Source of the DNA: Escherichia virus TH47
Sequence record: MT446416.1
Direction: 5' to 3' (one strand)
Length of the DNA: 64,000 bases
In this document: piece by piece, positions 1 to 64,000 of the stretch
How the letters are laid out: each line of letters begins with the position of its first letter
Numbering within the stretch: the first letter of the stretch is position 1
Position numbers and translations under genes: made by a program
The notes under the pieces: generated by a model
Told to the model about the DNA's origin: nothing
Databases searched by the model: none
What the model saw: the letters and a program-made list of their open reading frames with translations, nothing else

Positions 1-123
1 ACTGAACTCGTCATATTGGAACATTCCACCAAAAGGTTTAGGACTTCTAAACTCCTTTGCAATGCGATGAATGTTAGATGCAAATTCTAAAACACCATCG
101 TAATCATATTCTGTTGTAATCAT
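1..123 (-). CDS. hypothetical protein, 3' end truncated by window edge
   Basis: ATG at 121-123 (minus) overlapping stop of upstream gene (ATGA); reading frame MITTEYDYDGVLEF... runs off window start. Confidence 0.3.
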   Translation of the reverse strand, partial: MITTEYDYDGVLEFASNIHRIAKEFRSPKPFGGMFQYDEFS

Positions 124-602
124 AGACCATTTTTCTCCATGTACTCAATGATTTCATCTACGAAGTTTAAATCCATATAGAATCTATCATCTGCGTTATT
201 GAGTTCATCTTTAAGTACTGTAAAAATTGTAGAACTAAACACGATTCTCTCATTGTACAAAGTACTGTACTGGAAGAATTCTTCTTCTGATCTAACATTA
301 AATGTGTCATATTCATATTCATCATCATTAAATCTAGGATGATAGTACTTAAAACTATCAGATGTATGGAAACAATATGAGATAAAATCCCCTGATGGTG
401 CATCGTCAAGTACACGAATACCACAGAAATTCTCATCTGTAGTATGCAACAAATTGCTATTCATTGACAAATAATTTTTGTACGCATAAAGTGTGCATCG
501 TGGGAGAATTATATTCTCTTTAACTGTTACAAAGAACTTATGAAGTTTAATGATATTTTGTGCGATTTTTTGTGCATTGCTAAATGATAGGTCTTTGGAC
601 AT
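120..602 (-). CDS. FamA paralog (C-terminal E-E-x-F-F-Q-x-S module), function unknown
   Basis: 160-aa ORF; motif SEEEFFQYSTLYNE near C-terminus. Confidence 0.6.
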   Translation of the reverse strand: MSKDLSFSNAQKIAQNIIKLHKFFVTVKENIILPRCTLYAYKNYLSMNSNLLHTTDENFCGIRVLDDAPSGDFISYCFHTSDSFKYYHPRFNDDEYEYDTFNVRSEEEFFQYSTLYNERIVFSSTIFTVLKDELNNADDRFYMDLNFVDEIIEYMEKNGL

Positions 603-661
603 AGTGATATAACCCTTTACAATTAATATAAAGAGATTATATCACAAAGATTTGGAGGGTG

Positions 662-1213
662 TCAAGAGTTCTCACGAAGTTCTACCATTTCTTTCCATAC
701 TAAATGGTAATCTTCTAAGTCCAGATAGAAGTCTTCATTTAAGTGCTCATATAAGTACTTGTACATGAATAGTACACCTAAATTGTATTCAGTAGTAAGC
801 AATGATTGTTGGAAGTAGTTTTCTGCATTTAGTTCTATATCCATGAACTCGAATCTACCTAGACCTTTTAATGTACGTATCTCAACATGTGAAGTATCTG
901 TTTTACTGAAGCACATAAATCCACCTCTAAATTCGGGATCATATTCACATTCATACTGTGCACTGTTATTATAGAAATCTCTATTACCATCCTTATCTTT
1001 TGGATTAACAACAGATACGTGAAGGTAGTCATCTTTGTACATTGTACGTTCGGGCGTTTTCACGCATTTTAACTTATTTTCTTTAATGTACTTGATAATA
1101 TCAATTATATCTTGTGCAGTACTGATTGCTGCCTCAAATGTATCCAACTTAAGATGATTGTATAGAGTTCCCTCGTTCTTTATTTTATCTAACATAAAAA
1201 CCTCATAGTTCAT
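662..1213 (-). CDS. FamA paralog, function unknown
   Basis: ORF 662-1252; motif AENYFQQSLL; start moved to internal ATG 1213 to avoid 50-nt overlap (alternative start 1252). Confidence 0.5.
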   Translation of the reverse strand: MNYEVFMLDKIKNEGTLYNHLKLDTFEAAISTAQDIIDIIKYIKENKLKCVKTPERTMYKDDYLHVSVVNPKDKDGNRDFYNNSAQYECEYDPEFRGGFMCFSKTDTSHVEIRTLKGLGRFEFMDIELNAENYFQQSLLTTEYNLGVLFMYKYLYEHLNEDFYLDLEDYHLVWKEMVELRENS

Positions 1214-1541
1214 ACATCTTTGATTTGAATTGCATTGTTCCACCAACTTCACATGGATAATTTTCCATAATACGATTCAAAAGTATCTGGTACTGTTGTA
1301 GTACTTCAATTTCCAAATGTATACTACTATCCAGTACTAATGACTCCTGGAACAATTCACCTGTATCTAAACATGAAAAATCATTTATAGTTAGCATTGG
1401 CTTATCATTGGTACGCAATGTAAATGATTCCTCATTTCGGATTAATGTACAGAATTCATTATGTTTTCTGTTATAATCCATTTTAACCAATAATAACTTG
1501 GTGTGAGTTGCGTACATTATTTTTACTAATTCAGTCTTCAT
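1203..1541 (-). CDS. FamA paralog, function unknown
   Basis: 112 aa; motif TGELFQESLVLD. Confidence 0.6.
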   Translation of the reverse strand: MKTELVKIMYATHTKLLLVKMDYNRKHNEFCTLIRNEESFTLRTNDKPMLTINDFSCLDTGELFQESLVLDSSIHLEIEVLQQYQILLNRIMENYPCEVGGTMQFKSKMYEL

Positions 1542-1890
1542 AACGGAATAAAATTCTCCTGTACTGCTCCGGCTTAGTACTCAATCTCTTCACCGGATAA
1601 TTGTCGAAGATCCTTTTCATTTCTTTCTGGATTAAACAAAGAAAATCAAAATTGCAATAGTATTTTTTATCCCATACTAAACTTTCTTGAAATAACTCAT
1701 CTTCTTGCATTAGCGTAGTATCAATTGTATCTTCACGTGTATTTGAGTACGCTTCATGACATTGAAAACCATCTTCTGATAATTCTAATGTATATGCCGC
1801 CATTTCAAACATATCATCATTTGTCTTTAACGAAAGTAAACAACAAACGTATTTTTTCGTTGTGTAGTACGTAATACTAATGGTATTCAT
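1531..1890 (-). CDS. FamA paralog, function unknown
   Basis: 119 aa; motif EDELFQESLVWD. Confidence 0.6.
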   Translation of the reverse strand: MNTISITYYTTKKYVCCLLSLKTNDDMFEMAAYTLELSEDGFQCHEAYSNTREDTIDTTLMQEDELFQESLVWDKKYYCNFDFLCLIQKEMKRIFDNYPVKRLSTKPEQYRRILFRYED

Positions 1891-1895
1891 GGCAT

Positions 1896-2498
1896 TTAAA
1901 CCTCAGTATAAAGCTTACAATAGCTTTCATCGAAATCAAAAATACTTCTCAAGAACTGACAAAGGTCAGTAAAAATATTTACATTTGCTATATACACATT
2001 ATCAAATTCTGTTCTTTCGAAGAATGTATGCATAGAATTTGTAATATATCTCATTGCAGATTCACGCTGCATTGTTATATCATTTGTGAACATTGCATCT
2101 TCATCAGTACTGACCAATTCAATATCAAATGATTTCATATATGGGATGGACCTCCCTAGTGCAAAACTATCACCATATGATGCTTCTACTGCACCTTTAG
2201 AATACACCAATTGATATAAGTCCGAAATAGGGTTATAAAAAGTACGACATATTGATGAACATAATTTATTATCTATCCAAAAGAAAACCCTATTTGAGTT
2301 TCTGTCAAATGCTATACGCAATCCATCACCATCTAACGATATATCACCATCGAGATAAAAAGAGAACTGAACTAATGCTTTTTCTAAGTCCATTCTTTTG
2401 TGATAAATGATTTCTTGCATATAGATAATATCATTTACTAATTTCTTAAAATACAAATGAACCTCAGTACTACAACATTTATTTGCATTTAATAACAT
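1896..2498 (-). CDS. hypothetical protein
   Basis: 200-aa ORF in same operon-like packing; no family motif recognised. Confidence 0.5.
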   Translation of the reverse strand: MLLNANKCCSTEVHLYFKKLVNDIIYMQEIIYHKRMDLEKALVQFSFYLDGDISLDGDGLRIAFDRNSNRVFFWIDNKLCSSICRTFYNPISDLYQLVYSKGAVEASYGDSFALGRSIPYMKSFDIELVSTDEDAMFTNDITMQRESAMRYITNSMHTFFERTEFDNVYIANVNIFTDLCQFLRSIFDFDESYCKLYTEV

Positions 2499-3043
2499 AG
2501 TAGATCCTTATACATTGCATGTATTCTTACAATGTCTCTGTAATAACTCATATCTTCACGATTATCATTAAAAACAGTAACACTGAATACAGCAGTACTA
2601 ATTGAACTATCAACAATGTACTCTTTTAATTTATTATAAAGATATATGCACTTGGCAGATGTATCATCCCACATAAGACTATTTTGAAAGATGTTTTCTT
2701 CTGTGTTAGGATATAAGTACTGCTCAATCTTGTACCCCAATGAACTATCACAGTTTTTATATACAGAAATAGATGGGACATTCATATTGCACATAATACT
2801 AATAACATTATCATTGTATGTAGAAATTAAACTGGTACTGGATGCTACACTTTCATCATAATTCAGTACTGAAATTCTTGCATTATCTGTGCAGTACAGA
2901 TGTTTCATTCCACCTCTCATAGCCATAGTAAGAAATTTATCAGTGAACCATATTCCTTTTGTTTTCAGTATAGTTTCATGCATAAGATAAGTTTCAATGA
3001 AGATTTTTACACGCTCAAATGCCAAGTCAAGTTCATTGTACAT
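2489..3043 (-). CDS. FamA paralog, function unknown
   Basis: motif EENIFQNSLMWDD; internal ATG 3041-3043 preceded by AAGGA chosen as start. Confidence 0.55.
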   Translation of the reverse strand: MYNELDLAFERVKIFIETYLMHETILKTKGIWFTDKFLTMAMRGGMKHLYCTDNARISVLNYDESVASSTSLISTYNDNVISIMCNMNVPSISVYKNCDSSLGYKIEQYLYPNTEENIFQNSLMWDDTSAKCIYLYNKLKEYIVDSSISTAVFSVTVFNDNREDMSYYRDIVRIHAMYKDLLCY

Positions 3044-3224
3044 AACGGATATCCTTCTGTAAAGAATCAATATATTCTTTAACAACTTGTTCCTGATACT
3101 GTGTGCCCAAATACATCAGTACTTTTAATTCTTTGAACTCAGTACTATATGAGTCGGTTTGCATCATTTTAGAAGAATATATATTGAATAGTTTAGCAAT
3201 ATCATCTTGGTCTATTATTTTCAT
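3033..3224 (-). CDS. FamB small protein (LGTxYQE family)
   Basis: 63 aa; motif MYLGTQYQEQ. Confidence 0.55.
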   Translation of the reverse strand: MKIIDQDDIAKLFNIYSSKMMQTDSYSTEFKELKVLMYLGTQYQEQVVKEYIDSLQKDIRYVQ

Positions 3225-3420
3225 ATATTCTCTTCTGGATTAGTTCCTGTAAGTGCTGAATATAACCCTTCATTGCAACATCCTGTTTGTTAGAGCCAAC
3301 GAAGAACAATAGCTTAAAGTCATGGTAATCCATTTTTGGTTTAGTAGTGAACCATATGTCCCACACTGCACTCACAGTTCTCATGTATTCAATTCGATTA
3401 AATGTTTTTGAATACTTCAT
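3202..3420 (-). CDS. FamB-like small protein
   Basis: 72 aa; degenerate motif FFVGSNKQDV, C-terminal YIQHLQELIQ. Confidence 0.45.
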   Translation of the reverse strand: MKYSKTFNRIEYMRTVSAVWDIWFTTKPKMDYHDFKLLFFVGSNKQDVAMKGYIQHLQELIQKRIYENNRPR

Positions 3421-3934
3421 CGATGTTCATCGCCAATAAGTTAATATACAAATTACTGTTAAATGCAATCTGCAATTCCATATAGAACTGAATGATAGCA
3501 TAGTCAGGGTCAGTACACGATAGTTGAAAACACTGTTCGTCAAATGCATTGTAATTGTACTTAGGGATGTGAATTTCACGCTTCAAATCAGGTTGACCCC
3601 ACTTCATCGCATACACACCAATGTTATTGTTCTTTTTCCTTTTCTTAAATGTTAATTGTTGAATATTTCCAGCGTTGTCTAGGAAAATAGTATTATTCGA
3701 CACAGGTGCACCAATAGAAAACAATGATGTATCAATGACGTGTTTCTCACGTATCTCACACTTCTGGAATGCACCATTCCCTTGTAACAGTTTATGGAAA
3801 TCGTACTTCTCACTAATAACTGTACTAGGAACAATTAATCCAGTACTGCATTTTTTCAGTACTGGTACGATAGTGCGAATCTTTTTTGATAAATCTTGTA
3901 ATGCATCATAATCATTAATGTTAATTTTTCTCAA
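3398..3934 (-). CDS. hypothetical protein
   Basis: 178-aa ORF, tight packing with neighbours. Confidence 0.5.
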   Translation of the reverse strand: MRKININDYDALQDLSKKIRTIVPVLKKCSTGLIVPSTVISEKYDFHKLLQGNGAFQKCEIREKHVIDTSLFSIGAPVSNNTIFLDNAGNIQQLTFKKRKKNNNIGVYAMKWGQPDLKREIHIPKYNYNAFDEQCFQLSCTDPDYAIIQFYMELQIAFNSNLYINLLAMNIDEVFKNI

Positions 3935-4377
3935 AAGGATGCCTCTTCTATAGTAACGAAATCAACTAACCTATCAAGTTTTTCAGTGTCTAGATAAAAT
4001 ATATCCAGTACTGACTTCTGATATAGTACACTAAATGTACATAGATTGTCAAGTGTTCCTTCATTATAAACAGTACTTCCCTGGAAGTACCCTTCTTCTG
4101 TACTCAGAGATAAAATATCAGAAATTTTAAAAGATTCTTCATACTCATGACGCTCTATCGTAACTTCATCATATTTTCTGTTCAATGAAATATAATCATA
4201 TGCTATCTCAATAGTACTACAATTATTGCCATCCGTATCAAATAAAGAATCAATTGTAATCTTCGTGCCATTAGAAACTTCTCTTAGTTCATCATCTACA
4301 TAATCAGGATAGTCCTTTAAGAACTGAACAACGCGTAGAATATCATTTGCTTTCTTGATTGCACTTTCGTAACTCAT
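3931..4377 (-). CDS. FamA paralog, function unknown
   Basis: motif EEGYFQGSTVYNE; ATGA overlap with neighbour. Confidence 0.6.
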   Translation of the reverse strand: MSYESAIKKANDILRVVQFLKDYPDYVDDELREVSNGTKITIDSLFDTDGNNCSTIEIAYDYISLNRKYDEVTIERHEYEESFKISDILSLSTEEGYFQGSTVYNEGTLDNLCTFSVLYQKSVLDIFYLDTEKLDRLVDFVTIEEASF

Positions 4378-4817
4378 TTTTTTCTGGACTCCATATATAT
4401 CACCTGATTTAGTTCATATACATAATTTAAATCAATGAATATAGAATTATTAAAGTTCTCTTTCAGAAATGCATTAAAAACTACTAAAGCTCTTAATGCA
4501 CTATTTGGGTATATAGTACTGTACTGGAAGTAAGCATCTTCTGAATTTAAGAATAGTACGTCTTCTTCGGTGAATTCAAAATATTTACCACTTTCATCGA
4601 TTGAATAGAAAGTTCCAGGATTCCATTCGAAGTACTTGAATTCCAAATCATAATCATGGGACTCGTACTTATATTCATTACCTAATCCTAGAATATCTGT
4701 ACCAACACTTATAGTACTAATATATGCCCCTTTGTCGTCTAAGTACTTTACATTATTTTGAAAGAACTTTACTATATTAACTAATTCCTCAGCGTGCTTA
4801 AGATCACTTTCGTACAT
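4374..4817 (-). CDS. FamA paralog, function unknown
   Basis: motif EDAYFQYSTIYP. Confidence 0.6.
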   Translation of the reverse strand: MYESDLKHAEELVNIVKFFQNNVKYLDDKGAYISTISVGTDILGLGNEYKYESHDYDLEFKYFEWNPGTFYSIDESGKYFEFTEEDVLFLNSEDAYFQYSTIYPNSALRALVVFNAFLKENFNNSIFIDLNYVYELNQVIYMESRKK

Positions 4818-5131
4818 TATATTTCAATCTCTATATATTCTTGGGTAATTAAGTAATCCCAGTAGTACTTCACTTGTTTTTGTATCTCAATTAAGGCATG
4901 AAAATTAATTCTCTTATCCCATATAAGTGATTCCTGAAAAAGAAATGTTTCATGATCATCTCTGTAATCACATTCAAGGAAGTCAGGAATATAATCACAA
5001 TCGTGAAGATATTCAATCATTAAAGATTCATTACATCTTCTAACGGCAAGGTGCTGGAAATTATCATGATCGAAGAAATACATTAAACTAATTATACCTG
5101 GAATGTACTGAATACTGTATAAGAATTTCAT
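4817..5131 (-). CDS. FamA paralog, function unknown
   Basis: motif ETFLFQESLIWD. Confidence 0.6.
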   Translation of the reverse strand: MKFLYSIQYIPGIISLMYFFDHDNFQHLAVRRCNESLMIEYLHDCDYIPDFLECDYRDDHETFLFQESLIWDKRINFHALIEIQKQVKYYWDYLITQEYIEIEI

Positions 5132-5571
5132 CGTTTACCCTTATATACTTCACATACATATTCATAATCCAAATAAAATCTTGTACTATCAATACTTTTA
5201 AAGTACCACATTATAACTAAAGTATCTAGTACTTCATCATCATACAAAGTACTATTCTGAAAGTAATACTCTTCACTATCCCACGGACCTTTCAGCACTT
5301 CAAAGTTCAATTTTAAAGGTCTGCTGCGATTATAAAAACGGATTTCACCACCATAAGCATAACTGATAAATTCTGCATCTGGATTGTATTGTGAAAAATC
5401 TGCGGGACTTTTGGAATTCAACCCAAGAATAACTGTAGTTGTAGCAAAATCACTATCCTTGTAGTAGTTACCATTCTCGGCTTTGTATACTTCTTCGAAC
5501 TTCCCAGCCTTGATATCTTCAATATATACCTGTAGTTCTTTTGCTTTATCCAGAGCACTTTGTAATGACAT
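5128..5571 (-). CDS. FamA paralog, function unknown
   Basis: N-term MSLQSALDKAKE shared with next two genes; motif EEYYFQNSTLYDD. Confidence 0.6.
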   Translation of the reverse strand: MSLQSALDKAKELQVYIEDIKAGKFEEVYKAENGNYYKDSDFATTTVILGLNSKSPADFSQYNPDAEFISYAYGGEIRFYNRSRPLKLNFEVLKGPWDSEEYYFQNSTLYDDEVLDTLVIMWYFKSIDSTRFYLDYEYVCEVYKGKR

Positions 5572-6037
5572 TATCTTCCCCTACAGTATTCTCTACGTAT
5601 TCATAATCGAAATAGAAACTACCAGAGCCAATACTTTTAAAGTACCACATAATTACAATAACATCTAATGCTTCTTCATTGTACACAGTACTTTGCTGGA
5701 AGTAATATTCTTCACTATCCCACGGGCCTTCCAGTACTGAATACGGAATGATTGTGTCATCATCATCGTAATCATGGCTGTAAATTATAATATCTTCATC
5801 GCTACAATAACTAATGTACTGATTGTACATATGATATTCACAGTCATCTGTATCACCCGTATCAGTGTGCAGTACTAACGTTTCTGCACATATCTCTGAC
5901 TCATCATAATCGTCACGATCTTTTACAAAAAATTCAGTATCAGATGTTTTATACACACCTGGAACTGAACCTTCTTGTACCATAATCATGTACTCATGAA
6001 TCTTCTTTGCTTCTTTCAATGCACTTTGTAACGACAT
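5546..6037 (-). CDS. FamA paralog, function unknown
   Basis: N-term MSLQSALKEAKK; motif EEYYFQQSTVYNEE; acidic insert. Confidence 0.6.
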   Translation of the reverse strand: MSLQSALKEAKKIHEYMIMVQEGSVPGVYKTSDTEFFVKDRDDYDESEICAETLVLHTDTGDTDDCEYHMYNQYISYCSDEDIIIYSHDYDDDDTIIPYSVLEGPWDSEEYYFQQSTVYNEEALDVIVIMWYFKSIGSGSFYFDYEYVENTVGEDNVITKCSG

Positions 6038-6480
6038 TACAAATCCCCTGTACTTAAATATTCACATGCTCCCCAGTCAAGAAAGAATGGATCGAAATTC
6101 AATTCCTTAAAGTACCACAACACAACCAAGGAATCAAGCATTTCTTGGTTAAAAATAAGACTCTGTTGGAAGTAATACTCTTCAGTACCCCACGGGCCGT
6201 CAAGTACCCCGAAGTCAATAGGTGTATTTGATGTGTCGAAAGTAATCTTAGTACCTGGAATATATACAAAAAAACTAGTATATTGACTACATGAAGAGTA
6301 CTGTATAGTATTGTCTTTATCATGGCCCATAAGTAAAATATCATCAGAGTATGTCTTTATACCTGATAGATAATACTCATTACCAAATGCACTTACTTTA
6401 TCACCATAGAAACCACTTTTTATGTTATCGTGGAAGTGATGTATTTTGTGGGCCAGTTTAAGTGCACTTGCTAAACTCAT
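6037..6480 (-). CDS. FamA paralog, function unknown
   Basis: N-term MSLASALKLAHK; motif EEYYFQQSLIFNQE. Confidence 0.6.
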   Translation of the reverse strand: MSLASALKLAHKIHHFHDNIKSGFYGDKVSAFGNEYYLSGIKTYSDDILLMGHDKDNTIQYSSCSQYTSFFVYIPGTKITFDTSNTPIDFGVLDGPWGTEEYYFQQSLIFNQEMLDSLVVLWYFKELNFDPFFLDWGACEYLSTGDL

Positions 6481-6947
6481 ATATCCTCTTTAATAACTCG
6501 TAGTAGATCCAAGTCCAGATAGAAGCTAGGACAATCGGTATTATTAAAGTACCACAGAATGACAAGCTTGTCAAGCACATATTCCTCGTAGATAGTATTC
6601 TGCTGGAAGTAGAACTCTTCACTTCCCCAGTCATTATCCAGTACTGAATACGGAAGATGTTTTTCTGCTGCACCAGTTATAATGTCAGTATATTGTATTA
6701 AAATATCAGCATCACGACAGAAGCACATGTAATTATCTTCCAGATTAACATCACACCCAGTGAGTGTTGTTTCAGAAGAATCTAAGTTTTCTTCGTACAT
6801 GTGAATGTACTCACTACTGTCATCGTATATCATTCGACAATAAGCTTTACCTTCCTTGAATAGATACCCATTGAGTCGATTGAGTACTATTTCCTTTTTA
6901 CATAAATCAATTAACTTAGCAATTTCTAATGCTCTTGCAAAACTCAT
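6477..6947 (-). CDS. FamA paralog, function unknown
   Basis: N-term MSFARALEIAKL; motif EEFYFQQNTIYEE. Confidence 0.6.
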   Translation of the reverse strand: MSFARALEIAKLIDLCKKEIVLNRLNGYLFKEGKAYCRMIYDDSSEYIHMYEENLDSSETTLTGCDVNLEDNYMCFCRDADILIQYTDIITGAAEKHLPYSVLDNDWGSEEFYFQQNTIYEEYVLDKLVILWYFNNTDCPSFYLDLDLLRVIKEDI

Positions 6948-6948
6948 A

Positions 6949-7134
6949 TCAACTCCTGTGTTGTGTCTTGATATAATCTCGGTACACCATGTGAATATTA
7001 GCTATATACAATTCACTAATATCATATGTACCGAAGTACATGTCATTCCTAATGCTGTTGTTATGTCTAATATCAATTACGAATCGTCGAAGTATTGTAT
7101 TCATGAATGATTCCATTTGTTCTTTTTTATTCAT
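6949..7134 (-). CDS. hypothetical small protein
   Basis: 61-aa ORF filling gap between FamA genes. Confidence 0.35.
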   Translation of the reverse strand: MNKKEQMESFMNTILRRFVIDIRHNNSIRNDMYFGTYDISELYIANIHMVYRDYIKTQHRS

Positions 7135-7475
7135 AGCTTAAAACAATACCTATCTTTGGAATCAGTCTCTATACAGATTCTTCTATATTCTTTCATCTTC
7201 TGTTGGAGTTCAATTACTTCCTCTAGTGTACACAAGTACTTCTTGTCAAATATTAATGACTCTTGAAATATTTCAGCCTCACCCTGTACTGTTGTATAGT
7301 CTTTCATATTTTCTACAACTGTTCCTTTGGTCTGATAATCAATGAAGCTAAAGTAAGAACCATTAAATTTAATGTACTGATCCATTTTGTGTTCATAATC
7401 ACCTTTGTTAAGATTGCAATACACTTCCAGTGAAGTACTAATCTTAGGTATAAACATAGAAAAATCAAATGTCAT
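7131..7475 (-). CDS. FamA paralog, function unknown
   Basis: motif AEIFQESLIFDKKYLCTLEEV. Confidence 0.6.
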   Translation of the reverse strand: MTFDFSMFIPKISTSLEVYCNLNKGDYEHKMDQYIKFNGSYFSFIDYQTKGTVVENMKDYTTVQGEAEIFQESLIFDKKYLCTLEEVIELQQKMKEYRRICIETDSKDRYCFKL

Positions 7476-7831
7476 TCTGGAATTCCTATATTGAATTTGT
7501 ATTCTTGATTAATACTGACATTGCCTTTATTCAAAGCAGCATACTCTTTTATTTCATTTTGTATAGCAATTACTTCTTCAAATGTACACAAGTACTTCTT
7601 ATCAAATACTAATGACTCCTGGAATAGTTCAGCGGCATCCAGTACTGTATAATCCGGCATATCCTGATGCGGATACTGTAATGAATTGTAATCAATGAAT
7701 GTAAATTTACCCTGAGTGTAATGAATGTACTCATTTGCACTGTGCATTAAATCACCTTTGTTTAAATTACAAAAGTACTGAAAACTGTTCTTAAAAGAAT
7801 GTACTGATATTACAAAATCAAATTCCATCAC
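7472..7831 (-). CDS. FamA paralog, function unknown
   Basis: motif AELFQESLVFDKKYLCTFEEV. Confidence 0.6.
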   Translation of the reverse strand: MMEFDFVISVHSFKNSFQYFCNLNKGDLMHSANEYIHYTQGKFTFIDYNSLQYPHQDMPDYTVLDAAELFQESLVFDKKYLCTFEEVIAIQNEIKEYAALNKGNVSINQEYKFNIGIPE

Positions 7832-8204
7832 TCTTCCCTAGATTGAAATGATTACTAAAATTAATTTCACCAGTTTTACACCATTTATCTATACATTCCC
7901 TGTGAATGCATTTAATTCTACGCTGGATTTCAACAATCTCTTCTAATGTACAGATGTACTTCTTGTCAAATACTAATGACTCCTGAAATAGTGCAGCATC
8001 ATCCATTAAGGTATAGTCCAGCATATCGGTTGCTTTACAACTAAATCCAGTGCCAAGATCCATTAAATAAAATTGTGAATTCCAGAACTTTATAACCTTG
8101 CCCCTTGTGTAGTTTAAATCACCTTTGTACAAATTACAACACGTAATCAACTCACCCGTGTACATCCATGTCCCTATACAAAATTCTTTATATTTTATTT
8201 CCAT
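7818..8204 (-). CDS. FamA paralog, function unknown
   Basis: motif AALFQESLVFDKKYICTLEEI; start placed at internal ATG 8202-8204 (MEIKYKEF); upstream extension looks non-coding. Confidence 0.5.
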   Translation of the reverse strand: MEIKYKEFCIGTWMYTGELITCCNLYKGDLNYTRGKVIKFWNSQFYLMDLGTGFSCKATDMLDYTLMDDAALFQESLVFDKKYICTLEEIVEIQRRIKCIHRECIDKWCKTGEINFSNHFNLGKSDGI

Positions 8205-8618
8205 AATAATCTCTACTGTAATTAATAAGGTAAACTCCAATATAAGGAGCACGTTCGCGGCGGGGTATTTTTTTTTGTTTAAGGAAACATGCCCTGTACT
8301 CTGAAAACACATTTTAAAACTTTATATTAAACATATACCTTAACATGTTTTTCAGCGAAAATTTTTTTACCCCCCCCTCCTGTGGCCTGTGAAAACGAAA
8401 CGTCTCTATTTATTCAGCCTAGAAAGCTTGATTTCTTCAATCCTTTTCATCGCACAAAGCCTTAGACTCGTCTTCTCGTATATATATTCAATACTCGTTG
8501 TACTGCATTATCTGTATTATCTGTAACTGCAATCTGAACCAAATATGTATCCTTCAAAATCGAATCCATCATGTATTCAAAACCTTTCACACTATAGCAA
8601 TACACCACTTCCGGCTCT

Positions 8619-8822
8619 TCAAACGTAATCATAATTCCAATCTCCTATCCCATCTAACCTTCTAATATATCTTGCGTAAATTATTTCGAAATATCTGTGC
8701 AACGAAATTACGGATTGCTCATAATCAGCATTCCTGTACATTGTGCATGTAAGAAAATCATTTAAACCGTAATCTAAACTGCACTCCAACTTCTCCTTTG
8801 CAACATCTCTAAAATTATTCAT
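8619..8822 (-). CDS. hypothetical small protein
   Basis: 67-aa ORF after a 300-bp intergenic region. Confidence 0.35.
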   Translation of the reverse strand: MNNFRDVAKEKLECSLDYGLNDFLTCTMYRNADYEQSVISLHRYFEIIYARYIRRLDGIGDWNYDYV

Positions 8823-8975
8823 AATATGTCCTCTGTACAGCGTAGGTGTACTGTGAACTCAGCACCGTTAATATGTAATTTATATTATAAGCACGATTTC
8901 CTCGTTGACTAGCATGACTGGAATAAAGAATATTGTCCACATATGCATCGAACTGTTCTTCAAATAGCTCTTTCA

Positions 8976-9530
8976 TCAGCACCCTTTAATAACTTTCGAA
9001 ATGTAATCTTCTAATACACCAATGTTCTTTGTATTCGTTCGAACTAAAAGATAATTTAAATCCTCGAACTCCTGTGCATAATGCTTAACAGCGTACATGC
9101 ATCGTATTTCAAAATCTGTATAGACCATTTTGTACTGAAATAACATCTCTTCTGAAGCCTCTAAAAGCTCCATAGCTTGTTCTGTATTAAACTTAAAGGG
9201 ATTCTGTACTGATGAACAAAAACACCTGTGTTCGTTCGTCAGTACACCCTGTGATAGATATAATCCTGTACTACCATCTTGTGTTGATACCGAATTAAAA
9301 CCATTACTTGAAACCATTAAATCTGAACTCAATACAAATAATAATTTATCTTCCTTATGAATTAATAAATCTGACTTCAGGGATTTTATTCCTGTACTGG
9401 TTATATCACCTATACTAAGATTGTCACTGAACTTCTCAGCGTTGTTCGCAATGCTCTGGACAAGATTTTTTAATCTCTTAATGGCACTTCTGTCTTTTTC
9501 TAATGTATCTAATAAACTCATTGAACTCAT
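8976..9530 (-). CDS. FamA-like protein
   Basis: motif SEEMLFQYKMVYTD; start at internal ATG 9528-9530 (MSSMSLLD). Confidence 0.5.
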   Translation of the reverse strand: MSSMSLLDTLEKDRSAIKRLKNLVQSIANNAEKFSDNLSIGDITSTGIKSLKSDLLIHKEDKLLFVLSSDLMVSSNGFNSVSTQDGSTGLYLSQGVLTNEHRCFCSSVQNPFKFNTEQAMELLEASEEMLFQYKMVYTDFEIRCMYAVKHYAQEFEDLNYLLVRTNTKNIGVLEDYISKVIKGC

Positions 9531-9540
9531 TGTACTTTCC

Positions 9541-9885
9541 TTACATATTTGTACCGAACAAAACGGAACTTTGAATGCCATTAATCGACACTTCATGTAC
9601 ATATATATTTTGTCTGAATACCTGAAGCAATTGAACTAAACTTTGTTGCATAATAATATGCATCGCTACATTATCAAAGGCCGTTTCGTATTGGAATCGT
9701 GCAGCTTCATCTTCTATGAAATTCGGAACTTGGACTGGATTCTCAAAATTTGTCCTTGTACTGAACTGCACATCATTGTCCTGTACCTTAATACCATATG
9801 CATTATCATTGTCATCAACTACATCAAATTCAATTAAACTACCATCACTTTTTATGTTTACCACACAAACCGAAAATCTACTCAT
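9541..9885 (-). CDS. FamA-like protein
   Basis: motif DEAARFQYETAFDN. Confidence 0.5.
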   Translation of the reverse strand: MSRFSVCVVNIKSDGSLIEFDVVDDNDNAYGIKVQDNDVQFSTRTNFENPVQVPNFIEDEAARFQYETAFDNVAMHIIMQQSLVQLLQVFRQNIYVHEVSINGIQSSVLFGTNM

Positions 9886-10397
9886 AATCCTATTTCCTTT
9901 AAATCTTCCAAAAATGTTTCATAATCACTTAAGGAAAAAAAGATATCCGTATCGATGTTCGCATCTAATACATTATACAAATTCTGCATCTGTAACACAT
10001 CAGGAGCATCAATCAAAGATTGCTGAAAATAGGCAGCTTCATCTTCCAATATATCTCTGAATGTTCTCTCTCGTACTCTGTGGTGTACTGAACCGAACAA
10101 TGTATTATCCTTGAGCATTGGTAGGTATCGGATGTACATGTGTTCTCTTAGCTCAGAACTGATGGAACCCCTGAACTGTAACACGTATTCGAAGCACATA
10201 GCCACATCTTGAAGATAATTAGCACTGTAATTATTGCTGTAAACAATCTTATGACTTCTGAACTCATCATCATTCCTGAACCAATTGTCACCTACTTTTG
10301 TGTACTTATGACTAAGCAATCCACCCTCTAACGCTTTGATGATCTTCAAAATGTTGTACCCATACTCATATGATGTATTGTACTTGTGCTGATACAT
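9882..10397 (-). CDS. FamA paralog, function unknown
   Basis: motif DEAAYFQQSLIDAPD; start at internal ATG 10395-10397 preceded by GAGG; track N-terminus is Cys-rich low complexity. Confidence 0.5.
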   Translation of the reverse strand: MYQHKYNTSYEYGYNILKIIKALEGGLLSHKYTKVGDNWFRNDDEFRSHKIVYSNNYSANYLQDVAMCFEYVLQFRGSISSELREHMYIRYLPMLKDNTLFGSVHHRVRERTFRDILEDEAAYFQQSLIDAPDVLQMQNLYNVLDANIDTDIFFSLSDYETFLEDLKEIGL

Positions 10398-10413
10398 ATG
10401 TGCCTCATCTACC

Positions 10414-10608
10414 TCATTTGGTGTTAAAATATTCACTGAAATGATTATAACACAAAAGCACCACGATGTTAAGCACTCTGTTGTCAAAATCATCTTGTGA
10501 TGCAGGATGCAATGACGCATTGATGTTAAAATTCACTATATCATTGTGGAATTGGTATGTGAACAAATCAAACTTCGTATGCCTTTGTTGGATATCATAA
10601 GCGTTCAT
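10414..10608 (-). CDS. hypothetical small protein
   Basis: 64-aa ORF starting 2 nt after stop of upstream gene. Confidence 0.35.
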   Translation of the reverse strand: MNAYDIQQRHTKFDLFTYQFHNDIVNFNINASLHPASQDDFDNRVLNIVVLLCYNHFSEYFNTK

Positions 10609-10609
10609 A

Positions 10610-11218
10610 TTATATATTCAACCCTTGAATGCAGGAAATAAATTCTTTGTATACATTTTCAGGTAAAGCTCTACTACCATAAAGAACACTAAATTCAGGT
10701 AACATATTCGAAATCTCTTTCGCTAAATTTATTTCATCCCTGAACATTTGCACAGGCATGATATCCTGTACCAATGATAACTGAAAGAAAAATGATTCAA
10801 TATCTTCATGTATCTCTGAATTTAAATAAATCTCTTCTGGAAACTCTTCTGTACTGTAATAATAAAATACGTCAATTCTTTTATCATTATTATTCACAAG
10901 AGGTAAATTTCTTTCGTCTCTCTTATTAATATTTGTTTTCCATGACTCAATGTTATTCGGAACCCAAAACTCATAAGGTGTCTTCTCTCCTGAAATATTA
11001 TCCAGCTTCAATCCATAATATTCACCTTCTCCGTACTTTTGCTTCAAAACAATACCTGCACTACTAATGTTTACAATGTACGGATCAACAATCCCCTCTG
11101 CGGTAAAAGGAATATTTAACTCTGAACCTTCAGGGTACTTAGCATTGAATGCATCTAATGCTTTACTTAGCACTGGAATTGCACTTGTACTGTACTTCAT
11201 TAATTGGTCTATGTTCAT
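10610..11218 (-). CDS. FamA paralog, function unknown
   Basis: motif ESFFFQLSLVQDIM. Confidence 0.6.
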   Translation of the reverse strand: MNIDQLMKYSTSAIPVLSKALDAFNAKYPEGSELNIPFTAEGIVDPYIVNISSAGIVLKQKYGEGEYYGLKLDNISGEKTPYEFWVPNNIESWKTNINKRDERNLPLVNNNDKRIDVFYYYSTEEFPEEIYLNSEIHEDIESFFFQLSLVQDIMPVQMFRDEINLAKEISNMLPEFSVLYGSRALPENVYKEFISCIQGLNI

Positions 11219-11781
11219 TTTAATTCCCCTGTAATCATACTGATATTTGAACGATACATATCGTACACTGTACTTTCTTTCTTGTGCACAATGAAATCAT
11301 AAAGATCAACGAATGCAGAAATAATAATCTTGAATGATTTATTTGGGTACGTCCCAAAATCAACTGTACTCAATTTTGCAACGAGCATAACAACAAAGAT
11401 TTCTTCTGGACTATGCAATGTACTGTACTGAAAATATTCCTCAGCACTCATGGCACTTATTGCATTTATATCTTGTGTTTGTAATGTAATATTAAGATAT
11501 TCAAAAATAGAATAAAACTCTGATTTTGTTTGTATTTTGTATTTTGTTTGTATTTTGTATTTGTCAATTGGGGTATCTCTCATGAACCATAAACGATCTT
11601 GTTCATAAAAAGGAATGATTGAATTTGGGGAAGCCAGAAATACTTCTTCTCTATCAATATCTTTTAACTCAATTTGCATACCGGATGAATTGGCAATAAT
11701 TAATTCATGAAAAATATAATGAACCTTATGTACCATCTCTTGTACTGAATTGAAATCATCTGGTATTTTAAAATTTTCCAT
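11215..11781 (-). CDS. FamA paralog, function unknown
   Basis: motif AEEYFQYSTLHSPEE. Confidence 0.6.
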   Translation of the reverse strand: MENFKIPDDFNSVQEMVHKVHYIFHELIIANSSGMQIELKDIDREEVFLASPNSIIPFYEQDRLWFMRDTPIDKYKIQTKYKIQTKSEFYSIFEYLNITLQTQDINAISAMSAEEYFQYSTLHSPEEIFVVMLVAKLSTVDFGTYPNKSFKIIISAFVDLYDFIVHKKESTVYDMYRSNISMITGELK

Positions 11782-11856
11782 AGGTATCTCCTTAAAAAAT
11801 GATTACATATTGTACCATGCATTTGTACTCGTGTCAAACGAAAAAAAGCCCATATC

Positions 11857-12354
11857 TTACGATACAGGCATGTTTATTTGAATTTCATTGTACAAATCAT
11901 CAATATATAGACATGAAAAAGATACACTATCTTTAACTATATTGTTGTGATAAAGCATTTTAAACACAATATAGAAAAATAAATCAATATCATCATGTAC
12001 TAAATTCTGCTGGAACCACCACTCTTCTGTTAAATCTTGTGCATTAAAATCATCAGGAACTTCAATGAACGACATATCACCATCTTCTTTGTACTCAAAC
12101 CACATGTCGTCATTCGGATAACGTTCATGCTTCTCTGGGTAACAATTGGTGGGATTAAATGCTAAAATATAAAACGCCGTCGAAGAATATTCTTTATTTA
12201 GAAATGAATTATTCCACACCTGATACCTTTCACCAACATCAAACTCTGGTGCTACTGATTTTATTGCACATAATGTACTGTATATTGTTTCTATCTTGTG
12301 AACAAATTTAAAGGCAGCATCTAAACTAAACTCTAAATCATACATGTACTGCAT
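11857..12354 (-). CDS. FamA paralog, function unknown
   Basis: motif EEWWFQQNLVHDDID. Confidence 0.55.
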   Translation of the reverse strand: MQYMYDLEFSLDAAFKFVHKIETIYSTLCAIKSVAPEFDVGERYQVWNNSFLNKEYSSTAFYILAFNPTNCYPEKHERYPNDDMWFEYKEDGDMSFIEVPDDFNAQDLTEEWWFQQNLVHDDIDLFFYIVFKMLYHNNIVKDSVSFSCLYIDDLYNEIQINMPVS

Positions 12355-12674
12355 AAAATTACCTCAACTAAAGCAAGGACTGTATTGAATTCCAAATTAC
12401 TTGTAATTCCTTGAAGGTACATGTACTTTGCTACTACATATTTCTGTACTAAATTATAATTTTTAAATTTCTCAAAATTGTAATTTAGAACAAAATCTGT
12501 ACTCAAAAATAACTTATGCATCTCTAATGCACTTTGATAATATTGGTACAACTCACTGATATCAATACTGGTTAAATTATATTGTTCATATCTATGATAC
12601 GGGATGGCTTCAATTTCAATACTATAAAACCATTCTCTTAACTTATTAATATCAAATGTATTATTCAGCTTCAT
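12333..12674 (-). CDS. hypothetical protein
   Basis: 113-aa ORF, no family motif seen. Confidence 0.45.
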   Translation of the reverse strand: MKLNNTFDINKLREWFYSIEIEAIPYHRYEQYNLTSIDISELYQYYQSALEMHKLFLSTDFVLNYNFEKFKNYNLVQKYVVAKYMYLQGITSNLEFNTVLALVEVILCSTCMI

Positions 12675-13245
12675 AACTCAATACCTCCATTAAGCACTCA
12701 TAAACACCATCAATCGCATAAGCACAAAAATTGAAATTAATTTTGTGATTCTTGTGTAATGGACTATTGTGTACTGTACTAATAAGGACATTATAAAACA
12801 ACAAACGCACTGGTACAAGCATTGAACCTTGGAAAAATTCTTCCTCTGATTTATATGTATTGTACTCTATTGCTTTGTTCGTTTCTTTATCATATTTTAC
12901 CATTACTAACGGGGTATTTTTATTATACCATGCGTACTCTAAATCATTATTTCCAATAACAGCACCAGGGGAGAAATCCAAAAGACCAATAACACTACTT
13001 GCATTTGGTGTATATGGTGTATTGAATCGTTTATCAAAATGACTCGTGCACGCAATATGTGAATTAAAATCAGATGGTTTAAACCCTATGCACGCGTTAA
13101 TTATTCTTGTATATGGTTTTTTATTATGTGCTGCTTTCTGGGCATTATATAAGGCTGCAACAATACAAGCTAACTTTTGCCCCATAAGGATTGCATTAGC
13201 GTAGGTGTACTGAATATCATTGCTGGTACGGTACTTCGAGGTCAT
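12661..13245 (-). CDS. FamA paralog, function unknown
   Basis: motif EEEFFQGSMLVP. Confidence 0.55.
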   Translation of the reverse strand: MTSKYRTSNDIQYTYANAILMGQKLACIVAALYNAQKAAHNKKPYTRIINACIGFKPSDFNSHIACTSHFDKRFNTPYTPNASSVIGLLDFSPGAVIGNNDLEYAWYNKNTPLVMVKYDKETNKAIEYNTYKSEEEFFQGSMLVPVRLLFYNVLISTVHNSPLHKNHKINFNFCAYAIDGVYECLMEVLSYEAE

Positions 13246-13528
13246 AATATTTCCTTTGCCATATCATGGGCTTAAAATCAATAACAGCTTTCTGTATCTT
13301 TTTTAATAATAAGACATCATAACCACCCGTGTCAATCACTAATTGCTGTTGGAACAATTCTTCATCGGATAATGTATTGAAATCTACAAAATAATCTGTA
13401 ACTATCGAATCATTTAAATGTGCCATGTACCAACCTGAACTTCTTGAATAAATCAAATTCCACCCATCGTCATCATCTTCTAATTCAACATAAATCATAT
13501 CTGGGGTATACATCATTTTATACTTCAT
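13217..13528 (-). CDS. FamA paralog, function unknown
   Basis: motif DEELFQQQLVIDTGG. Confidence 0.6.
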   Translation of the reverse strand: MKYKMMYTPDMIYVELEDDDDGWNLIYSRSSGWYMAHLNDSIVTDYFVDFNTLSDEELFQQQLVIDTGGYDVLLLKKIQKAVIDFKPMIWQRKYYDLEVPYQQ

Positions 13529-14024
13529 AACTATATCCTTGCATCAAAATATCATAAACGTTTGAAAGGTACGGAATTTTGATATAAAATTTAAAACCCT
13601 TAATTAAAGGATTCGCGTACAATGAACTGAATAACTTTAGATAATGTATTTGACGAGGACTGTATAATAACGATTTCTGAAATAATTCAGAACTACAATC
13701 TGAACTAATATCAATTAAATCAATTCGTGCTTCTACTTCATCATTTTGTTTCAAATCATAAAAGAAATAATCGTTTGTGTTGACCCACAAATACCCTTCA
13801 CTATTTTCGTATATAACAGGAGATGCTTGTTCTGGATTGCCTTGGGCAAATGCTGCAAAACAAACTTTTGCATTACTTTCATCTTTAAACAAAAACGATA
13901 ATTTATCATATCTATCTTCTATGCGTAAATCACCTATATAAATGTACTTATACATAGAATGATTATTCTTGAGCATAAGCATTACTGTACTAATCTTGTG
14001 TGCTAATAATTCTATCTCATTCAT
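13518..14024 (-). CDS. FamA paralog, function unknown
   Basis: motif SSELFQKSLLYSP; N-term MNEIELLAHKIST and C-term LMQGYSYEV identical to 14096-14650. Confidence 0.6.
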   Translation of the reverse strand: MNEIELLAHKISTVMLMLKNNHSMYKYIYIGDLRIEDRYDKLSFLFKDESNAKVCFAAFAQGNPEQASPVIYENSEGYLWVNTNDYFFYDLKQNDEVEARIDLIDISSDCSSELFQKSLLYSPRQIHYLKLFSSLYANPLIKGFKFYIKIPYLSNVYDILMQGYSYEV

Positions 14025-14039
14025 ATATTATTACCTATT

Positions 14040-14105
14040 GATGGATGCATCATCTTCTAATTCAACATAAATCATATCTTGGGGTATACATCATTTTATA
14101 CTTCA
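14040..14105 (-). pseudogene. duplicated fragment of the 5' end of gene 13217-13528
   Basis: ~65 nt near-identical to 13480-13545 with a 1-nt indel; part of a tandem duplication. Confidence 0.35.
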
Positions 14106-14650
14106 TAACTGTATCCTTGCATTAAAAGATCATAAACTACATGGACTAAATTTAATTGAATATAAAATTTTAAACCTTTAATTAATGGATTCAAATGCAT
14201 TGTACTGAATAACATTAGATACATCATCTCATGCGGTTTTGTGATTAATGATTTTTGAAATACTTCAGCTTCATCATAAGGGTCTATGAACTGAAATTTG
14301 TCTTCATCATAATTTGTATTGGAATGCTGATATATAAAATAATCATCATTGGTATTGTACCACAAATACCCTTCGAATCCTGTACTAACATCTTTGGTCA
14401 ATGGGGATGCTGATACTGGATTTGAACTGATTAATGCACCTACATCAACAATCCCCGTTGTATCATATTCGATTTCATCATCAATGTCAATATCAATGTA
14501 TTTCCTTGCGATATCTGCGTTTATGGACAAATATAAACTACCACCTGTCCTCTGACTCAGGATTCCATCTATCTGCGATATAGGATGGTTGTTATTGAGG
14601 ATAAGCATTATTGTACTAATCTTGTGTGCTAATAATTCTATCTCATTCAT
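14096..14650 (-). CDS. FamA paralog, function unknown (recent duplicate of 13518-14024)
   Basis: motif AEVFQKSLITKP; shared N- and C-termini with 13518-14024. Confidence 0.6.
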   Translation of the reverse strand: MNEIELLAHKISTIMLILNNNHPISQIDGILSQRTGGSLYLSINADIARKYIDIDIDDEIEYDTTGIVDVGALISSNPVSASPLTKDVSTGFEGYLWYNTNDDYFIYQHSNTNYDEDKFQFIDPYDEAEVFQKSLITKPHEMMYLMLFSTMHLNPLIKGLKFYIQLNLVHVVYDLLMQGYSYEV

Positions 14651-14658
14651 AATTTACC

Positions 14659-14835
14659 TTATGGATTCGGGTGCAATAAATGATCTTGATAATTTAAATG
14701 TTCTATTGTAACTAATGAAAGATAATAATTGTAATTATCTATACCACCCTTTAAATGTATATTGTAAAACATCTTGATACTTACTAATAAAGAATCATTT
14801 AAATCATTTATTGCTTTTGTATTAACGTCTTTCAT
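14659..14835 (-). CDS. hypothetical small protein (58 aa)
   Basis: manual translation MKDVNTKAINDLNDSLLVSIKMFYNIHLKGG...; below ORF-track length cutoff. Confidence 0.3.
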   Translation of the reverse strand: MKDVNTKAINDLNDSLLVSIKMFYNIHLKGGIDNYNYYLSLVTIEHLNYQDHLLHPNP

Positions 14836-15032
14836 TAATGTTCTTCTCTTAAAAAACGCTTAATGGCACAATCTAAATAAAAATCATAATACATCATATC
14901 TCGATTCTTAACCCATACACAATAATCTGCATTAATATTTCTTAATAATATATTCATATTATAATCTTCACTCCCTAATCGTGCCATTTGATAGGATACT
15001 CCTTCCCTTGCACTACATAAGATATAATCCAT
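14835..15032 (-). CDS. hypothetical small protein
   Basis: 65-aa ORF. Confidence 0.4.
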   Translation of the reverse strand: MDYILCSAREGVSYQMARLGSEDYNMNILLRNINADYCVWVKNRDMMYYDFYLDCAIKRFLREEH

Positions 15033-15364
15033 CCGTAATGAATAGGACTATTCTTGTCTCCTTTTGGAATAAAATATAAAGATGTACTGGAATTATAACT
15101 GAATAAATCATTATTGTCAAATGTAAAATGAGATAACGTTATCTTCCTTGAACTTGGACTAATAACATTCTTAACACCGAACACTGTATCTTGATATTTC
15201 TCTGAAAATTCAAACAATGCATCTGTAATTAAATCATTGAATTCTATATATAATGGTTTAAAAGAACCATCCTTATCTTGGAACTCCTTATATAAAGAAC
15301 TTCTGGTATTCAAAAGAAATATTACTTTTTTAAGATCCTGAACTATTTCTGGATTCATATTCAT
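14975..15364 (-). CDS. hypothetical protein
   Basis: 129-aa ORF; start uncertain. Confidence 0.45.
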   Translation of the reverse strand: MNMNPEIVQDLKKVIFLLNTRSSLYKEFQDKDGSFKPLYIEFNDLITDALFEFSEKYQDTVFGVKNVISPSSRKITLSHFTFDNNDLFSYNSSTSLYFIPKGDKNSPIHYGWIISYVVQGKEYPIKWHD

Positions 15365-15623
15365 TTATCTCATTCATCTCATTCTGTAACTTATGCATCA
15401 AAATTTGTATATTAATTTTTTTTCCAAGGTGATTGAGAAATTTCTGTACCATTTCTTCTTGTACTGATGTACCAAGATAAAATAACATATTAAATTCCGA
15501 TAATCTCAGAGCAAAATCTTCCTCTCCCCCTCGTAAACAAAAATCCCTGTACTTTGATGCATACAAATAACGGTTTATTTTTTTGTACATTTGGGTCTGC
15601 ATTGTATCTCCTTTTTCAAACAC
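15330..15623 (-). CDS. FamB-like small protein
   Basis: motif FYLGTSVQEE. Confidence 0.5.
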   Translation of the reverse strand: MFEKGDTMQTQMYKKINRYLYASKYRDFCLRGGEEDFALRLSEFNMLFYLGTSVQEEMVQKFLNHLGKKINIQILMHKLQNEMNEINEYESRNSSGS

Positions 15624-15787
15624 CTTATTAGATTATCAACGTATTGGTCCTGTACTATTGTCCCTAGATAAAATGATACTTCGAACTCTGCAAATTTGAT
15701 ATTAAAAGGATCTACATATACATCTTTAATAAACTCTTTGTACTTCAACAAATATTCATTAGGTAAATTCTTATATATCGATTTCAA
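15575..15787 (-). CDS. FamB-like small protein
   Basis: motif FYLGTIVQDQ. Confidence 0.5.
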   Translation of the reverse strand: MKSIYKNLPNEYLLKYKEFIKDVYVDPFNIKFAEFEVSFYLGTIVQDQYVDNLIRCLKKEIQCRPKCTKK

Positions 15788-16082
15788 TGATCCTCCCTGA
15801 CATACCTTGTATTAGCTTATCATACATATCGAGCATAACTTTTTGTATATTAATTAATACTGGCATCGTGCAAATATCAATGTCGTATATTAAGCTGTAC
15901 TGGAATAATTCCTCTTCCTGCATTTGTACTAAATTAGGTAAAAGATAATTGTCTGCCTCTTCATCCTGGTACTTGAAATGCATAACACCATTCGTTTTGT
16001 ACAATAGAATGTCAATATCACCCAATTCATAGGAATAACCAAAAATACATATACTCGATGTTTTTGCTATATTAAATTTCAT
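15771..16082 (-). CDS. FamA paralog, function unknown
   Basis: motif EEELFQYSLIYDID. Confidence 0.6.
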   Translation of the reverse strand: MKFNIAKTSSICIFGYSYELGDIDILLYKTNGVMHFKYQDEEADNYLLPNLVQMQEEELFQYSLIYDIDICTMPVLINIQKVMLDMYDKLIQGMSGRIIEIDI

Positions 16083-16091
16083 ATTATTCTC

Positions 16092-16415
16092 TTATATGTG
16101 GAATTCACATACGTGTTGAACAAAATTCTTTGGAAGATGACAATGTGATATCATCTGCTTTTGTACTTCCTTCATATCTTCGAATGTAAATCCTAAAGAA
16201 TCATCATGTACTAACAAGTACTGAAACTCTTCTTCTTCAGAGATAGAACATAAATTCGGTACTGAAATTGTTTTTGTTTTTCTTGCACCCAATTTCCAAT
16301 GAAAAGAATTATCACATTTTCTGTACTCAAATATCTTCAACCCAGAACCCGTATTAAAATCAGCTACTACAATGTAACAAGAATTCTTACGTACAATACA
16401 ATTGAACTTACGCAT
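16092..16415 (-). CDS. FamA paralog, function unknown
   Basis: motif EEEEFQYLLVHDD; start at ATG 16413-16415 preceded by GGAGA. Confidence 0.55.
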   Translation of the reverse strand: MRKFNCIVRKNSCYIVVADFNTGSGLKIFEYRKCDNSFHWKLGARKTKTISVPNLCSISEEEEFQYLLVHDDSLGFTFEDMKEVQKQMISHCHLPKNFVQHVCEFHI

Positions 16416-16719
16416 TATCTCCACCTCTCCCCGTCTGTACAAGAGTACTGGTACGTTGTCGTTATGGTAGGGACCATGTTTGTAATGGGCATATTATTAA
16501 CAATAACGGTAACAGGCATAAGAATCGTCTCTACTCTACTCTGTCCTGTCTTTGTGCAATTCATCTTCTGCATTTCATCTGAATCCATGAAATACAATAC
16601 AAATGGTGCAATCCCAAGAACAATACACAAGACGATAAGGAAATTTAAAAAATTTAACATAATTTTTACCCTATGATTAACGTTAGTGTACTATATCAGT
16701 AATGAAAAGTACTGTCAAG

Positions 16720-17115
16720 CTAGTATTGCACTGTTCTAATGAAAGTACCTTTACTCATGGATTTAAGCTTATGAACCTCTTCCTGTATACCCTTGAGCAA
16801 CCCTAAAGGTATAGGTACATCATGTACTAAGCTGTACTGAAAGTATTCTTCTTCAGATAAAGTACTAACATCTGGAACGCCAATTTTAGTTATATAATCT
16901 TGATGTGTTGACCAATAAATTATATCTTCAGTAGAATTGTACTCCCCATATACTGAACAATATTGATGAATATCTTTCCTGTACCCTTGAGCAATAAAGA
17001 ACTTATCTACTGCATTACCAGCATTAATAGAATTCACTTCGATTGTCACAGTACTTGAGCTTGTATAACTCTTAATATTATCAGTACTCAACTGTGTGTT
17101 CTTCATAATCACCAT
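16720..17115 (-). CDS. FamA paralog, function unknown
   Basis: motif EEEYFQYSLVHDV. Confidence 0.6.
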   Translation of the reverse strand: MVIMKNTQLSTDNIKSYTSSSTVTIEVNSINAGNAVDKFFIAQGYRKDIHQYCSVYGEYNSTEDIIYWSTHQDYITKIGVPDVSTLSEEEYFQYSLVHDVPIPLGLLKGIQEEVHKLKSMSKGTFIRTVQY

Positions 17116-17425
17116 TAGGCTCCTGTTTAGATTCTTTCATTAGTACTATCATCTTATGTACTAATGGCATAGGAAACTCTAAATCCCATACTAATGATTC
17201 CTGGAAGTATTCCTCTGGTGATAAAGTACTTAAATCTTTAATATCAACGTGCTTGTATATTTTATTTTCGTAATTAACAAATGATATATATAAATCACTA
17301 ACATAAGAATCATAGGTAATTGTGAATGGCTTACCCTTGTAATCCATTACATCTCTACATAGACTACTTTTGATATATGTATGTTCAAATGATTTATATA
17401 CCTTGAGTTTTATATTAGTTTTCAT
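17081..17425 (-). CDS. FamA paralog, function unknown
   Basis: motif PEEYFQESLVWDLE. Confidence 0.6.
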   Translation of the reverse strand: MKTNIKLKVYKSFEHTYIKSSLCRDVMDYKGKPFTITYDSYVSDLYISFVNYENKIYKHVDIKDLSTLSPEEYFQESLVWDLEFPMPLVHKMIVLMKESKQEPNGDYEEHTVEY

Positions 17426-17690
17426 ATTTCTCTTTATTAGCTTGTTTGGTTTTATAGTGAATGAAATCTATTAATGTAATCAAGTACAACGTCAAATAGT
17501 ACTCTTGTTGATCTGTACCTAATGATACAAAGAACTTGTGCTCATAGATTAAAACCTGTTTCTCTTCAAATGGACATTTAATCCTCTGTATAGGCTTAAG
17601 TAAATGATAGTACTTATTAAATCTATGATACATTTCTAGTTCTGTCAGTACTTTCATATTAAACACATACTCCATTAGCAGTAGCATCAC
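17415..17690 (-). CDS. FamB small protein
   Basis: motif VSLGTDQQEY. Confidence 0.55.
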   Translation of the reverse strand: MMLLLMEYVFNMKVLTELEMYHRFNKYYHLLKPIQRIKCPFEEKQVLIYEHKFFVSLGTDQQEYYLTLYLITLIDFIHYKTKQANKEKYEN

Positions 17691-17880
17691 GTAAAGCTGT
17701 CAAATACTTCTGTACGGCTTGCTCTTGCTTATTTGTACCTAAAAGTATATACATCCATAATTCACTGTAATGTACATCTTGTGTATAAGGGTTGTTGTAA
17801 CTTTTTGATACTATAACATCAAATTCAGATGCATGAACCCTTGTGAACTTAAGAATATCTTTTTGTGTTATGATTCTCAT
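17659..17880 (-). CDS. FamB small protein
   Basis: motif ILLGTNKQEQ. Confidence 0.55.
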   Translation of the reverse strand: MRIITQKDILKFTRVHASEFDVIVSKSYNNPYTQDVHYSELWMYILLGTNKQEQAVQKYLTALRDATANGVCV

Positions 17881-18092
17881 ATCTTTTCCTGTATAAGCTT
17901 CTTAAGAATCTCAATATGTGAATTAACAGTTCTTTATTGATGTTGTGTTCCTAAGAGTGTCAGTACTATCATCTCTGAACGCAAAAGATTTTTTTCAAGT
18001 TCACTGATATCAGTTCTTGTATCAAGTACTAAAAATTCTTGACTATTTTTTCTGAATAATGCCAAGTACTCTTGGTTTGATATTACCTTCAT
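17877..18092 (-). pseudogene. FamB member interrupted by in-frame ochre codon
   Basis: frame MKVISNQEYLALF...LLGTQHQ-TAA-RTVNSHIEILKKLIQEKI; TAA at 17934-17936; ATGA overlaps at both ends preserved. Confidence 0.45.
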
Positions 18093-18319
18093 AGTTTATC
18101 CCTGATGCCATTTAAAAGTGCTCTAATATGCTCATTGACAAAACGCTCTTGGGAATCTGTGTCTAGGGTGAGAAGCATTCTTAAATCTGAACTTTTGATA
18201 TGATATTCTAAATCATTATTTGATTCTTGCATCAGTTTCTGAAAGGATGAGAAGTTTGCTGCCATTAGTTCAATGTATTCTGCTGTTCCTAGGGGTTTGT
18301 GTATGTGCTGTCTGTGCAT
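18089..18319 (-). CDS. FamB small protein
   Basis: motif LTLDTDSQER. Confidence 0.5.
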   Translation of the reverse strand: MHRQHIHKPLGTAEYIELMAANFSSFQKLMQESNNDLEYHIKSSDLRMLLTLDTDSQERFVNEHIRALLNGIRDKL

Positions 18320-18531
18320 TTTAATTGTATTACCCTTTTGAGTGTATTAATGTAATTATACACATTGGCTTCTTGATAGTTAGTTCCTAGAGTAGCTTGA
18401 ACGTAGATTTCATTTAACTTAATAATTTTATCCGTATCTGGTAGTTTTGATGTGTTAATGGCAAATAACTTCAAAAACAGTCCATTTATGATTGTTCTGT
18501 ATTCTTCTCCGGTAATGATTCGCATTTGCAT
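18289..18531 (-). CDS. FamB small protein
   Basis: motif ATLGTNYQEA. Confidence 0.55.
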   Translation of the reverse strand: MQMRIITGEEYRTIINGLFLKLFAINTSKLPDTDKIIKLNEIYVQATLGTNYQEANVYNYINTLKRVIQLKCTDSTYTNP

Positions 18532-18737
18532 GTTCTCAGTACTGATTCTTTAAGTTCATTGATGTAGCACTCTACATATTCTTCTTGTAGGTTTGTTCCG
18601 ATATGTAACAGTACTCTTAAATCTGCTCTCAGTACTTCTTTGTCATCTTCATCTATATCAGACAGTGTTATGTTTAAGAATTTACTTGAACTCTCTATAA
18701 GTAATATTACTGAATCACCTTTGCTTAAAATTTTCAT
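18486..18737 (-). CDS. FamB small protein
   Basis: motif LHIGTNLQEE. Confidence 0.55.
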   Translation of the reverse strand: MKILSKGDSVILLIESSSKFLNITLSDIDEDDKEVLRADLRVLLHIGTNLQEEYVECYINELKESVLRTCKCESLPEKNTEQS

Positions 18738-18945
18738 AATCTCTTTTTGCTTTCCTCGCCAAAAGGTACATATACGATTCTTCGTATTGTGCTTGGTAGT
18801 TTGTGTTTAAGAGTCGAAACAACTTCTGTTCTGCTAGAACGAGTTGCTTATCTTCATAACAACGATAGCGTATCAACTTTTTGTATTCGATGTTGATTAC
18901 ATCCATTACTATAAGCCTATGTTCATCATCAGTCAAGTGTTTCAT
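18715..18945 (-). CDS. FamB small protein
   Basis: motif LLNTNYQAQ. Confidence 0.5.
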   Translation of the reverse strand: MKHLTDDEHRLIVMDVINIEYKKLIRYRCYEDKQLVLAEQKLFRLLNTNYQAQYEESYMYLLARKAKRDYENFKQR

Positions 18946-19183
18946 GCTTTTTTCTTTTCCTGATGTTCTTAGTTAAAAGGTATATTAGTTTTCTATTGTA
19001 TTCTTCCTGATAGTTTGTTCCTAATAGTGCAAGAAGTTTTGCTTCAACTAGAGCTAATTGACGTTCTTCAAATGTGTGTTCCAGTATATACTTTGGGTTT
19101 GATTTTTTAGCGTAAGCACTATTAGTTTTCATTACAATCTTATGATATTCATTAACTGTTAGGATTTTTAAATTCTTGAGCAT
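18929..19183 (-). CDS. FamB small protein
   Basis: motif LLGTNYQEE. Confidence 0.55.
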   Translation of the reverse strand: MLKNLKILTVNEYHKIVMKTNSAYAKKSNPKYILEHTFEERQLALVEAKLLALLGTNYQEEYNRKLIYLLTKNIRKRKKHETLD

Positions 19184-19409
19184 GTATCTTTTCCTTTATA
19201 GAGAATTTAAGATATCGAAGCATACTTTCAATGTAATACTCTTGTCTGTCAGTTCCAAGAAAGTACATGAGTTGAATGTATAAAACTTCTGCACTCCTTT
19301 CGGCATGTGACTTGTTTGTGTCGTTTGGAAGTTGATTTGTAAGTTTTCTGGATTTAATTAATCGTTCTTTTAACTCATCGTCTGTTAAGTATATCATTTC
19401 ACTTTTCAT
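19152..19409 (-). CDS. FamB small protein
   Basis: motif FLGTDRQEY; N-term MKSEMIYLTDDE shared with next two genes. Confidence 0.55.
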   Translation of the reverse strand: MKSEMIYLTDDELKERLIKSRKLTNQLPNDTNKSHAERSAEVLYIQLMYFLGTDRQEYYIESMLRYLKFSIKEKIHAQEFKNPNS

Positions 19410-19629
19410 TTACTTTTTCCTTAATACTCATTACAAGATGTTCAATCATATTTTGAACCATAAATTCTTGTTTATCAGTTCCAAGAACGTATGGTAGCTT
19501 CTGAAACAATACATTCGCAGACATTTCATATATTGATTGATTTGGAACGAACTTAAGAGTAATGTTATTGGCTTTTAACATCTTCTCTTGAAATTCTTCA
19601 TTCGTTAAGTATATCATTTCATTTTGCAT
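19399..19629 (-). CDS. FamB small protein
   Basis: motif VLGTDKQEF; N-term MQNEMIYLTNEE. Confidence 0.55.
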   Translation of the reverse strand: MQNEMIYLTNEEFQEKMLKANNITLKFVPNQSIYEMSANVLFQKLPYVLGTDKQEFMVQNMIEHLVMSIKEKVNEK

Positions 19630-19855
19630 TTACTTTTTCCTTAATAGTAATTTTGAGATATTTAATTATACGTTCAATGTGATACTCTTGTCTATCAGTT
19701 CCCAGAAGATATGGTAGTGATTGGAATAAAACTTCTGCACTCCTTTCTGCTGGGGTTTGGTTTGTGTTGTGAGGAAGTTTATTTGTAAGTCTTTTGGATT
19801 TAGATAGTCTTTCTGATAACTCATCATGTGTTAAGTATATCATTTCCTTTTGCAT
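19619..19855 (-). CDS. FamB small protein
   Basis: motif LLGTDRQEY; N-term MQKEMIYLTHDE. Confidence 0.55.
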   Translation of the reverse strand: MQKEMIYLTHDELSERLSKSKRLTNKLPHNTNQTPAERSAEVLFQSLPYLLGTDRQEYHIERIIKYLKITIKEKVNAK

Positions 19856-20083
19856 TTACATTCTCTCATGTGCATTTTGGGTTAAAAGATCAATCCAGAT
19901 TTCCACATATCGTTGTTGGTGTTGCGTCCCTAACAGTACACCTAACTTGGCTTCGGACTCTAATATCATTCTGGTTTTGAACGGTAGACTTTGAAATCCT
20001 ATTGTAGCATCTAATTTGGTAATTGCATATTTGATTCGGATGAATCTTTCTTGTAATGTGATGTTGATCATTTCACAGTACAC
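19856..20083 (-). CDS. FamB small protein
   Basis: motif LLGTQHQQR. Confidence 0.55.
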   Translation of the reverse strand: MYCEMINITLQERFIRIKYAITKLDATIGFQSLPFKTRMILESEAKLGVLLGTQHQQRYVEIWIDLLTQNAHERM

Positions 20084-20346
20084 CTTAGTGGTTGGGTCAT
20101 TTGATAAAAGTACAGCTTACCTTTGATTTCCATTAGTAATTCATTTAATACGCGTTGGACCTCTGGTTCTTGATAGTTTGTCCCTAACAATGCACCCATC
20201 TTTAGCTCACGATACATAATCATCTTCTTACGGTGTTGAATTTCTGGGTTGTGATAGATTTCATTTCGTTTAGTTGAGATTTTAGCCATGCGTTCATGAT
20301 ATTCATCTGAATTTAAATTAATCATTTTTATTCTCCAAAGCATCAC
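20068..20346 (-). CDS. FamB small protein
   Basis: motif LLGTNYQEP. Confidence 0.55.
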   Translation of the reverse strand: MMLWRIKMINLNSDEYHERMAKISTKRNEIYHNPEIQHRKKMIMYRELKMGALLGTNYQEPEVQRVLNELLMEIKGKLYFYQMTQPLRCTVK

Positions 20347-20563
20347 ATTTATTTTCGATACAATTCATGAGTTCTCTAAGATAGTTTTTTACCTTACCTG
20401 ACTGATAGTTCGTCCCTAGGAAGTTGCACAACACGGCTTCTATGATTTTGATTTTCCTGATATCAGGCTTCAATTTTTTGTTATTGAAGATTTGAATCCT
20501 TATATCTCTGGATGCATTTAAACGTTTTTGATATTCATGGTAAGTTAAATTAATCATTTTCAT
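20318..20563 (-). CDS. FamB small protein
   Basis: motif FLGTNYQSG. Confidence 0.55.
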   Translation of the reverse strand: MKMINLTYHEYQKRLNASRDIRIQIFNNKKLKPDIRKIKIIEAVLCNFLGTNYQSGKVKNYLRELMNCIENKCDALENKND

Positions 20564-20778
20564 TTACGTTTAACCTCTCGCTGGAGGGCATCAATTAACA
20601 TCAGTACAGCATTCTCTTGATAGTTTGTTCCTAAGAATGAAAGCATCTTTATATCAGACACTAAAATCAACTTCTTTGAGCGTTCAATAATGTTACTATT
20701 ATAAACGGCGTTACGTGCTGGATAAGTTTTTGCAAGACGAACATAATATTCATCTTTACTTAAATTAATCATTTGCAT
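20560..20778 (-). CDS. FamB small protein
   Basis: motif FLGTNYQEN; ATGA overlap. Confidence 0.55.
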   Translation of the reverse strand: MQMINLSKDEYYVRLAKTYPARNAVYNSNIIERSKKLILVSDIKMLSFLGTNYQENAVLMLIDALQREVKRK

Positions 20779-20987
20779 TTACTTTTAACCTCTTTAATTA
20801 GTGCATCAACCCATAGGTCTACATACATTTGTTGATAGTTTGTCCCCAATAGTGCACCTACATAGAGTTCAGCTTTCATTGCGTGCTTTAGGTCAATAGG
20901 GATGCTCTTATCGTTTGATATCATTCTCCTTCTGCTGCCACATGTTTTCAGAAGCTTAACATATTCGTAACCTATTAATTTTCTCAT
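20769..20987 (-). CDS. FamB small protein
   Basis: motif LLGTNYQQM. Confidence 0.55.
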   Translation of the reverse strand: MRKLIGYEYVKLLKTCGSRRRMISNDKSIPIDLKHAMKAELYVGALLGTNYQQMYVDLWVDALIKEVKSKCK

Positions 20988-21199
20988 TCTTTTGATATCA
21001 CCTTGTTGCGTAAGGCACTTAACAATACGTCAGTGTAGATGTTTTGATAGTTTGTTCCTACGAATACACCCAACTTCATTTCAGCTATTATAACACATTT
21101 GTCCTCTTGTGCAATAGACTTGTCTAAAGAAATACTAACAACTTTCCTTCTTATAGCTTGTAACCTCCAATGATACTGATACTCATTTAGGGTTATCAT
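20984..21199 (-). CDS. FamB small protein
   Basis: motif FVGTNYQNI; ATGA overlap. Confidence 0.55.
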   Translation of the reverse strand: MITLNEYQYHWRLQAIRRKVVSISLDKSIAQEDKCVIIAEMKLGVFVGTNYQNIYTDVLLSALRNKVISKE

Positions 21200-21434
21200 T
21201 CTCTCGTCTCCATATCTCGGTTCTAATGTGTTGGCATTGTGCTTCGATGAACATATCTATTGATTTGGCAATTGCTTTTTTATCAGTGCCTGTCATCAGT
21301 ACAAGCATCTCGGCCTCACAGTGAAGTAAACGCATGATATCATAGGGTAATATTTCAGATACCGTGTCATAGTGTTTCTGTGCCAGTGTCTGCAATAGTT
21401 TACAATACATTTTGTGGTTCATTCTTTGTCGCAT
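21183..21434 (-). CDS. FamB-like small protein
   Basis: divergent motif MTGTDKKAI. Confidence 0.45.
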   Translation of the reverse strand: MRQRMNHKMYCKLLQTLAQKHYDTVSEILPYDIMRLLHCEAEMLVLMTGTDKKAIAKSIDMFIEAQCQHIRTEIWRRENDNPK

Positions 21435-21691
21435 TGTTTATTCCATTCTTTTTTGGCCTTGGTGGTTTTATATTGGATTTGGTTTCTTAATGCTGATAAG
21501 TATCGTTGAATGAACAGATCTTGATAGTTTGTCCCAATGAATTTCATAAGATAAACATCACCGTTGATAACATCCACTTCAGGTACACCATGTAATGCAT
21601 TGTTATTTCTAAGGGTTCTAATAAGAGAGAACAGGGCAGTTTGATACTCAACTCCTGATAAAATCTTCATATTTTGCGTGGATGTATTCAT
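21419..21691 (-). CDS. FamB small protein
   Basis: motif FIGTNYQDL. Confidence 0.55.
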   Translation of the reverse strand: MNTSTQNMKILSGVEYQTALFSLIRTLRNNNALHGVPEVDVINGDVYLMKFIGTNYQDLFIQRYLSALRNQIQYKTTKAKKEWNKQCDKE

Positions 21692-21905
21692 CTAGTTTAT
21701 CCTGTATAACATTCGTTAATTGATCGATATATTCTGTGCAAAACTTATCTTGATATTGAGTCCCCATAAAGTACAGCAACCATAGCTCATCAACTTTAGC
21801 TCGCATTTGGTTCCATGTAAGGGTGGGGTCATCGTAGACTATCCTTGCGACTGGGGTTAGTTTACGAACTATAGTTTCATATTCATCTTGTGTTAAGCGT
21901 CTCAT
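21648..21905 (-). CDS. FamB small protein
   Basis: motif FMGTQYQDK. Confidence 0.55.
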   Translation of the reverse strand: MRRLTQDEYETIVRKLTPVARIVYDDPTLTWNQMRAKVDELWLLYFMGTQYQDKFCTEYIDQLTNVIQDKLDEYIHAKYEDFIRS

Positions 21906-22126
21906 TTACCTAAATCCCTGACATGACATTTTAAGGCCGTGATGTGGTTGTCTACCATAACCTCCTGATAGTTTGTCCCTACAAATGGTATTAATGTTGA
22001 GTCTGTTAGTATAACATACTTTTCATTGGATGTTAGTGATTCATCATCGTAAACTTGAAGTCTAAAGTTCTTCCCTTGTTCTAATCGTTTAAGATATTCT
22101 TGAGTGTTTATGTCTTTCATTTGCAT
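21902..22126 (-). CDS. FamB small protein
   Basis: motif FVGTNYQEV; ATGA overlap. Confidence 0.55.
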   Translation of the reverse strand: MQMKDINTQEYLKRLEQGKNFRLQVYDDESLTSNEKYVILTDSTLIPFVGTNYQEVMVDNHITALKCHVRDLGK

Positions 22127-22335
22127 TTGTCCATAATGTATTTCTTGAGTGCAACTATGTGCTCATGGACATAACTTTCCTGATAGTTTGTCCCCAGTAC
22201 AGCCATCATGCGTACATCGGTGGTGTTTATCTTGTGTTCAAATCGTGTTAAGCCTTTTTTTTGTAAAAGGGTATCGTATTTGTTTAATGCATCAATGATA
22301 ATTCTCATCTTCTCTATATTACTTAAATGTTTCAT
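22117..22335 (-). CDS. FamB small protein
   Basis: motif VLGTNYQES. Confidence 0.55.
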   Translation of the reverse strand: MKHLSNIEKMRIIIDALNKYDTLLQKKGLTRFEHKINTTDVRMMAVLGTNYQESYVHEHIVALKKYIMDKCK

Positions 22336-22547
22336 ATTTTGTTTCTATGGTGCTCCATGAGTGTTTCTGTGTAGTTCTTCATGAATTTATCTTGAAACTG
22401 TGTCCCGATGAATTGTAAGACCCATAGTGCATATATTCGTTCTTCCTTGTCCACCAAAGATAAATGTATATTATTATAAATCCTTTGTTCTTTATCTAGG
22501 GTAGACAGTACACGAGCCTCGTATTCACCTTGTGTTATTTTAATCAT
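22332..22547 (-). CDS. FamB small protein
   Basis: motif FIGTQFQDK; ATGA overlap. Confidence 0.55.
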   Translation of the reverse strand: MIKITQGEYEARVLSTLDKEQRIYNNIHLSLVDKEERIYALWVLQFIGTQFQDKFMKNYTETLMEHHRNKI

Positions 22548-22759
22548 AGTTTGCTCTTAATGTATTTCTTGAGTGCATTTATATACACATTCAAGAAATG
22601 CTCCTGATAGTCTGTTCCCAAGAATGCACCCAATAGTATATCATTTTCCAATACCTCGGCTAAGTTTAAATCAGAAGTCTCTTCATATACTATGAGGATT
22701 TCAAGTTGTCTGGCAGCAACGCGTTCGGTATATTGATGTGAGTTTGTAATGATATTCAT
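22544..22759 (-). CDS. FamB small protein
   Basis: motif FLGTDYQEH; ATGA overlap. Confidence 0.55.
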   Translation of the reverse strand: MNIITNSHQYTERVAARQLEILIVYEETSDLNLAEVLENDILLGAFLGTDYQEHFLNVYINALKKYIKSKL

Positions 22760-22967
22760 AGTTTACTCTTAATGTGGTTCTTGAGTGCAAATAAGTATTC
22801 CCCTACATAATACTCCTGAAAGTCTGTATCCAAAAATGCACCCATGAGTAAATCCTTCTCCATTGCCCTTGATAAGTTAAGGTCTACGCTTGAAAGGTAT
22901 ATCAGTAAGATTTCAGCCTGTGCCGAATTGAAACGTATCTTATATTCTTCTGGTGTTAAAAAATCAT
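22756..22967 (-). pseudogene. FamB member with frameshift after start codon (T6 homopolymer)
   Basis: ATG-ATT-TTT-TAA at 22956-22967 (minus); remaining frame ...ITPEEYKIRFNSAQAEILLIYLSSVDLNLSRAMEKDLLMGAFLDTDFQEYYVGEYLFALKNHIKSKL is a clear FamB protein without an in-frame start. Confidence 0.45.
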
Positions 22968-23170
22968 AGTTTACTCTTTATATCTTTTATTAAATGTAAA
23001 ATCCAATCATTAACAAAACTTTCTTGGAAGTTGGTTCCCAGTCCAGCCATCATCCACCACTCCGATAGAATAAACTTTTTTTCATCCCTAGATAACTCAT
23101 CTGGTATATATATATTCTTTCTATATTCGATCATAAGATTATATAGTTGAAATTGTGTGATAATTTTCAT
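22964..23170 (-). CDS. FamB small protein
   Basis: motif GLGTNFQES. Confidence 0.55.
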   Translation of the reverse strand: MKIITQFQLYNLMIEYRKNIYIPDELSRDEKKFILSEWWMMAGLGTNFQESFVNDWILHLIKDIKSKL

Positions 23171-23364
23171 AGTTTACCCGTTATATCTTCAATTAAATAT
23201 GAAATCCAATCCTTGACATACCTTTCCTGAAAGTTAGTTCCAATGAATAGTGCCATAACCAATTCACGCTTATAGGCCATACCACGTTCATGTGACTTAT
23301 ACATTATCATAGCCATGTTATTGATAAGTCTTTCGTGATGTTCTGCTTGAGTTAAAATACGCAT
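23167..23364 (-). CDS. FamB small protein (first gene of the array)
   Basis: motif FIGTNFQER; preceded by 250-bp intergenic region. Confidence 0.55.
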   Translation of the reverse strand: MRILTQAEHHERLINNMAMIMYKSHERGMAYKRELVMALFIGTNFQERYVKDWISYLIEDITGKL

Positions 23365-23613
23365 AGGGACTCCATTAAAAATAATATCAATCCTATAATA
23401 TACGATTCGTATAAAAAGTCAATAACATTTTATTAGTAATACCCCTTTATCGAAGTCGCTAAGGTTACCCGCAGTTTAGCCCCCTACGCATTTTGCCATA
23501 GTCCAATCCCTTTTTATTCATAAAAGTCAAGGGATTACCTATGCATTTTTTTAACGCTGAAGTTTAAAAATGCCTTGACTTTTTTATGATTCAGTACTAA
23601 ATCCTTTTACGCA

Positions 23614-23823
23614 TTAATCCTTCGTTACGCTTACGATTATCTGTGTATCCCCATAGTCCTGCCATACTTCCACGCCAGCCGCCGACCTGGTTAGTCGTGC
23701 TGTCATCTGCTTAATGGTCTTAGGCTTTAGTGGAACCTGTTGCAGTACTGTACGCATGGCACTATCGACGTTATCATGTACGCCTGCAATAGTACCTAGA
23801 ACGCTGTATACTGTATAGATCAT
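23614..23823 (-). CDS. hypothetical protein
   Basis: 69 aa; AGGAG 9 nt upstream of ATG. Confidence 0.5.
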   Translation of the reverse strand: MIYTVYSVLGTIAGVHDNVDSAMRTVLQQVPLKPKTIKQMTARLTRSAAGVEVWQDYGDTQIIVSVTKD

Positions 23824-23891
23824 GTGTATGTACTCCTGATATAGTTAAGGCCGCTACAAGGCGGCCTATGATGTTTGATGATGTGTAACGC

Positions 23892-24293
23892 TTACAACCC
23901 TAAGATAGTACGTGCTTCGTTACGTTCCTTAGTTTGCTGCATGATGTAAGCTAACTGGTCCTTGCTAATGTATCCCTTGTCCATAGCTTCACGGATAGAT
24001 ACATCATAAGCACCGAACCCCGTGCGAACGATACGCACATCATTCAGGTTAGTGTTATATATACCGCCGAGATCAACGGATTCGAATACTGCATCAACTG
24101 TATATTCGTTGTTACCGTCATTGAAGTTTTCAATCTCAATATTACGGGACACGGCCCAACGTTTACAGCTACCGATAATGCGGCAATATTCCGGTTGCAT
24201 ATGACCATTACTTACAGCGTGCTCAAGGCCAGCTTTACCAAAAGTCCGGGCCAGTACTAAAACGTCAGCGTAAGAAGTGATAGTGAAAGTCAT
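23892..24293 (-). CDS. hypothetical protein
   Basis: start MTFTITSYADV at 24291-24293 after AGGAG; track N-extension MYNVLHREG is translation of the promoter/stem-loop cassette. Confidence 0.55.
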   Translation of the reverse strand: MTFTITSYADVLVLARTFGKAGLEHAVSNGHMQPEYCRIIGSCKRWAVSRNIEIENFNDGNNEYTVDAVFESVDLGGIYNTNLNDVRIVRTGFGAYDVSIREAMDKGYISKDQLAYIMQQTKERNEARTILGL

Positions 24294-24382
24294 GATGATA
24301 CTCCTTAAGTTAGGAGGGAGAACCATTTCCCCCTCTCTATGTAAAACATTATACATGAATCTAAGTACTATGCAAGTACTTT

Positions 24383-24715
24383 TTACATTTTAATACCTGG
24401 ATTCAGGTAGCGGTGAGATCCATACTCTGGGTAGGTTTCAGTCCAGTACTGTAAATCTATAGTACCTTTAGCGTTAATCTTGTCTACCAGCTTATTCATC
24501 TTAGCGTATACTACATTAGCATCGATGCGTTTAAAGCCAGTGGCTTTAGTGAAGTAGTAGTGATTTGCTTCACTATCATTAAGGATATACCGAGCACCGT
24601 TTGCCGTTTGTGCAATAATGATTGAGTATTCTACTTCCCGATCCAGTCCGTCAATGAATACAGATGAAACATTAGTACGGATGAAAGCGTTTACGATAGC
24701 GATTGAAGTACTCAT
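24383..24715 (-). CDS. hypothetical protein
   Basis: 110 aa; AGGAG RBS. Confidence 0.55.
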   Translation of the reverse strand: MSTSIAIVNAFIRTNVSSVFIDGLDREVEYSIIIAQTANGARYILNDSEANHYYFTKATGFKRIDANVVYAKMNKLVDKINAKGTIDLQYWTETYPEYGSHRYLNPGIKM

Positions 24716-24860
24716 TTTGAATCTCCTAACTTTGTGGGCCGTCGCACCATTGCCGCCCTACGAGATACATTATTGCAGTACTGCTATACTTTGTCAATAG
24801 TTTTTTATTAATAGTTTTAGTACTGGCAGTACATCCACCAGCAGATAGTTACTCACCGTT

Positions 24861-24965
24861 ATTAACTATATATTTTAGATACACCTATGCACCCGGTGGG
24901 CTAGTTTTTGTCTATGCGTATATAATAGCAAAGGGACTTACCGGAGTCAATCCCTTTTTTATTCT
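24861..24965. repeat. ~100-nt conserved intergenic element, copy 1 (TATAAT...ATGCACCCGGTGGGCTAG...hairpin+T-run)
   Basis: near-identical copies at 25966-26066, 28698-28800, 32948-33055. Confidence 0.55.
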
Positions 24966-24967
24966 TT

Positions 24968-25225
24968 TTATGAAATATCTTCGATGTAGTCGGCCCATTT
25001 CATTTTTTCAGTACTGTCAATGGCTACCGGATTATTTGGATCAAACCATTCACCATTACCGCAATACATACCCACGGCTACGGTTTTATAGCCATCCTGT
25101 GCCGTATTCCATGACATTGCACGATAGATATGGCCTTTAATTGGTGTTAGTACTGGTAACGTTTTATGGTCTTCTACGTAGGCCATAGCTTGAGGATTTA
25201 CCCGATATTGTGTGAACTGTTCCAT
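24968..25225 (-). CDS. hypothetical protein
   Basis: 85 aa. Confidence 0.5.
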   Translation of the reverse strand: MEQFTQYRVNPQAMAYVEDHKTLPVLTPIKGHIYRAMSWNTAQDGYKTVAVGMYCGNGEWFDPNNPVAIDSTEKMKWADYIEDIS

Positions 25226-25301
25226 TATGTTTCCCCTTGTAGTTAGTAAAGTTATTACATCAGTACTATCAAGCTATGTCAATAGTACTGAAATAAAACT
25301 T

Positions 25302-25526
25302 TTAGATTAGATTATTGATACCTTCGATGGTAGACTCGCTTTCTTCTTTCTCCCATTGTCGGTAGTACTTCCATGTTTCATGATATGTGGCGATTAGTTC
25401 ATCTTTTTGATCCTGGTTACATGCCAGTACTGAATCACGGTGAGCGGTGTTATAGATAGAATCGAATGATTTCTTCTCTTCTGCCAGGTTAGCTACTTCC
25501 CGCATCAGTTCATCAAAGTTAGCCAT
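25302..25526 (-). CDS. hypothetical protein
   Basis: 74 aa; AAGGAG RBS. Confidence 0.5.
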   Translation of the reverse strand: MANFDELMREVANLAEEKKSFDSIYNTAHRDSVLACNQDQKDELIATYHETWKYYRQWEKEESESTIEGINNLI

Positions 25527-25593
25527 TTTAATACTCCTTTTAGTGGGGGAGGATATCTCCCCCTATGCAAAACATTATACGCTTTATTCAGTA

Positions 25594-25857
25594 CTATGCA
25601 AGTACTTTTTTCATATAAACATTAAATTCTACACCGCCGTAACCTTCCACGATGATATGTTTTGCGTTATCACGCTTGCACATAGTGAAACCGTTGTTGA
25701 TATGTTCTGCATTTTCCAGGGCTACATCACCGATAGCGGCACATACAGCACTAATAACAGTATTCCGCAAAGTACTGGTATCATTAGCGGTCATAGTAGT
25801 TTGCAGTACTACGTTGTCATATACGTGTGCATTGATAGTGATTTCAATAGCGTTCAT
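25594..25857 (-). CDS. hypothetical protein
   Basis: start MNAIEITINAH at 25855-25857 after CCAGGAGA; track extension is cassette read-through. Confidence 0.5.
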   Translation of the reverse strand: MNAIEITINAHVYDNVVLQTTMTANDTSTLRNTVISAVCAAIGDVALENAEHINNGFTMCKRDNAKHIIVEGYGGVEFNVYMKKVLA

Positions 25858-25865
25858 GGTGTATC

Positions 25866-25928
25866 TCCTGGACTTGAGGGGAAACCATTTCCCCCTCTCG
25901 ATGTAAAACATTATACGCGAATTGCGAT
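25866..25928 (-). promoter_or_regulatory. sigma70-like promoter (TTGCAT-16-TATAAT) followed by palindromic stem-loop GGGGAAAnnnTTTCCCC and RBS
   Basis: -35 at 25922-25927, -10 at 25900-25905, stem-loop ~25868-25885 (minus-strand sense). Confidence 0.55.
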
Positions 25929-26073
25929 AGTATGCAAGTACTTTTTTAAAATAGTTTTCAGTACTGAATACTTATATAATAGATACATTTATGCACCCGG
26001 TGGGTTAGATTGTTTTCATGCATATATAATAGCAAAGGGACTGACCTGAGTCAATCCATTTTTTTAATCTTTT

Positions 26074-26658
26074 TTATCGTGTTATAGTTACGGCTTTTAC
26101 ATCACGCTTTTTATAGTACTGATTCCAGATATTGCGGGTTAAACCGTAATCAAGTACTTTAATCAAGCCGTTACGATCCTGGCCGATATTCTGTTTTCTG
26201 ATATCTCTTATAGTTAGTGTTGATAAGGTATCATCAACGTGTTGTAGTGCATCAGCAAAGCGGTGCTGGCGTTCAATGGTATTACGTTTAATATTGCACT
26301 TTAATTCGTTGCACGCGTTAACGTGCTTTACGCTGCCTTTGCTTGCAGTACTCAAACGATCCATAACAATAAACATATTATCAGGATCGCTTAAATGCAT
26401 ATGCACCTTAGCAAAGTACTGTTTCATTTGAGGGCGGTCATAATCTAAAAAATTCCATACCTTACATTCAGTTTCATTTTGTTCTACACCCGCATCACAA
26501 TTCGCGACCTTGATCACTAACCGATCATTTAAAGCGAATACTATACGGGAAGAACCCGCACCGATGATCTCAAGACCAGCTAACCGACAAGCTGAAAGGA
26601 TCTCTTTGTTGGTTTCCATTTCTGACAGTGTACGGATAAATTTAGTATAATTACGCAT
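26074..26658 (-). CDS. protein-kinase-like protein (Ser/Thr kinase fold)
   Basis: Gly-rich loop IIGAGSSRIV, VIKV lysine, catalytic-loop-like IRDIRKQN, DFG-like LDYG; start MRNYTKF at 26656-26658 after AAGGAG. Confidence 0.5.
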   Translation of the reverse strand: MRNYTKFIRTLSEMETNKEILSACRLAGLEIIGAGSSRIVFALNDRLVIKVANCDAGVEQNETECKVWNFLDYDRPQMKQYFAKVHMHLSDPDNMFIVMDRLSTASKGSVKHVNACNELKCNIKRNTIERQHRFADALQHVDDTLSTLTIRDIRKQNIGQDRNGLIKVLDYGLTRNIWNQYYKKRDVKAVTITR

Positions 26659-26705
26659 TGCATTTACTCCTTGAATTGATGAAACTATATTACAGTACTT
26701 TACTA

Positions 26706-26933
26706 TCAATGGCAACTACTTTTTTTAACATTAACGGCGTGGATCACTTCCTTAGTGTTTTTAGTACTGAATACTTTTGCCGCTCCTTGTTCGACCGTGA
26801 TGCGATAGCGACCATTAACATCAACCATATTAATAAAGTCCGGCGTGCTGAATGGTGTTGTTTTACATTTCAGTACGGTTAACAGTTCCACCAGCGATGT
26901 AGTTTATTTGATACGTTTTTCTAAAGTAATCAT
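26706..26933 (-). pseudogene. small ORF with in-frame TAA at codon 10
   Basis: ATG 26931-26933 with RBS-like context; TAA at 26904-26906 in frame; downstream frame continues ...TTSLVELLTVLKCKTTPF (track ORF 26706-26891). Confidence 0.3.
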
Positions 26934-26987
26934 TTTGTTTTCCCCCGTGTTGGTATATATACATAGTACTAAAACATTTGAGTACTG

Positions 26988-27242
26988 TCAACGTGAAATT
27001 CTTTTAATAGCAGTATTATACTGCTGGTGCTCATACAAACTAATTTTACCAGTACTCTCGATAACGATTCTATTGTTAGTGTCTACATCGATAACACGCA
27101 GTTTACCGTTGCTTAACTTCCTAGGTAATATGTTACCATTAATAAACTCATTAGCAAGCTGTACGGCCTTTGTGATGATTCTCTGAGGGGCTTTATAGTG
27201 TACCCGCAAGATATTATCTTTAGATAGTTGTACCTTAATCAT
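26988..27242 (-). CDS. hypothetical protein
   Basis: 84 aa; AGGAT RBS. Confidence 0.5.
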   Translation of the reverse strand: MIKVQLSKDNILRVHYKAPQRIITKAVQLANEFINGNILPRKLSNGKLRVIDVDTNNRIVIESTGKISLYEHQQYNTAIKRISR

Positions 27243-27304
27243 TTTAGTTTATCCTATAAAAAAAGCGGGAACTGATCCCGCCGTGTTGTTAGTACTGCTA
27301 GGTA

Positions 27305-27700
27305 TTAGATAACCTGTCGGCGTTTACTGAATACAGTAACACTGTTTCCCTTGCGGTCGTGGCGGATCTCTCGTTGGTTGCGAATCAGTACACTTGGACG
27401 CTTCAAGTTAGCCAGATGATCCGCGTGAGTCCATGCATTCGAATTTACGGAAACTTTAATATCAGAACCCGCGACGAATTCATCTTGAGCGTTAAGAATT
27501 GCCGCCAGTTCTTCAGCTTGTTTTTGTTCTGCTGCTGTCAGTACTGGCTCAGGTGAATTCACAATATCAGAGATTTCTTTGAACTGTACGGCCCAGCGTT
27601 GGCCTTTCGGTGCATCTTTGCCCATGTCTTTAAATAGCTCACCTTCCTCGCGTGCAACAATACGGGCAGCTTCACGGGTAGCGTAGAATTTAGTAATCAT
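27305..27700 (-). CDS. hypothetical protein (paralog of 39218-39481)
   Basis: shared segments ATREAARIVA...FKDMG...RWAV...HDRKGN-VTV. Confidence 0.5.
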   Translation of the reverse strand: MITKFYATREAARIVAREEGELFKDMGKDAPKGQRWAVQFKEISDIVNSPEPVLTAAEQKQAEELAAILNAQDEFVAGSDIKVSVNSNAWTHADHLANLKRPSVLIRNQREIRHDRKGNSVTVFSKRRQVI

Positions 27701-27795
27701 GGTATACATCCTATTAGTTAAGTTAGTACTACAAGCGAGAGTCTATTATAAAGTACTATCTGTGTAATGTCAAATAGTACTTTAAATGGATTCTA

Positions 27796-28119
27796 TTACA
27801 TGTCTTTCTTACGTTTTACATCGTAGTAGCGAACTGTTATTTCTTTGTTAATCTCTTTTTCGATGCGGTGAATAACTTTTTCTTTCGGGTTGAAACCTAT
27901 AACGGTTTCTTTAATGATCTCCAAACCAGTGTATTCGCCTTGCGTACCGTAACCGTATGTAAAGGTTTCGTGTCCCAGGTCTTCCCAGCGGTCGCCAATT
28001 AACGCAGACACGTAGCAAGAGTGGTAAGTATTGCCGTTCCGATCAGTCCAGCGATTAACTTTAATGTCAAAGGAGGTTACAATTTTCAGTTCTACTTTCT
28101 GGGTAAGGATCATAGCCAT
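27796..28119 (-). CDS. hypothetical protein (paralog of 34364-34708)
   Basis: shared YGYG motif and C-terminal DVKRKKD[ML]. Confidence 0.5.
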   Translation of the reverse strand: MAMILTQKVELKIVTSFDIKVNRWTDRNGNTYHSCYVSALIGDRWEDLGHETFTYGYGTQGEYTGLEIIKETVIGFNPKEKVIHRIEKEINKEITVRYYDVKRKKDM

Positions 28120-28206
28120 TTTTATTTCTCTCTTTTAGTTAGGAGGGGAACCATTCCCCTCACTTGATGTAATCTATTATACAGTACTAAGATACTTTGT
28201 CAATAC

Positions 28207-28482
28207 TTAAGTATTGTAAATGTCGTGAATAGTGATAAAGTTTTTACGACCGTAAACCTGTAAATCGGTATCAATGTAGTGTTTATCTAGTACATCCTCG
28301 ACGCTTAACGCGGTGTCGTGGATATCTTCGTAGAATTGAGGATCTACAATCTTGCTTAAGTCATCCGGTGTTAACTTATCGTTAAGCCATTGCACCGCCT
28401 GGATATCTGCTTCACGTTTCCAGTCTTGCAGGTTAGTAGTCAGTACTTGCTCGATTTCGTTAGCTGTCAGTAGAATCCGCAT
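28207..28482 (-). CDS. hypothetical protein
   Basis: 91 aa; preceded by TTGACA-16-TATAAT. Confidence 0.5.
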   Translation of the reverse strand: MRILLTANEIEQVLTTNLQDWKREADIQAVQWLNDKLTPDDLSKIVDPQFYEDIHDTALSVEDVLDKHYIDTDLQVYGRKNFITIHDIYNT

Positions 28483-28536
28483 TTTAATGTTTCCTTATCA
28501 GTGGTTGATGTAAGTATTATACTCGTTTACTTTCTA

Positions 28537-28620
28537 TTGTCAATCTTTTTATCAGGGGAGTTTTTCGTATGTCTTACTCCTGGACTACTTAACGGGGTTA
28601 CTTGTTTCGTTCCCCCGTCC
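28537..28620. repeat. ~80-nt conserved element (ATCAGGGGAGTTTTTCGTATG...CCCCGTCCTGATG), copy 1 of 2
   Basis: second copy at 38537-38622; internal inverted repeats. Confidence 0.5.
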
Positions 28621-28942
28621 TGATGTAAAACATTATACTTGATTTTAAGTACAATGCAAGTACTTTTTAAAAATAGTTTTCAGTACTAGCCACCAGCAAA
28701 TAATAGATACATTTATGCACCCTGTGGGCTGATTTGTTTCTATGCGTATATAATAGCAAAGGGACTTACCGGAGTCAATCCCTTTTTTAATTATTTTTAA
28801 ACTTGTTTTGGGTTGCGATATGTGATAGCGTTCGGGTACATTTGTTTAATGTTATTCCATGCCTGGTTAACATTATAACCACTTGAGCGAATCAGTTGGT
28901 TACTACCGACACCTTGAAACACTACTTCGAATAAGAATTCTT

Positions 28943-29116
28943 TCATGCTTTCACCTCGCGATCTGCTTTACCTTTACGCCACGCTGTTGCTAATTGTTCG
29001 CGTTGCCATAAGTCGAGTGATACGTAAAGTTTTGCATTATCACCCTTCGGATATTCGCCAGTAGTACCAATCCGATAAAACAGATCTTTCAGTACTGTCA
29101 ATTCTACCTGGATCAT
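28943..29116 (-). CDS. hypothetical small protein
   Basis: start MIQVELTVLK at 29114-29116; track N-extension is cassette. Confidence 0.45.
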   Translation of the reverse strand: MIQVELTVLKDLFYRIGTTGEYPKGDNAKLYVSLDLWQREQLATAWRKGKADREVKA

Positions 29117-29134
29117 TATACTTTCCTCTTTGTT

Positions 29135-29195
29135 AGGAGGGGAACTATTCCCCTCTCGATATAAAACATTATACACTTTATTCAGTACTGTGCAA
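29135..29195 (-). promoter_or_regulatory. sigma70-like promoter (TTGCAC-16-TATAAT) plus stem-loop AGGGGAAnnnTTCCCCT
   Basis: -35 29190-29195, -10 29168-29173, stem-loop 29135-29156. Confidence 0.55.
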
Positions 29196-29202
29196 GTACT
29201 TT

Positions 29203-29415
29203 TTAATCTTTCAGCCAATGATCCTGAATGAATTTTTCACCAAATCCCTGTTTCATGGATTCTAACAGGCGTTCACGGTGAGCGTTGGCGAATTGCTCCG
29301 TACTATGCGTTACACCTGGTTGATATCTGGATTCACCATTGGGGGCGATGTATTGCACATCCCACGGTTTAGCGTTAGTATCAGACCATTTACGAACGAT
29401 TAGTTGACCTTGCAT
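29203..29415 (-). CDS. hypothetical protein
   Basis: 70 aa; GAGGAAAG RBS. Confidence 0.5.
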   Translation of the reverse strand: MQGQLIVRKWSDTNAKPWDVQYIAPNGESRYQPGVTHSTEQFANAHRERLLESMKQGFGEKFIQDHWLKD

Positions 29416-29501
29416 TTTTCTTTCCTCTTAGTGGGGAGAATCATTTCTCCCCTTCATGTAAACTATTATACAGTACTATAATCTATTGTCCAGTACTTTT
29501 T

Positions 29502-29690
29502 TTACAGTTTATGAATCAATTCTTTATCTAAGCGATAGCGTACATTATTAATAGTAACGGCATTGTTTTTAATGCTACGCTGTACTGGTCCACCAGCAAT
29601 AACAAACGTTGCCTTATTACCCCGAACAATGATAGCACTTCCTGGATTGCTGTATTCATCTTGTACTAAAATACTTGATAAGTTTTCCAT
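29502..29690 (-). CDS. hypothetical small protein
   Basis: 62 aa. Confidence 0.45.
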   Translation of the reverse strand: MENLSSILVQDEYSNPGSAIIVRGNKATFVIAGGPVQRSIKNNAVTINNVRYRLDKELIHKL

Positions 29691-29777
29691 TTTTATTTCC
29701 TCTTAGTAGGGGAAGATGTTTCCCCTTGATGTAATACAGTATACACTATCTTTCAGTACTGTCAATACTTTTTAGTA

Positions 29778-30134
29778 TTACGATAAAATCATGATAGGAT
29801 ATTCACTATCGATCAGTACTTCGAATCCAAAACCTTCGTACCATTCTTTAAGATTAAAGGCGTTATCTTCTCCCGTATCGCATTCTAAAATGATACAATC
29901 GGAATCATCAGCGGCATCAATAAAGGCATTCATTAATTCGTTACCTTCACCATTGCCCCGACTATCAGGATCAACATAAAGAGAATCAATAAACGCTACA
30001 CGGTCATAATCAAGATCCGGTGCAATGATTCCACGTTTTTCAAACCAGTACTGCAATTGTGCTACTTTGCCCTGTACTTGATAGCCAGTGATCTCGCCAT
30101 TGTCAGTAGTACGCGTGATATGTTGTATTCCCAT
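29778..30134 (-). CDS. possible GNAT-type N-acetyltransferase
   Basis: 118 aa; segment VDPDSRGNGEGNELMNAFIDAA resembles acetyl-CoA-binding motif A; weak. Confidence 0.35.
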   Translation of the reverse strand: MGIQHITRTTDNGEITGYQVQGKVAQLQYWFEKRGIIAPDLDYDRVAFIDSLYVDPDSRGNGEGNELMNAFIDAADDSDCIILECDTGEDNAFNLKEWYEGFGFEVLIDSEYPIMILS

Positions 30135-30197
30135 GATTTCTATCCTCAGTTAAGATATAAAATATTATACACTATCTTTCAGTACTGTCAATACTTT

Positions 30198-30455
30198 TTA
30201 TCTCATAGATCTATGCCAACAATTACGCGGGGGACGTTTAAAAGTACTATCATGATCCTCCTGGCAAGTTATGCAGTACATGCACCCTACAACGGCCTGG
30301 CGTCGATTCTCAGGGATTAAATCACCGCAATCATGACAATGTGTTAGTGATTCTCTTTGTGCGTTAATTTGCTTTCTAGCGTGGTTTACGGCGGCCTGAA
30401 TCACTGCGTTAATCTCGTCTTGTTCGGCCCCGTCTTTCGCGAATCCTACTGCCAT
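30198..30455 (-). CDS. TraR/DksA-family C4 zinc-finger protein
   Basis: CHDCGDLIPENRRQAVVGCMYCITCQ closely parallels TraR CEACGNPIPEARRKIFPGVTLCVECQ. Confidence 0.75.
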   Translation of the reverse strand: MAVGFAKDGAEQDEINAVIQAAVNHARKQINAQRESLTHCHDCGDLIPENRRQAVVGCMYCITCQEDHDSTFKRPPRNCWHRSMR

Positions 30456-30783
30456 TATTTTAACCTCATTATAAAAATACTATATTACTGTAATGCTACA
30501 ATAATACTACTAGTACTAATCTTATTCAAACCACATGATACTACATATCCACCAGCATTACCACGGATAGTAACGCCTTTGTACTGTCTATATAAATTCA
30601 ACTGCGTTTATTGCCTTTGATCAAGAATTGATCAGAATTATACGCCTTATGCTAAATTGATCCAGTACTTTTTGATCATTTATTGATCAATATTATACAG
30701 TTACATTTGTGCACCCTATGGGTTGGTGACGTTCTCGTCTTGATGTAAGTATTATGCCAGTACTGGATGATATTGTCAATAGA

Positions 30784-30981
30784 TTATTTTAACTTTTTTC
30801 TGTCATTGATTAATGCTTTCAGTACTATACTAATGATTTGCAATGATTCATCAATGACTATAAAATTATTATCTTTCATTAGATGATAGTTACCATTGAT
30901 ATTATATTCTAATGAGTACTGTTTACGTTTAATTTTTGATAATGTTTCTATTTGTTTTTGTACTGATTTCATGCTAATCAT
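30784..30981 (-). CDS. hypothetical small protein
   Basis: 65-aa ORF. Confidence 0.35.
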   Translation of the reverse strand: MISMKSVQKQIETLSKIKRKQYSLEYNINGNYHLMKDNNFIVIDESLQIISIVLKALINDRKKLK

Positions 30982-31087
30982 TGTTAAACGTCCTGTAACG
31001 CATTCTAACGATATAAACGGTTTAGTACTGGCATTGTATAGGGTAAATGATTAAAGCCCACCAGCGTTAACTAGTGGGCTATAATCT

Positions 31088-31237
31088 TACATCTTGCGGA
31101 TAATCTTAACAGTATCTTTCACCGATTTACCGTCTTGCTGGCATTGCTCGATCATCGCGTATTGTTCTGCGGTCAGATCCTCGCCAGTTTTTGCCAGTAC
31201 TGCATCGATGAATGAATCCAGTGCGATCATTTTATTT
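31088..31237 (-). CDS. hypothetical small protein (49 aa)
   Basis: manual translation MIALDSFIDAVLAKTGEDLTAEQYAMIEQCQQDGKSVKDTVKIIRKM; GAGAGAAATAAA upstream. Confidence 0.4.
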
Positions 31238-31320
31238 CTCTCTTAGGTTAAGTTAACTACTGTTTATAAAACTTATTATACAGTACTATCAATCTATGTC
31301 AATAGTACTGGTAATATATT

Positions 31321-31572
31321 TTATACGGGCTGTACCGCCAGTGTATTATCTGTTATAACCTGGTACATAACTTTTACAGTACTGTATGCTTCTTTGATGC
31401 TTAGCCCTTGAACTACAGGGACTTCATCAGCACCACCAGGAAGGGTACGCGAGATAACCAGTTTATCATTTTCTGAATGTACACAGTAACGATAGGTCAT
31501 CTGGCGACGGGCTAACGCATCATTCAAGTACTGTAAGTGGCGTTCTACGTTCTCGCGAGTAATACGGGTCAT
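31321..31572 (-). CDS. hypothetical protein
   Basis: start MTRITRENVERH at 31570-31572. Confidence 0.45.
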   Translation of the reverse strand: MTRITRENVERHLQYLNDALARRQMTYRYCVHSENDKLVISRTLPGGADEVPVVQGLSIKEAYSTVKVMYQVITDNTLAVQPV

Positions 31573-31608
31573 GATTGTTTCCTTAATAGTGTGGACTTGA
31601 TAAAACTT

Positions 31609-31636
31609 ATTATACAGTACTATCAATCTTTGTCAA
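31609..31636 (-). promoter_or_regulatory. consensus sigma70 promoter TTGACA-16-TATAAT
   Basis: -35 31631-31636, -10 31609-31614 on minus strand, upstream of 31321-31572. Confidence 0.55.
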
Positions 31637-31655
31637 TAGTACTGTGATAATATTT

Positions 31656-31868
31656 TTAGTTAATGATAGTCAGTGTAAAATTGTAATCCCCTGCCTGGTA
31701 TAGTACTTTGTCGCCGAACGTACCAACACGTTTCATATTGCAATAGATACCCATAACACTTTTTACATCTTTGATATTCCGAACGCCTGTGATATCCTTG
31801 TTGAAATTTTCATGATCAGAAAATAAAACTTGTTTTGCATTTTTCAGTACAGTGCAGATATTAGCCAT
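31656..31868 (-). CDS. hypothetical protein
   Basis: 70 aa. Confidence 0.5.
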   Translation of the reverse strand: MANICTVLKNAKQVLFSDHENFNKDITGVRNIKDVKSVMGIYCNMKRVGTFGDKVLYQAGDYNFTLTIIN

Positions 31869-31962
31869 TTTGTTTTCTCTTTGTTAGTGGGGAGAATCAT
31901 TTCTCCCCTTGATGTAACTTATTATACAGTACTATAATCTATTGTCAAACTATTTTTTAATA

Positions 31963-32301
31963 TTATTCGAAATCTTCTGGACCGGACTGATAATCATCTT
32001 CACCGTATGCACTTTCTAACTTCTCGCCAGTGTGATCATCAGTTAGTGAGTCATCCTCATAGTTCACGTCTACGCCCGTGATGTAAAACTGGCTATCGTC
32101 TGGATCATTGAAATTAATTTTCTGAATGTTTACAATAACTGTATTGATTCCCAGGACACCGCCATCAGCCGTTACAAAGTACTGATAGTTTTCACAACCG
32201 CCTGAATTGAAACCGTAATTAATTTCGGCCCGACCATCATTTAAACGCAGTGCCTGGGCGATGATTTCGTTTTCAAAGTTAGATTGAGCGATTGAGATCA
32301 T
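31963..32301 (-). CDS. hypothetical acidic protein
   Basis: 112 aa, D/E-rich C-terminus. Confidence 0.5.
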   Translation of the reverse strand: MISIAQSNFENEIIAQALRLNDGRAEINYGFNSGGCENYQYFVTADGGVLGINTVIVNIQKINFNDPDDSQFYITGVDVNYEDDSLTDDHTGEKLESAYGEDDYQSGPEDFE

Positions 32302-32365
32302 TTTGTAGTTCCTTGTTTGCTTAAGATGGGACTATTATATAATAGCCCCGTTGTGTTGTCTAGTA

Positions 32366-32833
32366 CTATTTCACGTTAATTTCAAAGTACTGCTCTTTGA
32401 TGTTTTCCTGTTGGTAAATCTCGTTTAATGCTTTAAGATCTAACACCTGTTTACCTGCGGCCCGAATATACTTGTTAAGAGTCGCTAACAGCTTCTCAGG
32501 CGTGTTTGTAGTCTTACGTGTTGGGATCTTATCGTGTCCCATAGCGTAGTACTGTTTACGTGGAATAGTACTGATAACGCTGCGGTACGGTTCCATGATC
32601 AGCTTGTCTGTGTATTCGTCGCTATCCCCGAACTTCATACCGTGGATCGCAAAGGTCATCATCATGCGGTCGTTATCGCGGATATTGTGGGGGCAATCGG
32701 CAAGCTCGCGAGTCAGTGACATAGTGATCCCCACGTCGCCACCCAGCGGTAAAGGTCGGGCGATAAAGAAACCGTTAGGGAATACTTTCAGGAAGTTTTC
32801 TTGTACTGCTGCGACGAATTCGATGCTATTCAT
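32366..32833 (-). CDS. hypothetical protein
   Basis: 155 aa; AAGGAAATG context. Confidence 0.55.
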   Translation of the reverse strand: MNSIEFVAAVQENFLKVFPNGFFIARPLPLGGDVGITMSLTRELADCPHNIRDNDRMMMTFAIHGMKFGDSDEYTDKLIMEPYRSVISTIPRKQYYAMGHDKIPTRKTTNTPEKLLATLNKYIRAAGKQVLDLKALNEIYQQENIKEQYFEINVK

Positions 32834-33499
32834 AATTCATTTCCTTAATTAGTGGGGGAAGTTGTTTCCCCTCTCGATGAAAAACATTATACGCCAATTG
32901 AGATAGTTTGCAAGTACTTTTTAAAAATAGTTTTCAGTACTCAATACTTATATAATAGATACACTTATGCACCCGGTGGGCTAGTGAGCTATCTCTCAAT
33001 GAATATATAATAGCAAAATGGCTGACCGAAGTCAACCACTTTTTTCATTTATTTTTTAGCTTTTAGAATCGCCGCCTTTCGCGTCATGCCTTGCTTAATG
33101 TACTCCTTTACTTTCGCTTTACGTGCTTTCGCTTTATTTGCTTTCGTAAATGCCGAACAACTTTTATAGTTTAAACCTGTTGGATTCATTTAAATCACCA
33201 TAAAGAATAGATAGGTTACTAACAACGCCGCGATCAATGCACCGATCACCGCCGAACTGTAATAAGCAAATGATTTCATTTTTTAGCCTGGAAGTAATGT
33301 TTAATTTGTGCGGCGGTCAGTGCACAATTTCGCAGGAAGTTTTCTGTATAACTGCGGCGAGTACTGAAAGAAAATTGACCTTTGCCGTTGCCGATAGTAA
33401 CATCAAACCGAGCGTTGTATTGTTTCATTTTGATTCTCCTTGTATCAGGGAGGAACCATTTCCCCCCCCTCTATGTAAAACATTATACAGTACTGAAAA

Positions 33500-33709
33500 C
33501 TAATTGCAAGTATTATTTTCTAAAAAATGATTGTATGCTGAATCAACCACTCTTTCGATAACATACGCCAACGGCCCGTATCCAACTACATGACTACAAT
33601 AGAAAGGACTACGATTAGAATCATCGTATGCAAATACTTTTTCAGGATCTGCATCAATCACATACATATTAACCTCTAAGATGTCGATCTTATCCTGTAC
33701 AGTAAGCAT
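33500..33709 (-). CDS. hypothetical small protein
   Basis: start MLTVQDKIDIL at 33707-33709, abutting stop of 33711-33962. Confidence 0.4.
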   Translation of the reverse strand: MLTVQDKIDILEVNMYVIDADPEKVFAYDDSNRSPFYCSHVVGYGPLAYVIERVVDSAYNHFLENNTCN

Positions 33710-33710
33710 A

Positions 33711-33962
33711 TTAATTACCTTTTTCAATGTTTGATAATTCTTCCCAAAAACTTCCCGGATCAATATTATCATAATCCCCTGTAACGTCCTGTAACGCATT
33801 CTCAGGCTGTTTAACGGCTGGGGTAGCCATAGCCATTGCCTGGACTTGTTCGACGCTATAACGCTCATATAGGCGGCATTCTTCCGGTGTTAACATAGCA
33901 TCAATGCGTTTCATTGGTTTAATGATGCTTTCAACTTCATTCAGTACTTGATTAACGTTCAT
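33711..33962 (-). CDS. hypothetical protein
   Basis: 83 aa; GAGGAT RBS. Confidence 0.5.
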   Translation of the reverse strand: MNVNQVLNEVESIIKPMKRIDAMLTPEECRLYERYSVEQVQAMAMATPAVKQPENALQDVTGDYDNIDPGSFWEELSNIEKGN

Positions 33963-34013
33963 GGTATAATCCTCAATATAAGCGGCCTAAATCGACCGCT
34001 AACGATGTTTTGA

Positions 34014-34283
34014 TTAATAGGTGTATGGTTGACGCTCAAACAATGATTGCACGTTGTACGCCCCGCTAATGGGCTTCGCTGGTATGTCGATCTTATATTT
34101 CTCACGCTTAAAGATAATAAAACGGCAATTGTTCTTAACATCAAAATTGATTGAACGTTCCAGGAGTTTTCCATCGTGCACAAATACAAGATAACCGCTC
34201 GCTACTTGTTTTGTAGTACTGGTTGCAACCATTGACCGCCTAACATGCGTACCTGCATCGATTAAAGTACTGATATTTTTCAT
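34014..34283 (-). CDS. hypothetical protein
   Basis: 89 aa; GAGGATAG RBS. Confidence 0.5.
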   Translation of the reverse strand: MKNISTLIDAGTHVRRSMVATSTTKQVASGYLVFVHDGKLLERSINFDVKNNCRFIIFKREKYKIDIPAKPISGAYNVQSLFERQPYTY

Positions 34284-34363
34284 TTTACTATCCTCTTAAT
34301 TTGATTTAATTTCTTTCCCCTATGCAGACACTATATCAAAGTATCTGCATAAAGTAAAGCTAA

Positions 34364-34708
34364 TTAAAGATCTTTTTTGCGTTTAACATCAGTTACCGAA
34401 CTGTAAACAGTGATATTATTGTCACGGCAAAAACGGGAAAGATAAGAACCGCGTAAAAACTCTTTACCTTCCATATTAATAACCTTGCTAAATTCTTCCA
34501 TTGCTACAGTGTCAAAGTGATCCCCATAGCCATATTGGAACGGCACGTTTACTACTTCAATAAATTCGCCATTGATTTCAACATCTACCGTTAAAGAGAA
34601 ATAAGTATTACCATAAGACGCCTGGAACCAACGCCGGGCTGCAATATGTACAACTTCAACAGAAGACAGGTTGATGTTTTGTGCTGTGATAGTGTTGATG
34701 ATAGCCAT
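34364..34708 (-). CDS. hypothetical protein (paralog of 27796-28119)
   Basis: 114 aa; YGYG motif, C-term DVKRKKDL. Confidence 0.5.
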   Translation of the reverse strand: MAIINTITAQNINLSSVEVVHIAARRWFQASYGNTYFSLTVDVEINGEFIEVVNVPFQYGYGDHFDTVAMEEFSKVINMEGKEFLRGSYLSRFCRDNNITVYSSVTDVKRKKDL

Positions 34709-34790
34709 TTTTTGTTTCCTCTTAGTGGGGGAACCATTCCCCTTGATGTAATGTATTATACTTTATCTGATTTACTTTGCAAGTACTTTT

Positions 34791-35018
34791 TTAATTTAAT
34801 TCATCCAGGCAAAGGATACGTTCTACACCTAAATCAGTTAAACTAATAGACGGCACTTGATAGGTTTCAATGTATGCTACACTTGCCCACTGACCGAACT
34901 CATTAACGGCCCAGGTATCCATTGCAAAATGCAATTCCGCACCTGCCTTGTTGGTAATGACTGCAACTACTTGTTCGTTGCCAGTAGTACCAGATACGCG
35001 AGTAATGATAATAGCCAT
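34791..35018 (-). CDS. hypothetical small protein
   Basis: start MAIIITRVSG at 35016-35018; track extension is cassette. Confidence 0.45.
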   Translation of the reverse strand: MAIIITRVSGTTGNEQVVAVITNKAGAELHFAMDTWAVNEFGQWASVAYIETYQVPSISLTDLGVERILCLDELN

Positions 35019-35305
35019 TGTTTTGATTCCTTTTATTTGGAGGGGAAACTGTTTCCCCCCCTCTCGATGTAAAACATTATACGCTAATCTCTTTATAGTG
35101 CAAGTACTTTTTATTACTTTTTGCAAAATACTTTAAACGCTCTCAATCGCTCTATAACAACATTAACGCCACCAGCTAGGGAAATGCATCAGATATTCAG
35201 TTTAATGCGTTAGAATCGTTTCTAGGCGGTGCTGGTGGCCTGGTAAACGGTAAACACAAAAAATCCCACTGTTTAAGGTGGGCTAGTGATTCAGTACTTT
35301 AATTG

Positions 35306-35788
35306 TTATGCTTCAACTTTGCGATGAGCTTCGATCCATTCCTCGCGAGTCAATCCGCTTTCTTTGATAGCATCCAGTACTACCGAAATGCAGTTACCAC
35401 GCACCGGAATCAGATATTCTTCCCCGTTATCAAGTACTACCGCTACACGTTCTTGAATCCATTTTTTAGGCTTAGACTCCGGCTTATCTTCCCCATACTT
35501 AACCGCCAGGGCTTTTTGTGCCATCTCGGTAACTACTTCCATATCCAGCCCATCTACTACCGCCTGGATACTTTCAATTGTTGCTTGTAGTTCTGCTTCA
35601 CGGGCCGCCTTCGCTGCTTCAATCTCTGCCGCTTTATTTGCTTGTAGTTCTTTCGCAGTACTGTAAGCGATGTTAAAATTATTGCGAACCGCTTTCATGG
35701 TATCGTTATCCAGTTCAGCCAGGATCTCTGCCGCTACGTTAGTTTCATTTGCTACCAGTGCTTTGATGAATGATTTGATGTTAGCCAT
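35306..35788 (-). CDS. hypothetical protein, Ala/Glu-rich (coiled-coil-like)
   Basis: start MANIKSFIKAL after GAGGAT; followed by hairpin terminator CCCAC-N-GTGGG + T-run (~35245-35280). Confidence 0.5.
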   Translation of the reverse strand: MANIKSFIKALVANETNVAAEILAELDNDTMKAVRNNFNIAYSTAKELQANKAAEIEAAKAAREAELQATIESIQAVVDGLDMEVVTEMAQKALAVKYGEDKPESKPKKWIQERVAVVLDNGEEYLIPVRGNCISVVLDAIKESGLTREEWIEAHRKVEA

Positions 35789-35939
35789 TAGATAAATCCT
35801 CAATTAAAGTTTAGTTTACGTTCATTAGTGTATCAAAGTTTAATCGACGTGTCCAGTTTTTCGTTCGACTTACTGGCGGTCTACTTAGTGTTCCCCGTCT
35901 TGATGTAATACATTCTACGCCTTTTTGCGGTAATGTCAA

Positions 35940-36500
35940 CTATCTTTTTGAATATTTTTTAATGTATCTCATAATCGCTGGCGGTGTAGTATTATACCTT
36001 TCAGCTAGTATAATTGAGTTAGCATCATGTGAATATGGTTTATACAGTTGTATAACTTCGTTAATCTCTTTTTCAGTTAGTTTTGTCCTAACATGCCTTA
36101 TACCTTCACTCTCATACTTCACTATTTTTTTAATAGGCGTTGCGTCGTCATGTATTCCGGTATCGTGTGCGTGTATTATGTTTTCCTTTCCGGTTGACCA
36201 TTCCAAATTACTGTAATGATTATTACTTTTATTTCTATCCTTATGATTAACCTGGACTTTCTTTCTTTTTGTTTTTTGTGCCCATTCTATTTGTGCAGGT
36301 GTCGGAGGGGGTAGATAGTTGGATGCAACCAATCTTTGAACATACTCAAAATGTTTTGATTTGTCTTCTCTTACAAGCGTTAATCTATGATACCCATCAG
36401 GGCGAATTGTTGGAGAAAGAATATTACTACCATAACGCCTAACATCCCCATACTCACTAATTTCATAAAGGGGATTCTCTTTTAATTGTTTCCATTCCAT
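35940..36500 (-). CDS. HNH-family homing endonuclease
   Basis: N-terminal YEISEYGDVRR...GYHRLTL and LEW-like pattern typical of phage HNH homing endonucleases. Confidence 0.65.
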   Translation of the reverse strand: MEWKQLKENPLYEISEYGDVRRYGSNILSPTIRPDGYHRLTLVREDKSKHFEYVQRLVASNYLPPPTPAQIEWAQKTKRKKVQVNHKDRNKSNNHYSNLEWSTGKENIIHAHDTGIHDDATPIKKIVKYESEGIRHVRTKLTEKEINEVIQLYKPYSHDANSIILAERYNTTPPAIMRYIKKYSKR

Positions 36501-36581
36501 TGATTTGATCCTTTTAGTTTCTCCTTTGTATTATATCACACAAAAACAAAAAAAGCCCACTGTTTAAGGTGGGCTAGTGAT

Positions 36582-36881
36582 TTATAAACAGTTAATTACT
36601 CCTGTGTGCGTTACTTTCTCAGTATCCATTACAGTGACCGAACCGCGTTTAGTACTGGCATCATAATAAATTGTTGTGCTACCTTTCGCATCTTCTTCAT
36701 GGAACGGGCCGTTTTTAAATGCTTCTGGCTGGATCTCTAGATCCTTTAAAACAATATCGCCAGTTCTTTCTTCGGTCATTGCAACAGTGCACTGAATGAA
36801 TTTTTCACTACTTACATCTAACGACGCATTAACAGCGAAAGAGGAAACAGATAAAGCCAGGGAGATGATTGCTACTTTCAT
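36582..36881 (-). CDS. small secreted/periplasmic protein (signal peptide)
   Basis: start MKVAIISLALSVSSFAVNA; hydrophobic core + AxA-like site. Confidence 0.5.
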   Translation of the reverse strand: MKVAIISLALSVSSFAVNASLDVSSEKFIQCTVAMTEERTGDIVLKDLEIQPEAFKNGPFHEEDAKGSTTIYYDASTKRGSVTVMDTEKVTHTGVINCL

Positions 36882-37122
36882 TTGATTATCCTTAGTTACC
36901 AGGGGAACCGTTCCCCCTATGTAAAACATTATACGCGTTTAAAAACTATTATCAAGTACTTTAATATAAAAGTATTTGAAAAATAATTGTTGACAACTGC
37001 ATCCAGTACTGGCATAATACCTACATAAAGACAAAACAGTCTCCAACCCACCGGGTGCATAGATCCGTCTATTAAATGATTCAGTACTGCAAAATAAAGG
37101 GGATCAATTGATCCCCTCTGTA

Positions 37123-37344
37123 TTACTTAGTAAGGTATAAACAGAAGTCACCTTTATTTGCTACGCCGCCAGTGTAACGCGATGAATAGTTAGAAATATC
37201 TTGTACTTCTGCTATTACCAGTGTATCATCATTCATTTCGTCGCAGAAGCAAACGGCTGGATCTTTTACGCCGATATTGTCGGCATGTTCCCGCATAGAT
37301 TTAACCAGTGCTTCCAGTTGAGAAAGAGTAGTGATATTAGCCAT
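37123..37344 (-). CDS. hypothetical small protein
   Basis: start MANITTLSQLEAL at 37342-37344. Confidence 0.45.
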   Translation of the reverse strand: MANITTLSQLEALVKSMREHADNIGVKDPAVCFCDEMNDDTLVIAEVQDISNYSSRYTGGVANKGDFCLYLTK

Positions 37345-37534
37345 TGTATTTTCCTCATTACCAGGGAGAACCATTTCTCCCCTCTATGTAAACTATTATA
37401 CAGTACTGGAAACTAATTGCAAGTACTTAATGGTAAGATCCGCAACGGTTGCAGTAGTTTTATTTGTTCGATCATGATGCTTACTCCTGGTTAAAGGCGG
37501 GAACCATTCCCCGCCATTGTCACAGTACTGAATA

Positions 37535-37774
37535 TTACATTCCAACCATTGCAGCACGGATCGCAGTAGTGCTATACTTGAATCCGTCCGGCGTTGTAGT
37601 AGTACCGTTGGCTTTTAATCTGCGGTACATACATTCCGCTGCAATATCTTTCGTTTTACTTTGAGCGATGCAATTTTGAGCAATCCGGTACAATGATTCA
37701 TCGTTATTGATCCAAAGGCTTACATTCCAATGAGTTTTGTTTTTGTGTCCGTTGTAAGTTTTAGTACTAGCCAT
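37535..37774 (-). CDS. hypothetical protein (paralog of 39563-39790)
   Basis: shared NGHKN-HWNVSLWINNDESLY...AAMVGM. Confidence 0.5.
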   Translation of the reverse strand: MASTKTYNGHKNKTHWNVSLWINNDESLYRIAQNCIAQSKTKDIAAECMYRRLKANGTTTTPDGFKYSTTAIRAAMVGM

Positions 37775-37863
37775 TTTTTAATCCTCTTATATAGTGGGGA
37801 ACTATTCCCCACCTGATGTAAAGTATTATACGCTTTTAAACTTAGTTTGCAAGTACTTTTTAA

Positions 37864-38475
37864 TTAATATGCGATTGATTCTACTACGCCATCAATAACA
37901 TTGAATTGATATTCGTTACCCTCAATCAGTGCCGTAATGTTTTCAGTAGTGAATTGATCCTTATATGCATTCTCTAAATCACGGTAAAACTTGCGTGACA
38001 ATTCACGAATAGTATCAGTTAGTAGTTTCTCAAGCTCATTAACTAACGTTTCTTGTTTTGAGGTTAAATCAGTGTAAGCCGATTCAATGTACCCGCTTAC
38101 AGTGTTCTCATGCGAGTAATGGGAGTGAGATCGCTTTACACTCATCGCCAAATCATCTTCATTCAGCAGGTGACGGATTGAGCGATACTTAGTTAATGCT
38201 CTTACCTTGCGTAAAAACTTCACTGCGTCAACGTGGTCAGTACTGATTGATGCACCGTCACCCTGGGACCAAAAACCACTGAATTGTATTTCAGCGTCAT
38301 TAATGCCATATTCTGGTAGTACTGTTTCTTTATAGTATTCAATTTCACTTTCAGAAAAATAATCGTCGTTTGTGTTTTTTTCACGTTCCCGAACCAGTTC
38401 GATAGCTGACGTTTTTTGTTCTGCGTTCAATTCAGAAAAATCCATAACATAAGTAGTAGTAGTGATAGTTTTCAT
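37864..38475 (-). CDS. hypothetical protein
   Basis: 203 aa; GAGGG RBS. Confidence 0.55.
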   Translation of the reverse strand: MKTITTTTYVMDFSELNAEQKTSAIELVREREKNTNDDYFSESEIEYYKETVLPEYGINDAEIQFSGFWSQGDGASISTDHVDAVKFLRKVRALTKYRSIRHLLNEDDLAMSVKRSHSHYSHENTVSGYIESAYTDLTSKQETLVNELEKLLTDTIRELSRKFYRDLENAYKDQFTTENITALIEGNEYQFNVIDGVVESIAY

Positions 38476-38899
38476 TTTGTAACCCTCATTCAGTAGTTGA
38501 TGTAAGTATTATACGCTTTTAAAAACAATTGTCAAACTATTTTATCAGGGGAGTTTTTCGTATGCCTTACTCCTGGGCTACTCAACGGGGAGTTACTTAT
38601 TTCGTTCCCCGTCCTGATGTAATACATTATACGCCGTTAAACATAGTATGCAAGTACTTTTTAAAATAGTTTTCAGTACTGAATAGTAAAAAGGTATTGA
38701 CAGCACTATCCAGTACTGGCATAATATACCCCATGACAACAGCTAACCCACCGGGTGCACAATTGTAACTGTACTAAACTACTTTTTCTATAGATACACT
38801 CCCGCACCCCGTGGGCCAAATTGTTCGTTTCAATAGATACATTATGCCAGTACTGACAAAATAAGTCAATACTGGCAATTGTAAAGATTTGTAAACTAC

Positions 38900-39130
38900 T
38901 TATACTGCAATCGCGTCCAGGCTATAATAATAATAAGTGCCGTATTGGTGTACTTTATTACCTTTTATTTCAGTACTGAATGAATCCGAACGATTAGCAT
39001 ATGATGTTAATTTAAAGTACTTTGCTTTACTAATACGTTGCCATACACCGCAGATCCGCTGTAAGTAAGTAGTTTTATTAGTGGTAGTATCTTTTACGGT
39101 TTTAACTTCGGTCATATACATATTAGCCAT
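38900..39130 (-). CDS. hypothetical protein
   Basis: start MANMYMTEV at 39128-39130. Confidence 0.45.
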   Translation of the reverse strand: MANMYMTEVKTVKDTTTNKTTYLQRICGVWQRISKAKYFKLTSYANRSDSFSTEIKGNKVHQYGTYYYYSLDAIAV

Positions 39131-39217
39131 TTTTTTAATCCTCTTATGTAGTGGGGAAGTATTCCCCATCTGATATAAAGTATTATACGCTTTTAAACTT
39201 AGTATGCAAGTACTTTT

Positions 39218-39481
39218 TTATAGTACTGCAATCTTTTTAGTACGGTACACGGTAACGCGATTGCCCTTGCGGTCGTGCTTTATTTCTACTACTCGCCGCG
39301 ATACACTATCAGGACTTTTTAACGCCGCCAACCAGTACTGTAAAGATCTGGCTTTACTTTGCTTTACTACCGCCCAACGTTTACCACGTTCCGATTGTCC
39401 GCCCATATCTTTAAACGTCGCCCCGTCCAGACGTGCGGCGATCCGTGCTTGTTCACGCGTCACAAAGTACATAATATTCAT
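39218..39481 (-). CDS. hypothetical protein (paralog of 27305-27700)
   Basis: 87 aa. Confidence 0.5.
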   Translation of the reverse strand: MNIMYFVTREQARIAARLDGATFKDMGGQSERGKRWAVVKQSKARSLQYWLAALKSPDSVSRRVVEIKHDRKGNRVTVYRTKKIAVL

Positions 39482-39562
39482 GCTGTTACCCCATCGTTGA
39501 CGTATAAAAGAAATCTATTATAAAGTACTATCACCGTGCAATAGTACTTTAAATATATTCTA

Positions 39563-39790
39563 TTACATTCCAACCATCGCCGCACGCACGCTTGATTTGC
39601 TATAACGTGCCCCATCAGGCGTGTGAGTACCTAAAAGGCGTAACATCCGCTCAACCGCTTTATCTCGCGTGTTGGTGCTTTTAATACTTTCCAGGGCCAA
39701 TTGGTACAGTGATTCATCGTTATTGATCCAAAGGCTTACATTCCAATGGTTGTAGTTTTTATGGCCGTTGAAAGTTTTAGTAGTAGTCAT
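39563..39790 (-). CDS. hypothetical protein (paralog of 37535-37774)
   Basis: 75 aa. Confidence 0.5.
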   Translation of the reverse strand: MTTTKTFNGHKNYNHWNVSLWINNDESLYQLALESIKSTNTRDKAVERMLRLLGTHTPDGARYSKSSVRAAMVGM

Positions 39791-39883
39791 TTTTAATTCC
39801 TCTTAAGTGCAGCGGGAACCATTCCCGCTCTCGATGTAATACATTATACGCTATTTGATAGTACTGTCAAACTAATTTTTAAC

Positions 39884-40246
39884 TTATTCGTAAATTTTGC
39901 CACTGTCAGCCCATACCAGGAAACGAGGCATATTATCCCATGCATCTTGTTTTAAATTTAAACCGTGTAATACTTCTGTACTTTCCATTCCTGGTACTGG
40001 TTTACTATACACCGCGAACATTTCACCCATATACTGATAAGCCATCGTTAAATCACTGGCGATCATCTTATGGATCATCGCATCAAGCATCACGGTAGCG
40101 GCGTATTGTTCACGCTTAAGCGGCAACATTGCAATAAGTCCACGATAAGCTGAAATGTGAATTTTTACCGTTTCTGCCGGAAGATCTTTCATCTCGTCGC
40201 GGAAGTTAACCAGGTTAGCAATAATTTTATTGATTTGTGTCGCCAT
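39884..40246 (-). CDS. hypothetical protein (first gene downstream of the 2-kb control region)
   Basis: 120 aa; preceded by TTGCAT-N16-TATAAT and stem-loop. Confidence 0.55.
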   Translation of the reverse strand: MATQINKIIANLVNFRDEMKDLPAETVKIHISAYRGLIAMLPLKREQYAATVMLDAMIHKMIASDLTMAYQYMGEMFAVYSKPVPGMESTEVLHGLNLKQDAWDNMPRFLVWADSGKIYE

Positions 40247-40380
40247 CGTTTTTAATCTCTCTTAAAGTGCAGCGGGAACCATTCCCGCTCTCGATGTAAT
40301 ACATTATACGCCGTTAAACATAGTATGCAAGTACTTTCTACAAATACTTTTAAAATAGTTTTCTTTCTATATAGGGGAAC

Positions 40381-40436
40381 TATCTTTCAGTACTATCTTT
40401 CAGTACTATCATTCAGTACTATCATTCAGTACTGAA
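40381..40436. repeat. four tandem 12-13-bp repeats (TTCAGTACTATCWT)
   Basis: ctttcagtactat x2, cattcagtactat x2 read directly. Confidence 0.7.
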
Positions 40437-40596
40437 TCAATCCACTAAATCATCCCTATACCCCGTAAAACGGCCTCAGACGCATTCTAACGCATTAATA
40501 CACCTAAGCTATACATTTGCACCATTCCAATCATTCCAGGGCTTTACGGGCCGTTGAAACGCGTTAAATTATTTTCAATTATTTTGTTTTTAGGTA

Positions 40597-40624
40597 TTGA
40601 CTTGATCCTGAAAAAGCGTATAAT
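40597..40624 (+). promoter_or_regulatory. plus-strand sigma70-like promoter TTGACT-16-TATAAT
   Basis: -35 40597-40602, -10 40619-40624; no convincing ORF downstream. Confidence 0.5.
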
Positions 40625-40937
40625 TACTACATAAGCCGGACACAAGGCACTAACCCACAGGGTGCGGAATTACGCCCAAAATTCAAGATATAAAAAAAGG
40701 ATACACTCCCGCACCCTAGCAGGTCAACGCACTTTCTCAGTACTGAAATATAGTACCATAGTACTTGCCAGGATAGCAAGCAAATTAATTAAAACTTTTT
40801 TGCTTCCAGGGTATTGCTTTATTTTTTCAGTACTGTATAATAGTTTCATCAAGTCGAGAAAGACTCAAGCCCACCGGGTGCATAGTTACGCCCAAAATTC
40901 AGTACTGAAAAAATTTTTAAAATATCTGTCCAGGCCG

Positions 40938-40966
40938 TTGACATTGCCCCCAGTTTATAAGATAAT
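40938..40966 (+). promoter_or_regulatory. plus-strand sigma70-like promoter TTGACA-17-GATAAT
   Basis: -35 40938-40943, -10 40961-40966; followed by palindromic GGGGAAnnnTCCCC hairpins and iteron-like repeats. Confidence 0.5.
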
Positions 40967-41060
40967 GATTCCAGATTCAGAAAAATCTAACTCCAGATAC
41001 TGCGGGGAAACTATCCCCACGCGGTAGGGGAACTATTGGAAAAAACAAAATAAAATTTTG

Positions 41061-41175
41061 ATTTAGCCGTCTATACTTCCAGACGTGTAACCATCTAGCC
41101 GTTTAGCCGTCCAAACGTCTAGCCATCCAGCCATCCAGAAATCTAGCCGTTTAGCCGTCTAGATGGATAGCCATC
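41061..41175. repeat. iteron-like direct repeats (TAGCCGT / TAGCCAT / CCAGCCAT)
   Basis: at least 8 copies of 7-8-bp units within ~115 bp, locally GC-richer. Confidence 0.6.
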
Positions 41176-42109
41176 TTTACTTCCATACTTCTGGAGGTCT
41201 AGACATATCTACGTCCAAAATCCACCCAGGGTTACTACACCCAAAATCCGTCAGTACTATACCATAGATCTATCTTTTGAAAGGGAGTATTCAGTACTGC
41301 CATCATAGCCCTCACTATGTTACCCTAGGAGGATGAAGACTATCATGTAGTACTGAATACTGTTAGAGGGAATCCACCAGCTTGTGCTGGTGGCATAATG
41401 CTTTAGATTAAAATCAGTACTGACACCATTCTGTTAATATCAGTACTGTTATTACGATTTTCATATGAGGTTCAAAAAGATGTACCACCACAGGAGGAAC
41501 TATCTTTTCTGTACTGTCTCACGACAGGAGGTAGAGTAAATGAATTGTTCGCAGCAACTCATCTCTCTATGTAGAACATTATACAGTACTGAATCATAAT
41601 GTCAATAACTTTCTTTCACCATTCAGTACTGATATTCTTGAGAACTACCCGTCTACAAACATCATTATATCCCACAAATCATAAACGTCCCAACGTAAAT
41701 TTCAACTTTCGAAGATCCAACTTTTATTTCATAGGTACTCCAAAATTTTTAGGATCGAGATTTAGGATGGAGTACTAACCAACTTTTTGCTGGAGCCTCA
41801 AGGGGTAATTGAATTTTACCCCGAAGGGTAAAAGGGTAATTGAAATTAAGGTGAAAGTAATAATTCAGTACTAATCATTGCGTGATTACTTTTGATTACA
41901 TTTGATGTAATTTGCAAAATGGAAAAGGAGCTTGGAAACTAAAAAGTACGGTAGACTTCCTCTGCCTACTTAGTGGGATATCGACACCTTCAGTACTGAA
42001 TACTTTTGGGGCAGTACTGCTACGTTCTTGATTAAACGTGCACATTCCTGTACTCTATTACACTCTAGTACTCACTACTGATCAGTACTGATCACTACAG
42101 TGATTATAA

Positions 42110-42157
42110 ATGATTACTTAAATGTTTATATATGATTACTTATGATTACTTATGACA
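42110..42157. repeat. tandem ATGATTACTT repeats
   Basis: three to four copies read directly. Confidence 0.6.
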
Positions 42158-42312
42158 AAGAGAAGCCAAAAGCTTCTCTGTAGAGTTACGGGGTTTAGCC
42201 TGGAGAGAATCCTAGTGATCGCATTTGTCCAGGCTGAATTTTAACAATTCGCCTGTACATAAAGGTTGTTCACTAGGAGCTTCCCCAGTCTCTATGTGCT
42301 CTATATGTTGAA

Positions 42313-42522
42313 TTACTTCCTATATATAAGTATTAACATATAGTAGTACTGATTATGCTGTACATTCTCTTTAATATTATAAGGGTCTATAGCAATCTCG
42401 GTACATCTGTTAAATGCATATCTATTAAATGCCAGTACTATTAGATTGTTAACCCATGCTTGTTCGTTTTCTTTTAGTTTACTTATATAGTACTCTTTAT
42501 ACTCTTTATACTCTTTATGCAT
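42313..42522 (-). CDS. FamC small protein
   Basis: N-term MHKEYKEYKEYYISKL, C-term LILIYRK. Confidence 0.5.
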   Translation of the reverse strand: MHKEYKEYKEYYISKLKENEQAWVNNLIVLAFNRYAFNRCTEIAIDPYNIKENVQHNQYYYMLILIYRK

Positions 42523-42535
42523 AGTATTATCTCTA

Positions 42536-42718
42536 TTAATATGATAGTACTAGTGTTAGTACTGAGCACAATTGTTCTTTATAGTTCTTAGGGTATATAG
42601 AATCTTTTATGCACTCATTGAAGTGCCATAGGTATAATCTTGGGTCGCATTCTTTATATATTTTTACGGGGACGAATGTTAGTTTTCTTATATAGAAGTC
42701 TTTATGTTCTTTATTCAT
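42536..42718 (-). CDS. FamC small protein
   Basis: N-term MNKEHKDFYIRKL. Confidence 0.5.
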   Translation of the reverse strand: MNKEHKDFYIRKLTFVPVKIYKECDPRLYLWHFNECIKDSIYPKNYKEQLCSVLTLVLSY

Positions 42719-42920
42719 ATAGGAATAGTATACCTATGATGCCTGAGTACAGGTTAGTACTGTTATTATTGTCGTTTGCGTTTAAAGTCATTTGAATACA
42801 ATTATTGTAGCATAATCTGCCGAAATATGTATCAGTACTTAAAGGTGGTGTAGTTCTTAGAAACATTTGTTCTGATGTACTGAGGTGTTTGGAGTAGTAT
42901 TCTTTATGTTCTTTATTCAT
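42711..42920 (-). CDS. FamC small protein
   Basis: N-term MNKEHKEYYSKHL. Confidence 0.5.
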   Translation of the reverse strand: MNKEHKEYYSKHLSTSEQMFLRTTPPLSTDTYFGRLCYNNCIQMTLNANDNNNSTNLYSGIIGILFLYE

Positions 42921-42925
42921 ATTAG

Positions 42926-43111
42926 TTAGTGTCTGTATATAAGTAATAGTAAGAATACGTACTGCACCTGTTCATCTTTAGTATTGAGTACTGTACGTAT
43001 TGCGTCATGGAACAAGAATATAGTACTTGGGTCATTAGAATTTAAGGGGTTTACGGGGACGGCGTGTTTGTAGTTCCCTTTAACAAATTGTATATAGTAT
43101 TCTTTATACAT
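42926..43111 (-). CDS. FamC small protein
   Basis: N-term MYKEYYIQFV, C-term LLLLIYRH. Confidence 0.5.
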   Translation of the reverse strand: MYKEYYIQFVKGNYKHAVPVNPLNSNDPSTIFLFHDAIRTVLNTKDEQVQYVFLLLLIYRH

Positions 43112-43112
43112 A

Positions 43113-43292
43113 TTAGTACCTGAATATTAGGGCGAGAATGTAGTACATATAATTTTGGTTCACAGCACAGTCAGTATGGTCAATGAATTGTTGGGTCTTT
43201 TTCTTATCCTTGAAATCTATTGGGTTTAGTAGTATAAGCATTTGGGAGTTTATATCCAGATGGCTTACGTAGAATTCTTTATAGTTATTCAT
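43113..43292 (-). CDS. FamC small protein (59 aa)
   Basis: manual translation MNNYKEFYVSHLDINSQMLILLNPIDF...ILALIFRY; below track cutoff. Confidence 0.45.
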   Translation of the reverse strand: MNNYKEFYVSHLDINSQMLILLNPIDFKDKKKTQQFIDHTDCAVNQNYMYYILALIFRY

Positions 43293-43491
43293 AGAAGAAT
43301 ATTAGTCCTATTACACCTGAGTACATAATATTTTTGTTATTGTATTCTAATGCGTCTAGAGTACTACGTATACAATTATTAAAGCAATCTCTGGCGTGTT
43401 GTGTATCTAAACGTAAAGGTGATACACTCCTTAGAAACATTTGTTCTTCGTTGCTGAGGTATTTGGTGTAGAATTCTTTCTGTTCGTTCAT
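43285..43491 (-). CDS. FamC small protein
   Basis: N-term MNEQKEFYTKYL. Confidence 0.5.
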   Translation of the reverse strand: MNEQKEFYTKYLSNEEQMFLRSVSPLRLDTQHARDCFNNCIRSTLDALEYNNKNIMYSGVIGLIFFYE

Positions 43492-43501
43492 ATTGGCCTC
43501 T

Positions 43502-43690
43502 TTAGTACACGAAAGCTAGGTACAGTACATGATACAGTACTTGATTATAGTTGTAATAATTTATCACGCATTTAGTGCACGTAATGAAGTAGTCTTTTTC
43601 GTAGTTTATTTCTATACCGCGAGGTTCATCTTCTAACAGATTACCTTGAAGGTGCGGTGGTAAATCTTTTATGTAGTATTCTTTATACAT
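43502..43690 (-). CDS. FamC small protein
   Basis: start MYKEYYIKDL at 43688-43690. Confidence 0.5.
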   Translation of the reverse strand: MYKEYYIKDLPPHLQGNLLEDEPRGIEINYEKDYFITCTKCVINYYNYNQVLYHVLYLAFVY

Positions 43691-43691
43691 A

Positions 43692-43882
43692 TTAGTACCT
43701 GAATATAAGTAGGATAGTGTTATATAGTTGGTCATAACTACTACTATTTTCTATACTGCGTTCTATGCAGTTATTGAATCCCAGTACTGCCAAATCGTTA
43801 TCCAGGGGGGGACTTTATATCTGGCGTAGTATTCAAAAATGCTGGGGAGAAATTGTGTGTAGTATTCTTTGTGGTTGTTCAT
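43692..43882 (-). pseudogene. FamC member with frameshift at a C7/G7 homopolymer
   Basis: MNNHKEYYTQFLPSIFEYYARYKVPP... then second frame ...FNNCIERSIENSSSYDQLYNTILLIFRY; shift at run ~43803-43812. Confidence 0.4.
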
Positions 43883-43892
43883 ATTGTTCTCT

Positions 43893-44075
43893 TTAGTACT
43901 TATATATTAGGGCGAGGATGTAGTACAGTTTATATATTCTATCCTCGTACATTAGGGTGTACTTAGTACATTCTTGAAACATTGTTTTTGCGTCATCTTT
44001 TATGCCCAATGCAACGTTTGGTATATGGCTCTGTAGATGCATTGGAAGTTTCTCTATGTAGTATTCTTTATACAT
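43893..44075 (-). CDS. FamC small protein
   Basis: start MYKEYYIEKLPMHLQ at 44073-44075. Confidence 0.5.
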   Translation of the reverse strand: MYKEYYIEKLPMHLQSHIPNVALGIKDDAKTMFQECTKYTLMYEDRIYKLYYILALIYKY

Positions 44076-44739
44076 AGTTTGAAATATACGTAATGAGGTG
44101 ATGAATTTTCTTATCAGTACTGATAAGTTCCTGTACATGTTTTGTTAGTTTGTACGCGTTTTTATAGAGTCCTGGATTATCGATTACAGTACTGTACATG
44201 AATTCTTCTTCTGGTGTTAATTCTTTGTTTTGTAGTTCTTTTAGGAATTGCAGTACTGTAATAGTTTCTTCTGTACGTTGCTGTTGGAAGAAATGCATGT
44301 TATCGTGTACTTTTTCTGAACCAATGCAGTACATATCGCCGATTTGGAATTGTGCTGTACGGATATCATGGGTGCTATTACAATTCCCGAAGAAGTATAC
44401 ATTCCCGAAAGATAGAATTATAGTGCACGGGATATTATCCAGGTGCATATAGATATAGATAGATGCGTCCTCTAGTGCTTTTGTGCTGGTATTAGTACTC
44501 AATACTTTTAAATCAGTATTATAGATATTCATATAATGAACAGCTATATTATTTTTCTTCATGTACAATTCAAGGTTCTTTGATACGTTAACTCCATTTG
44601 TACTGGTTTTTTTACTTTTCTTTAGGTTCTTTAGTACATTAGGGTGATAAGTATATGCATTAGTAATAGATTCAGCCTGGATGGATTGCAAGTACTTAAA
44701 GTGCTGTAGGTATCGTTTACTTTGTGGATTGAGTTTCAT
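44068..44739 (-). CDS. hypothetical protein, paralog of 53657-54307, with FamA-like C-terminal segment
   Basis: 223 aa; shared KKNNIAVHYMN/CNST segments; C-terminal EEEFMYSTVIDNPG. Confidence 0.5.
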   Translation of the reverse strand: MKLNPQSKRYLQHFKYLQSIQAESITNAYTYHPNVLKNLKKSKKTSTNGVNVSKNLELYMKKNNIAVHYMNIYNTDLKVLSTNTSTKALEDASIYIYMHLDNIPCTIILSFGNVYFFGNCNSTHDIRTAQFQIGDMYCIGSEKVHDNMHFFQQQRTEETITVLQFLKELQNKELTPEEEFMYSTVIDNPGLYKNAYKLTKHVQELISTDKKIHHLITYISNYV

Positions 44740-44750
44740 ATTGGTTTCCT

Positions 44751-44930
44751 TTATATAGATGCGAGTGCGAGGATTTCCCTGTAGGGATTATCTTGTGTTA
44801 GTGCGTGATGAATGCAGCTATTGAGATTAATATTTTTAGTACTGTTAGTTGCTAGGTTGTAGTACTTCACGAAGGTGTCGTACATGAAACGGTCTTTAAT
44901 GCTTATGTGTTCTATATAGTATTCTTGCAT
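44751..44930 (-). CDS. FamC small protein
   Basis: start MQEYYIEHISIKDRF at 44928-44930. Confidence 0.45.
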   Translation of the reverse strand: MQEYYIEHISIKDRFMYDTFVKYYNLATNSTKNINLNSCIHHALTQDNPYREILALASI

Positions 44931-44994
44931 ATTATTCCTTAGATTTAGATTAGTTTTAGTACTTCTCTGTACGTGTACTTTTCGTTTTGTGCTT

Positions 44995-45117
44995 CTACTG
45001 TACATGATAGAAAGTATCGTTTTTATCTCTTTTGTTCCCGACTGTGTAGTACCTTTGGAATTGATTATAAATGTATCTATCTTTGTGCTGAAGTTTATAG
45101 ATATAGAATTCTTGCAT
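44995..45117 (-). pseudogene. truncated FamC remnant (40 codons)
   Basis: MQEFYIYKLQHKDRYIYNQFQRYYTVGNKRDKNDTFYHVQ then stop. Confidence 0.3.
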
Positions 45118-45125
45118 AGAGTACC

Positions 45126-45311
45126 TTAGATAGAGATTAGTTTTAGTACTTCAATATATGTGCGGTACTCTGCTTTAATTAAATTTGTACACACTGTAAG
45201 GGAACTTCTTTGTATAAGTTTATTGCCGCTTTTATACGCATTTCTCCACACATAGAGATGAGATCTTTCTGGCATAGATAGTTTATTTGTATAGTACTCA
45301 AATGTATTCAT
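45126..45311 (-). CDS. FamC small protein
   Basis: start MNTFEYYTNKLSMPE at 45309-45311. Confidence 0.45.
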   Translation of the reverse strand: MNTFEYYTNKLSMPERSHLYVWRNAYKSGNKLIQRSSLTVCTNLIKAEYRTYIEVLKLISI

Positions 45312-45321
45312 AGTATTCTCT

Positions 45322-45507
45322 TTACATATCAATAAGTTTCAGTACTGCTCTGTACGTGTACTTAGTTGTTAGTGTTTCTTTTATAGCAGTACAGAAGTAA
45401 TGTTGTTTGTCTCTAGTACTGACGCGTTTGTAGTACCATACATGGGAGTTGTGGCTGTACTTGTCCCTGTCGGATAGTTTTTGGTAATAGTAGCTTTTAT
45501 GATTCAT
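45322..45507 (-). CDS. FamC small protein
   Basis: N-term MNHKSYYYQKL. Confidence 0.45.
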   Translation of the reverse strand: MNHKSYYYQKLSDRDKYSHNSHVWYYKRVSTRDKQHYFCTAIKETLTTKYTYRAVLKLIDM

Positions 45508-45728
45508 TGTAATGTAATTAGCCTTATTATGTTAAAGTACTCGGTCCCTGGTACACCTTGTAGAATATTATCAACTACATTTATTTGGTGCAGGATGAGT
45601 ACATTCGGTGCGGATCTTTTAAGGTTTTTTTAAAGTACTGAATTCTTGTTTAAGGATGTTCTGCACATCTTTAGGGAGAATATCTAAGTAGTACTGATGA
45701 ATGTTCATAGTTTTCATATAGTACTCTT

Positions 45729-45914
45729 TTAGAACTTAAAGATGAGGTTCATGATAGATAAGTACTTAGTTTCAGGAAATTGATGTTCTATTGCATAACG
45801 TGTCGCCAGTCTGAAGTCAAATTTATAAAAGGGAGTATTCATATCCAGAGGTTCATTGGGGAATGAATCTCGGTATTGCTTGTGCAGCTTACTACAGTAG
45901 AATTCTTTATACAT
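45729..45914 (-). CDS. FamC small protein
   Basis: N-term MYKEFYCSKL. Confidence 0.45.
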   Translation of the reverse strand: MYKEFYCSKLHKQYRDSFPNEPLDMNTPFYKFDFRLATRYAIEHQFPETKYLSIMNLIFKF

Positions 45915-45915
45915 A

Positions 45916-46128
45916 TTAGTGCTCGATTAATAGGGTAAGGATGTAATAGTATTGCATACTTTCTACCCCTTGTAAAGCATTTCTTATTTTATTATTCCTG
46001 TACGAGTTCAAGAGTTTAGGACAATGTTTGAGGTTTATATAATTATTTTGTGTATACAGTAGGCTTTCTCGTAGACCTTTTGTTGGTAGTGCATCGATGT
46101 AGTACTGTTCAATGTTCATAGTGTTCAT
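45916..46128 (-). CDS. FamC-like small protein
   Basis: N-term MNTMNIEQYYIDAL. Confidence 0.45.
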   Translation of the reverse strand: MNTMNIEQYYIDALPTKGLRESLLYTQNNYINLKHCPKLLNSYRNNKIRNALQGVESMQYYYILTLLIEH

Positions 46129-46352
46129 AGAGCTACCAGTACTAAGATTTTTGATAATTGTTTATTGCTATCCCCGCAGATGTTGCTGTGTAAAATACTC
46201 GCGGTGAGGGTATCAAGTGCACTGTTCAGCATAAGGTTACATCCAGTACTGTTATGTGTTTTTAGCTCTATCAGCCACGAACTATCCGCGAGAAACTTCG
46301 CGTACTCTAGTTCAGTTAGAGTATTGATGTAGTACTTAAGTGTAGTTGTCAT
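46125..46352 (-). CDS. FamC-like small protein (first gene of the array)
   Basis: N-term MTTTLKYYINTL. Confidence 0.45.
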   Translation of the reverse strand: MTTTLKYYINTLTELEYAKFLADSSWLIELKTHNSTGCNLMLNSALDTLTASILHSNICGDSNKQLSKILVLVAL

Positions 46353-46455
46353 GTACAGTTCTCCTTATATTCCTTCTATAGTACACCAGTACTGAAAGGA
46401 TGTCAAGGGTTTTGTTTATGGGGTAAATATGATATAATGAATAAAGGAGGGAAAT

Positions 46456-47577
46456 ATGTTACCTTTTGTTAGAATGTTTGATTATGGAAATGAAGCACCT
46501 GATCCTAGTTCGGGATTTCGAATAATAAGTACAGGAGACGCATTACTATTAATTACTGAGAGTGGTGATTTGTGGGTGCGTGGTTATAACCGTTATGGCA
46601 AGTTAGGTATAGGTAATAACACCACTACCTATGTACTTGATTGGACGAAGGTTAGAAGTGATGTGAAGTTTGCGTGTGGTAGTGGATTGGTAACAGTTAT
46701 CTTTACTAAGGATAATCGTATATTGTACTGTGGTGACAAATGGTTTGAAACGGGTGGTGTTGGTAGTGCACAGATTTTCACATGGACAGATGTTACGCAC
46801 CAATTTGGGGTAGTAGATTTGAGTACAGTAAGGGATATGAAAATGTCTTATTACACGATTGGATTATTGACTACTAATAATCAATTATACGCTAAGGGAT
46901 TTGATAATAACCTATCATTTGGTGGGGTTACTAATAAGGCGACTGCTGTGTTTATTGCGAATAATGTACAAGAGTTGTATACGAGTTTAGTTAGTACTAT
47001 CTACGTTGATACAAGTGGTATATTACATCGTTGTGGCATGAGTGATAACGGTTCGTTGGGTAATAATGGTAGTTTAACTTCGTATCTAAGTTATTCACAG
47101 CCTGGTATGACGATTAAGGACATTGGAATGATGACTACGAACACTGGGTTATTATATACTGATTCTAGTGCACGCACGAGATATTTTATTGCTGGACAGA
47201 ACTTGAATAAACAGATGGGTAATGCGGCGTCTGCGAGTGCCATTACGAGTACTTACACAGAGCTTTCTGGTAGTGTTGATAAGTTTTCTTCTTTATGGGA
47301 GAATGATGGGATATTGATGACATTTGCTGTGGGTAAGAACACTAATCAGTTATTTTATGCTGGGACGAATACTTTTCATGCGAGTGGTGGTGAATCTTCA
47401 TATGCGGATACATATGAGTTAGTCCCGATGGTGTTTAATGACATACAGGAAGTGTTATGTGCACAGCGTTTATCGGTGGTACATGATTCTACGAAGTGGT
47501 ATTACTGTGGTGATGCTAATTCAATGTATGGTTTACCGGACGTAAGTACTTTTACTGAGTTACCGTTGCCCTTTTAA
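46456..47577 (+). CDS. RCC1-like repeat (beta-propeller) protein, FamD copy 1
   Basis: N-term MLPFVRMFDYGN; repeats GYNRYGKLGIGN etc.; AGGAGGG RBS; TATAAT 46434-46439. Confidence 0.8.
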   Translation: MLPFVRMFDYGNEAPDPSSGFRIISTGDALLLITESGDLWVRGYNRYGKLGIGNNTTTYVLDWTKVRSDVKFACGSGLVTVIFTKDNRILYCGDKWFETGGVGSAQIFTWTDVTHQFGVVDLSTVRDMKMSYYTIGLLTTNNQLYAKGFDNNLSFGGVTNKATAVFIANNVQELYTSLVSTIYVDTSGILHRCGMSDNGSLGNNGSLTSYLSYSQPGMTIKDIGMMTTNTGLLYTDSSARTRYFIAGQNLNKQMGNAASASAITSTYTELSGSVDKFSSLWENDGILMTFAVGKNTNQLFYAGTNTFHASGGESSYADTYELVPMVFNDIQEVLCAQRLSVVHDSTKWYYCGDANSMYGLPDVSTFTELPLPF

Positions 47578-47585
47578 TAATAGGT

Positions 47586-47615
47586 CAGTACTGAAATATG
47601 TACTGGTATTTTTTG
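47586..47615 (+). terminator. intrinsic terminator hairpin + T-run
   Basis: CAGTAC-N8-GTACTG followed by TTTTTTG. Confidence 0.55.
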
Positions 47616-47654
47616 TAAATACTATATAATTATTTTAATTTTGGAGATTTAATC

Positions 47655-48824
47655 ATGTTACCTTTTGTTAGAATGTTTGATTATGGGAATGTAGCACCTG
47701 CACCACCGAAATTTAAAAAAATACTCACCAATAACTACAACGTTGCAGTTTTAACAAGCAGTGGGGATTTATATGTACGTGGGAATAATCAAAACGGTCA
47801 ATTGGGTTTAGGTCACAAAGAAAAAGTTACTACATGGACGTTTAGTACTTCTGGTGTTCAAGATTTTTGGTTTGGTAGTTCAACACTAGTGGTTAAAAAA
47901 ACCGATGATGAAATATGGTACAGTGGACAGTCAACCTCTGTTGGTATGCCAGGGGCATCTGTATCGGGGTGGACTTCTGCCATGCCGACATTCAATACAT
48001 TAACATTACCAATATTAGATATGGCAGTTAGTAATCAGACTACAAGTGTATTACTATCAGACCGAACAATATGGAGTACTGGGGTAGGAAGTAATGGTCA
48101 ATTGGGTAATGGAACTGCGACGAACAACATTTCAGGTAAATTCGTCAAAAGTACTGTTTCGACAGAAGAAGAACAATTACCAGTTAAATTGTTTGCCAGT
48201 AATTTAATGCATGGATATGTTACCGAGAACGGCTGGTTATACTACACTGGGCAACCCAATGCAGTTAGCACTAATGGCAGTGCGGTATATAGTGTTTATA
48301 CTAGTGCTCCTATTAGTCTAAGGAATACCATTAATATCAAGTACTATACAAATAATGGAACTTCGATGGCGATGGCTATTGGTACAGATCCAAATGGTAA
48401 GACCGTACTTGCTAATGGTGGCCCTAGGATATTTGGTGCACAGGCTGACGGAGTAAATGGTCAACTAAGTAATATTAGGCCATTTGCTGTTCAAACCGAA
48501 TCATTGATGCCTCCTGGGGATTTGGTAAGTATTGCTCATAATACTTCATATTATAACCAAGTTATTGCTACAACAGATGGTATATATTGTTGCGGCTACA
48601 ACCAATCTACACACGCTGGTATGTTAGGCATTGGTACATCTACTAACGCATTAGTATATACCAAAGCAATCGTACCTGATGGTTTTGATTATAGTAAATC
48701 GCAAATGGCAGGTGAGTATAACCGTACTTATATAACTGATGGTAATTTTGTATATAGTACAGGGACAGATGTCACATATGGTGGCATTAATAGCTTAGAA
48801 TTTGTAATAGATTCACCATTATAA
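47655..48824 (+). CDS. RCC1-like repeat protein, FamD copy 2
   Basis: N-term MLPFVRMFDYGN; GNNQNGQLGLGH, GSNGQLGNG. Confidence 0.8.
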   Translation: MLPFVRMFDYGNVAPAPPKFKKILTNNYNVAVLTSSGDLYVRGNNQNGQLGLGHKEKVTTWTFSTSGVQDFWFGSSTLVVKKTDDEIWYSGQSTSVGMPGASVSGWTSAMPTFNTLTLPILDMAVSNQTTSVLLSDRTIWSTGVGSNGQLGNGTATNNISGKFVKSTVSTEEEQLPVKLFASNLMHGYVTENGWLYYTGQPNAVSTNGSAVYSVYTSAPISLRNTINIKYYTNNGTSMAMAIGTDPNGKTVLANGGPRIFGAQADGVNGQLSNIRPFAVQTESLMPPGDLVSIAHNTSYYNQVIATTDGIYCCGYNQSTHAGMLGIGTSTNALVYTKAIVPDGFDYSKSQMAGEYNRTYITDGNFVYSTGTDVTYGGINSLEFVIDSPL

Positions 48825-48830
48825 AAAGAA

Positions 48831-48861
48831 AAGCCAGTACTTGATACTGGCTTTTCTTTTT
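48831..48861 (+). terminator. intrinsic terminator (AGCCAGTAC-TTGA-TACTGGCT + T-run)
   Basis: hairpin read directly; same element after copies 3 and 6. Confidence 0.6.
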
Positions 48862-48868
48862 GTATTAA

Positions 48869-48884
48869 ATATAGTATAATGAAT
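48869..48884 (+). promoter_or_regulatory. -10-only promoter-like motif TATAATGAATA (T4-late-like?)
   Basis: TATAAT 48875-48880, ~17 nt upstream of ATG, RBS AAGGAGGG; no good -35. Confidence 0.4.
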
Positions 48885-48897
48885 AAAGGAGGGAATT

Positions 48898-50007
48898 ATG
48901 TTACCTTTTGTTAGAATGTTTGATTACGGGAATATTGCACCTGAAGCTCCAAAGATAAAGAAAGTACTGTGCGGTCGTGATAATTTGTACGTCCTCTATG
49001 GCGATGGCTCACTTTATGGTTGTGGGGATAATGCGTATTTTCAGTTAAACGTTAAAAATGCAGCAACAAGAAATACTTGGATATTAATTTCAGAAGGTGT
49101 TACTGATGTATGGGCTGGGGCGTACAATATTCTTTATCTCAAGGGTGAAGAATTCATAATGCATGGAGTTACCACACAATTAGGCACAGGAGATACTATG
49201 ATTCCGTTGGGTGGTTTGAATGTTACTTCTTCATTTCCACATATATCTAATATTAAAATGATATCAATTGGTGCAGATACAATGCACTACGTTGATGCTA
49301 GTGGTTCGATTGTTTATGGTAGAGGCATGAATGGTAACTATTCACTCGGTGGTGGGTATTCCACGGCTCAGAGTACTTTTGTTTCAGTTATTAATACCGG
49401 AGCTAATACAGTCCTTGATATATTGGGTACACAGAATAACACATTAATATTAACATCAAATGGTGAACTTCTCGGTTGTGGGAGTAGTGGGTATGGTTCA
49501 CTTGGCGTAAGTCCAGGACAGTATACTACACTAGTAAGCAGGTTAACCAGTGTTAAACTGTTTGGTGGTAACAGTACTGGTACTCTTGCTTATTCAGCCA
49601 GCAATATATACAACGCAGGTTGGCAGTATGTTGGTCAACTTGGTAACGGTATTACAACGAACACACTACTATATCCATTTGCATTAAACTCCACTACTAT
49701 TGATAGTAAGATACATAAAATATCAAAATCAAGTACAACTTCACGTGTTAATATGTACGCAACAACCGAAGGAAAGATATATAGTACTGGTGAATTTGGT
49801 AGAAATGGTTCTGGTGGTAGTTTGAGTAGATTCACCAATACACTAACTTTAGATAATTACAACCCAGAAAAATCAGCATTATACACATGTGCAAATTTTA
49901 GTATAGTATTTGATGGTAATAATCAAATTTATGCTTGTGGTTCTTTTTTGTATGTGCCAGGTCCTATTACCACGAACTCATGGTCTGCAATTACAATGCC
50001 GAAATGA
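48898..50007 (+). CDS. RCC1-like repeat protein, FamD copy 3
   Basis: N-term MLPFVRMFDYGN. Confidence 0.8.
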   Translation: MLPFVRMFDYGNIAPEAPKIKKVLCGRDNLYVLYGDGSLYGCGDNAYFQLNVKNAATRNTWILISEGVTDVWAGAYNILYLKGEEFIMHGVTTQLGTGDTMIPLGGLNVTSSFPHISNIKMISIGADTMHYVDASGSIVYGRGMNGNYSLGGGYSTAQSTFVSVINTGANTVLDILGTQNNTLILTSNGELLGCGSSGYGSLGVSPGQYTTLVSRLTSVKLFGGNSTGTLAYSASNIYNAGWQYVGQLGNGITTNTLLYPFALNSTTIDSKIHKISKSSTTSRVNMYATTEGKIYSTGEFGRNGSGGSLSRFTNTLTLDNYNPEKSALYTCANFSIVFDGNNQIYACGSFLYVPGPITTNSWSAITMPK

Positions 50008-50021
50008 TACTATAAAACTAT

Positions 50022-50050
50022 GCCAGTACTTGATACTGGCTTTTCTTTTT
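50022..50050 (+). terminator. intrinsic terminator (GCCAGTAC-TTGA-TACTGGC + T-run)
   Basis: read directly. Confidence 0.6.
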
Positions 50051-50085
50051 GATTAAATATAGTATAAAGAATAAAGGAGGGAATT

Positions 50086-51243
50086 ATGTTACCTTTTGCT
50101 AGAATGGTTAAGTACGGAAATAGAGTTCCAGTACCTGTTGGGATTAAGAAGATAAACTCTGTCGGTACTAGTCAGATGATATTGACGAATACAGGCGACG
50201 TGTATGCATATGGTCAAAACACCAACTGGAGATTTGGTAGTGGTAGTTCTAGTGAGATTAGTGGGGGAGTTCCACAGATGGTAATGCAGGGTGTATCGGA
50301 TATGATATGTCATCCCAGATGTACATTATTAATAATGTCTGATGGACGTTATCTTGCTGCTGGGAACTCTACAGTACTGGGAGGTAGTTCAGGATTGAAT
50401 TATGTAGATGTTAGTTCTAAGTTCGCTACATTAGGAACTATCAAGAAAATTGATTTTACCCGAAGGAACAGTACTTCGTATACAGTATATGCATTAAACA
50501 CTGATGGTGATTTATATGGTATTGGATATGGAAACCGTGGTCAATTGGGGTTAGGTAAAAATAATAGTTTAGGTGCATTTACGAAGATAAACACCAATTG
50601 CAGGAATTTTGTAAGTTGTTCTTATGAGACGATAGTGGCTCTTAAGAATGATAATACTGCGTGGTTCTGTGGAAATTATTCGTTTATTAGTGGTAATACT
50701 GATGTTACTACATTTACTAACCTTGGTGATACTGCAATACTTAATATCTACGGTAATGGTTTAAATGGTGAGTTGTTATACACAAAAAGTGATGGTTTAT
50801 ATTTCCGTGGTTTAGCGTCGAACCGATATGGTTATTCATTCAGTTTAGAACAGCGTGCAATTAATAGCAAGATTACATTGCCGTTTGCTTATGATGTAAG
50901 TACGTTTAAGATTCTCACAGATGAACAGACAACAACCGTCAGTGTGTGGATTTCCAATTCAGACGTTCATTATGGGGTTGGTGCAAATAGCAGTAACACT
51001 AACAGAATGGGATTCACCAACCCAACTATGCCAGGTGCTGGTTCAAACTTTACATTACAGGATTTCAGTTCAGTGCAGGGCACTATTGAGACTGTTGTTA
51101 GTGCAAGTTATTATACAACTCTTATAAACTCTAATGGGAAAGTATTTGGCAGTGGGCCTTTTGATGATGATTCTTTAACTTATTTTCCTGGGAATAATCC
51201 AAAACTGATGAACTACACAGAAATTAAATTGAATATAAATTAG
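50086..51243 (+). CDS. RCC1-like repeat protein, FamD copy 4
   Basis: N-term MLPFARMVKYGN; GYGNRGQLGLGK. Confidence 0.8.
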   Translation: MLPFARMVKYGNRVPVPVGIKKINSVGTSQMILTNTGDVYAYGQNTNWRFGSGSSSEISGGVPQMVMQGVSDMICHPRCTLLIMSDGRYLAAGNSTVLGGSSGLNYVDVSSKFATLGTIKKIDFTRRNSTSYTVYALNTDGDLYGIGYGNRGQLGLGKNNSLGAFTKINTNCRNFVSCSYETIVALKNDNTAWFCGNYSFISGNTDVTTFTNLGDTAILNIYGNGLNGELLYTKSDGLYFRGLASNRYGYSFSLEQRAINSKITLPFAYDVSTFKILTDEQTTTVSVWISNSDVHYGVGANSSNTNRMGFTNPTMPGAGSNFTLQDFSSVQGTIETVVSASYYTTLINSNGKVFGSGPFDDDSLTYFPGNNPKLMNYTEIKLNIN

Positions 51244-51255
51244 GAGAGAATAATT

Positions 51256-52416
51256 ATGTTACCTTTTGCTAGAATGGTTAAGTACGGAAACATTGCACCA
51301 TCCCCTGCTGCCATTAAAAAATTAGTTACCGGATATAACTGGGTTATGGTATTGGGTAGTAATGGTAAATTATATACCCGTGGTGCCAATTCAAGTGGTC
51401 AGTTGGGTTTAGGAGACAATACAGCCAGAACATCATGGACATTAACTGCATCGGATGTCATTGATGTATGGTGTGGTCAGTATGCCACAATGATTCACAA
51501 ATCAGATGGTACATATCAATACACAGGGAAACAATACAATGTGTGTATGGGTACATCATCTGTTAATGCATGGACTTCTATGCAAACTCTTATTAATCAA
51601 GTTAATTCTCAAGGAACAATTACAGAAATATCACTAGGAAATAACTTCATTTCAATACTTATGAGTAATGGGACCATTTGGTGTGGTGGTTATAACACAG
51701 GAGGACAGCTTGGCAATGCTTCTTATTCTAACAGTTTTACTACATTAGTAAAATCAATTATACCAAGTGGTGCGGTTCCGAAAAGGATTATTGCAGGTAT
51801 AAACATGTGTTCATTTATTGCCGAAAGTGGTAGATTATATTACACAGGTGAAGTTAATGGTGATACTAACAGTACTTCAACCGTGAGTTTTTATAATGTA
51901 TTCACATTGTCAGATAGATTACCAGCAACTGTTAGTACTATAGCATTTATAAGTACTGTTAATGATATGGTGCAAGGTATTGCAAGAAACAAAAGCACGT
52001 CAGTTGTTTCAGTGTACACAGGTGGTGATCAATTATATGGACAGGCTGCTACTGGTACTGATACTACAACAAAAATATTGACAACTGTTGTGGCAAATCA
52101 ACCACAAGGAAATATATTAGATATAGGATATGGGTACGGATATTACTCTAACTTTGTTATTACTGACACAGGTGTATACGTTGCTGGTAATAACTCAGCG
52201 ACTTCATACTATGGACAATTAAGTACAGGTTCAACTACTAACGTATTAACTTACACTAAGTCTATTACTCCTGATTTAAATTTCAATGATGTTAAAATCC
52301 AAAGTTGCTATGGTAAAACATATATGACAGATGGAAACAAAATATATTCAAGTGGTACTAACCTAGTATCTGGTGGTACTGCTAGTACTATATTTGTTGA
52401 AGATTCACCAATTTAA
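51256..52416 (+). CDS. RCC1-like repeat protein, FamD copy 5
   Basis: N-term MLPFARMVKYGN; GANSSGQLGLGD, GYNTGGQLGNAS; no terminator between copies 4 and 5. Confidence 0.8.
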   Translation: MLPFARMVKYGNIAPSPAAIKKLVTGYNWVMVLGSNGKLYTRGANSSGQLGLGDNTARTSWTLTASDVIDVWCGQYATMIHKSDGTYQYTGKQYNVCMGTSSVNAWTSMQTLINQVNSQGTITEISLGNNFISILMSNGTIWCGGYNTGGQLGNASYSNSFTTLVKSIIPSGAVPKRIIAGINMCSFIAESGRLYYTGEVNGDTNSTSTVSFYNVFTLSDRLPATVSTIAFISTVNDMVQGIARNKSTSVVSVYTGGDQLYGQAATGTDTTTKILTTVVANQPQGNILDIGYGYGYYSNFVITDTGVYVAGNNSATSYYGQLSTGSTTNVLTYTKSITPDLNFNDVKIQSCYGKTYMTDGNKIYSSGTNLVSGGTASTIFVEDSPI

Positions 52417-52422
52417 AATAAT

Positions 52423-52450
52423 GCCAGTACTCTGTACTGGTATTCTTATT
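52423..52450 (+). terminator. intrinsic terminator hairpin
   Basis: GCCAGTAC-TCT-GTACTGG followed by T-rich tract. Confidence 0.5.
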
Positions 52451-52486
52451 TGTATTAAATATAGTATAATGAATAAAGGAGGAATT

Positions 52487-53623
52487 ATGTTACCTTTTGC
52501 AAGAATGGTTAAGTACGGGAATATAAAAGTAAAGAGTACTATCCAAAAAGTTATCCTTGGTGGTGGTGGTCAATGTGTGGTAACATTACTCAGTGATGGT
52601 AGAGTGTATGGACGTGGTTACAACACTACACATGGGTTAGGTACTGGTACAACAACATTCGTAAGTGATTGGGTATTAATGGGCGATAATATTGTTGATA
52701 TCCATTCAAATGGTGTTCCTGGCACATTCCTTATCACCAAAGAAAATAGAATTTTGTATTCTGGTTGGGCGACACCAATCAATGGTACAACTGCACATTA
52801 TACACGTTTCACTGATTTAACATCAACTGTATTTGCTGCGGTGGATGTTAGTAATATTAAAACAATTACTGGAAATATTAATGCTACAATGGTCCTGTTG
52901 AATGATGGTTCTCTTTATGGTAGTGGTGCAAATACAGGTGTTATTGGTAATGGTAGAAATGTTGCATTATCAACACAAACATATGTAACTAATGATGTGA
53001 GAGAAGTAAAAACATATGGATCCATGACTACTATAACAAAAAATAACAATCAAATACTGGGTAGTGGTCTTTTATACCACGGCGTGAACGGTACAAATTC
53101 AATAATAAACACGTCTTCATATACATTACTGTACACATTACCGAGTTCTGATTGTTTTCAATTTGCATTTGATGAATATACATTTGGATATGTTGACCCT
53201 AGCACTAATACTTCTTATATAAGAGGTATACCAATAAATGGTTCATTGGGTAATGGTGTTACTAATAATACAGCAGTTACAACATGGGTTACTAAAGTTT
53301 GGAATACACCAATTGATAGTTCTATACCTAATAAATCACATACACTTAACCATGTCTCCTTGTTCAATGATGGAAACTTATGGACAACTGGTGCATCTAA
53401 TGTCGGTTATTCCAATGGTACAAATAGCACAACAGCTAATACTTGGACCAGTTCATCTAATTTACCATTCAACACCAATAACATCACAGACTATGCGTTG
53501 GGTAGTAATATTACTGTGGTGGTAATCGACTACAGGTCTATGTACATACTAGCTAACAACTTAATTGCTGGAACTACATCAACCACTTACAAATTTGAGC
53601 CATATAATTCTCCACCAGTTTAA
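52487..53623 (+). CDS. RCC1-like repeat protein, FamD copy 6
   Basis: start MLPFARMVKYGN at 52487 after AAGGAGG; track N-extension from 52373 rejected. Confidence 0.75.
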   Translation: MLPFARMVKYGNIKVKSTIQKVILGGGGQCVVTLLSDGRVYGRGYNTTHGLGTGTTTFVSDWVLMGDNIVDIHSNGVPGTFLITKENRILYSGWATPINGTTAHYTRFTDLTSTVFAAVDVSNIKTITGNINATMVLLNDGSLYGSGANTGVIGNGRNVALSTQTYVTNDVREVKTYGSMTTITKNNNQILGSGLLYHGVNGTNSIINTSSYTLLYTLPSSDCFQFAFDEYTFGYVDPSTNTSYIRGIPINGSLGNGVTNNTAVTTWVTKVWNTPIDSSIPNKSHTLNHVSLFNDGNLWTTGASNVGYSNGTNSTTANTWTSSSNLPFNTNNITDYALGSNITVVVIDYRSMYILANNLIAGTTSTTYKFEPYNSPPV

Positions 53624-53629
53624 TATAAT

Positions 53630-53659
53630 GCCAGTACTTGAGTACTGGCTTTTCTTTTA
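53630..53659. terminator. bidirectional hairpin terminator between convergent genes
   Basis: GCCAGTACTTGAGTACTGGC + TTTTCTTTT. Confidence 0.55.
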
Positions 53660-54307
53660 CATATTATATAATGTGAATGCAGTCACTTTACCAGTTGTTG
53701 TTAGTTCATTATAAAGATACTCCAAGATTCTCGCACACTCTAAGTATATCTCGATATCATCATGAATAAGTGAGTACTGGAATAGCTGTTCTTCAGATAA
53801 TTTGTATTGACTCCCTCTTAATGAATTGAGAATATCTTTCACATCATCAAGTACTGGGTAAAGTACGAAATCTTCATCATATTTTGAAGCAATAAATTCA
53901 AATCCACCACCATCAGTACTAGATATACCAATCAGTACTTTATCAATCAAGTTAATGTTTATATAACGGTTGTGATTTGGGTGAATTGAAATCTCAAACA
54001 TACGAGTACTGTTACAATCAACATCAATATACAAATATACATCATTGAATTTATAAGTTAAGCAACCATACTCAATGTAATCAGAGCAAATAATTGATGA
54101 ATTTTTTCTCGTCTCTGCGTAATGCATATTGATATTCTTTTTACGCATAAGTAATTCGAACTTTGCACTAAACTTACCACCAGTAAGATAATTAGTATTA
54201 GGACGTTTGTAACTGGCAACTGGCCTATGGGATGATGAAAAGTATCTTTTTGTGAATCGTTTCTGTTTAGTGAAATATTCTTGATAGAACTTATTTCTTT
54301 TATTCAT
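53657..54307 (-). CDS. hypothetical protein, paralog of 44068-44739, with FamA C-terminal module
   Basis: motif SEEQLFQYSLIHDDIEIY; start MNKRNKFYQEYF at 54305-54307 after GAGG. Confidence 0.5.
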   Translation of the reverse strand: MNKRNKFYQEYFTKQKRFTKRYFSSSHRPVASYKRPNTNYLTGGKFSAKFELLMRKKNINMHYAETRKNSSIICSDYIEYGCLTYKFNDVYLYIDVDCNSTRMFEISIHPNHNRYININLIDKVLIGISSTDGGGFEFIASKYDEDFVLYPVLDDVKDILNSLRGSQYKLSEEQLFQYSLIHDDIEIYLECARILEYLYNELTTTGKVTAFTLYNM

Positions 54308-54385
54308 GAGTGCCTCAATTAAATTGCTGTAAAATTGTACGTTATAAAATGAGTAAATAAAGTATAACACAAGGAGATTTTTATT

Positions 54386-55510
54386 ATGTTACCTTTCGTA
54401 TTGTTATTTGATTATGGGAACGAAAAACAAGAAAGTTCTTATGATGTTAGTGTATATGGAAACAATAACTACATTTTAAATAAACAAACTGGAAACCTTT
54501 TTGCATCTGGTGCTGCGGCATTTATGGGTGATAACACCGTTAAGTATTATATTACCCAAATCGAATCAAATGTTCATAGCTGTGAGATAGGCTTCCTATC
54601 ATCATGGATAATTAAGAAGGACAAAACTGTTTTCATTTTAGGAAACAAAAGTTCAATTGGTCTAACCGATTCGACCACATCATGGTTTGAAATTACAAAT
54701 TTATTTTCTGCTGTTCCTGAAATATGGGACAACCTATTTGAATGTAAAGTTCAATTGGGATATAACTGCATACGTGTTATGACACCACTAGGTTCAATCT
54801 ATGCGATTGGCACAAACACTTATGGTGCATTGGGTACTGGTACTACATCCTCATCAACTTCGTTCGTTAAAAGTGGTGCTGTGGATGCTGTACGCATGGA
54901 ATCAACTGAACGTTCAGTTTTCTATCAAAACAGTTCTGGAAAATGGTTTGGATGTGGTGATAACACATATGGTATACTAGGTCTAGGAACTACCGCCAGT
55001 CGTGTAAACTCATACACCGCACCAGTATGGACTAATGCAGAAGCTGTTAGCTTCTCTAACCGTGGTATCATATACAGCCTCAATGGTACTCTATACTCAT
55101 GTGGTGACAAAGTTAATGGTCAGCTAGGGGATGGATATACACAAAGCATAGACGCTGCCAGGAGCACACCATACACCATAGGAACCGCATTCCAAATTGG
55201 TAAGGCAATAACATCAGCTACACAAGCATCAGCCAACGTATTCATTGGTAAAGATAATAAGTTCTATGGTACTGGTAGTATTGCTGCTGGTATAAATGGT
55301 AGTGCTAGTGCTACATTAAGTAAAGTTACTGCGTTATCAGCATCACTACCACCTGACATTACATACAATGATATTATAACATTTAATACAGGGACCGTAA
55401 CTTTTATTCAAGCAAAAGGACAACTATATTATGTTGGTAGAAGAACTTACATAGATAATAGTTCAGACGTTACCACACAGTTCAGTTTAATTGGTGGCTT
55501 AGATAATTAA
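54386..55510 (+). CDS. RCC1-like repeat protein, FamD copy 7 (most divergent)
   Basis: N-term MLPFVLLFDYGN; GTNTYGALGTGT, GDNTYGILGLGT, GDKVNGQLGDGY. Confidence 0.8.
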   Translation: MLPFVLLFDYGNEKQESSYDVSVYGNNNYILNKQTGNLFASGAAAFMGDNTVKYYITQIESNVHSCEIGFLSSWIIKKDKTVFILGNKSSIGLTDSTTSWFEITNLFSAVPEIWDNLFECKVQLGYNCIRVMTPLGSIYAIGTNTYGALGTGTTSSSTSFVKSGAVDAVRMESTERSVFYQNSSGKWFGCGDNTYGILGLGTTASRVNSYTAPVWTNAEAVSFSNRGIIYSLNGTLYSCGDKVNGQLGDGYTQSIDAARSTPYTIGTAFQIGKAITSATQASANVFIGKDNKFYGTGSIAAGINGSASATLSKVTALSASLPPDITYNDIITFNTGTVTFIQAKGQLYYVGRRTYIDNSSDVTTQFSLIGGLDN

Positions 55511-55515
55511 AATTA

Positions 55516-55547
55516 ATCCAGTACTATAATAGTACTGGATTTTTTAT
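55516..55547. terminator. bidirectional hairpin terminator
   Basis: ATCCAGTACTATAATAGTACTGGAT + TTTTTT between convergent genes. Confidence 0.6.
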
Positions 55548-55918
55548 TATAACATACGTTTTTTACGAATAGTATTGTGGATATTTTTTAAGTAGTTCAC
55601 ACCTTTACACAACCCATAAAATACACCAGCACATACACCAAATACAGGTATCATACATGCAAACATCGTTATCAATTCCCACATCTCCATGCCATCTTGA
55701 TTCGGTCCAAGGTCAAAGATAACAACCGAAACCAAACCTGTGATACTTAGCATATAATATGCCATGAAGATAAAAAAAGAAACAATACCAACATCAGAGC
55801 GAACTGAATTTAGCATATTATATACTGGGGTTACACAGAAGTAATACAATAACCAAACCAAAGAGCCTAAACTAAACACAATAATAGTAATGATCGAAAA
55901 TATTTCACGATAACTCAT
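55547..55918 (-). CDS. FamE small multi-TM membrane protein
   Basis: 123 aa, several hydrophobic helices; last of seven tandem paralogs. Confidence 0.6.
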   Translation of the reverse strand: MSYREIFSIITIIVFSLGSLVWLLYYFCVTPVYNMLNSVRSDVGIVSFFIFMAYYMLSITGLVSVVIFDLGPNQDGMEMWELITMFACMIPVFGVCAGVFYGLCKGVNYLKNIHNTIRKKRML

Positions 55919-55919
55919 T

Positions 55920-56282
55920 TTAGTTCCTCTTACCTAAACGCTCATGGATTTCGGAAATCTTATTATACATCCACGCCATCAACTCAACGGATGCACAGAG
56001 AATAACCACACACAGTGTTAGTGAACATACCATAATACCAAATGTTATAAAATTCAAACTCGATGTTAATAATGCAACCAGCATTAGAATAAAACCAAAA
56101 TTGAATGCTGTACTCAACACAGTATATGCTGGACTATATCTCCTTTGTATTACATCATATATATTTGATAATGGTCGCTTATGGAAGTACTTCCCAATGC
56201 ACACGAATGCATTCAGTGAGAAGATAAATGTATACGCCATTACCATTAATTGACCAATAAAAGATAATTCAATATTATTCAT
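55920..56282 (-). CDS. FamE small membrane protein
   Basis: 120 aa, hydrophobic. Confidence 0.6.
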   Translation of the reverse strand: MNNIELSFIGQLMVMAYTFIFSLNAFVCIGKYFHKRPLSNIYDVIQRRYSPAYTVLSTAFNFGFILMLVALLTSSLNFITFGIMVCSLTLCVVILCASVELMAWMYNKISEIHERLGKRN

Positions 56283-56283
56283 G

Positions 56284-56655
56284 TTATCCTCGTTTGCGGT
56301 ATTTGATGCTTTGGTGCATTCTCTGAAAATGTGGAACTAATACATATTGTACGGTTTGCCAAATTACCATCAGATTATGGACAGCACCACCGAGTAGACC
56401 AAACATTAGACAGATAATTACCAGTACTGGATCACCATCTACCATACCCCATTTGAATATATGTAAAATCCATACAGTGATAAGTAGTAATAAACTAATC
56501 CAATACGTAGTAAAAAATCCCGCATGTAATTCATAATCATCAGCAATTTCATCGTATACGGTTTCCAAGAAGGATACACAGAAGAACTTGCCAATAATAA
56601 CAATTGTACTAATAAACAACATAGCAGTTAATATAATAAGTGCAATTTCCATCAC
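56284..56655 (-). CDS. FamE small membrane protein
   Basis: 123 aa, hydrophobic. Confidence 0.6.
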   Translation of the reverse strand: MMEIALIILTAMLFISTIVIIGKFFCVSFLETVYDEIADDYELHAGFFTTYWISLLLLITVWILHIFKWGMVDGDPVLVIICLMFGLLGGAVHNLMVIWQTVQYVLVPHFQRMHQSIKYRKRG

Positions 56656-56966
56656 ATCCCTCGTTTACGCTTTTGATTGCGTCTAAATTCGGTTAGCCCA
56701 CGAATAATCGGTGGCATCAGACTACATAAAAAAATAACAGTTGTTGGCAATAACATGAAGTCAATCATTGCTGTATTAACAGGTGGATCACATACCAAAT
56801 AATACAAACACGTAATACTAATTATGGTTGACCCAATAAAAAGAATACAAAATTCTTTTATCTGTTTTTCAACATAATCAAACATCTTCAATACAAATAA
56901 AAATCCAACCCAACACATAATAAAATAGAATGAATACAACGTGTAAATCAATGTTACGATATCCAT
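56652..56966 (-). CDS. FamE small membrane protein
   Basis: 104 aa; ATGA overlap. Confidence 0.6.
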   Translation of the reverse strand: MDIVTLIYTLYSFYFIMCWVGFLFVLKMFDYVEKQIKEFCILFIGSTIISITCLYYLVCDPPVNTAMIDFMLLPTTVIFLCSLMPPIIRGLTEFRRNQKRKRGM

Positions 56967-57304
56967 TAGTACCTCGCATCAGGAACTTTAGAACGCAATT
57001 TATGAACGGCTGGGATCAACAACAAACTTACATATGCAATAGTTGAACCCCAATAGAATACTAATATAATTGGTTCACCATTAGAACGTAAACCTCTACT
57101 AATCATTGAGTAGTGAATAATAGGCATAAACATCGCCATAAAAAACCATGCGTGTAATTTTAATTGCAGCATGTTATCAGAGATGAATACTGAAATTGGT
57201 CGTTTAAAGAACCACATCAGAAAGTAGAACCCAGCACTAACAATATAGTACATAGTACTAACTTTCATATACCACGGCATTAAGTGTAAAAAATATTCCA
57301 TCAT
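56966..57304 (-). CDS. FamE small membrane protein
   Basis: 112 aa. Confidence 0.6.
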   Translation of the reverse strand: MMEYFLHLMPWYMKVSTMYYIVSAGFYFLMWFFKRPISVFISDNMLQLKLHAWFFMAMFMPIIHYSMISRGLRSNGEPIILVFYWGSTIAYVSLLLIPAVHKLRSKVPDARY

Positions 57305-57648
57305 TCCTCCGGTATCTTGTTTCGAAGTTCAATCATAACACAACAAAGTTTAATGAACAAGTAAAAAACTACACATATCATACCTATGGTTCCATAAACG
57401 ACTGAAAAAGCTGGTAGTGCTTTTCCGGCGAGAACAGCCACAACACATGCTATAAATGTTGATGCAAACAATGATTGATTAATGAAAGAATTCATAAAAT
57501 CTTCACCATTACGCTTATAGAATTGTCGTTTAAAATACCATCCTAGAAACATAACTACCCAAAATGTTACATAACCTGTTAGAATAATCCCTGCAATTGA
57601 ATGTGCAACAGAACTACTCTTTAAAAACTCAAGATAAGATTCAAACAT
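57301..57648 (-). CDS. FamE small membrane protein
   Basis: 115 aa; ATGA overlap. Confidence 0.6.
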   Translation of the reverse strand: MFESYLEFLKSSSVAHSIAGIILTGYVTFWVVMFLGWYFKRQFYKRNGEDFMNSFINQSLFASTFIACVVAVLAGKALPAFSVVYGTIGMICVVFYLFIKLCCVMIELRNKIPEE

Positions 57649-57986
57649 TAGAAGTCCCCACGAATTTTTGCTCTACCATTAATGATGAGATTAAACAAGT
57701 ATATCAGCACCCAAATTAGTAATCCAAGGAATACAATATATTGTGATATTGAGTTCAACTGTGGATTAGCACAATAAATTAAGTGTGCGATAAGACCAAC
57801 AATTGCAAACATACCTTGGATAATAGTGAAAAGAAGTAGTGAAATGTTTCCATCAGGATACAGTTTGAAAACGATTTTCTTTTTAAAATACCATAGTACT
57901 ACAACTAGTGCATGATAAAAGAAAAAACCAAACAGATAAATCAAAGTAATACTAAGCATTGTATCTGAATTAAAAAACTCAAGCAT
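57648..57986 (-). CDS. FamE small membrane protein
   Basis: 112 aa; first of seven. Confidence 0.6.
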   Translation of the reverse strand: MLEFFNSDTMLSITLIYLFGFFFYHALVVVLWYFKKKIVFKLYPDGNISLLLFTIIQGMFAIVGLIAHLIYCANPQLNSISQYIVFLGLLIWVLIYLFNLIINGRAKIRGDF

Positions 57987-58053
57987 ATCGTATCTCCGGT
58001 GGTGAATATTAAGTTATAGTACTACACTATGGTAGTACTGTCAATACATGTAA

Positions 58054-58824
58054 TTAAATTTTCTCAAGGAACAAGTTTTCGCACTGCTCTTCCCAATCAT
58101 ACGGGTTGTTGTTGTATACTGCTGAAATCAACAGAGGCATACGCAGTGAAGGAGCACGAAGTGCATCTTCATGTTTCAGCATCCAATTCAGGATTGCTTT
58201 GCTACCATTACTATTAACACCTTTAGTTGACAGGATGTTGGTCTTGTTCATTACGTTTTCAATGTGAATCATGATATCGCTTTTAGTCTGGATCTGTAAG
58301 TCAACATACACAGAGCGAGACATAAGAGCAGCATAGTGAGCAGACATTTTGGTTTTAGCTTTAGCATTCAGTGCTAAATCTTTGTTAGTAATGAATACGA
58401 TACGACCGTTAAAATCAAAGCTGTTAGGGATACCGTTGGTAGTTAAGTACTTAGAGCTAGTCATGTAAGACACAGTACGTTTACCGCTGTCCAGTACTGC
58501 TTTGAGCAGGTTCATACCGTCTTCTGAATCAAAGATGCTGTCCATATCATCCAGTACTAATACGTTAGTGCTGTGACGATTCTTGTACAGAACTTCATAC
58601 AGAGCAAGAGTAGTCATCTTACCACTGATAGTAACTACGTTCCATTCTGCTGCGTCATGAGCTTTCTGGAGGCGTTGTGACAGGGTGTAAGTCTTACCAA
58701 CACCAGGTGCACCGCTGACAACCATACTTTTTACAGTACTGCTATCATCGAGCAAACACTCAAGAGCAACCATCATGGAGTTGAAGTTTTTCTGGATTTG
58801 AATGCTACGTGCTTCTCTGGTCAT
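58054..58824 (-). CDS. P-loop NTPase (AAA-type ATPase-like)
   Basis: Walker A VVSGAPGVGKTYT, Walker B-like VLVLDDMD. Confidence 0.65.
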   Translation of the reverse strand: MTREARSIQIQKNFNSMMVALECLLDDSSTVKSMVVSGAPGVGKTYTLSQRLQKAHDAAEWNVVTISGKMTTLALYEVLYKNRHSTNVLVLDDMDSIFDSEDGMNLLKAVLDSGKRTVSYMTSSKYLTTNGIPNSFDFNGRIVFITNKDLALNAKAKTKMSAHYAALMSRSVYVDLQIQTKSDIMIHIENVMNKTNILSTKGVNSNGSKAILNWMLKHEDALRAPSLRMPLLISAVYNNNPYDWEEQCENLFLEKI

Positions 58825-58865
58825 TTCGTTATCCTCATCAGTTGATGAAATAATTATAGCAAAAA

Positions 58866-58885
58866 GGGCTGACCGAAGTCAACCC
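58866..58885 (-). terminator. terminator-promoter cassette: UUCG-tetraloop hairpin + T-run with -35 (TTGAC) inside the stem and TGcTATAAT -10
   Basis: minus strand reads GGGTTGACTTCGGTCAGCCCTTTTTGCTATAAT; repeated at 60313-60331, 61118-61137, 61701-61719, 63286-63305, 33019-33040. Confidence 0.6.
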
Positions 58886-58895
58886 TTTTGTATTG

Positions 58896-60044
58896 TTATT
58901 TCTTGTCTAAGATTTGTACTTCACCATAAATCTGTACGATTTGCTTTTCTGGATTACCTTCGATAAGTTTTAGAAAAGATTTCAGTACTGCAACGTGGTC
59001 TTCATAGTATGCAATCCTAATGAAGTTGTAACCGTTGTTGATGGCGTACTCAGTTTTTATTGCGTCTTTTATCTTTCTTTGTTCAAAAGCACTTTTGCCG
59101 CCCCATAATTTGATTGATTGAAAATGTTGTACTCCATCATATTCCAGAAGGATTCGTTTACTTTCAATAAATCGATCAAAAGGTAATGGCTTTTTGAACT
59201 TACAATCAATGAAGCGTTTCTCTTTTATGGTATCATCTTCTAACATACCATCAATATCAACTAAATTCTTACTCTCACCTGATGAACAGGTAGGACATGA
59301 AGACTCAGATGATATATAGTTATGATATGATGGATAAAATGGGTTATTACAATCATTACACTGTAAATGTAATTTTGTTTTTGATGTTTCATAAACACCT
59401 CCCACAAATCCAATAAAGGTATTATTACAAACTGCGTTTCTTTTATCTATTTCATATTTGACTACTAGAATATTCAAACGAATCTTTTTTGCCGAGCTGT
59501 AATCACGACATTCAACACAATTATGACCATTAAGAAAATCATAAATGTTCTCACATAAACGAGTATGGTTGTTTTTACATTTGTACCAAAATTTAGATTT
59601 GAATTTTGTAGTAAATTCACCTTCAAATTTGATAAATGTAATAGATTCACGTTTACACTCTTTTTGTATTTCTTTTAATGCATCAGATTCAGATATTTTG
59701 ATAGTGTTTTGGTACTCTTTTCTTTTCTTCTTACCACATATCTGACATCCACCAGAGATAAGATAACTTTTCAGTGAACTTGTACATAAAGTGCTGCATG
59801 TTCCACATCTAAACAGAACTTTATTCTTTTCTAGTCCAAAAAATTGATTACTGTTTGATATCTGTAAGCCAAAAATAGTATCTTCTTTTTCAATGGCTTT
59901 TAGTTTAATTTCATCAATTCTAACGATAGTTTTTTTATTTTTTACAGGAACATTTTCTATTTTCATGTACTCAAATTTAGTACATAATTCTTCAATAATA
60001 TAAACTTTCTCACCATCTTCATTTAAATAGTACTTTTCAAACAT
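58896..60044 (-). CDS. zinc-ribbon repeat protein with C-terminal endonuclease-like domain (homing-endonuclease-like)
   Basis: three Cx2C...Cx2C repeats; C-terminal EYDGVQHF...IRIAY resembles PD-(D/E)xK / Vsr-like endonuclease. Confidence 0.5.
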   Translation of the reverse strand: MFEKYYLNEDGEKVYIIEELCTKFEYMKIENVPVKNKKTIVRIDEIKLKAIEKEDTIFGLQISNSNQFFGLEKNKVLFRCGTCSTLCTSSLKSYLISGGCQICGKKKRKEYQNTIKISESDALKEIQKECKRESITFIKFEGEFTTKFKSKFWYKCKNNHTRLCENIYDFLNGHNCVECRDYSSAKKIRLNILVVKYEIDKRNAVCNNTFIGFVGGVYETSKTKLHLQCNDCNNPFYPSYHNYISSESSCPTCSSGESKNLVDIDGMLEDDTIKEKRFIDCKFKKPLPFDRFIESKRILLEYDGVQHFQSIKLWGGKSAFEQRKIKDAIKTEYAINNGYNFIRIAYYEDHVAVLKSFLKLIEGNPEKQIVQIYGEVQILDKK

Positions 60045-60060
60045 TACTCAATACTCCTTT

Positions 60061-60273
60061 TCAGTACTGAACCCGTCCAGCACCATTAATCTTAGCCTGA
60101 ATCTTATCTTTTTCGACAAGACCTTCTTTGTAATCGATGGACGTATTATCGCACTGAATTACATCTAAGTCAAGTACTTCTTGTGTACTTAATGAAGTAT
60201 TGTCTGCAATTTGTTGTAAAGTAATGATATCAGTACCGAAGAATTCTGCTAAACGTATAAAAGATAATTTCAT
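60061..60273 (-). CDS. hypothetical small protein
   Basis: 70 aa; AAGAGG RBS. Confidence 0.45.
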   Translation of the reverse strand: MKLSFIRLAEFFGTDIITLQQIADNTSLSTQEVLDLDVIQCDNTSIDYKEGLVEKDKIQAKINGAGRVQY

Positions 60274-60325
60274 GTGTTACCTCTTAAGTTGATGAAATAA
60301 TTATAGCAAAAAGGGCCGACCGAAG

Positions 60326-60595
60326 TCAACCATGTTTGAAAGGATTTTTTAATGGTTTTAGTACTGTATGTATTCTGCTGTGTAGTTCTTCTTCCCACAA
60401 AACATTTACATTATAAACTAAATCATTGTAATCACTGTACTCAAATATAAAATCATACTTTTCATCAAAAGTATGAGAAATCAATTTCATTTTCATCAGT
60501 ACAATAGAACTTTTAAATTTATATGTTTCTTTTTCTTCTCCGGTTTTTGAGATTGGTATATTTTTTACAAATTCTTTGAATTCATCATCAGTCAT
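60326..60595 (-). CDS. hypothetical protein
   Basis: 89 aa. Confidence 0.4.
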   Translation of the reverse strand: MTDDEFKEFVKNIPISKTGEEKETYKFKSSIVLMKMKLISHTFDEKYDFIFEYSDYNDLVYNVNVLWEEELHSRIHTVLKPLKNPFKHG

Positions 60596-60613
60596 AGTTT
60601 AACCATATATTAT

Positions 60614-60835
60614 TTAACCAGTATTAGTCCCAATATAGTCACTCCATAAATTATATATATTGTTTTCAACACAATCATCATCGCTTAATTCTATCATTGA
60701 TGATATAAGTACTGATACGGTTTGTGTGTTCAAATCGGTATCGCGATGTTTCAACCACCATTTCAGGGTGAGGGTGAGTGTTCGTGCTGTGTTTGGATTA
60801 TTTGTAAATTTATATCTGGTGGTATCGAGAATCAT
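60614..60835 (-). CDS. hypothetical small protein
   Basis: 73 aa. Confidence 0.4.
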   Translation of the reverse strand: MILDTTRYKFTNNPNTARTLTLTLKWWLKHRDTDLNTQTVSVLISSMIELSDDDCVENNIYNLWSDYIGTNTG

Positions 60836-60883
60836 TTTAAATCTTCTTTCATTTAATTATATAAACAAAGTACTCATGTAATT

Positions 60884-61081
60884 TTAATTACTTTTGTATA
60901 TTGAATCACATTGTCTACTCAATAGTTTATAGTATGCTTTACCACGAGGAAATAGTTTACGTGTATGTTCTCCTTTTCCCCACGGTCCTAAATATGTTTT
61001 ACGCGTGTCATGATTATTAAAGTTCTTTGATACAGTTGATTTTGTACCAATAGGATCTTTCTTACTAAAATAGATAGACAT
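60884..61081 (-). CDS. hypothetical small protein
   Basis: 65 aa. Confidence 0.4.
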   Translation of the reverse strand: MSIYFSKKDPIGTKSTVSKNFNNHDTRKTYLGPWGKGEHTRKLFPRGKAYYKLLSRQCDSIYKSN

Positions 61082-61143
61082 TATAAAGTTTTCTCTTTAC
61101 TAAGTTTATGTATTAACGGACTGACCGAAGTCAACCCTTTCCT

Positions 61144-61659
61144 TTAATAATTATTCATTTCATCTTTGATTTGTTCTTCAATTTCGTCGAACATATCAGT
61201 ACTAGATTCTATATTACTACTTACGTCCTGCATATCTTTAACGTACTGTGGGCGTTCAACGTCAGTAAATTTATACCACTTAGGCTTCATCTGGAGCTTC
61301 TCAATCAAACGCTCACGAGACATTTTAATCTCTGACTCCGATGGTACGTAGTCATTACAAAACTCAGCAGGGAAGCCGCTAATGTCGTTTACTTCAGTGT
61401 TTTGAATCTTCATACCACGACGCAAACATTCATTAACAATATCAATATGACGCTTCTGTAAGTACAATAACTTGTTGTAGAAGAATGTTACATGACCTGA
61501 ACCTAACAGGTAAGTACTGTTAATTTTGAAATCACGGACTCGCTTACGTGCTTGAACATGTTTTTGTACAGCACCAAACACACGTGGGAGTTCACGATAT
61601 TCAGCCATCAGATGTTGGTCAGCAAGTTCTTTAACGTGTACTAAGTTAATGCGTGTCAT
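61144..61659 (-). CDS. denV: pyrimidine-dimer DNA glycosylase / endonuclease V
   Basis: [30 protein letters not shown]...KRVRDFKI...GHVTFFY closely matches phage T4 endonuclease V as recalled; longer C-terminal acidic tail. Confidence 0.85.
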
Positions 61660-61728
61660 GTATTCATCCTCTCGTTTCGATGAAATGATTATAGCAAAAA
61701 GGGCTGACCGAAGTCAACCTTTTTCTTA

Positions 61729-63243
61729 TTATTGTTTTACCCCGCCCCACTTTTCATAGATTGCAATAATCTTATACAAGTTTGTGATGTTAGTTGTTTC
61801 CGTGTAACCATCTTTCATTTCATTTTTGGTAAGTACACCTTTACCAAAAATCCTCTTACACTCCTGTTCTGCTGACCTACAACTTTTGGGAGTGCTGAAA
61901 TGATAATACAACATTGAAGAAACTTTATATATACATTTATTGTCTTGGTGCTTCTGGCGGCGACCATGAACCTTTTCAATTCCATATTTCAATGCAATAG
62001 GTAACTCACCATCATAGATCACATGAATGTATGCAAATTGTTGATTATGATTAGAACATTCGGGGCAACCGGAACCACCAAGGTGAGCATTTGGAGTTAT
62101 TTTGAACTCACCATGTTCGCTACATTCAACCTTAACTAATTTATGTGCATTCACATAATTCGTTTTAGGATATGTGTACTTCCCATTATGTACTTTAGAT
62201 GCCTTTTCAATAAATTCAGGTGTACTAGAACGTTCACATCCTGAACATTTAGAACAACCATTTTTTTCATGTAGATGGTGTGTTGGTTGCTGCGTGAACA
62301 CACCATGTTCTTTACAAACAATCGATACTTTAGTTTTTAAGTTTTTATATTTAACTAAAGAATAATCATATTTGTCTCCATGTATTTCATGTGCTTTTTT
62401 GATGAACGTTTCGGTAGTTAACGCCATCTTTCCACTACACTCTAAACAACCATTGCCAGCCACATGTTTACTGGCAAGTTGCTCAAAATCACCATGTTCT
62501 GGACATGTAATTATAACTTTTCCACGTCCATTTATATAGATAGTTTTATCATATGAATATTTGTCACCGTGAACTTCTTTACATTTTTTGATGAAATCCG
62601 GGGTGTCTTTATATCTATACGTACCACTACATTTAGCACATTTAAAACCACTTAGGTGGTTTGCTGGGGTTTGTTCAAAATCACCATGTTCTTTGCATGT
62701 TATTGTAACTTTGGTTTTTGAGTTGATGTACACAACTTTATCGTATGTGTACTCAAAATTATGTTTAACATTTGCCTTCATGATAAAGTGCTCATTCGTA
62801 GAAACTCTTCCCAAGTGTACAATTGAACCGTCTTTATTCATCTTAGTGCATAAATTACATCCACGTTTTTTTCTTAAATGATCACTAACTCTTTTCTCAA
62901 AATCACCATGTTCTGGACATGTTATAATTACTCTAGAAGAATTAGAAACATCATCTTGTACCTTATCATAAAGGTACACATCACCAAAAATAGCACGAGA
63001 CTGTTCGATGAATTTAGCTTTACCCTTTCGAAAGTGTAGTCCATTTTTTGTATATCTACATTTTTTGCAGCCAGATGACCGTAAATGAGTTCCAGCAATT
63101 TGTTCGAACTCACCATGTTCTGGACATGTAATAATCACTGAGGTTCTTGAATTAACATAAACCACTTTAGTATAATCGTACTTAAAATTATGCAATTTAT
63201 TCGCTTGTTTTACAAACTCTTCTTTATTCATTGCGACTGGCAT
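61729..63243 (-). CDS. multi-zinc-ribbon protein (6-7 tandem CxEHGxF...HL...GCxxC repeats), possible nuclease
   Basis: repeats ITCPEHGEFEQ...; C-terminal VIY-N9-YGI...RR loosely GIY-YIG-like (weak); start MPVAMNKEE with same upstream context as denV. Confidence 0.5.
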   Translation of the reverse strand: MPVAMNKEEFVKQANKLHNFKYDYTKVVYVNSRTSVIITCPEHGEFEQIAGTHLRSSGCKKCRYTKNGLHFRKGKAKFIEQSRAIFGDVYLYDKVQDDVSNSSRVIITCPEHGDFEKRVSDHLRKKRGCNLCTKMNKDGSIVHLGRVSTNEHFIMKANVKHNFEYTYDKVVYINSKTKVTITCKEHGDFEQTPANHLSGFKCAKCSGTYRYKDTPDFIKKCKEVHGDKYSYDKTIYINGRGKVIITCPEHGDFEQLASKHVAGNGCLECSGKMALTTETFIKKAHEIHGDKYDYSLVKYKNLKTKVSIVCKEHGVFTQQPTHHLHEKNGCSKCSGCERSSTPEFIEKASKVHNGKYTYPKTNYVNAHKLVKVECSEHGEFKITPNAHLGGSGCPECSNHNQQFAYIHVIYDGELPIALKYGIEKVHGRRQKHQDNKCIYKVSSMLYYHFSTPKSCRSAEQECKRIFGKGVLTKNEMKDGYTETTNITNLYKIIAIYEKWGGVKQ

Positions 63244-63298
63244 TGTATTCATCCTCTCGTCTTGATGAAATAATTATAGCAAAAAGGGCTGACCGAAG

Positions 63299-63712
63299 TC
63301 AACCCTTTTTTCTTTCAATCAAACATAGTCTACCAGAATGTACCATGCGATGGTGATTAGAACAAAGAATCATACACTTTCGAATTTCATCTTTGATAGA
63401 TTCTCGACTTTTACTGAACATAGAACTTGGTGTATGTTCTTTGGTATTAGGATCAAGATGGTGAAAGTCTAAACATTCTGGATACTTCATCATACAAATA
63501 CTACAACCATAAAATGATTTAACTCTGGTCATGAAATCTTTATTTTTTCTTTTGATTTCTTCAAGTTTTTTGACCTCAGTTTTTTTATTTCTGGTTTTCT
63601 TACTGGTAATATTTCTACAATCGTTGCATGTATTTCTATGTTTCCCAGTATCACTTCTTATACCAAATTCACTAATGTTTTTTTCAATATTACATGTAAT
63701 ACACTTCTTCAT
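63299..63712 (-). CDS. HNH endonuclease
   Basis: Cys pairs plus DFHHLDPNTKEH...CSNHHRMVH HNH motif. Confidence 0.65.
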   Translation of the reverse strand: MKKCITCNIEKNISEFGIRSDTGKHRNTCNDCRNITSKKTRNKKTEVKKLEEIKRKNKDFMTRVKSFYGCSICMMKYPECLDFHHLDPNTKEHTPSSMFSKSRESIKDEIRKCMILCSNHHRMVHSGRLCLIERKKG

Positions 63713-63724
63713 TGTTTAATCCAT

Positions 63725-63994
63725 TTATTCAACAATACCCAACTTCACAATCTCATACCCGTCCAGATAGCCGTAGTAACACTCAGGTGTTTCATAAGAT
63801 GAACCATCATGGATGCCCTGGCATTGACTTTTGGAATTCTCAAGCAATCGTTGCAGTACTGATACGTCATCATGAACGTAATACAAGTTAGCATATAGGT
63901 CAGTTACAATACAGTACTCCAACATGTCAAATGTATCAATCGAAATTTCAACCTTAGCAAATCGTTTCTTTTCTTTATTACACAATGCGTACAT
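63725..63994 (-). CDS. hypothetical protein
   Basis: 89-aa ORF near window end. Confidence 0.4.
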   Translation of the reverse strand: MYALCNKEKKRFAKVEISIDTFDMLEYCIVTDLYANLYYVHDDVSVLQRLLENSKSQCQGIHDGSSYETPECYYGYLDGYEIVKLGIVE

Positions 63995-64000
63995 ATTAAT

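Follow-up and report, generated by a model that had tools for sequence, protein, structure and literature searches.

The window, that is, the whole 64,000-nt stretch of Escherichia virus TH47 DNA analysed here (MT446416.1), carries a family of promoter repeats that is confined to a single block, coincides with homology breakpoints between related phages and accompanies cargo genes shared in scrambled order with another phage. The best overall reading, which is considered probable, is that this block (23.46-41.97 kb) is an early, host-takeover-type region in which a self-contained expression module is repeated about 25 times, forming a terminal-repeat array of PeSL-like promoter-hairpin modules in which the hairpin acts as RNA. 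The hairpin is under selection at the RNA level, while every function proposed for the array is putative.

The early-gene block and its promoter cassettes

The host phage of the window is an Asteriusvirus-type jumbo coliphage of the 121Q/PBECO4 group. About 41 small genes occupy the block; all are encoded on the minus strand, and their transcription leads away from the terminus-equivalent end at ~41,970.

23463..41970, minus strand: early-gene block, counterpart of the relatives' long direct terminal repeat (DTR)

The vB_Ec-M-J record annotates a DTR of 21.5 kb at 1-21,525; its position 1 aligns with window position 41,970, the inner end of this DTR maps to ~23,463, and the junction between unique sequence and the right DTR maps to ~41,970-42,040. 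In addition, a DTR of ~21 kb has been experimentally confirmed in fEgEco12 (PMC13070987), homologous cassettes lie within the annotated DTR of fENko-Kae01, and the related phage CBB has RpoD-like promoters with UP elements clustered in its early region and terminal repeat (PMC5259590). Homology to these relatives suggests that a physical DTR is likely present in the window's own genome as well. The cargo of the block includes a GNAT acetyltransferase, a DksA-like zinc finger, a weak kinase-like match and tandem paralogous genes, and otherwise consists mostly of proteins of unknown function, a set that, judged from sequence, appears typical of early accessory genes.

With up to three mismatches, TATAATGTTTTACATC matched 25 times in the window versus 3.5 expected, and 23 of these 25 matches were on the minus strand (24,338-41,583). 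A position matrix of 63 columns, covering -45 to +18 around the -10 box, retrieved 25 sites (24 in the first scan plus 31,280), each on the minus strand, with -10 boxes from 24,353 to 41,583. No matrix site was found outside the array on either strand of the 64 kb, and 20 shuffles scanned with the matrix gave none, confirming the original prediction that the promoter pattern recurs more than 20 times. The repeat of promoter plus hairpin is real but had been overstated; the hairpin is present in 18 of the 25 cassettes. A promoter of its own for nearly every small gene was too much to claim: a sigma70-type promoter lies no more than 170 nt upstream of 27 of the 41 block genes, and 24 of these promoters belong to the cassette family. 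The array spans 24.29-41.62 kb; the extent first proposed was 23,400-40,300, and the cassettes at 40,308 and 41,583 fall at or past its upper limit.

The modules share one order, namely an upstream stop in an A-rich tract, the promoter, a poly-G/poly-C stem-loop, a Shine-Dalgarno site and the ATG, within intergenic regions of 82-95 bp. The TAA stop of the upstream gene falls inside an A-tract resembling an UP element. Two promoter sub-types occur, both near-consensus sigma70, either AAAGTACTTGCA-N16-TATAAT or TTGACA-N16 with AGTACTGTATAAT as an extended -10, and the start-site region contains a conserved TTACAT(C/A). These features suggest that the cassettes are active promoters, with the start site predicted from spacing alone. 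The cassettes, together with one isolated family hairpin, are as follows.

41530..41623, minus strand: cassette 1; -35 TTGACA 41,605-41,600; -10 TATAAT 41,583-41,578, extended TG; leader with a different long stem-loop; no ORF for the next ~1.2 kb
40244..40348, minus strand: cassette; -10 40,308-40,303; hairpin 40,289-40,271 (GCGGGAAUGGUUCCCGC); ATG 40,246
39788..39888, minus strand: cassette; -10 39,848; hairpin 39,829-39,811; ATG 39,790
39128..39227, minus strand: cassette; -10 39,187; hairpin 39,171-39,150; ATG 39,130
38473..38671, minus strand: tandem-promoter cassette; P1 -10 38,631, then a structured ~83-nt leader; P2 TTGACA-16-TATAAT, -10 38,513-38,508; no family hairpin; ATG 38,475
37772..37870, minus strand: cassette; -10 37,830; hairpin 37,813-37,793; ATG 37,774
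37492..37519, minus strand: family hairpin (GGCGGGGAAUGGUUCCCGCC), then AGGAG and ATG, without a matrix-scoring promoter upstream
37342..37440, minus strand: cassette; -10 37,400; hairpin 37,386-37,359, with an ATG in its loop that gives a spurious earlier start; true ATG 37,344
36879..36973, minus strand: cassette; -10 36,933; hairpin 36,919-36,900, from predicted +2; ATG 36,881
35786..35957, minus strand: cassette; -10 TAGAAT 35,917; 129-nt leader without family hairpin; ATG 35,788
35016..35121, minus strand: cassette; -10 35,081; hairpin 35,061-35,039; ATG 35,018
34706..34800, minus strand: cassette; -10 34,760; hairpin 34,742-34,728; ATG 34,708
33426..33527, minus strand: cassette; -10 33,487, extended TG; hairpin 33,473-33,443; ATG 33,428
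32831..32931, minus strand: cassette; -10 32,891; hairpin 32,871-32,855; ATG 32,833
31866..31966, minus strand: cassette; -10 31,926; hairpin 31,908-31,889; ATG 31,868
31570..31654, minus strand: hairpin-less cassette; -10 31,614; ATG 31,572
31228..31320, minus strand: hairpin-less cassette; -10 31,280; ATG 31,230
30132..30209, minus strand: hairpin-less cassette, GNAT acetyltransferase gene downstream; -10 30,169; ATG 30,134
29688..29783, minus strand: cassette; -10 TATACT 29,743; hairpin 29,726-29,708; ATG 29,690
29413..29510, minus strand: cassette; -10 29,470; hairpin 29,452-29,433; ATG 29,415
29114..29213, minus strand: cassette; -10 29,173; hairpin 29,155-29,137; ATG 29,116
28480..28677, minus strand: tandem-promoter cassette, paralogue of 38473..38671; P1 -10 28,637, then a structured leader; P2 -10 28,521-28,516; ATG 28,482
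28117..28221, minus strand: cassette; -10 28,181; hairpin 28,164-28,141; ATG 28,119
25855..25955, minus strand: cassette; -10 25,915; hairpin 25,897-25,876; ATG 25,857
25524..25619, minus strand: cassette; -10 25,579; hairpin 25,563-25,545; ATG 25,526
24291..24393, minus strand: cassette, source of the spurious MYNVLHREG extension; -10 24,353; hairpin 24,339-24,311; ATG 24,293

Several mechanically called ORFs start within a cassette, and the minus strand from 24,356 to 24,290 translates to MYNVLHREGEMVLPPNLRSIIM, in agreement with the spurious N-termini noticed at the outset.

The hairpin as a probable RNA element

The GC hairpin lies between the -10 box and the ribosome site, with a GC-rich stem of 6-10 bp, a loop of 3-5 nt and a dG of -8 to -17 kcal/mol, and is followed by a leader of ~20 nt that is A-rich and unstructured and carries a strong Shine-Dalgarno site ahead of the ATG. 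The stem-loop of the original prediction was thus recovered but its fixed palindrome was not: the literal GGGGAANNNTTCCCC occurs only 6 times (8 with one mismatch, versus 0.06 expected), and the hairpin is therefore a structural family rather than a single palindrome. Three cassettes (30,169, 31,280 and 31,614) have no hairpin at all, and four (28,637, 35,917, 38,631 and 41,583) have long, dissimilar leaders. Across five sequence sets from three lineages (the window, EC22.5-2, 536P1, and loci L019 and L007), the mean distance is 9-12 nt from the -10 box to the stem start and 19.5-20.6 nt from the stem end to the ATG.

A structural alignment of 44 distinct sequences, the fitting of which to the model biases it towards pairing, had 98.6% of cells paired and compensatory changes (both sides changed) at 6 of 8 pairs; these values were reached by 0 of 500 shuffles, and slid controls were 56-74% paired. 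Moreover, the stems contained 25 G·U plus U·G versus 2 A·C. Other lineages have different stems and loops in an identical position relative to promoter and gene, and minimum-energy folding leaves both the Shine-Dalgarno site and the AUG unpaired. Single-sequence fold z-scores were modest (+0.5 to -3.6). Furthermore, the 5' arm is purine-rich in every case, and conservation is therefore partly of sequence or by descent, not of structure alone.

An effect of the stem-loop on mRNA stability or translation is the favoured reading. Most likely, the putative role of the hairpin is to protect and stabilise the 5' end of the mRNA, or to insulate it, rather than to end transcription. Once the block DNA enters the cell, host RNA polymerase would fire from every module, producing numerous short early transcripts that overlap one another and are delimited by a few true terminators, with each module driving one or two tiny genes. 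The transcribed hairpin would end where the ribosome footprint begins and serve as a 5' structural cap that, with a bound ribosome, would leave little naked leader for RppH/RNase E 5'-end-dependent decay. It may also keep the ribosome site unpaired irrespective of the upstream sequence, and in read-through transcripts it could be a 3' barrier for the upstream cistron. The hairpin starts 1-7 nt after the predicted 5' end; if the 8th nt past the -10 box is taken as +1, 4-7 unpaired 5' nt precede most Asteriusvirus hairpins. In the ompA and RppH literature, 4-7 unpaired nucleotides reach or exceed the number still compatible with good 5'-end protection. In addition, the hairpin is missing from 7 of the 25 cassettes and from most Eneladusvirus, GAP32 and CBB-type promoters, and is therefore dispensable for expression.

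Comparison with PeSLs and alternative roles

As in PeSLs, a near-consensus sigma70 promoter is joined to a poly-G/poly-C stem-loop, and the modules occupy a hyper-variable region with tiny orphan genes, where they lie at the boundaries of indels and replacements that distinguish close relatives. The PeSL analogy first proposed thus fits the architecture, but the stem-loop position and the type of host phage differ, and the terminator role is not supported. Published PeSLs come from T4-type phages, whereas the window derives from an Asteriusvirus-type jumbo phage; a cassette used as BLAST query matched no T4-type record. The PeSL stem-loop lies mostly between or over the promoter boxes; here it has a fixed place downstream of the -10 box and predicted start, and is therefore part of the transcript.

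A true PeSL function, with the stem-loop as an attenuator or terminator limiting read-through and each gene expressed mainly from its own promoter, is possible but unlikely. PeSL stem-loops cut lacZ expression as strongly as rrnB T1, and one published class has its stem-loop downstream of the -10 box (PMC2839356). The present cassettes are as dense as PeSLs, and without attenuation read-through would accumulate. However, no U tail was found (of the 8 nt that follow the stem, 0-3 are T, usually 1), leaving the terminator role demonstrated for PeSLs unsupported here, and a stem-loop placed beyond the predicted start of its own module would dampen that module's transcript as well. Moreover, the block contains separate T-run terminators (further such sites at 36,554-36,575, 35,265-35,282 and 40,698-40,717) and composite hairpin/promoter elements at 24.9, 26.0, 28.8 and 33.0 kb, whose layout is nearer to that of the original PeSLs.

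27264..27282, minus strand: site resembling an intrinsic terminator, with a true T run, at the boundary of a transcription unit within the block
24922..24960, minus strand: composite element, a terminator-like hairpin (GGGATTGACTCCGGTAAGTCCC, then CTTTGCTATTAT) that overlaps a promoter-like site, TTGACT-17-TATTAT; paralogues at 26,026-26,060, 28,750-28,785 and 33,007-33,045

A similarly small chance is given to a regulatory site, at which a phage-encoded factor would bind the hairpin RNA, or a DNA palindrome centred at ~+15, and switch off the early class or mark it for cleavage at the early-to-middle transition, like an operator just past the start site or T4 RegA/RegB on early mRNAs. The hairpin is exclusive to the cassette promoter class and its position suits a roadblock operator; sequence conservation also exceeds what structure alone needs, with a 5' arm that is always GGGG(A)GAA-like and an apical AAUGGUU/AAUAGUU common in Asteriusvirus and Phapecoctavirus. 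Against such a site, stems range from 6 to 10 bp and show compensatory substitutions (GGGG to GCGG or CGGG; an extra GA:UC step), loops differ by lineage (UGG or UAG versus ACAUC or ACAAC), the excess of G·U over A·C counts against a double-stranded DNA site, and no candidate binding protein was identified. That the hairpin is a functionless passenger of a spreading promoter repeat, or only a DNA-level recombination hotspot acting via a cruciform, is very improbable: intragenomic copying is clear (cassette identities and tandem paralogous genes), hairpin-less cassettes exist and PeSL mini-circle crossovers map in or near the loop (PMC2839356), but compensatory changes preserve pairing, the G·U tolerance is strand-specific, Eneladusvirus and Phapecoctavirus have unrelated stem sequences at the equivalent position, and spacing to the -10 box and AUG is tight in all five sets.

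Cassettes and gene exchange between phages

The original prediction held that absence of the elements outside the window would speak against them. In the whole 351,992-bp EC22.5-2 genome, all 32 cassettes lie at 30,141-50,137 on one strand, and hairpin-model matches are limited to this one block, which is homologous to that of the window; yet cassettes reappear in every relative and also in a second lineage of phages. The comparison of cassettes with synteny breakpoints bore out the proposed coincidence, as 67% of 112 homology-block ends from four relatives fell in promoter cassettes versus 21% expected by length (77% versus 47% for intergenic ends only). Of the junctions listed in the comparisons with these relatives, ~19 have an insert flanked by a cassette-sized overlap of 54-97 bp, and many of them fall repeatedly at identical positions in the window. 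The breakpoint statistic indicates association only, not mechanism: their mutual similarity will by itself tend to draw homology-block ends into cassettes, and breaks within genes are eliminated by selection.

Identity within cassette pairs reaches 92%, whereas their flanks average 26%. Since the modules are mutually 60-90% identical while the genes between them are unrelated, module similarity could provide the homology for gain, loss, duplication and exchange of single genes. The cassettes thus appear associated with places of gene swapping between phages, presumably through recombination, and exchange may reach an unrelated coliphage lineage. Phapecoctavirus 536P1 and the Phapecoctavirus-like Shigella phage SF1-1 have the same cassette layout as the window, and SF1-1 shares six cargo genes with it at 70-96% identity, which are adjacent in SF1-1 and dispersed and reordered in the window.

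The cassette repeat and its promoter

The early-gene block of TH47 (window 23,463-41,970, minus strand) carries a recurrent unit, here called a cassette, composed of a sigma70-type promoter, a GC-rich hairpin, a Shine-Dalgarno site, and an ATG. A search of the window for TATAATGTTTTACATC with up to three mismatches returned 25 matches against 3.5 expected, 23 of which were on the minus strand at 24,338-41,583. A matrix of 63 columns (-45 to +18 around the -10 box), trained on the TATAATGTTTTACATC sites, identified a family of 25 minus-strand cassettes whose -10 boxes lie at 24,353-41,583 (24 in the first pass, and that at 31,280 later), whereas it found no site on either strand in the remaining 46 kb of the window and none in 20 shuffles. 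The cassette repeat is a genuine, highly non-random feature. The palindrome GGGGAANNNTTCCCC, the literal GGGGAA-N3-TTCCCC stem-loop that the original prediction had taken as the general element, was detected in six exact and two one-mismatch copies in the window (0.06 expected); it is much rarer than the promoter and does not hold in that role.

The cassette promoter has a -35 box of TTGCA(T/A) or TTGACA, a spacer of 16 nt, and the -10 box TATAAT in 23 of the 25 copies. Two promoter sub-types were recognized in the minus-strand intergenic regions, namely AAAAAGTACTTGCAn-N16-TATAAT, and GTATTGACA-N16 followed by the extended -10 TAGTACTGTATAAT. In compact cassette intergenic regions, the upstream gene ends with its TAA within an A-tract (AAAAAG), and downstream of the -10 box the sequence G/A-T-T-T-T-A-C-A-T-C/A leads into the hairpin, a spacer of ACTAA type, a Shine-Dalgarno site (AAGAGGA or AAGGAG type), and the ATG, the complete intergenic spacer measuring 82-95 bp. 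The hairpin was present in 18 of the 25 cassettes (dG -8 to -17 kcal/mol) and absent from those with the -10 box at 30,169, 31,280, and 31,614. Cassettes of special layout, likewise named by their -10 box, are as follows:

28,637 and 38,631, minus strand: first promoters (P1) of two tandem-promoter units, with a structured leader of ~80 nt from P1 to the second promoter (P2)
35,917, minus strand: long-leader cassette, leader of 129 nt
41,583, minus strand: cassette followed by ~1.2 kb without any ORF

By a simple gene call, the block encodes 41 genes, exclusively on the minus strand, and 27 of them had a sigma70-type promoter within 170 nt upstream, which belonged to the cassette family in 24 cases. 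The statement that nearly every small gene has its own promoter is therefore right for 27 of the 41 genes and too strong as worded. The spurious N-terminal extensions suspected from the ORF track are real, as exemplified by window 24,356-24,290 (minus strand), which reads MYNVLHREGEMVLPPNLRSIIM, and the cassette map shows annotators the true start codons.

Structure, position and possible role of the hairpin

When 95 unique leaders, drawn from the window and from four relatives, were aligned outward from the loop, the 5' arm proved rich in purines, GGGG(A)GAA, and the 3' arm rich in pyrimidines, with stems mostly of 7-9 bp, loops mostly of 3-5 nt, and 61 distinct hairpin sequences. A covariance model built from 23 gapless seeds aligned 62 matches (44 distinct), in which standard pairs made up 98.6% of the cells of the distinct sequences and both-side changes occurred in six of the eight pairs (e.g., GC to AU, and GC to CG), in an alignment that is fitted to the model and consists of related sequences. 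The observed pairing values were reached by none of 500 column shuffles, and pairing fell to 56-74% when partner columns were slid. Wobble pairs comprised 25 G·U or U·G against two A·C, and this strand-biased excess fits RNA pairing on the transcribed strand rather than a duplex-DNA site or a cruciform. A DNA operator read on both strands was disfavoured by the same asymmetry.

RNAalifold returned no structure from a plain MAFFT alignment of 91 leaders owing to stems of unequal length lying out of register, so that the loop-anchored count and the covariance model were used instead; the single-sequence fold z-scores were modest, constituting weak evidence, and were not used as support. Searches against Rfam gave nothing in the whole window at gathering thresholds and one chance-level match in the block in E-value mode, and ARAGORN detected no tRNA or tmRNA.

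The position of the hairpin was compared in five sets from three lineages, comprising the window, EC22.5-2, Phapecoctavirus 536P1, and the metagenomic contigs L019 and L007, the former related to Salmonella phage Munch and Klebsiella phage fENko-Kae01. The geometry is tight: apart from one scan outlier, 6-14 nt separate the -10 box from the stem (mean 9-12 nt), indicating that the hairpin lies downstream of the predicted start site, and the distance from stem end to ATG averages 19.5-20.6 nt; in the predicted folds, the Shine-Dalgarno site and the AUG are unpaired. Taking the A at the eighth nucleotide after the -10 box as the start, the predicted 5' overhang in the window is 1-7 nt, and in the Munch-like contigs and Phapecoctavirus, where the stem follows the -10 box at a distance of 8-10 nt (at most 14 nt), the predicted overhang is shorter at ~0-6 nt.

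The near-exact fit of the hairpin between the predicted 5' end and the ribosome footprint is consistent with a leader designed for protection. Host sigma70 polymerase would fire each module, and the hairpin would act as RNA, filling the leader from the predicted 5' end to the 20 nt before the AUG that the ribosome covers, such that hairpin and ribosome together would leave no naked leader for 5'-end-dependent decay, while the hairpin would also keep the ribosome site open regardless of the upstream sequence. Such protection is well established in the case of the 5' hairpin of ompA and the gene 10 leader of T7, and the cassettes resemble both in having a stable hairpin a few nucleotides from the (predicted) 5' end, followed by an efficient ribosome-binding site, but differ in that the hairpin is repeated ~18 times per genome within a mobile module. 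An overhang of 2-4 nt is considered protective for 5'-terminal hairpins, which the predicted 1-7 nt often exceeds, and the 4-7 nt predicted for many of the Asteriusvirus copies are the main weakness of the proposed leader protection. We infer all cassette functions discussed here from sequence, and the picture as a whole, in which a terminal-repeat early or host-takeover array consists of modules fired by host sigma70 with a transcribed hairpin acting on RNA, is regarded as reasonably probable. The ~25 compact natural variants of a strong promoter, 5' hairpin, and ribosome site could be used for tests of the influence of 5' structure on mRNA lifetime during infection.

Termination was considered as another role. 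Promoter-early stem-loops (PeSLs) of T4-type phages mostly lie between or over the -35 and -10 boxes and terminate transcription (PMC2839356, PMC4122927), and an attenuator of this type would give the TH47 hairpin a comparable function; it is nevertheless improbable, given that the U tail is missing and the hairpin sits downstream of the module's own start site. The 8 nt after the stem contain 0-3 T, usually one, in the 18 hairpins, none of which is among the minus-strand terminator-like sites listed for the window, and separate terminators with true T runs exist in the block. Identity as an intrinsic (Rho-independent) terminator was rejected on this tail composition (0-3 T of 8). A hairpin serving as the binding site of a factor that controls the early class is also rather doubtful, with the covarying stems and the loops that differ among lineages both weighing against it. 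That the hairpin is a functionless passenger or purely a DNA-level recombination hotspot is very improbable in view of the stem covariation, the G·U bias, and the position-specific convergence.

Terminal-repeat equivalence, gene shuffling and distribution

Megablast placed the window among the Asteriusvirus jumbo coliphages (e.g., 121Q, PBECO4, slurp01, G17, and UE-S1), with a highly mosaic block, of which the best record covers 83% at ~91% identity in 19 pieces. In vB_Ec-M-J, the direct terminal repeat is annotated at 1-21,525, and its 31 cassettes all lie at 398-20,634. Position 1 of this genome aligns with window 41,970, the inner end of the repeat with window ~23,463, and the junction between the unique region and the right-hand repeat with window ~41,970-42,040. 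A scan of the whole EC22.5-2 genome (351,992 bp) identified 32 cassettes, all at 30,141-50,137 on one strand, and matches of the hairpin covariance model were confined to this stretch, bar a few weak palindromes. Taken together, the vB_Ec-M-J mapping and the single stretch in EC22.5-2 indicate that the cassette array coincides with the terminal-repeat equivalent. The array is predicted to be transcribed inward from the terminus-equivalent end, and we infer from these alignments that the physical ends of the TH47 genome would be at the block. In a study of fEgEco12, PhageTerm and restriction digests confirmed that terminal repeats of ~21 kb occur in the genus, with promoters unmentioned (PMC13070987).

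Recognizable products of the block are limited to an HNH endonuclease and the following:

26,074-26,658, minus strand: weak protein-kinase-like match, scoring below the Pfam cut-off
29,778-30,134, minus strand: GNAT acetyltransferase
30,198-30,455, minus strand: DksA-like protein (zinc finger)

The kinase-like, GNAT, and DksA-like cargo are plausible modifiers of host transcription or host proteins. The ~20-kb Asteriusvirus terminal repeat, hitherto a tract of hypothetical proteins only, would read as a dense early module driven by host polymerase, and for phage-therapy candidates of the genus, the block pinpoints the genes that vary most, whose role probably lies in host takeover or anti-defence.

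Comparison of the window with four relatives by megablast yielded 112 internal homology-block ends, of which 49% fell in family cassettes (16% expected by length) and 67% in any promoter cassette (21% expected), whereas 20% fell inside genes against 58% expected; when intergenic ends only were considered, 77% were in cassettes against 47% expected. The proposed correspondence between cassettes and synteny breakpoints is borne out by these figures as an association, which does not imply crossovers inside cassettes and to which the mutual resemblance of the cassettes and selection against breaks within genes both contribute. About 19 of the junctions listed against the four relatives, with many repeats of one window position, have the signature of an insert between two cassette copies: one and the same 54-97 bp of the window aligns to either side of 160-1,276 bp of additional sequence in the relative. 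The cassettes of the window are mutually 58% identical on average (maximum 92%), and the 90 nt upstream average 26%. Some adjacent cargo genes are paralogues.

The strongest single observation on shuffling is provided by six cargo genes that the block has in common with Shigella phage SF1-1 at 70-96% nucleotide identity. In SF1-1, these genes are adjacent within 2.5 kb, whereas in the window they are scrambled into a different order, lying at 31.7, 37.6, 29.9, 39.0, 34.5, and 40.0 kb, each with its own cassette. This arrangement shows that cassette-borne genes have been reassorted one unit at a time, in part by exchange between unrelated lineages, and is direct evidence at the sequence level that individual early genes move together with their cassette from one lineage to another.

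The block also contains an HNH/NUMOD4 homing-endonuclease gene (186 aa, window 35,940-36,500, minus strand), at which a homology gap of 35,971-36,589 corresponds to a replacement or deletion in all four relatives compared. This gene looks like a mobile insertion and could promote local recombination.

Regarding distribution, a strict pattern search of IMG/VR recovered the promoter only in contigs of ~350 kb and one 109-kb fragment. Promoter and hairpin occur together in a 366-kb Munch/fENko-Kae01-like metagenomic contig and in the 360-kb and 109-kb contigs. In Eneladusvirus (Serratia phage BF and Erwinia phage pEa_SNUABM_50), the AAAGTACTTGCA...AGTACTnTATAAT promoters are kept, and hairpins accompany two of ~12 promoters, with unrelated stem sequences at the identical position. 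The few promoter loci of putative GAP32- and CBB-type contigs had the promoter, and no hairpin was seen in them. The hairpin-poor Eneladusvirus and these hairpin-less loci indicate that the hairpin is an optional add-on to an older promoter family.

BLAST of one 89-nt cassette matched only ~350-kb jumbo phages and, unexpectedly, ~145-kb Stephanstirmvirinae-like phages of Justusliebigvirus and Phapecoctavirus, and detected no sequence similarity in T4-type records. Four records of ~146-149 kb matching the coliphage cassette, MG065639, MG065645, and MG065689 (labelled Campylobacter phage) and OP562383 (labelled Acinetobacter phage), are of Stephanstirmvirinae-like size, and their host labels may be wrong. 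In SF1-1, the cassette layout recurs in ~11 of 16 intergenic regions over a 7-kb stretch, in the order TAA, A-tract, TTGACA, 17 nt, -10 box, GTATTACAT, a hairpin of GGGCGGGAAUAGUUCCCGCC type, Shine-Dalgarno site, and ATG. The hairpin model R1, trained on Asteriusvirus stems, barely detects Phapecoctavirus hairpins, and a generic promoter-hairpin-Shine-Dalgarno-ATG scan was therefore applied to the whole 149 kb of 536P1, revealing 12 units clustered at 83.9-91.0 kb and four further scattered minus-strand matches, of which only that at 61.2 kb resembles the family; shuffles gave zero. It is possible, if unlikely, that the cassettes form a mobile early-gene pool across unrelated virulent coliphages (the terminal repeats of Asteriusvirus and the early region of Stephanstirmvirinae-like phages), with the conserved 5' hairpin as a common functional tag read by a host or phage RNA-binding or decay factor, in which case a captured gene could at once be expressed, and subsequently be silenced, as an early gene of any recipient phage.

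Comparison with described systems and additional elements

The closest described system is that of the PeSLs, which have been reported in RB49/phi1, PST/T4, and nt-1/KVP40 (Arbiol et al. 2010, PMC2839356; Comeau et al. 2014, PMC4122927) and whose cassettes recombine to excised mini-circles (PMC2839356, PMC4122927). Both share a stop codon in an AT-rich tract, a sigma70 consensus promoter, a poly-G/poly-C stem-loop with G·U pairs, a Shine-Dalgarno site, and an ATG; both are dense within a hyper-variable region of tiny orphan genes, and both occur at insertion, deletion, and replacement boundaries of close relatives. In contrast to PeSLs, the TH47 hairpin has a fixed position in the transcribed leader and no U tail, a hairpin over the -35 box being found only in four separate composite elements (24.9, 26.0, 28.8, and 33.0 kb); the cassettes occupy one terminal-repeat block rather than the several hyperplastic regions of T4-type phages, and their carriers are Asteriusvirus and its relatives plus Stephanstirmvirinae-like phages, not T4-type phages. 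The likeness to PeSLs drawn in the original prediction thus stands for module order, setting, and indel association, and fails for stem-loop position, terminator features, lineage, and single-block distribution. The idea behind PeSLs, a regulatory cassette that is also a recombination handle, is thereby extended beyond T4-type phages to a jumbo-coliphage terminal repeat and to a second, unrelated coliphage subfamily.

The host-takeover module of SPO1 is described as lying in the terminal redundancy (a 1998 study as cited in PMC6873191; PMC10531801). The block resembles it as the probable counterpart of a long direct terminal repeat with ~24-45 very small genes, mostly of unknown function, that share one orientation and many host-sigma promoters, but differs in host and phage lineage. 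The shut-off or redirection of host functions that marks SPO1-type modules may also apply to the block. The pre-early genes in the terminal repeat of T5 form a further parallel, and we know of no description of a uniform promoter-hairpin-Shine-Dalgarno cassette repeat in SPO1 or T5.

Among Rak2-like phages, the early region and terminal repeat of CBB and GAP32 contain RpoD-like promoters accompanied by UP-like elements (Buttimer et al. 2017, PMC5259590), with 18 such promoters and no hairpin reported in CBB (PMC5259590). These phages belong to the same jumbo-phage super-group and have promoters of the same type, AAAGTACTTGCA...TATAAT is also present in putative GAP32- and CBB-type contigs, and short hypothetical genes and the terminal repeat are likewise where the promoters concentrate, whereas 25-32 cassettes per genome, with the hairpin, were found here. 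No description of the cassettes was found in the literature on the promoters of 121Q, PBECO4, phAPEC6, RaK2, fEgEco12, and rV5.

Several additional elements were observed in and around the block. The window contains 65 copies of the 8-bp palindrome CAGTACTG (0.9 expected), most densely spaced at 23.7-42.1 kb, and the EC22.5-2 genome contains 204, where it is the most over-represented 8-mer at 58 times expectation and AGTACT occurs 919 times against 121 expected. It is found in coding and non-coding DNA, also at the EC22.5-2 loci L020-L027, and within promoters as AAAGTACTTGCA upstream of the -35 box and AGTACTGTATAAT as an extended -10, being kept even in Eneladusvirus. A site for a phage DNA-binding protein is one possibility; a text search of the literature for CAGTACTG returned primers only.

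Just inside the terminus-equivalent end and downstream of the 41,583 promoter, ~1.7 kb (window 40,300-41,970, minus strand) lack a plausible ORF, and the stretch is equally unannotated in 121Q, UE-S1, and vB_Ec-M-J. It contains 12 copies of an iteron-like 8-bp unit, TAGCCGTC, at 41,064-41,162, four 13-bp GATAGTACTGAAW repeats at 40,379-40,433, and many CAGTACTG sites, and may represent an origin, a signal for packaging or for the terminus, or a non-coding RNA.

The two tandem-promoter units (28,516-28,637 and 38,508-38,631, minus strand) are paralogues with a conserved ~80-nt leader after the family promoter P1, and P2 is a perfect TTGACA-16-TATAAT directly before the gene. The leader folds as a closed two-hairpin structure (-22 kcal/mol, z -2.7), has no Rfam match, and could be a small RNA or a regulatory leader.

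Long intergenic regions (24,880-24,960, 25,980-26,060, 28,700-28,785, and 32,960-33,045) contain two additional repeat families, the first of which consists of the hairpin GGATTGACTCNGGTNAGTCC followed by CTTTGCTATTAT. This hairpin overlaps a promoter-like site, TTGACT-17-TATTAT, in an arrangement nearer the classic PeSL layout. The second family is the box AGCCCACCGGGTGCATAAATGTATCTATTATAT, present in both orientations, and related copies of the long-intergenic repeats lie near 37,040, 38,760-38,810, and 40,660-40,890.

Immediately beyond both ends of the block (21,900-23,360 and 42,300-43,500, minus strand), ORFs of 60-72 aa are tightly packed or overlap stop to start; several share the beginning ATGAATAAAGAA, and no ORF there is preceded by a promoter of its own. 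Genes 249-265 of 121Q form a similar run, and this organization is sharply unlike that of the cassette array.

Follow-up and report, generated by a model that had tools for sequence, protein, structure and literature searches.

Four repeats of about 100 nt in a 64,000-nt stretch of Escherichia virus TH47 DNA (MT446416.1; the window) are to be read on the minus strand, the strand of every gene that flanks them, and each is probably a cassette in which a terminator is joined to a promoter that launches a conserved structured RNA with a function that we infer. This RNA is a promoter-coupled leader of about 50 nt, with a 5′ stem (P1), an RCCC-AYN-GGGUGC core and a YRYCY tail; more tentatively, we propose that it may represent a new family of functional structured RNAs in the enterobacterial Rak2-like jumbo phages.

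The window belongs to a PBECO4/G17-type jumbo coliphage (Asteriusvirus), and the region is 91-93% identical to Asteriusvirus genomes. Its minus-strand ORFs match PHROG families, and the genes flanking the cassettes are small PHROGs of unknown function. For comparison we used the G17, UE-S1 and GAP32 records, and cite CBB, RaK2 and fENko-Kae01 as well.

Copies of the repeat and their strand

The four copies described in the earlier note (c1 to c4, Table 1) are present and align over about 110 nt. A search for GCACCCGGTGGGC with at most two mismatches finds nine sites in the window, compared to 0.05 expected from shuffled sequences; four lie in c1 to c4 (24889, 25993, 28717 and 32969) and five outside them (37046, 38746, 38804, 40653 and 40869). 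An unfiltered covariance-model scan of the window gives 10 full copies and a single partial one within 24873-40897, adding a full copy at 30695-30743 and the partial copy at 40699-40718 to the sites of the mismatch search. All of the isolated motif copies listed previously are recovered, those given as ~30709 and 40708 being the two that the model adds.

Table 1. Coordinates of the repeat copies and associated features in the window
Feature	Extent	Strand	Hairpin	Promoter and predicted start	P1	Core	Other
c1, type B	24873..24965	-	24954-24933, GGGATTGACTCCGGTAAGTCCC	-35 24950-24945; -10 TATTAT with TG 24927-24922; start near 24915	no stem	CCCACCGGGTGC 24900-24889	A-tract; P3 24894-24877; upstream gene 24968-25225(-), stop at 24968; downstream gene 24383-24715(-)
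c2, type B	25977..26066	-	26057-26038, 8 bp, loop UCAG	-35 26054-26049; -10 26031-26026; start near 26019		26004-25993	P3 25998-25981; 3′ side UUCAGUACUGAAAAC at 25968-25954, then D1-type promoter
c3, type B	28701..28800	-	28782-28761	-35 28778-28773; -10 28755-28750; start near 28743		CCCACAGGGTGC 28728-28717	P3 28722-28705
Chi site by c3	28697-28690
c4, type A, full	32953..33055	-	33042-33015, 12 bp, UUCG loop, then UUUUGC	-35 33035-33030; -10 33012-33007; start near 33000	32998-32985, UGAG-AGAUAG-CUCA	32980-32969	P3 32974-32957
Fifth co-directional copy	30695..30779	-		TTGACA-17-CATAAT 30779-30751	GACG-AGAA-CGUC	30722-30711
Sixth co-directional copy	38788..38869	-		38869-38841		38815-38804
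Antisense copy of convergent pair	38697..38774	+		38697-38725		38747-38758	faces 38788..38869(-)
Antisense copy	40597..40681	+		TTGACT-16-TATAAT 40597-40624	GCC-GGACACAA-GGC	40654-40665
Partial copy	40699-40718	-					faced by 40597..40681(+)
Antisense copy	40820..40897	+		TTGCTT-16-TATAAT	AGUC-GAGAAA-GACU	40870-40881
Lone antisense unit, candidate ~100-nt small RNA	36990..37125	+	37098-37117 (3′), reverse side of terminator of gene 37123-37374(-)	TTGACA-17-CATAAT 36990-37018; start near 37025	AGAC/GUCU	37047-37058	leader 37025-37074; after leader AUUCAGUACUG
Five leaderless hairpin-embedded promoters (repeat family D12)	58846..63323	-		-35 TTGACT begins 58882, 60329, 61134, 61717, 63302

On the minus strand, each of c1 to c4 reads in the order A-tract, hairpin with TTGACT in its stem, 17 nt, TGcTATTAT, a conserved CA that is the predicted start site, and leader. 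TTGACT as the -35, the 17-nt spacer and TATTAT with its TG are present in all four copies, and at the level of sequence they have the features of a sigma70-type promoter with an extended -10 (hexamer spacing, TG at -15/-14, upstream A-tract). This coupling of motif and promoter extends to the related phages: a promoter in the motif's own orientation and immediately upstream of it, defined by a sigma70-type score of at least 9/12, is found for 94% of 98 distinct copies, compared to 5% of random positions. The TG extension is found in 65% of these copies, and the spacer is 17 nt in 74 of the 98.

The hairpins, too, favour the gene strand. The same hairpins are annotated as gene-strand terminators (ARNold) in the G17, UE-S1 and GAP32 records, and stop codons lie 7-14 nt upstream of them. 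The c4 hairpin has a folding energy of -15.9 kcal/mol (z = -4.5) as minus-strand RNA, compared to -6.4 kcal/mol as plus-strand RNA. The c2 and c4 hairpins are listed among the terminator-like sites, with few T in their tails; those of c1 and c3 have a G.A mismatch in the stem and a short U-tract (UUUGCUAUUAU; UUUGC tail). As we propose, a GC-rich hairpin with an A-tract before it and a U-tract after it would end the transcript of the upstream small gene, while the TTGACT inside the hairpin DNA, with the 17-nt spacer and TGcTATTAT, would form a strong host sigma70 promoter from which transcription restarts at the conserved CA. The next ATG is about 108-260 nt from the predicted start in c1 to c4, with the leader and a second promoter between (the gene at 24383-24715(-) begins about 200 nt past the predicted start of c1), and in co-directional copies the RNA would run on through this second promoter into the next gene.

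The earlier note had placed the elements on the plus strand, as short RNAs running from a TATAAT box to a hairpin and T-run, or as palindromic operators. A TTTTTT does follow the hairpin on the plus strand, and TATAAT does lie upstream in c2 and c4, but there is no usable -35 for this box, which is not conserved in the other genera, and the G.U pairs of the c4 hairpin and of P3, a pairing in the leader, become mismatches (C.A in P3) when read on the plus strand. As for an operator, the symmetry of the core is weak, with arms of only 4 bp (CACC-N-GGTG); the CACC-C-GGTG variant is symmetric, but the commonest variant, CCCACAGGGTGC, loses the dyad, as does any copy with A as its sixth core base (50 of 68). 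Moreover, the orientation of the motif always follows the upstream promoter, on either strand, and the adjacent hairpin has compensatory changes. A palindromic DNA operator is not supported, and the plus-strand and operator readings together appear largely refuted by the sequence and are very improbable. What stands of the earlier proposal is a family of short, structured RNAs; the strand, promoter and terminator that it gave c1 to c4 do not hold.

Conservation and folding of the leader

The covariance model has 112 matches, 97 of them distinct, in Asteriusvirus, Mimasvirus, Alcyoneusvirus, Eneladusvirus, phage fENko-Kae01 and uncultured jumbo contigs; the distinct copies cover five or more named genera of Rak2-like phages as well as unclassified relatives. 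About 10-13 copies are found per early or terminal-repeat stretch examined, and one third of the distinct copies are antisense to genes. The 97 copies have three features in common: a 5′ hairpin in which pairing persists while the stem sequence varies, an almost invariant core, RCCC-AYN-GGGUGC, and the YRYCY tract.

The leader would be the first ~50 nt of the new RNA, folded as a conserved domain. In this domain P1 would be a 5′-proximal hairpin of variable stem and A-rich loop, joined by a YUAR linker to P2, a small hairpin R-CCC/AYN/GGG-U; the tail, GC-RNARD-U-S-YRYCY, could pair instead with GGGUGCR to form P3. Covariance analysis, suggested in the earlier note, shows that changes in the P1 stem are compensated across the relatives' copies: P1 is 95.9% paired with both-side changes at all four pairs, in an alignment that is biased towards the model's own structure and built from seeds picked for having P1. 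With no selection for a hairpin, the segment 5′ of the core has 17 different stems and a folding energy of -2.93 kcal/mol, compared to -0.96 ± 0.19 kcal/mol for shuffled sequences. P2 is 98.7% paired, with C-G replaced by U-A or U.G in five copies. P3 is 89.5% paired, with changes on one side of the pairs only (G-C to G.U and U-A to U.G). Folded individually, the leaders are no more stable than shuffled sequences (z about 0), and three of the four window copies (c1 to c3) are without the P1 stem and have only the A-rich stretch left.

P2 and P3 are mutually exclusive, sharing the GGG, and the observed variation fits both. This arrangement could be a bistable attenuator or switch, in which P3 followed by U residues would make transcription stop or pause unless P2 forms or a ligand or protein is bound. 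The two have similar energies, P3 being favoured in 50 copies and P2 in 42; a T-run follows P3 in the partial copy (40717-40698, flagged as terminator-like), at GAP32 17348 and at CBB 15231, and a -10-like hexamer, T-A-T-W-R-T, lies 3′ of P3. However, the U-run is missing in most copies and P3 is weak or unfavourable by energy in about half of them (mean -2.7 ± 3.75 kcal/mol, compared to -3.6 ± 1.0 kcal/mol for P2); the element is small for a ligand-binding aptamer, and ten copies before unrelated small genes are unlike a metabolite riboswitch. We give such a switch a low probability.

Relation to known phage elements

The hairpin-promoter part of the cassette resembles the promoter-early stem-loop (PeSL) cassettes of T4-like phages (Arbiol et al. 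2010, PMC2839356; Comeau et al. 2014, PMC4122927), in which a stem-loop lies just upstream of a sigma70-like early promoter, with the consensus A3-4G3-loop-C3T3-4 in nt-1/KVP40 (PMC4122927). In both, a stem-loop, in c1 to c4 a putative terminator, is joined to a sigma70-like early promoter, the stem is flanked by A-rich sequence on its 5′ side and T-rich sequence on its 3′ side (AAAAAAGGG...CCCTTT in c1 and c3, AAAAAAGTGG...CCATTTT in c4), and the unit recurs among small genes of unknown function within an early region that varies greatly, where closely related phages differ by insertions, deletions and replacements with breakpoints at the unit. Indel breakpoints with respect to UE-S1 and G17 fall at the cassette edges (24965-24969) and at D1 promoter repeats, and blastn with the element matches KVP40-like Vibrio phages via the hairpin-promoter part only. 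The differences are that PeSLs are found in T4-type phages and c1 to c4 in a Rak2-like jumbo phage, that the -35 follows the stem in PeSLs but is inside it in c1 to c4, and that PeSLs end in a Shine-Dalgarno sequence and start codon whereas c1 to c4 would launch a leader of ~50 nt that has a second promoter after it. The leaderless copies at 58.8-63.3 kb do share this 3′ end with PeSLs: four of the five read GG(G)TTGACTTCGGTC(A/G)GCCCTTTTTGCTATAAT, then directly Shine-Dalgarno and ATG (the promoter at 61134 has a poor -10, ACATAA). In function, the hairpin-promoter part would act in regulation and recombination as a cassette of PeSL type.

The whole element might instead be purely a recombination cassette, the likeness among copies, leader included, being maintained only by gene conversion and PeSL-type modular shuffling between them, and the leader RNA having no function. 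The cassettes are sites of indel breakpoints, and downstream of a kinase-like gene the window has a type B leader where G17 has type A, which suggests that copies have been swapped. But the core is nearly invariant across genera, compared to 73-80% identity for the whole element, and P1 stems keep their pairing although their sequences differ, an outcome not expected of neutral homogenisation. Furthermore, the leader is found behind differing promoter types and identical hairpin-promoters exist without it, so that the two parts can be separated and conservation applies to each by itself. A functionless leader is improbable, and the earlier note's fallback of a passive recombination scar applies to the PeSL-like, breakpoint-associated hairpin-promoter part only.

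The leader part, unlike the hairpin-promoter part, seems to be new, and apparently this RNA of ~50 bases was undescribed until now: Rfam 15 gives zero matches at the gathering score in the window and none that are relevant at E up to 5 in 24700-41400, and we found no host sequence or published paper that matches the leader.

Cis-acting antiterminator RNAs are found right after early promoters in the HK022 put RNAs and the lambda nut sites; a put RNA, about 70 nt with two stem-loops, makes RNA polymerase terminator-resistant, and a nut site has a boxA (YGCTCTTWA) beside a boxB hairpin. A nascent leader could likewise, with or without a phage protein, bind or modify RNA polymerase for processive readthrough of the many early-region hairpin terminators. 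The leader is similarly promoter-proximal, fixed right behind promoters, with two small hairpins within about 50 nt and purine-rich, boxB-like P1 loops (GAGAAA, GCGAAA), in a terminator-rich early region (nearly every gene or small gene group is followed by one). However, it differs in having many copies per genome in both orientations, some immediately before a conserved terminator; it has no sequence or model match, and no Rfam family match; and boxA was not found within or beside any leader copy, its window-wide count being at chance level. In addition, most co-directional copies reach the next promoter and gene without meeting a terminator, and the lone units described below keep a well-formed U-tailed terminator only about 25 nt past the leader, a spacing that is constant in three phages. 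We consider antitermination unlikely.

The 5′-terminal hairpins that stabilise bacterial and phage mRNAs, such as that of the ompA leader, are like P1, which starts 3-6 nt from the predicted 5′ end and whose stem sequence is free. A role of this kind leaves unexplained the invariant core, the conserved loop and the copies without P1.

Lone antisense units and the possible role of the leader

Five lone antisense copies in three phages, the one at 36990-37125(+) in the window and four homologous units in RaK2 and fENko-Kae01, share a GC hairpin, its stem covarying and its tail reading CUUUGU, that lies 46-52 nt past the start of the core. In each, the leader is followed by A/U-rich sequence and then by a U-tailed terminator hairpin, and by sequence each has the parts expected of a stand-alone bacterial-type small RNA gene (its own promoter, some 50-300 nt free of ORFs and an intrinsic terminator). 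The constant ~25 nt between leader and U-tailed terminator in three phages suggests that transcription is intended to end at this point, on the reverse side of the neighbouring gene's terminator, which would give an RNA of ~100 nt. Phage and prophage small RNAs are like the lone units in their predicted sigma70 promoter, length of about 100 nt, A/U-rich stretch and U-tailed terminator, but the leader differs in forming a multi-copy paralogous family with a conserved structured 5′ domain that also heads mRNAs.

Most likely, the leader is a factor-binding RNA handle or a small RNA, made very early in infection. As a recognition handle it would let a phage or host factor set the fate of very early transcripts, and the stand-alone copies would be small RNAs or decoys with the same handle; this function is one guess among several. 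If the proposal is correct, the leader RNA would belong to the first transcripts made in infection, at the head of mRNAs and in stand-alone RNAs of ~100 nt alike, and in host takeover it would serve either as a two-state regulatory element or by engaging a host or phage factor, as its decoy or handle.

Probable terminator-promoter cassettes on the gene strand

The four intergenic repeats described in an earlier note (c1–c4, see the table) are present and can be aligned over ~110 nt, and the isolated sites that the note listed are all among the copies that a covariance model finds in the window (10 full copies and 1 partial, all within 24873-40897). The window contains 9 matches to the 13-mer GCACCCGGTGGGC when at most 2 mismatches are allowed, compared to an expected 0.05. 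Between 22 and 42 kb, the minus strand holds all plausible genes; the ORFs that flank c1–c4 belong to PHROG families of unknown function, and the proteins encoded nearby include one DksA-like zinc finger and one weakly kinase-like protein. Members of Asteriusvirus (the PBECO4 / phAPEC6 / G17 / 121Q group of Escherichia jumbo phages) are ~91-93% identical to the window. In related records the homologous region lies inside or adjoins direct terminal repeats, and in the paper on phage CBB it is taken to be early, to serve host takeover and to be furnished with RpoD-like promoters and UP elements (PMC5259590).

Along the minus strand, c1–c4 all have the same order of parts: the upstream gene ends at its stop codon, and an A-tract, then a hairpin, then a short T-tract and finally TGcTATTAT follow it. 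In all four, the stop codon is 7-14 nt before the hairpin, and the -35 sequence TTGACT is inside the hairpin, exactly 17 nt ahead of TATTAT; in a consensus promoter scan all four reach 10/12 and carry the TG extension. The hairpin of c4, 12 bp with a UUCG loop, folds with -15.9 kcal/mol as minus-strand RNA (z = -4.5), but only -6.4 kcal/mol as plus-strand RNA. Inspection of the alignment by eye reveals two compensatory pair exchanges between the stems of c2 and c4, A-U to G-C and G-C to U-A. The annotators of the G17, UE-S1 and GAP32 records assigned the homologous hairpins as rho-independent terminators of the gene strand. The plus-strand promoter from which short RNAs had been proposed to arise lacks a -35 and is not conserved, and a plus-strand promoter scan of c1–c4 yielded a single weak match (9/12, at c3). 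The repeats are very probably gene-strand terminator/sigma70-promoter cassettes of the PeSL (promoter-early stem-loop) type, which launch a conserved 5' RNA domain with at least one real hairpin.

PeSLs of T4-like phages are composite terminator/early-promoter elements, in which a stem-loop (A3-4G3-loop-C3T3-4 in the nt-1/KVP40 consensus) is just 5' of a sigma70-like promoter, and they cluster at indel breakpoints and in hyperplastic regions (PMC2839356; PMC4122927). The hairpin-promoter part of the c1–c4 cassettes matches this description, but the cassettes differ in one defining respect, in that they lack the terminal ribosome-binding site and start codon. Matches by blastn to KVP40-like Vibrio phages and Aeromonas phage 65 are through the hairpin-promoter part only. 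The cassette is thus a variant of the PeSL: it belongs to another group of phages, and its -35 is part of the stem. The hairpin-embedded promoter recurs at 58.8-63.3 kb as GGGTTGACTTCGGTCAGCCCTTTTTGCTATAAT, leading directly into a Shine-Dalgarno sequence and ATG; since these copies are without the conserved motif, the hairpin-promoter and the motif are separable modules.

The likeness to PeSLs extends to differences between close relatives at these sites. In UE-S1, ~290 nt are inserted exactly against the upstream edge of c1; window 24385-25879 is missing from G17, deleted between two copies of a second promoter family, D1; and at the position downstream of the kinase-like gene, a type-B leader (without the P1 stem) in the window corresponds to a type-A leader (with it) in G17. 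It is possible that the leader is a functionless passenger of such recombination cassettes.

A predicted leader RNA coupled to promoters

The conserved ~50-nt 5' RNA domain, or leader, comprises a hairpin (P1), a core (RCCC-AYN-GGGUGC) and a tail. The element is recognisable by blastn at 73-80% identity in several related phages; it is carried by Cronobacter phage GAP32 and Pectobacterium phage CBB (Mimasvirus), Klebsiella phages RaK2 (Alcyoneusvirus), K64-1 and fENko-Kae01, and Yersinia fHe-Yen9-03/04, Serratia BF and Erwinia pEa_SNUABM_47 (Eneladusvirus for those fetched). Nearly all of the 61 matches to CCCAYNGGGTGC are ~22-33 nt downstream of a sigma70-like -10, on either strand. Of 98 distinct leader copies, 94% have a promoter of at least 9/12 ending a few nucleotides 5' of the leader, compared to 5% of random positions; for promoters of at least 10/12 the values are 82% and 2%. 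The TG extension is found in 65% of these copies and a 17-nt spacer in 74 of the 98, and a conserved C-A, 7 nt downstream of the -10, is the expected start site. About one third of leader copies are oriented against the genes.

The leader RNA is common to at least five named Rak2-like genera and to unclassified relatives, and is undescribed in the sources searched. The literature on promoters or RNAs of phAPEC6, PBECO4, RaK2 and Asteriusvirus yielded generic promoter predictions only, for example the RpoD-like promoters with UP elements of CBB (PMC5259590). Of 120 loci from an exact-pattern scan of IMG/VR, nearly all were chance matches; after a profile check, jumbo-phage contigs (345-378 kb) and a single contig of 109 kb were all that was left. 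The terminal repeat of Pseudomonas phage PA5oct, a phage with non-coding RNAs supported by RNA-seq (PMC7318152), had no leader copy by the covariance model with filters off. Rfam returned nothing relevant at the gathering score over the whole window or at an E-value threshold over 24.7-41.4 kb, and ARAGORN found no tRNA or tmRNA in the window. Matches to boxA were at chance level, and the leader is without boxA. The leader had no blastn match in 5,426 E. coli genomes and thus was not copied from a host RNA. The ‘palindrome’ considered earlier as an operator has symmetry with 4-bp arms only, and the majority variant has none. A short ORF from the GUG of the core was rejected by inspection, as the copies agree neither in its frame nor in its length.

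P1 is a small hairpin between the start site and the core, in which the stem sequence varies by copy but complementarity is kept (AGCA/UGCU, GGAG/CUCC, GCCA/UGGC, GACG/CGUC, ACCG/CGGU, AGAC/GUCU, AGUC/GACU, UGAG/CUCA and others), with A-rich loops (GAGAAA, GCGAAA, AGAUAA, AGAACAA). A covariance model (R1), built from a gapless seed (A3) of 19 sequences picked for having P1, gave 112 matches, 97 of them distinct, in the 335 kb of loci searched. In the R1 alignment P1 is 95.9% paired, with all 4 pairs changed on both sides; slid controls of the whole structure are 31-62% paired. Since the seed had been picked for P1, we also tested all 58 distinct upstream segments, unselected. Their mean folding energy is -2.93 kcal/mol, compared to -0.96 ± 0.19 for shuffles, and 62% of segments but 20% of shuffles reach -2 kcal/mol or better; the segments have 17 different stems. 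About one quarter of the copies, including c1–c3, have no P1 stem and keep the A-rich stretch alone.

A YUAR linker is followed by the core, which permits two mutually exclusive folds. P2 (R-CCC / AYN / GGG-U) is 98.7% paired; its loop-closing C-G is U-A in 2 copies and U.G in 3, and its loop is 4 nt in the Eneladusvirus copies. P3, in which GGGUGCR pairs with U-S-Y-R-U-C-Y, is 89.5% paired and was also predicted independently by RNAalifold from five units. P2 is steady at -3.6 ± 1.0 kcal/mol and P3 spans +2.7 to -6.4, being more stable than P2 in 50 of the 94 copies. The leader may fold as P2, as P3, or switch between both, and an attenuator switch is one possible function. The strand of the RNA is fixed by the many G.U pairs, each of which would turn into a C.A mismatch in its complement. 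Individual leaders fold no better than shuffles, and therefore the case for structure rests on comparison between copies. The variation in P3 is all one-sided (G-C to G.U, U-A to U.G); column-pair mutual information in the 3' part of the leader gave no convincing extra helix or pseudoknot. Most copies have, after P3, a -10-like hexamer, T-A-T-W-R-T, at +24 to +29 from the core start; it may act in sigma70-dependent pausing or be no more than AT-rich spacer.

Transcription units and other features of the region

We examined five lone antisense copies, one in the window and the others at RaK2 8292 and 15360 and fENko-Kae01 11026 and 3333. In all five, a GC hairpin whose stem covaries and whose tail is of the CUUUGU type lies 46-52 nt past the core start; this hairpin is the putative terminator of the neighbouring gene, read from the other strand. 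These units run from promoter through leader, AUUYAGUACUG and an A-rich stretch to the terminator, with a predicted RNA of ~100 nt and no ORF. Further antisense copies each lie opposite a co-directional one, their cores 68-90 nt apart, and this convergent arrangement is found in the window, GAP32 and CBB, and probably also in RaK2 and fENko-Kae01. Co-directional copies mostly have no terminator and continue through a D1 promoter into the next gene. The D1 family consists of AAAAAGTACTTGCAT, ~16-17 nt, TATAAT, a GGGG...CCCC 5' hairpin (CAUCGAGAGGGG...CCCC), a Shine-Dalgarno sequence and ATG, and its members directly downstream of leaders c2–c4 form tandem promoters. At GAP32 8789-9228, a leader-bearing promoter is followed by ~330 gene-free nt up to an annotated terminator (9199-9228), possibly a ~400-nt non-coding RNA.

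Features of the window, with coordinates and strand
Feature	Coordinates	Strand	Remark
Repeat c1	24873..24965	(-)	type B
Repeat c2	25977..26066	(-)	type B
Repeat c3	28701..28800	(-)	type B
Repeat c4	32953..33055	(-)	type A
D1 promoters	24332-40349	(-)	16 copies, e.g. 25894-25956, 28616-28678, 32870-32932
Lone antisense copy	37047
Convergent copies	38747/38815; 40654/~40715
T-A-T-W-R-T hexamer	32957-32952		example
Chi sites	24835 to 41393		after c1 leader, 24842-24835; after c3 leader, 28697-28690; back-to-back, 41374/41386
CAGTACTG	25959, 37004, 37082, 38711, 40427		examples
Gene-free stretch	40350-41600		~1.2 kb
AGTACTGAA(T/A)GAT repeats	~40400-40460		five, 13 nt apart
CRISPR-like repeat	41012-41033	(-)	GTTCCCCTACCGCGTGGGGATA
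8-nt tandem repeats	41068-41219
Paralogous arrays	46411-54420; 5155-6652; 7191-8027; 19120-19865		periods ~1.2 kb (46.4-54.4 kb) and ~440 nt (5.1-6.6 kb)

The window has 10 copies of the Chi sequence of E. coli, GCTGGTGG (0.59 expected); all are within 24.8-41.4 kb, 8 are on the gene (minus) strand, and two come just after leaders. In GAP32, fENko-Kae01, CBB, RaK2, fHe-Yen9-03 and pEa_SNUABM_47, early or terminal-repeat loci have 6-14 copies each, mostly on the gene strand, compared to ~0.2 expected; PA5oct has zero. Chi enrichment may be a protection of genome ends from RecBCD. The 8-bp palindrome CAGTACTG, with 65 occurrences in the whole window (0.89 expected), is found in promoter spacers (CCAGTACTGGCATAAT), just 5' of -35 hexamers (AAAAAGTACTTGCA), ~10-25 nt past the leader RNA and within genes, and could be a protein-binding site. 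The gene-free stretch, which contains the AGTACTGAA(T/A)GAT repeats, the 8-nt tandem repeats, the back-to-back Chi sites and three leader-RNA promoters, may mark the boundary of the terminal repeat or be a site of packaging or an origin region. A sequence present once (0 expected) is similar to the repeat of the E. coli type I-E CRISPR system, GTTCCCCGCGCCAGCGGGGATAAACCG, and might be a solitary repeat like those of RNA anti-CRISPRs. Elsewhere, diverged paralogous genes form tandem arrays (families D7-D11, D14, D17).

Function of the leader

We favour the view that the leader domain acts as a factor-recognition handle on very early transcripts, and that the stand-alone units would be small RNAs or decoys with the same handle, because conservation is in loops and a short core, not in stems, because mRNAs and short RNAs alike begin with this domain, and because many copies are behind strong promoters. 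The lone units also keep a terminator right after the domain, which points to a handle and argues against antitermination, another possible function. A plain 5' stabiliser is possible as well. Taken whole, the account of cassette and leader joins a solid anatomy to an uncertain function, and we consider it moderately probable.

The Rak2-group jumbo phages are poorly understood; their early regions consist of hundreds of small genes of unknown function, and we found no transcript map in the searchable literature. This early region can now be read as a set of PeSL-kind cassettes, promoters of the second class (D1) with their 5' hairpin, and a structured RNA tied to promoters, and the cassettes would explain the swapping of small early genes between close relatives. 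If functional, the leader RNA would be a new phage RNA family active in the first minutes of infection, and would provide a ready handle for finding its protein partner.

Follow-up and report, generated by a model that had tools for sequence, protein, structure and literature searches.

A covarying pseudoknot RNA behind early promoters of an Asteriusvirus-like jumbo coliphage is also found in the A1 leader of T7

Why should a jumbo coliphage keep the same short stretch of DNA, each time set between two promoters, at widely separated places in its genome? The question arises from a window of 64,000 nucleotides of the Asteriusvirus-like phage Escherichia virus TH47 (MT446416.1), the whole stretch of DNA analysed here, for which a preliminary description had reported two distant copies of an element of approximately 80 nt. 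Both are present, with slightly shifted coordinates: the sequence ATCAGGGGAG...GTCCTGATG lies on the plus strand at 28551-28625 (copy A) and 38544-38619 (copy B), the two copies are about 93% alike, and a 26-nt core pattern matches exactly these two sites, with an expectation of 0.00 in shuffled sequence. Their likeness extends over some 200 nt, longer than previously described, and runs from the upstream promoter through the element and the downstream promoter into the 5' UTR, to end at the ribosome-binding site, beyond which the genes differ. The placement between two promoters had been recognized correctly, but the strand is the minus strand, where the first promoter (P1) reads TTGCAT-16-TATAAT and the second (P2) TTGACA-16-TATAAT. 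The count of two also stands for the close copies, but a third, diverged one (copy C, 35906-35840, minus strand) had been overlooked; a structure-descriptor scan of the window yields exactly three sites, versus 0.02 in shuffles.

All features given in the following are on the minus strand. Copy A occupies 28548..28626, as evidenced by a covariance-model match of 97.8 bits, a descriptor match and the pair counts. Its P1 at 28632..28659, identified by reading the sequence and by alignment with copy B, is a member of the promoter repeat family D1-D3 and has its likely start site at ~28626-28624. A closing stem pairs AUCAGG (28624-28619) with CCUGAU (28556-28551) and encloses hairpin 1 (28618-28592) and a pseudoknot core (28588-28557) with stems S1 (28585-28583 with 28573-28571) and S2 (28580-28577 with 28560-28557). 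P2, at 28516..28543, agrees with the consensus in 12/12 positions and precedes a gene at 28207..28482 (91 aa, phrog_14947). Copy B (38541..38620; 107.9 bits and a descriptor match) repeats this layout, with P1 at 38626..38653, the closing stem at 38618-38613 with 38549-38544, hairpin 1 at 38612-38585, the pseudoknot core at 38581-38550, P2 at 38508..38535 and a gene for 203 aa at 37864..38475 (phrog_5162). Each copy begins 2-3 nt past a sigma-70 promoter's start site, with a second promoter and then an unrelated small gene behind it. Copy C (35840..35906; 23.4 bits, E 0.003, descriptor match) stands behind a promoter at 35912..35939 (TTGACA-16-TAGAAT). It is devoid of hairpin 1, and its pseudoknot core (35884-35853; S1 GAC/GUC, S2 CCAG/CUGG) is enclosed by a GACG/CGUC stem. 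A weak promoter-like site (35808..35836, TTGATA-17-TAAACT) and a gene for 160 aa (35306..35788, phrog_27871) follow, and this copy is kept in the phages PBECO4, slurp01, SD-6 and G17. The genes downstream of the copies belong to unrelated families and differ both between copies and between phages.

The element proved to be a non-coding, folded RNA that forms the first 70-80 nt of an early transcript made by the host sigma-70 RNA polymerase. The minus strand of copies A and B folds more stably than shuffled sequence, with z-scores of -3.6 and -2.5, and its base pairs covary across distant phages, so that two of the checks proposed at the outset, RNA folding and covariance, both came out in favor of a structured RNA over a peptide. 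That structure had initially been read from internal inverted repeats, and while the reading as a structured RNA was borne out, its key fold is a pseudoknot that a simple inverted-repeat reading does not reveal. A short peptide is exceedingly improbable on either strand, in spite of the plus-strand ATG pointed out initially and of an AGGUG-8 nt-AUG arrangement on the sense strand of one divergent copy in phage EJP2. Minus-strand frames are interrupted by stop codons and most copies have no sense-strand start codon, the plus-strand ATG opens a frame of 7 codons in one copy and 46 in the other, the lengths of indels in homologues are not divisible by three, and open reading frames are conserved neither between the copies nor in homologues, so that coding was rejected for both strands.

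The core begins with a hairpin whose tip varies (HP1); AAGUAG comes next, the conserved single-stranded stretch here being (U)UAAGUA, and then a compact H-type pseudoknot, in which S1 is followed by a 2-nt loop, S2 of 4-5 bp, the loop UAA and an A-rich loop 3, RNACGAAAAA (ACGAAAAAC). S1 comprises three base pairs (GNC/GNC), with a possible extension by G-C and U-A, and in this phage a 6-bp stem closes the entire element 2-3 nt from the predicted 5' end of the RNA. A pattern search that imposed nothing on the covarying positions of S1 and S2 returned 35 distinct matches, 26 of which combine a paired S1 middle position, a promoter-proximal leader context and a complementary S2, as evidenced by the descriptor scan. 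In the remaining nine S1 is unpaired; eight are unrelated sequences, and the ninth, from phage EmilieFrey, is a true homologue with a single S1 mismatch. The middle pair of S1 occurs as AU (17), CG (5) and UA (5), with one mismatch, and three positions of S2 are CG 20/GC 8, CG 19/GC 8/UA 1 and UA 16/AU 11/UG 1. S2 accordingly appears as GGAG/CUCC, GGUG/CACC, CCAG/CUGG, CCUG/CAGG or CUUG/CAAG, while controls with slid strands pair in only 17-36% of cells. In the T7-like phages RNAalifold recovered S2, missed the pseudoknot and placed HP1 out of register, and covariation of HP1 was therefore taken straight from the sequences, where its strands read CCGG/CCGG, CCAG/CUGG, CCAC/GUGG and CGGG/CCCG. 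Changes from G-C to G-U are compatible with pairing on the transcribed strand only. The unpaired bases AAGUA, UAA and GAAAA are conserved, which would point to a specific binding partner.

The same core is present in T7, at 552-586 in the A1 leader, between promoters A1 and A2 and 2 nt ahead of the -35 box of A2. The T7 form has blastn matches in 486 T7-like records, and the covariance model R1 finds T7 528-595 at an E value of 0.025; the core is unannotated there and looks like an undescribed RNA device. Further copies exist in some Justusliebigvirus and Vequintavirinae phages and in an Erwinia-type jumbo phage, and related genomes contain several each, in the terminal-repeat region. With blastn, neither the window form nor the T7 form has a match in 5,426 E. 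coli genomes, and two pattern scans of GTDB genomes gave either nothing or chance matches without complementary stems. All homologues, as well as the three window copies, start at, or no more than about 60 nt from, the start site of a sigma-70 promoter, and a second promoter lies within 70 nt downstream in 58 of 64 distinct contexts, the gap from the core to this promoter being 2 nt in T7-like phages, 13-15 nt in Asteriusvirus and 21-36 nt in others. In T7-like phages only the first of the tandem promoters is equipped with the motif, and the A1 RNA of T7 has a stem at its 5' end too. A boxA (CGCUCUUUAACAA) is found about 20 nt past the pseudoknot in some T7-like phages, e.g. on contigs L051 and L043, and farther along the A1 leader in T7 itself. 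Several copies head a transcription unit directly after a terminator, and strong intrinsic terminators are located 1-4 genes downstream of copies. The distribution over phage families is sporadic; what the carriers share is mainly an enterobacterial host and the use of the host polymerase for early genes. The element and its promoters behave as one cassette that has moved horizontally between phage families.

Known families did not account for the element. Rfam 15 gave no match above gathering score in the window, and none at E<=10 for 121 nt around copy A, three homologous loci or the A1-A3 leader of T7; ARAGORN predicted no tRNA or tmRNA gene in the whole window, and searches of the literature on T7 leader RNA, on the sequence itself and on non-coding RNAs of Asteriusvirus retrieved no description. 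Homology to put of phage HK022 was rejected, with nothing better than E ~5 for model R1 in HK022 22-40.7 kb, as was a nut or rrn boxA site (YGCUCUUUAACAA), which shows no excess in the window and is absent from the minus strand near the three copies. CAGGACG and CAGGAG resemble the repeats of CsrB, but a sponge for CsrA was discarded because GGA is not kept, the EJP2 copy having GGUG, copy C CCAG and all T7-type copies CCUG instead. AGGAG, which copies A and B carry in S2, suggested a masked Shine-Dalgarno or standby site, but in copy C and in T7-like phages the purine strand is on the other side of the stem. The strings CUGAU, GAAA and GUUAAGUAG are reminiscent of hammerhead or pistol ribozymes, but the core motifs disagree with either and no model matches. 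Mimicry of the CRISPR I-E repeat rested on the common 8-mer CGGGGAAC, but the stem strands are by eye in the wrong order. An intrinsic terminator would require a U-run, and none follows the element.

The sequence could in principle act as DNA only, as an UP-element or regulator site of the downstream promoter or as a recombination cassette, or else be a neutral remnant of a segmental duplication. In T7 a GAAAAAC run covers -47 to -41 of A2, presumably the place of the UP proximal subsite. The window is moreover full of repeated promoter cassettes: its part from 24 to 41.6 kb is made up of arrayed small genes that are each bordered by an early promoter and hairpin of near-identical sequence, the promoter and hairpin repeat families D1-D5 occur there in 9-16 copies, all neighboring early genes have a GC hairpin directly after the promoter, and the cassettes probably recombine (PMC2839356, PMC4122927). 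We nevertheless consider such readings very unlikely. Between the core and the next -35 box lie anything from 2 to 36 nt, two-sided compensatory changes and G-U pairs that work on a single strand are the mark of pairing in RNA, and a neutral remnant is excluded by conservation in four phage groups. The reservation made initially, that the copies might be mere leftovers of a larger duplication, fails because a core with compensatory changes is kept in unrelated phage families including T7.

As to function, we tentatively propose that the promoter-proximal leader RNA may act in cis on the host RNA polymerase, in a role like that of HK022 put RNA. The pseudoknot would fold while emerging from the polymerase and bind a conserved host component, most plausibly the transcribing polymerase itself or its elongation factors, and the polymerase so bound would elongate differently, with less pausing or termination or with easier passage past an occupied promoter and the terminators that follow. 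The -10 of the downstream promoter might serve as a sigma-dependent pause during which the RNA could fold and find its partner, and the outcome would be equivalent to that of put RNA and nut/boxA sites, achieved by another fold. Counted in favor are the position at the start site, selection at the RNA level, loop conservation and host range, the unrelated families of the downstream genes, which leave no gene-specific link, and furthermore boxA in some T7-like phages, the terminators around the transcription units and the precedent of put. Counted against it are the missing likeness to put in sequence and fold, the absence of boxA near the window copies, and the consideration that a simple anti-backtracking hairpin would need no conserved loop sequences. 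In vitro, host polymerase initiated at A1 terminates efficiently at the early terminator TE, and A1-initiated T7 transcripts are subject to Rho, which argues against a strong, factor-independent antiterminator.

The restriction to the first tandem promoter in T7-like phages suits a single trans-acting RNA as well as a device acting in cis. A leader RNA that strong early promoters would produce in abundance might be a decoy that titrates a host ribonuclease, RNA chaperone, ribosomal protein or defense sensor, in line with the compact fold and its conserved unpaired nucleotides, the multiple copies per genome, in the terminal-repeat region of related genomes, the single copy in the first leader of T7-like phages and the sporadic, horizontal spread. 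We regard it as doubtful, in that no terminator or other defined 3' end exists, nothing resembles a host RNA or Rfam family to be mimicked, and the version with a CsrA site fails with the unconserved GGA. Protection of the early transcript is likewise rather unlikely: here the pseudoknotted 5' domain would shield it from RppH and from scanning by RNase E, and would amount to a more elaborate form of the plain 5' hairpin on the other early cassettes. Such a barrier would agree with a closing stem 2-3 nt from the predicted 5' end, with the immediate GC hairpins of the neighboring early genes and with the 5' stem of T7 A1 RNA, but any stable hairpin would suffice, leaving invariant loops and an exact pseudoknot geometry across families unexplained. 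Moreover, the second promoter supplies a gene transcript without the element, and in T7 the leader is cut off from the coding RNAs by RNase III site R0.3. Small aptamers such as preQ1-I, SAM-II and guanidine-III are typically H-type pseudoknots in which the third loop is rich in A and unpaired bases are invariant. The element has these traits in a fold backed by covariation, but a riboswitch-like aptamer reporting the state of the host at the onset of infection is unlikely indeed: there is no expression platform, neither terminator nor sequestered ribosome-binding site, the purine-rich, SD-like strand of S2 swaps sides between lineages, Rfam aptamers remain unmatched even at E<=10, and the downstream gene has a promoter of its own.

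Returning to the proposed action on the host machinery, it is conceivable, if far from assured, that an undescribed and widespread class of promoter-proximal pseudoknots reprograms host transcription, or some other central factor of the host, within the first seconds of an infection by virulent enterobacterial phages, from T7 to jumbo phages of 350 kb. Molecular biology has few systems in wider use than T7 and its A1 promoter, and a covarying pseudoknot in the A1 leader, common to unrelated jumbo and 145-kb coliphages, would be an RNA family new to Rfam that has sat there unnoticed. It would provide a testable lead on what virulent phages do with host RNA polymerase or with RNA metabolism as infection sets in, and it also shows that very different phage families exchange cassettes of early promoter and leader. 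With its small size of ~35-80 nt the element is easily mutated and tested in T7, and it might serve synthetic biology as a defined part for 5' leaders.

Among known systems, the P1/P7 C4 and P4 CI antisense RNAs are likewise small structured phage RNAs, excised from early leader transcripts, but they serve immunity in temperate phages, and the element neither matches the C4 family of Rfam nor has an identified complementary target. Like preQ1-I riboswitches and the autoregulatory pseudoknot of T4 gene 32, it is built of two short stems, with 2 nt in the first loop and an abundance of A in the last, and is placed in a 5' leader; it differs in having neither a covariance-model match nor an expression platform, and in being bound to no one gene. 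The nut sites of lambda and the boxA/boxB sites of rrn are promoter-proximal leader RNAs with a structured part as well, and boxA accompanies the element in some T7-like phages and in T7, but the window copies have none nearby and a pseudoknot takes the place of the boxB hairpin. HK022 putL and putR are cis-acting antiterminator RNAs that bind host RNA polymerase, are ~70 nt long, follow early promoters and occur twice per genome, with a -10-like pause element in putL (PMC9378689). Both put and the element are structured non-coding RNAs of this size behind host-polymerase early promoters, found in several similar copies per genome and operating with no dedicated gene, and the pause element of putL has its counterpart in the real -10 that follows the element. 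Put is, however, composed of two long stem-loops and a triplex instead of a hairpin and an H-type pseudoknot, is not similar in sequence or model, resides in temperate lambdoid instead of virulent phages, and is the only one of the two with known antitermination. The PeSL cassettes of T4-type phages are modules of an early promoter and a stem-loop that shuffle small open reading frames (PMC2839356, PMC4122927), and here, too, a repeated early promoter and stem-loop border small, variable reading frames, the element and its promoters behaving as one cassette in a small-gene array. PeSLs are promoter-terminator composites whose stem-loop terminates the upstream gene, whereas the structure in this Asteriusvirus lies downstream of the promoter and has no U-run. 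The element is also the longer RNA, its pseudoknot covaries and its loops are conserved, and it is common to T7-like podoviruses.

Read on the plus strand, the string ATCAGGGGAG...GTCCTGATG occurs at 28551-28625 and 38544-38619, so that the two copies of about 80 nt reported in the preliminary description do exist, although their coordinates had to be shifted by a few bases. A 26-nt core pattern has two matches in the window, these same copies A and B, with 0.00 expected from shuffled sequences. As seen in an alignment of the flanks, the similarity between both copies is about 200 nt long and thus reaches beyond the element of about 78 nt, covering an upstream promoter, the element, a downstream promoter and a short 5' UTR before it stops at the ribosome-binding sites of two genes that are unrelated to each other. 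The element is assigned to the minus strand and starts 2-3 nt past the predicted start site of the upstream promoter P1 (TTGCAT-16-TATAAT; 28659-28632 for copy A and 38653-38626 for copy B, minus strand). The downstream promoter P2 is a perfect consensus, TTGACA-16-TATAAT, in both cases (28543-28516 and 38535-38508, minus strand), and the genes that follow are located at 28482-28207 and 38475-37864 on the same strand. Note that a further, good promoter-like site, TTGACA-17-CATAAT with a TG, is found on the plus strand at 38697-38725; it is directed away from copy B towards a gene-poor stretch with two GCCCACNGGGTGC motifs and may drive a plus-strand transcript.

From 18 distinct full-length variants of the element, a covariance model was derived that recovered copies A and B together with a diverged third one, copy C, at 35906-35840 (23 bits, E 0.003). 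Copy C is retained in PBECO4, slurp01, SD-6_S16 and G17 and has a promoter on one side (35939-35912) and a weak promoter-like site on the other, followed by a third unrelated gene. By blastn, relatives with 88-94% identity were detected in a small number of phages of about 145 kb from two unrelated groups, the Justusliebigvirus phages muut, outra and EmilieFrey and the Vequintavirinae A7_1, A73, W70 and A5-4, while EJP2 holds three copies, two of them divergent. The order of promoter, element, promoter and small gene was found in all five loci inspected (muut, outra, EmilieFrey, A7_1 and A73), and the genes after the element are not alike among them.

From 5' to 3', the common motif consists of a hairpin, HP1, the sequence (N)UAAGUA, the first strand of stem S1 (G-N-C), a loop of 2 nt, the first strand of stem S2 (4 nt), (N)UAA, the second strand of S1 (G-N-C), RNACGAAAA(A) and the second strand of S2, a predicted topology that is that of an H-type pseudoknot. 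Among 28 distinct cores, the middle pair of S1 is AU in 17 cases, CG in 5 and UA in 5, with one mismatch. In S2, pair 1 is CG (20) or GC (8), pair 2 is CG (19), GC (8) or UA (1), pair 3 is UA (16), AU (11) or UG (1), and pair 4 is GC in all 28. S1 may be extended by a G-C pair (GC 23, GU 4) and a U-A pair. As this set was selected for complementarity, its 99.5% of paired cells is given by construction; with the partners shifted by 1-3 columns, 17-36% of the cells were paired. The retrieval pattern, on the other hand, left the S1 middle and the S2 positions free, and 26 of its 35 distinct matches have a paired S1 middle, all of them in a promoter-proximal leader context and with a complementary S2 according to a descriptor scan. 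Of the nine unpaired matches, eight are unrelated sequences and the ninth is EmilieFrey, a true homologue in which one S1 pair is mismatched. The state of S1 has changed inside the T7-like as well as the Asteriusvirus lineages, so that the covariation results from several independent events.

The stem of HP1 is preserved, with a tip that varies in length and sequence, and in T7-like phages the stem itself covaries (CCGG/CCGG, CCAG/CUGG, CCAC/GUGG, CGGG/CCCG); copy C is devoid of this hairpin. The entire element is enclosed, in copies A and B, by a stem of 6 bp (AUCAGG/CCUGAU), and the folding energies of these copies correspond to z-scores of -3.6 and -2.5, respectively, relative to shuffled sequences. 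A pseudoknot descriptor run over the 64 kb returned three sites, the three copies, with 0.02 expected from shuffles. S1 and S2 are sterically compatible, and the covariation is equally in line with simultaneous and with alternating pairing. Several changes from G-C to G-U are compatible only with pairing of the sense-strand RNA, and we are highly confident that the element is real and non-coding and that it acts as a sense-strand RNA with a hairpin-plus-pseudoknot fold.

A search of IMG/VR in which the invariant core bases were fixed and the stem positions set to N retrieved a jumbo phage of 366 kb as well as T7-like contigs. In the genome of T7 (NC_001604), the core lies at 552-586 within the leader of the early promoter A1, whose +1 is at 498, and ends 2 nt short of the -35 box of promoter A2 (589-594). 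Independently of the core pattern, the Asteriusvirus-derived model has T7 528-595 as its best match (16 bits, E 0.025). With T7 535-592 as a query, blastn returned 486 phage records with one place per record, from hosts of the genera Escherichia, Klebsiella, Salmonella, Yersinia, Enterobacter, Citrobacter, Shigella, Serratia and Cronobacter and including one Erwinia jumbo phage; the T7-form site is mostly without annotation among the matches listed. The T7-like contig L021 reads UUAAGUAGUC-AG-CCUG-UAAGACAUACGAAAAAC-AGG and copy A reads UUAAGUAGUC-CA-GGAG-UAAGACAUACGAAAAAC-UCC, such that only the 2-nt loop and stem 2 are unlike and pairing in stem 2 is retained. Homology of the element to the core of the T7 A1 leader is very probable. 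In two other T7-like contigs from IMG/VR (L051 4116-4185, L043 5391-5460) the pseudoknot is not followed by a promoter but, about 20 nt on, by a boxA (CGCUCUUUAACAA or UGCUCUUUAAAAA), after which comes the first gene. T7 also has a hairpin, GGUC-UAACGAAACCU-GACC, directly 5' of boxA (788-806, 813-825), which has AACGAAAC in common with the HP1 loop of copies A and B; this may be a coincidence or a second common leader feature.

The window shows 90-95% identity to jumbo coliphages of the genus Asteriusvirus, for instance PBECO4, 121Q and G17. Its region of 24-41.6 kb, which in related genomes is the genome end within the direct terminal repeat, is densely packed with small genes on the minus strand; according to repeat families D1-D5 and a promoter scan, each of them has its own sigma-70 promoter, directly after which come a GC hairpin and the ribosome-binding site. 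Between 24300 and 41650 on the minus strand, D1-D5 make up 13-16 near-identical cassettes of early promoter and 5' hairpin. Seven of these leaders (0.21 expected) open with CAUCGAGAGGG, which is the initial transcribed sequence of promoter A1 in T7. This suggests, as judged from these starts, that promoter-leader modules are common to T7-like and jumbo phages.

Further repeats were noted in the window. There are 65 copies of the 8-bp palindrome CAGTACTG (0.89 expected; for example at 24444, 25959, 29183, 38674 and 41415-41448), often within promoter spacers (AGTACTGTATAAT) or directly 5' of -35 boxes (AAAAAGTACTTGCA); the palindrome may be a regulator site or a site related to methylation or restriction. 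The 13-nt motif GCCCACNGGGTGC is present in nine intergenic copies on both strands (24889, 25993, 28717, 32969, 37046, 38746, 38804, 40653 and 40869; 0.06 expected), with copies 60-150 nt 5' of the promoters of elements A and B. An intergenic module of about 110 nt, which contains a hairpin (GGGACTTACCGGAGTCAATCCC or CTGACCGAAGTCAACC type) flanked by T-runs, recurs at 24872-24979, 25976-26083, 28700-28807, 32999-33079 and within 58869-63323 (families D12, D18 and D19, up to nine copies) and looks like a bidirectional terminator. An array with an 8-nt period at 41064-41162 (TAGCCGTC, some 12 units with 64% matches), located where CAGTACTG is abundant, could represent iterons or a repetitive coding segment. 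Tandem paralogous genes are found at 46411-54420, where six to seven units, each about 1.2 kb long, have the N-terminal coding string ATGTTACCTTTTG..AGAATG in common, and in shorter arrays with periods of about 440, 360 and 446 bp (5155-6652, 7191-8027 and 19120-19865).

The element matched no family in Rfam 15 even at E<=10, ARAGORN identified no tRNA or tmRNA, E. coli genomes held no copy, and pattern matches in GTDB genomes were those expected by chance. An intrinsic terminator was discarded, as none follows the element, and so were a CsrA binding site and a masked ribosome-binding site, as the suggestive GGA and AGGAG strings are not conserved. A gene-specific operator was rejected because the three proteins encoded downstream fall into separate PHROGs, none of which has a known function.

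The observations establish an RNA structure that is conserved and covaries, that stands at the very beginning of early transcripts of the host polymerase and that nearly always has another promoter after it (in 58 of 64 contexts within 70 nt). The invariant loop bases point to a specific partner, and as the carriers share mainly enterobacterial hosts and the use of the host polymerase, this partner is probably a host component. We rank an effect on the polymerase first, albeit tentatively: the motif RNA might act in cis and co-transcriptionally on the host elongation complex. Such an action would parallel the HK022 put RNAs with regard to position, size and copy number and to the presence of a -10 element downstream, and it fits the T7-like contigs with boxA past the pseudoknot. 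There is no boxA near the copies in the window, and the confinement of the motif to the first leader in T7-like phages counts against an effect on elongation, as does the fact that T7 A1 transcripts stop well at the early terminator TE in vitro.

Somewhat less probable than this cis effect, and on a par with each other, are a 5' stabiliser or RNase barrier, for which the location at the very 5' end may be considered, and a decoy that would sequester a host protein in trans, in whose favour the conserved unpaired bases can be counted. A sensor for a ligand is improbable. Still less credit is due to a DNA-only element or neutral remnant, as the gap between core and promoter varies from 2 to 36 nt, which argues against a phased DNA site, and least of all to a peptide, given that no open reading frame is conserved.

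Among known systems, the element comes closest in function to the put RNAs of HK022 (PMC9378689) and the nut/boxA leaders, in genomic behaviour to the PeSL promoter-stem-loop cassettes of T4-type phages (PMC2839356, PMC4122927), and in fold to small H-type leader pseudoknots. Homology tests failed for each of them, so that identity with a put homologue was dismissed, and neither Rfam nor the searchable literature, which did not extend to older subscription papers on T7, contains a description of the element. It is a promoter-proximal structured leader RNA that resembles these systems in different respects, and once its partner is known it may prove to constitute a new class.
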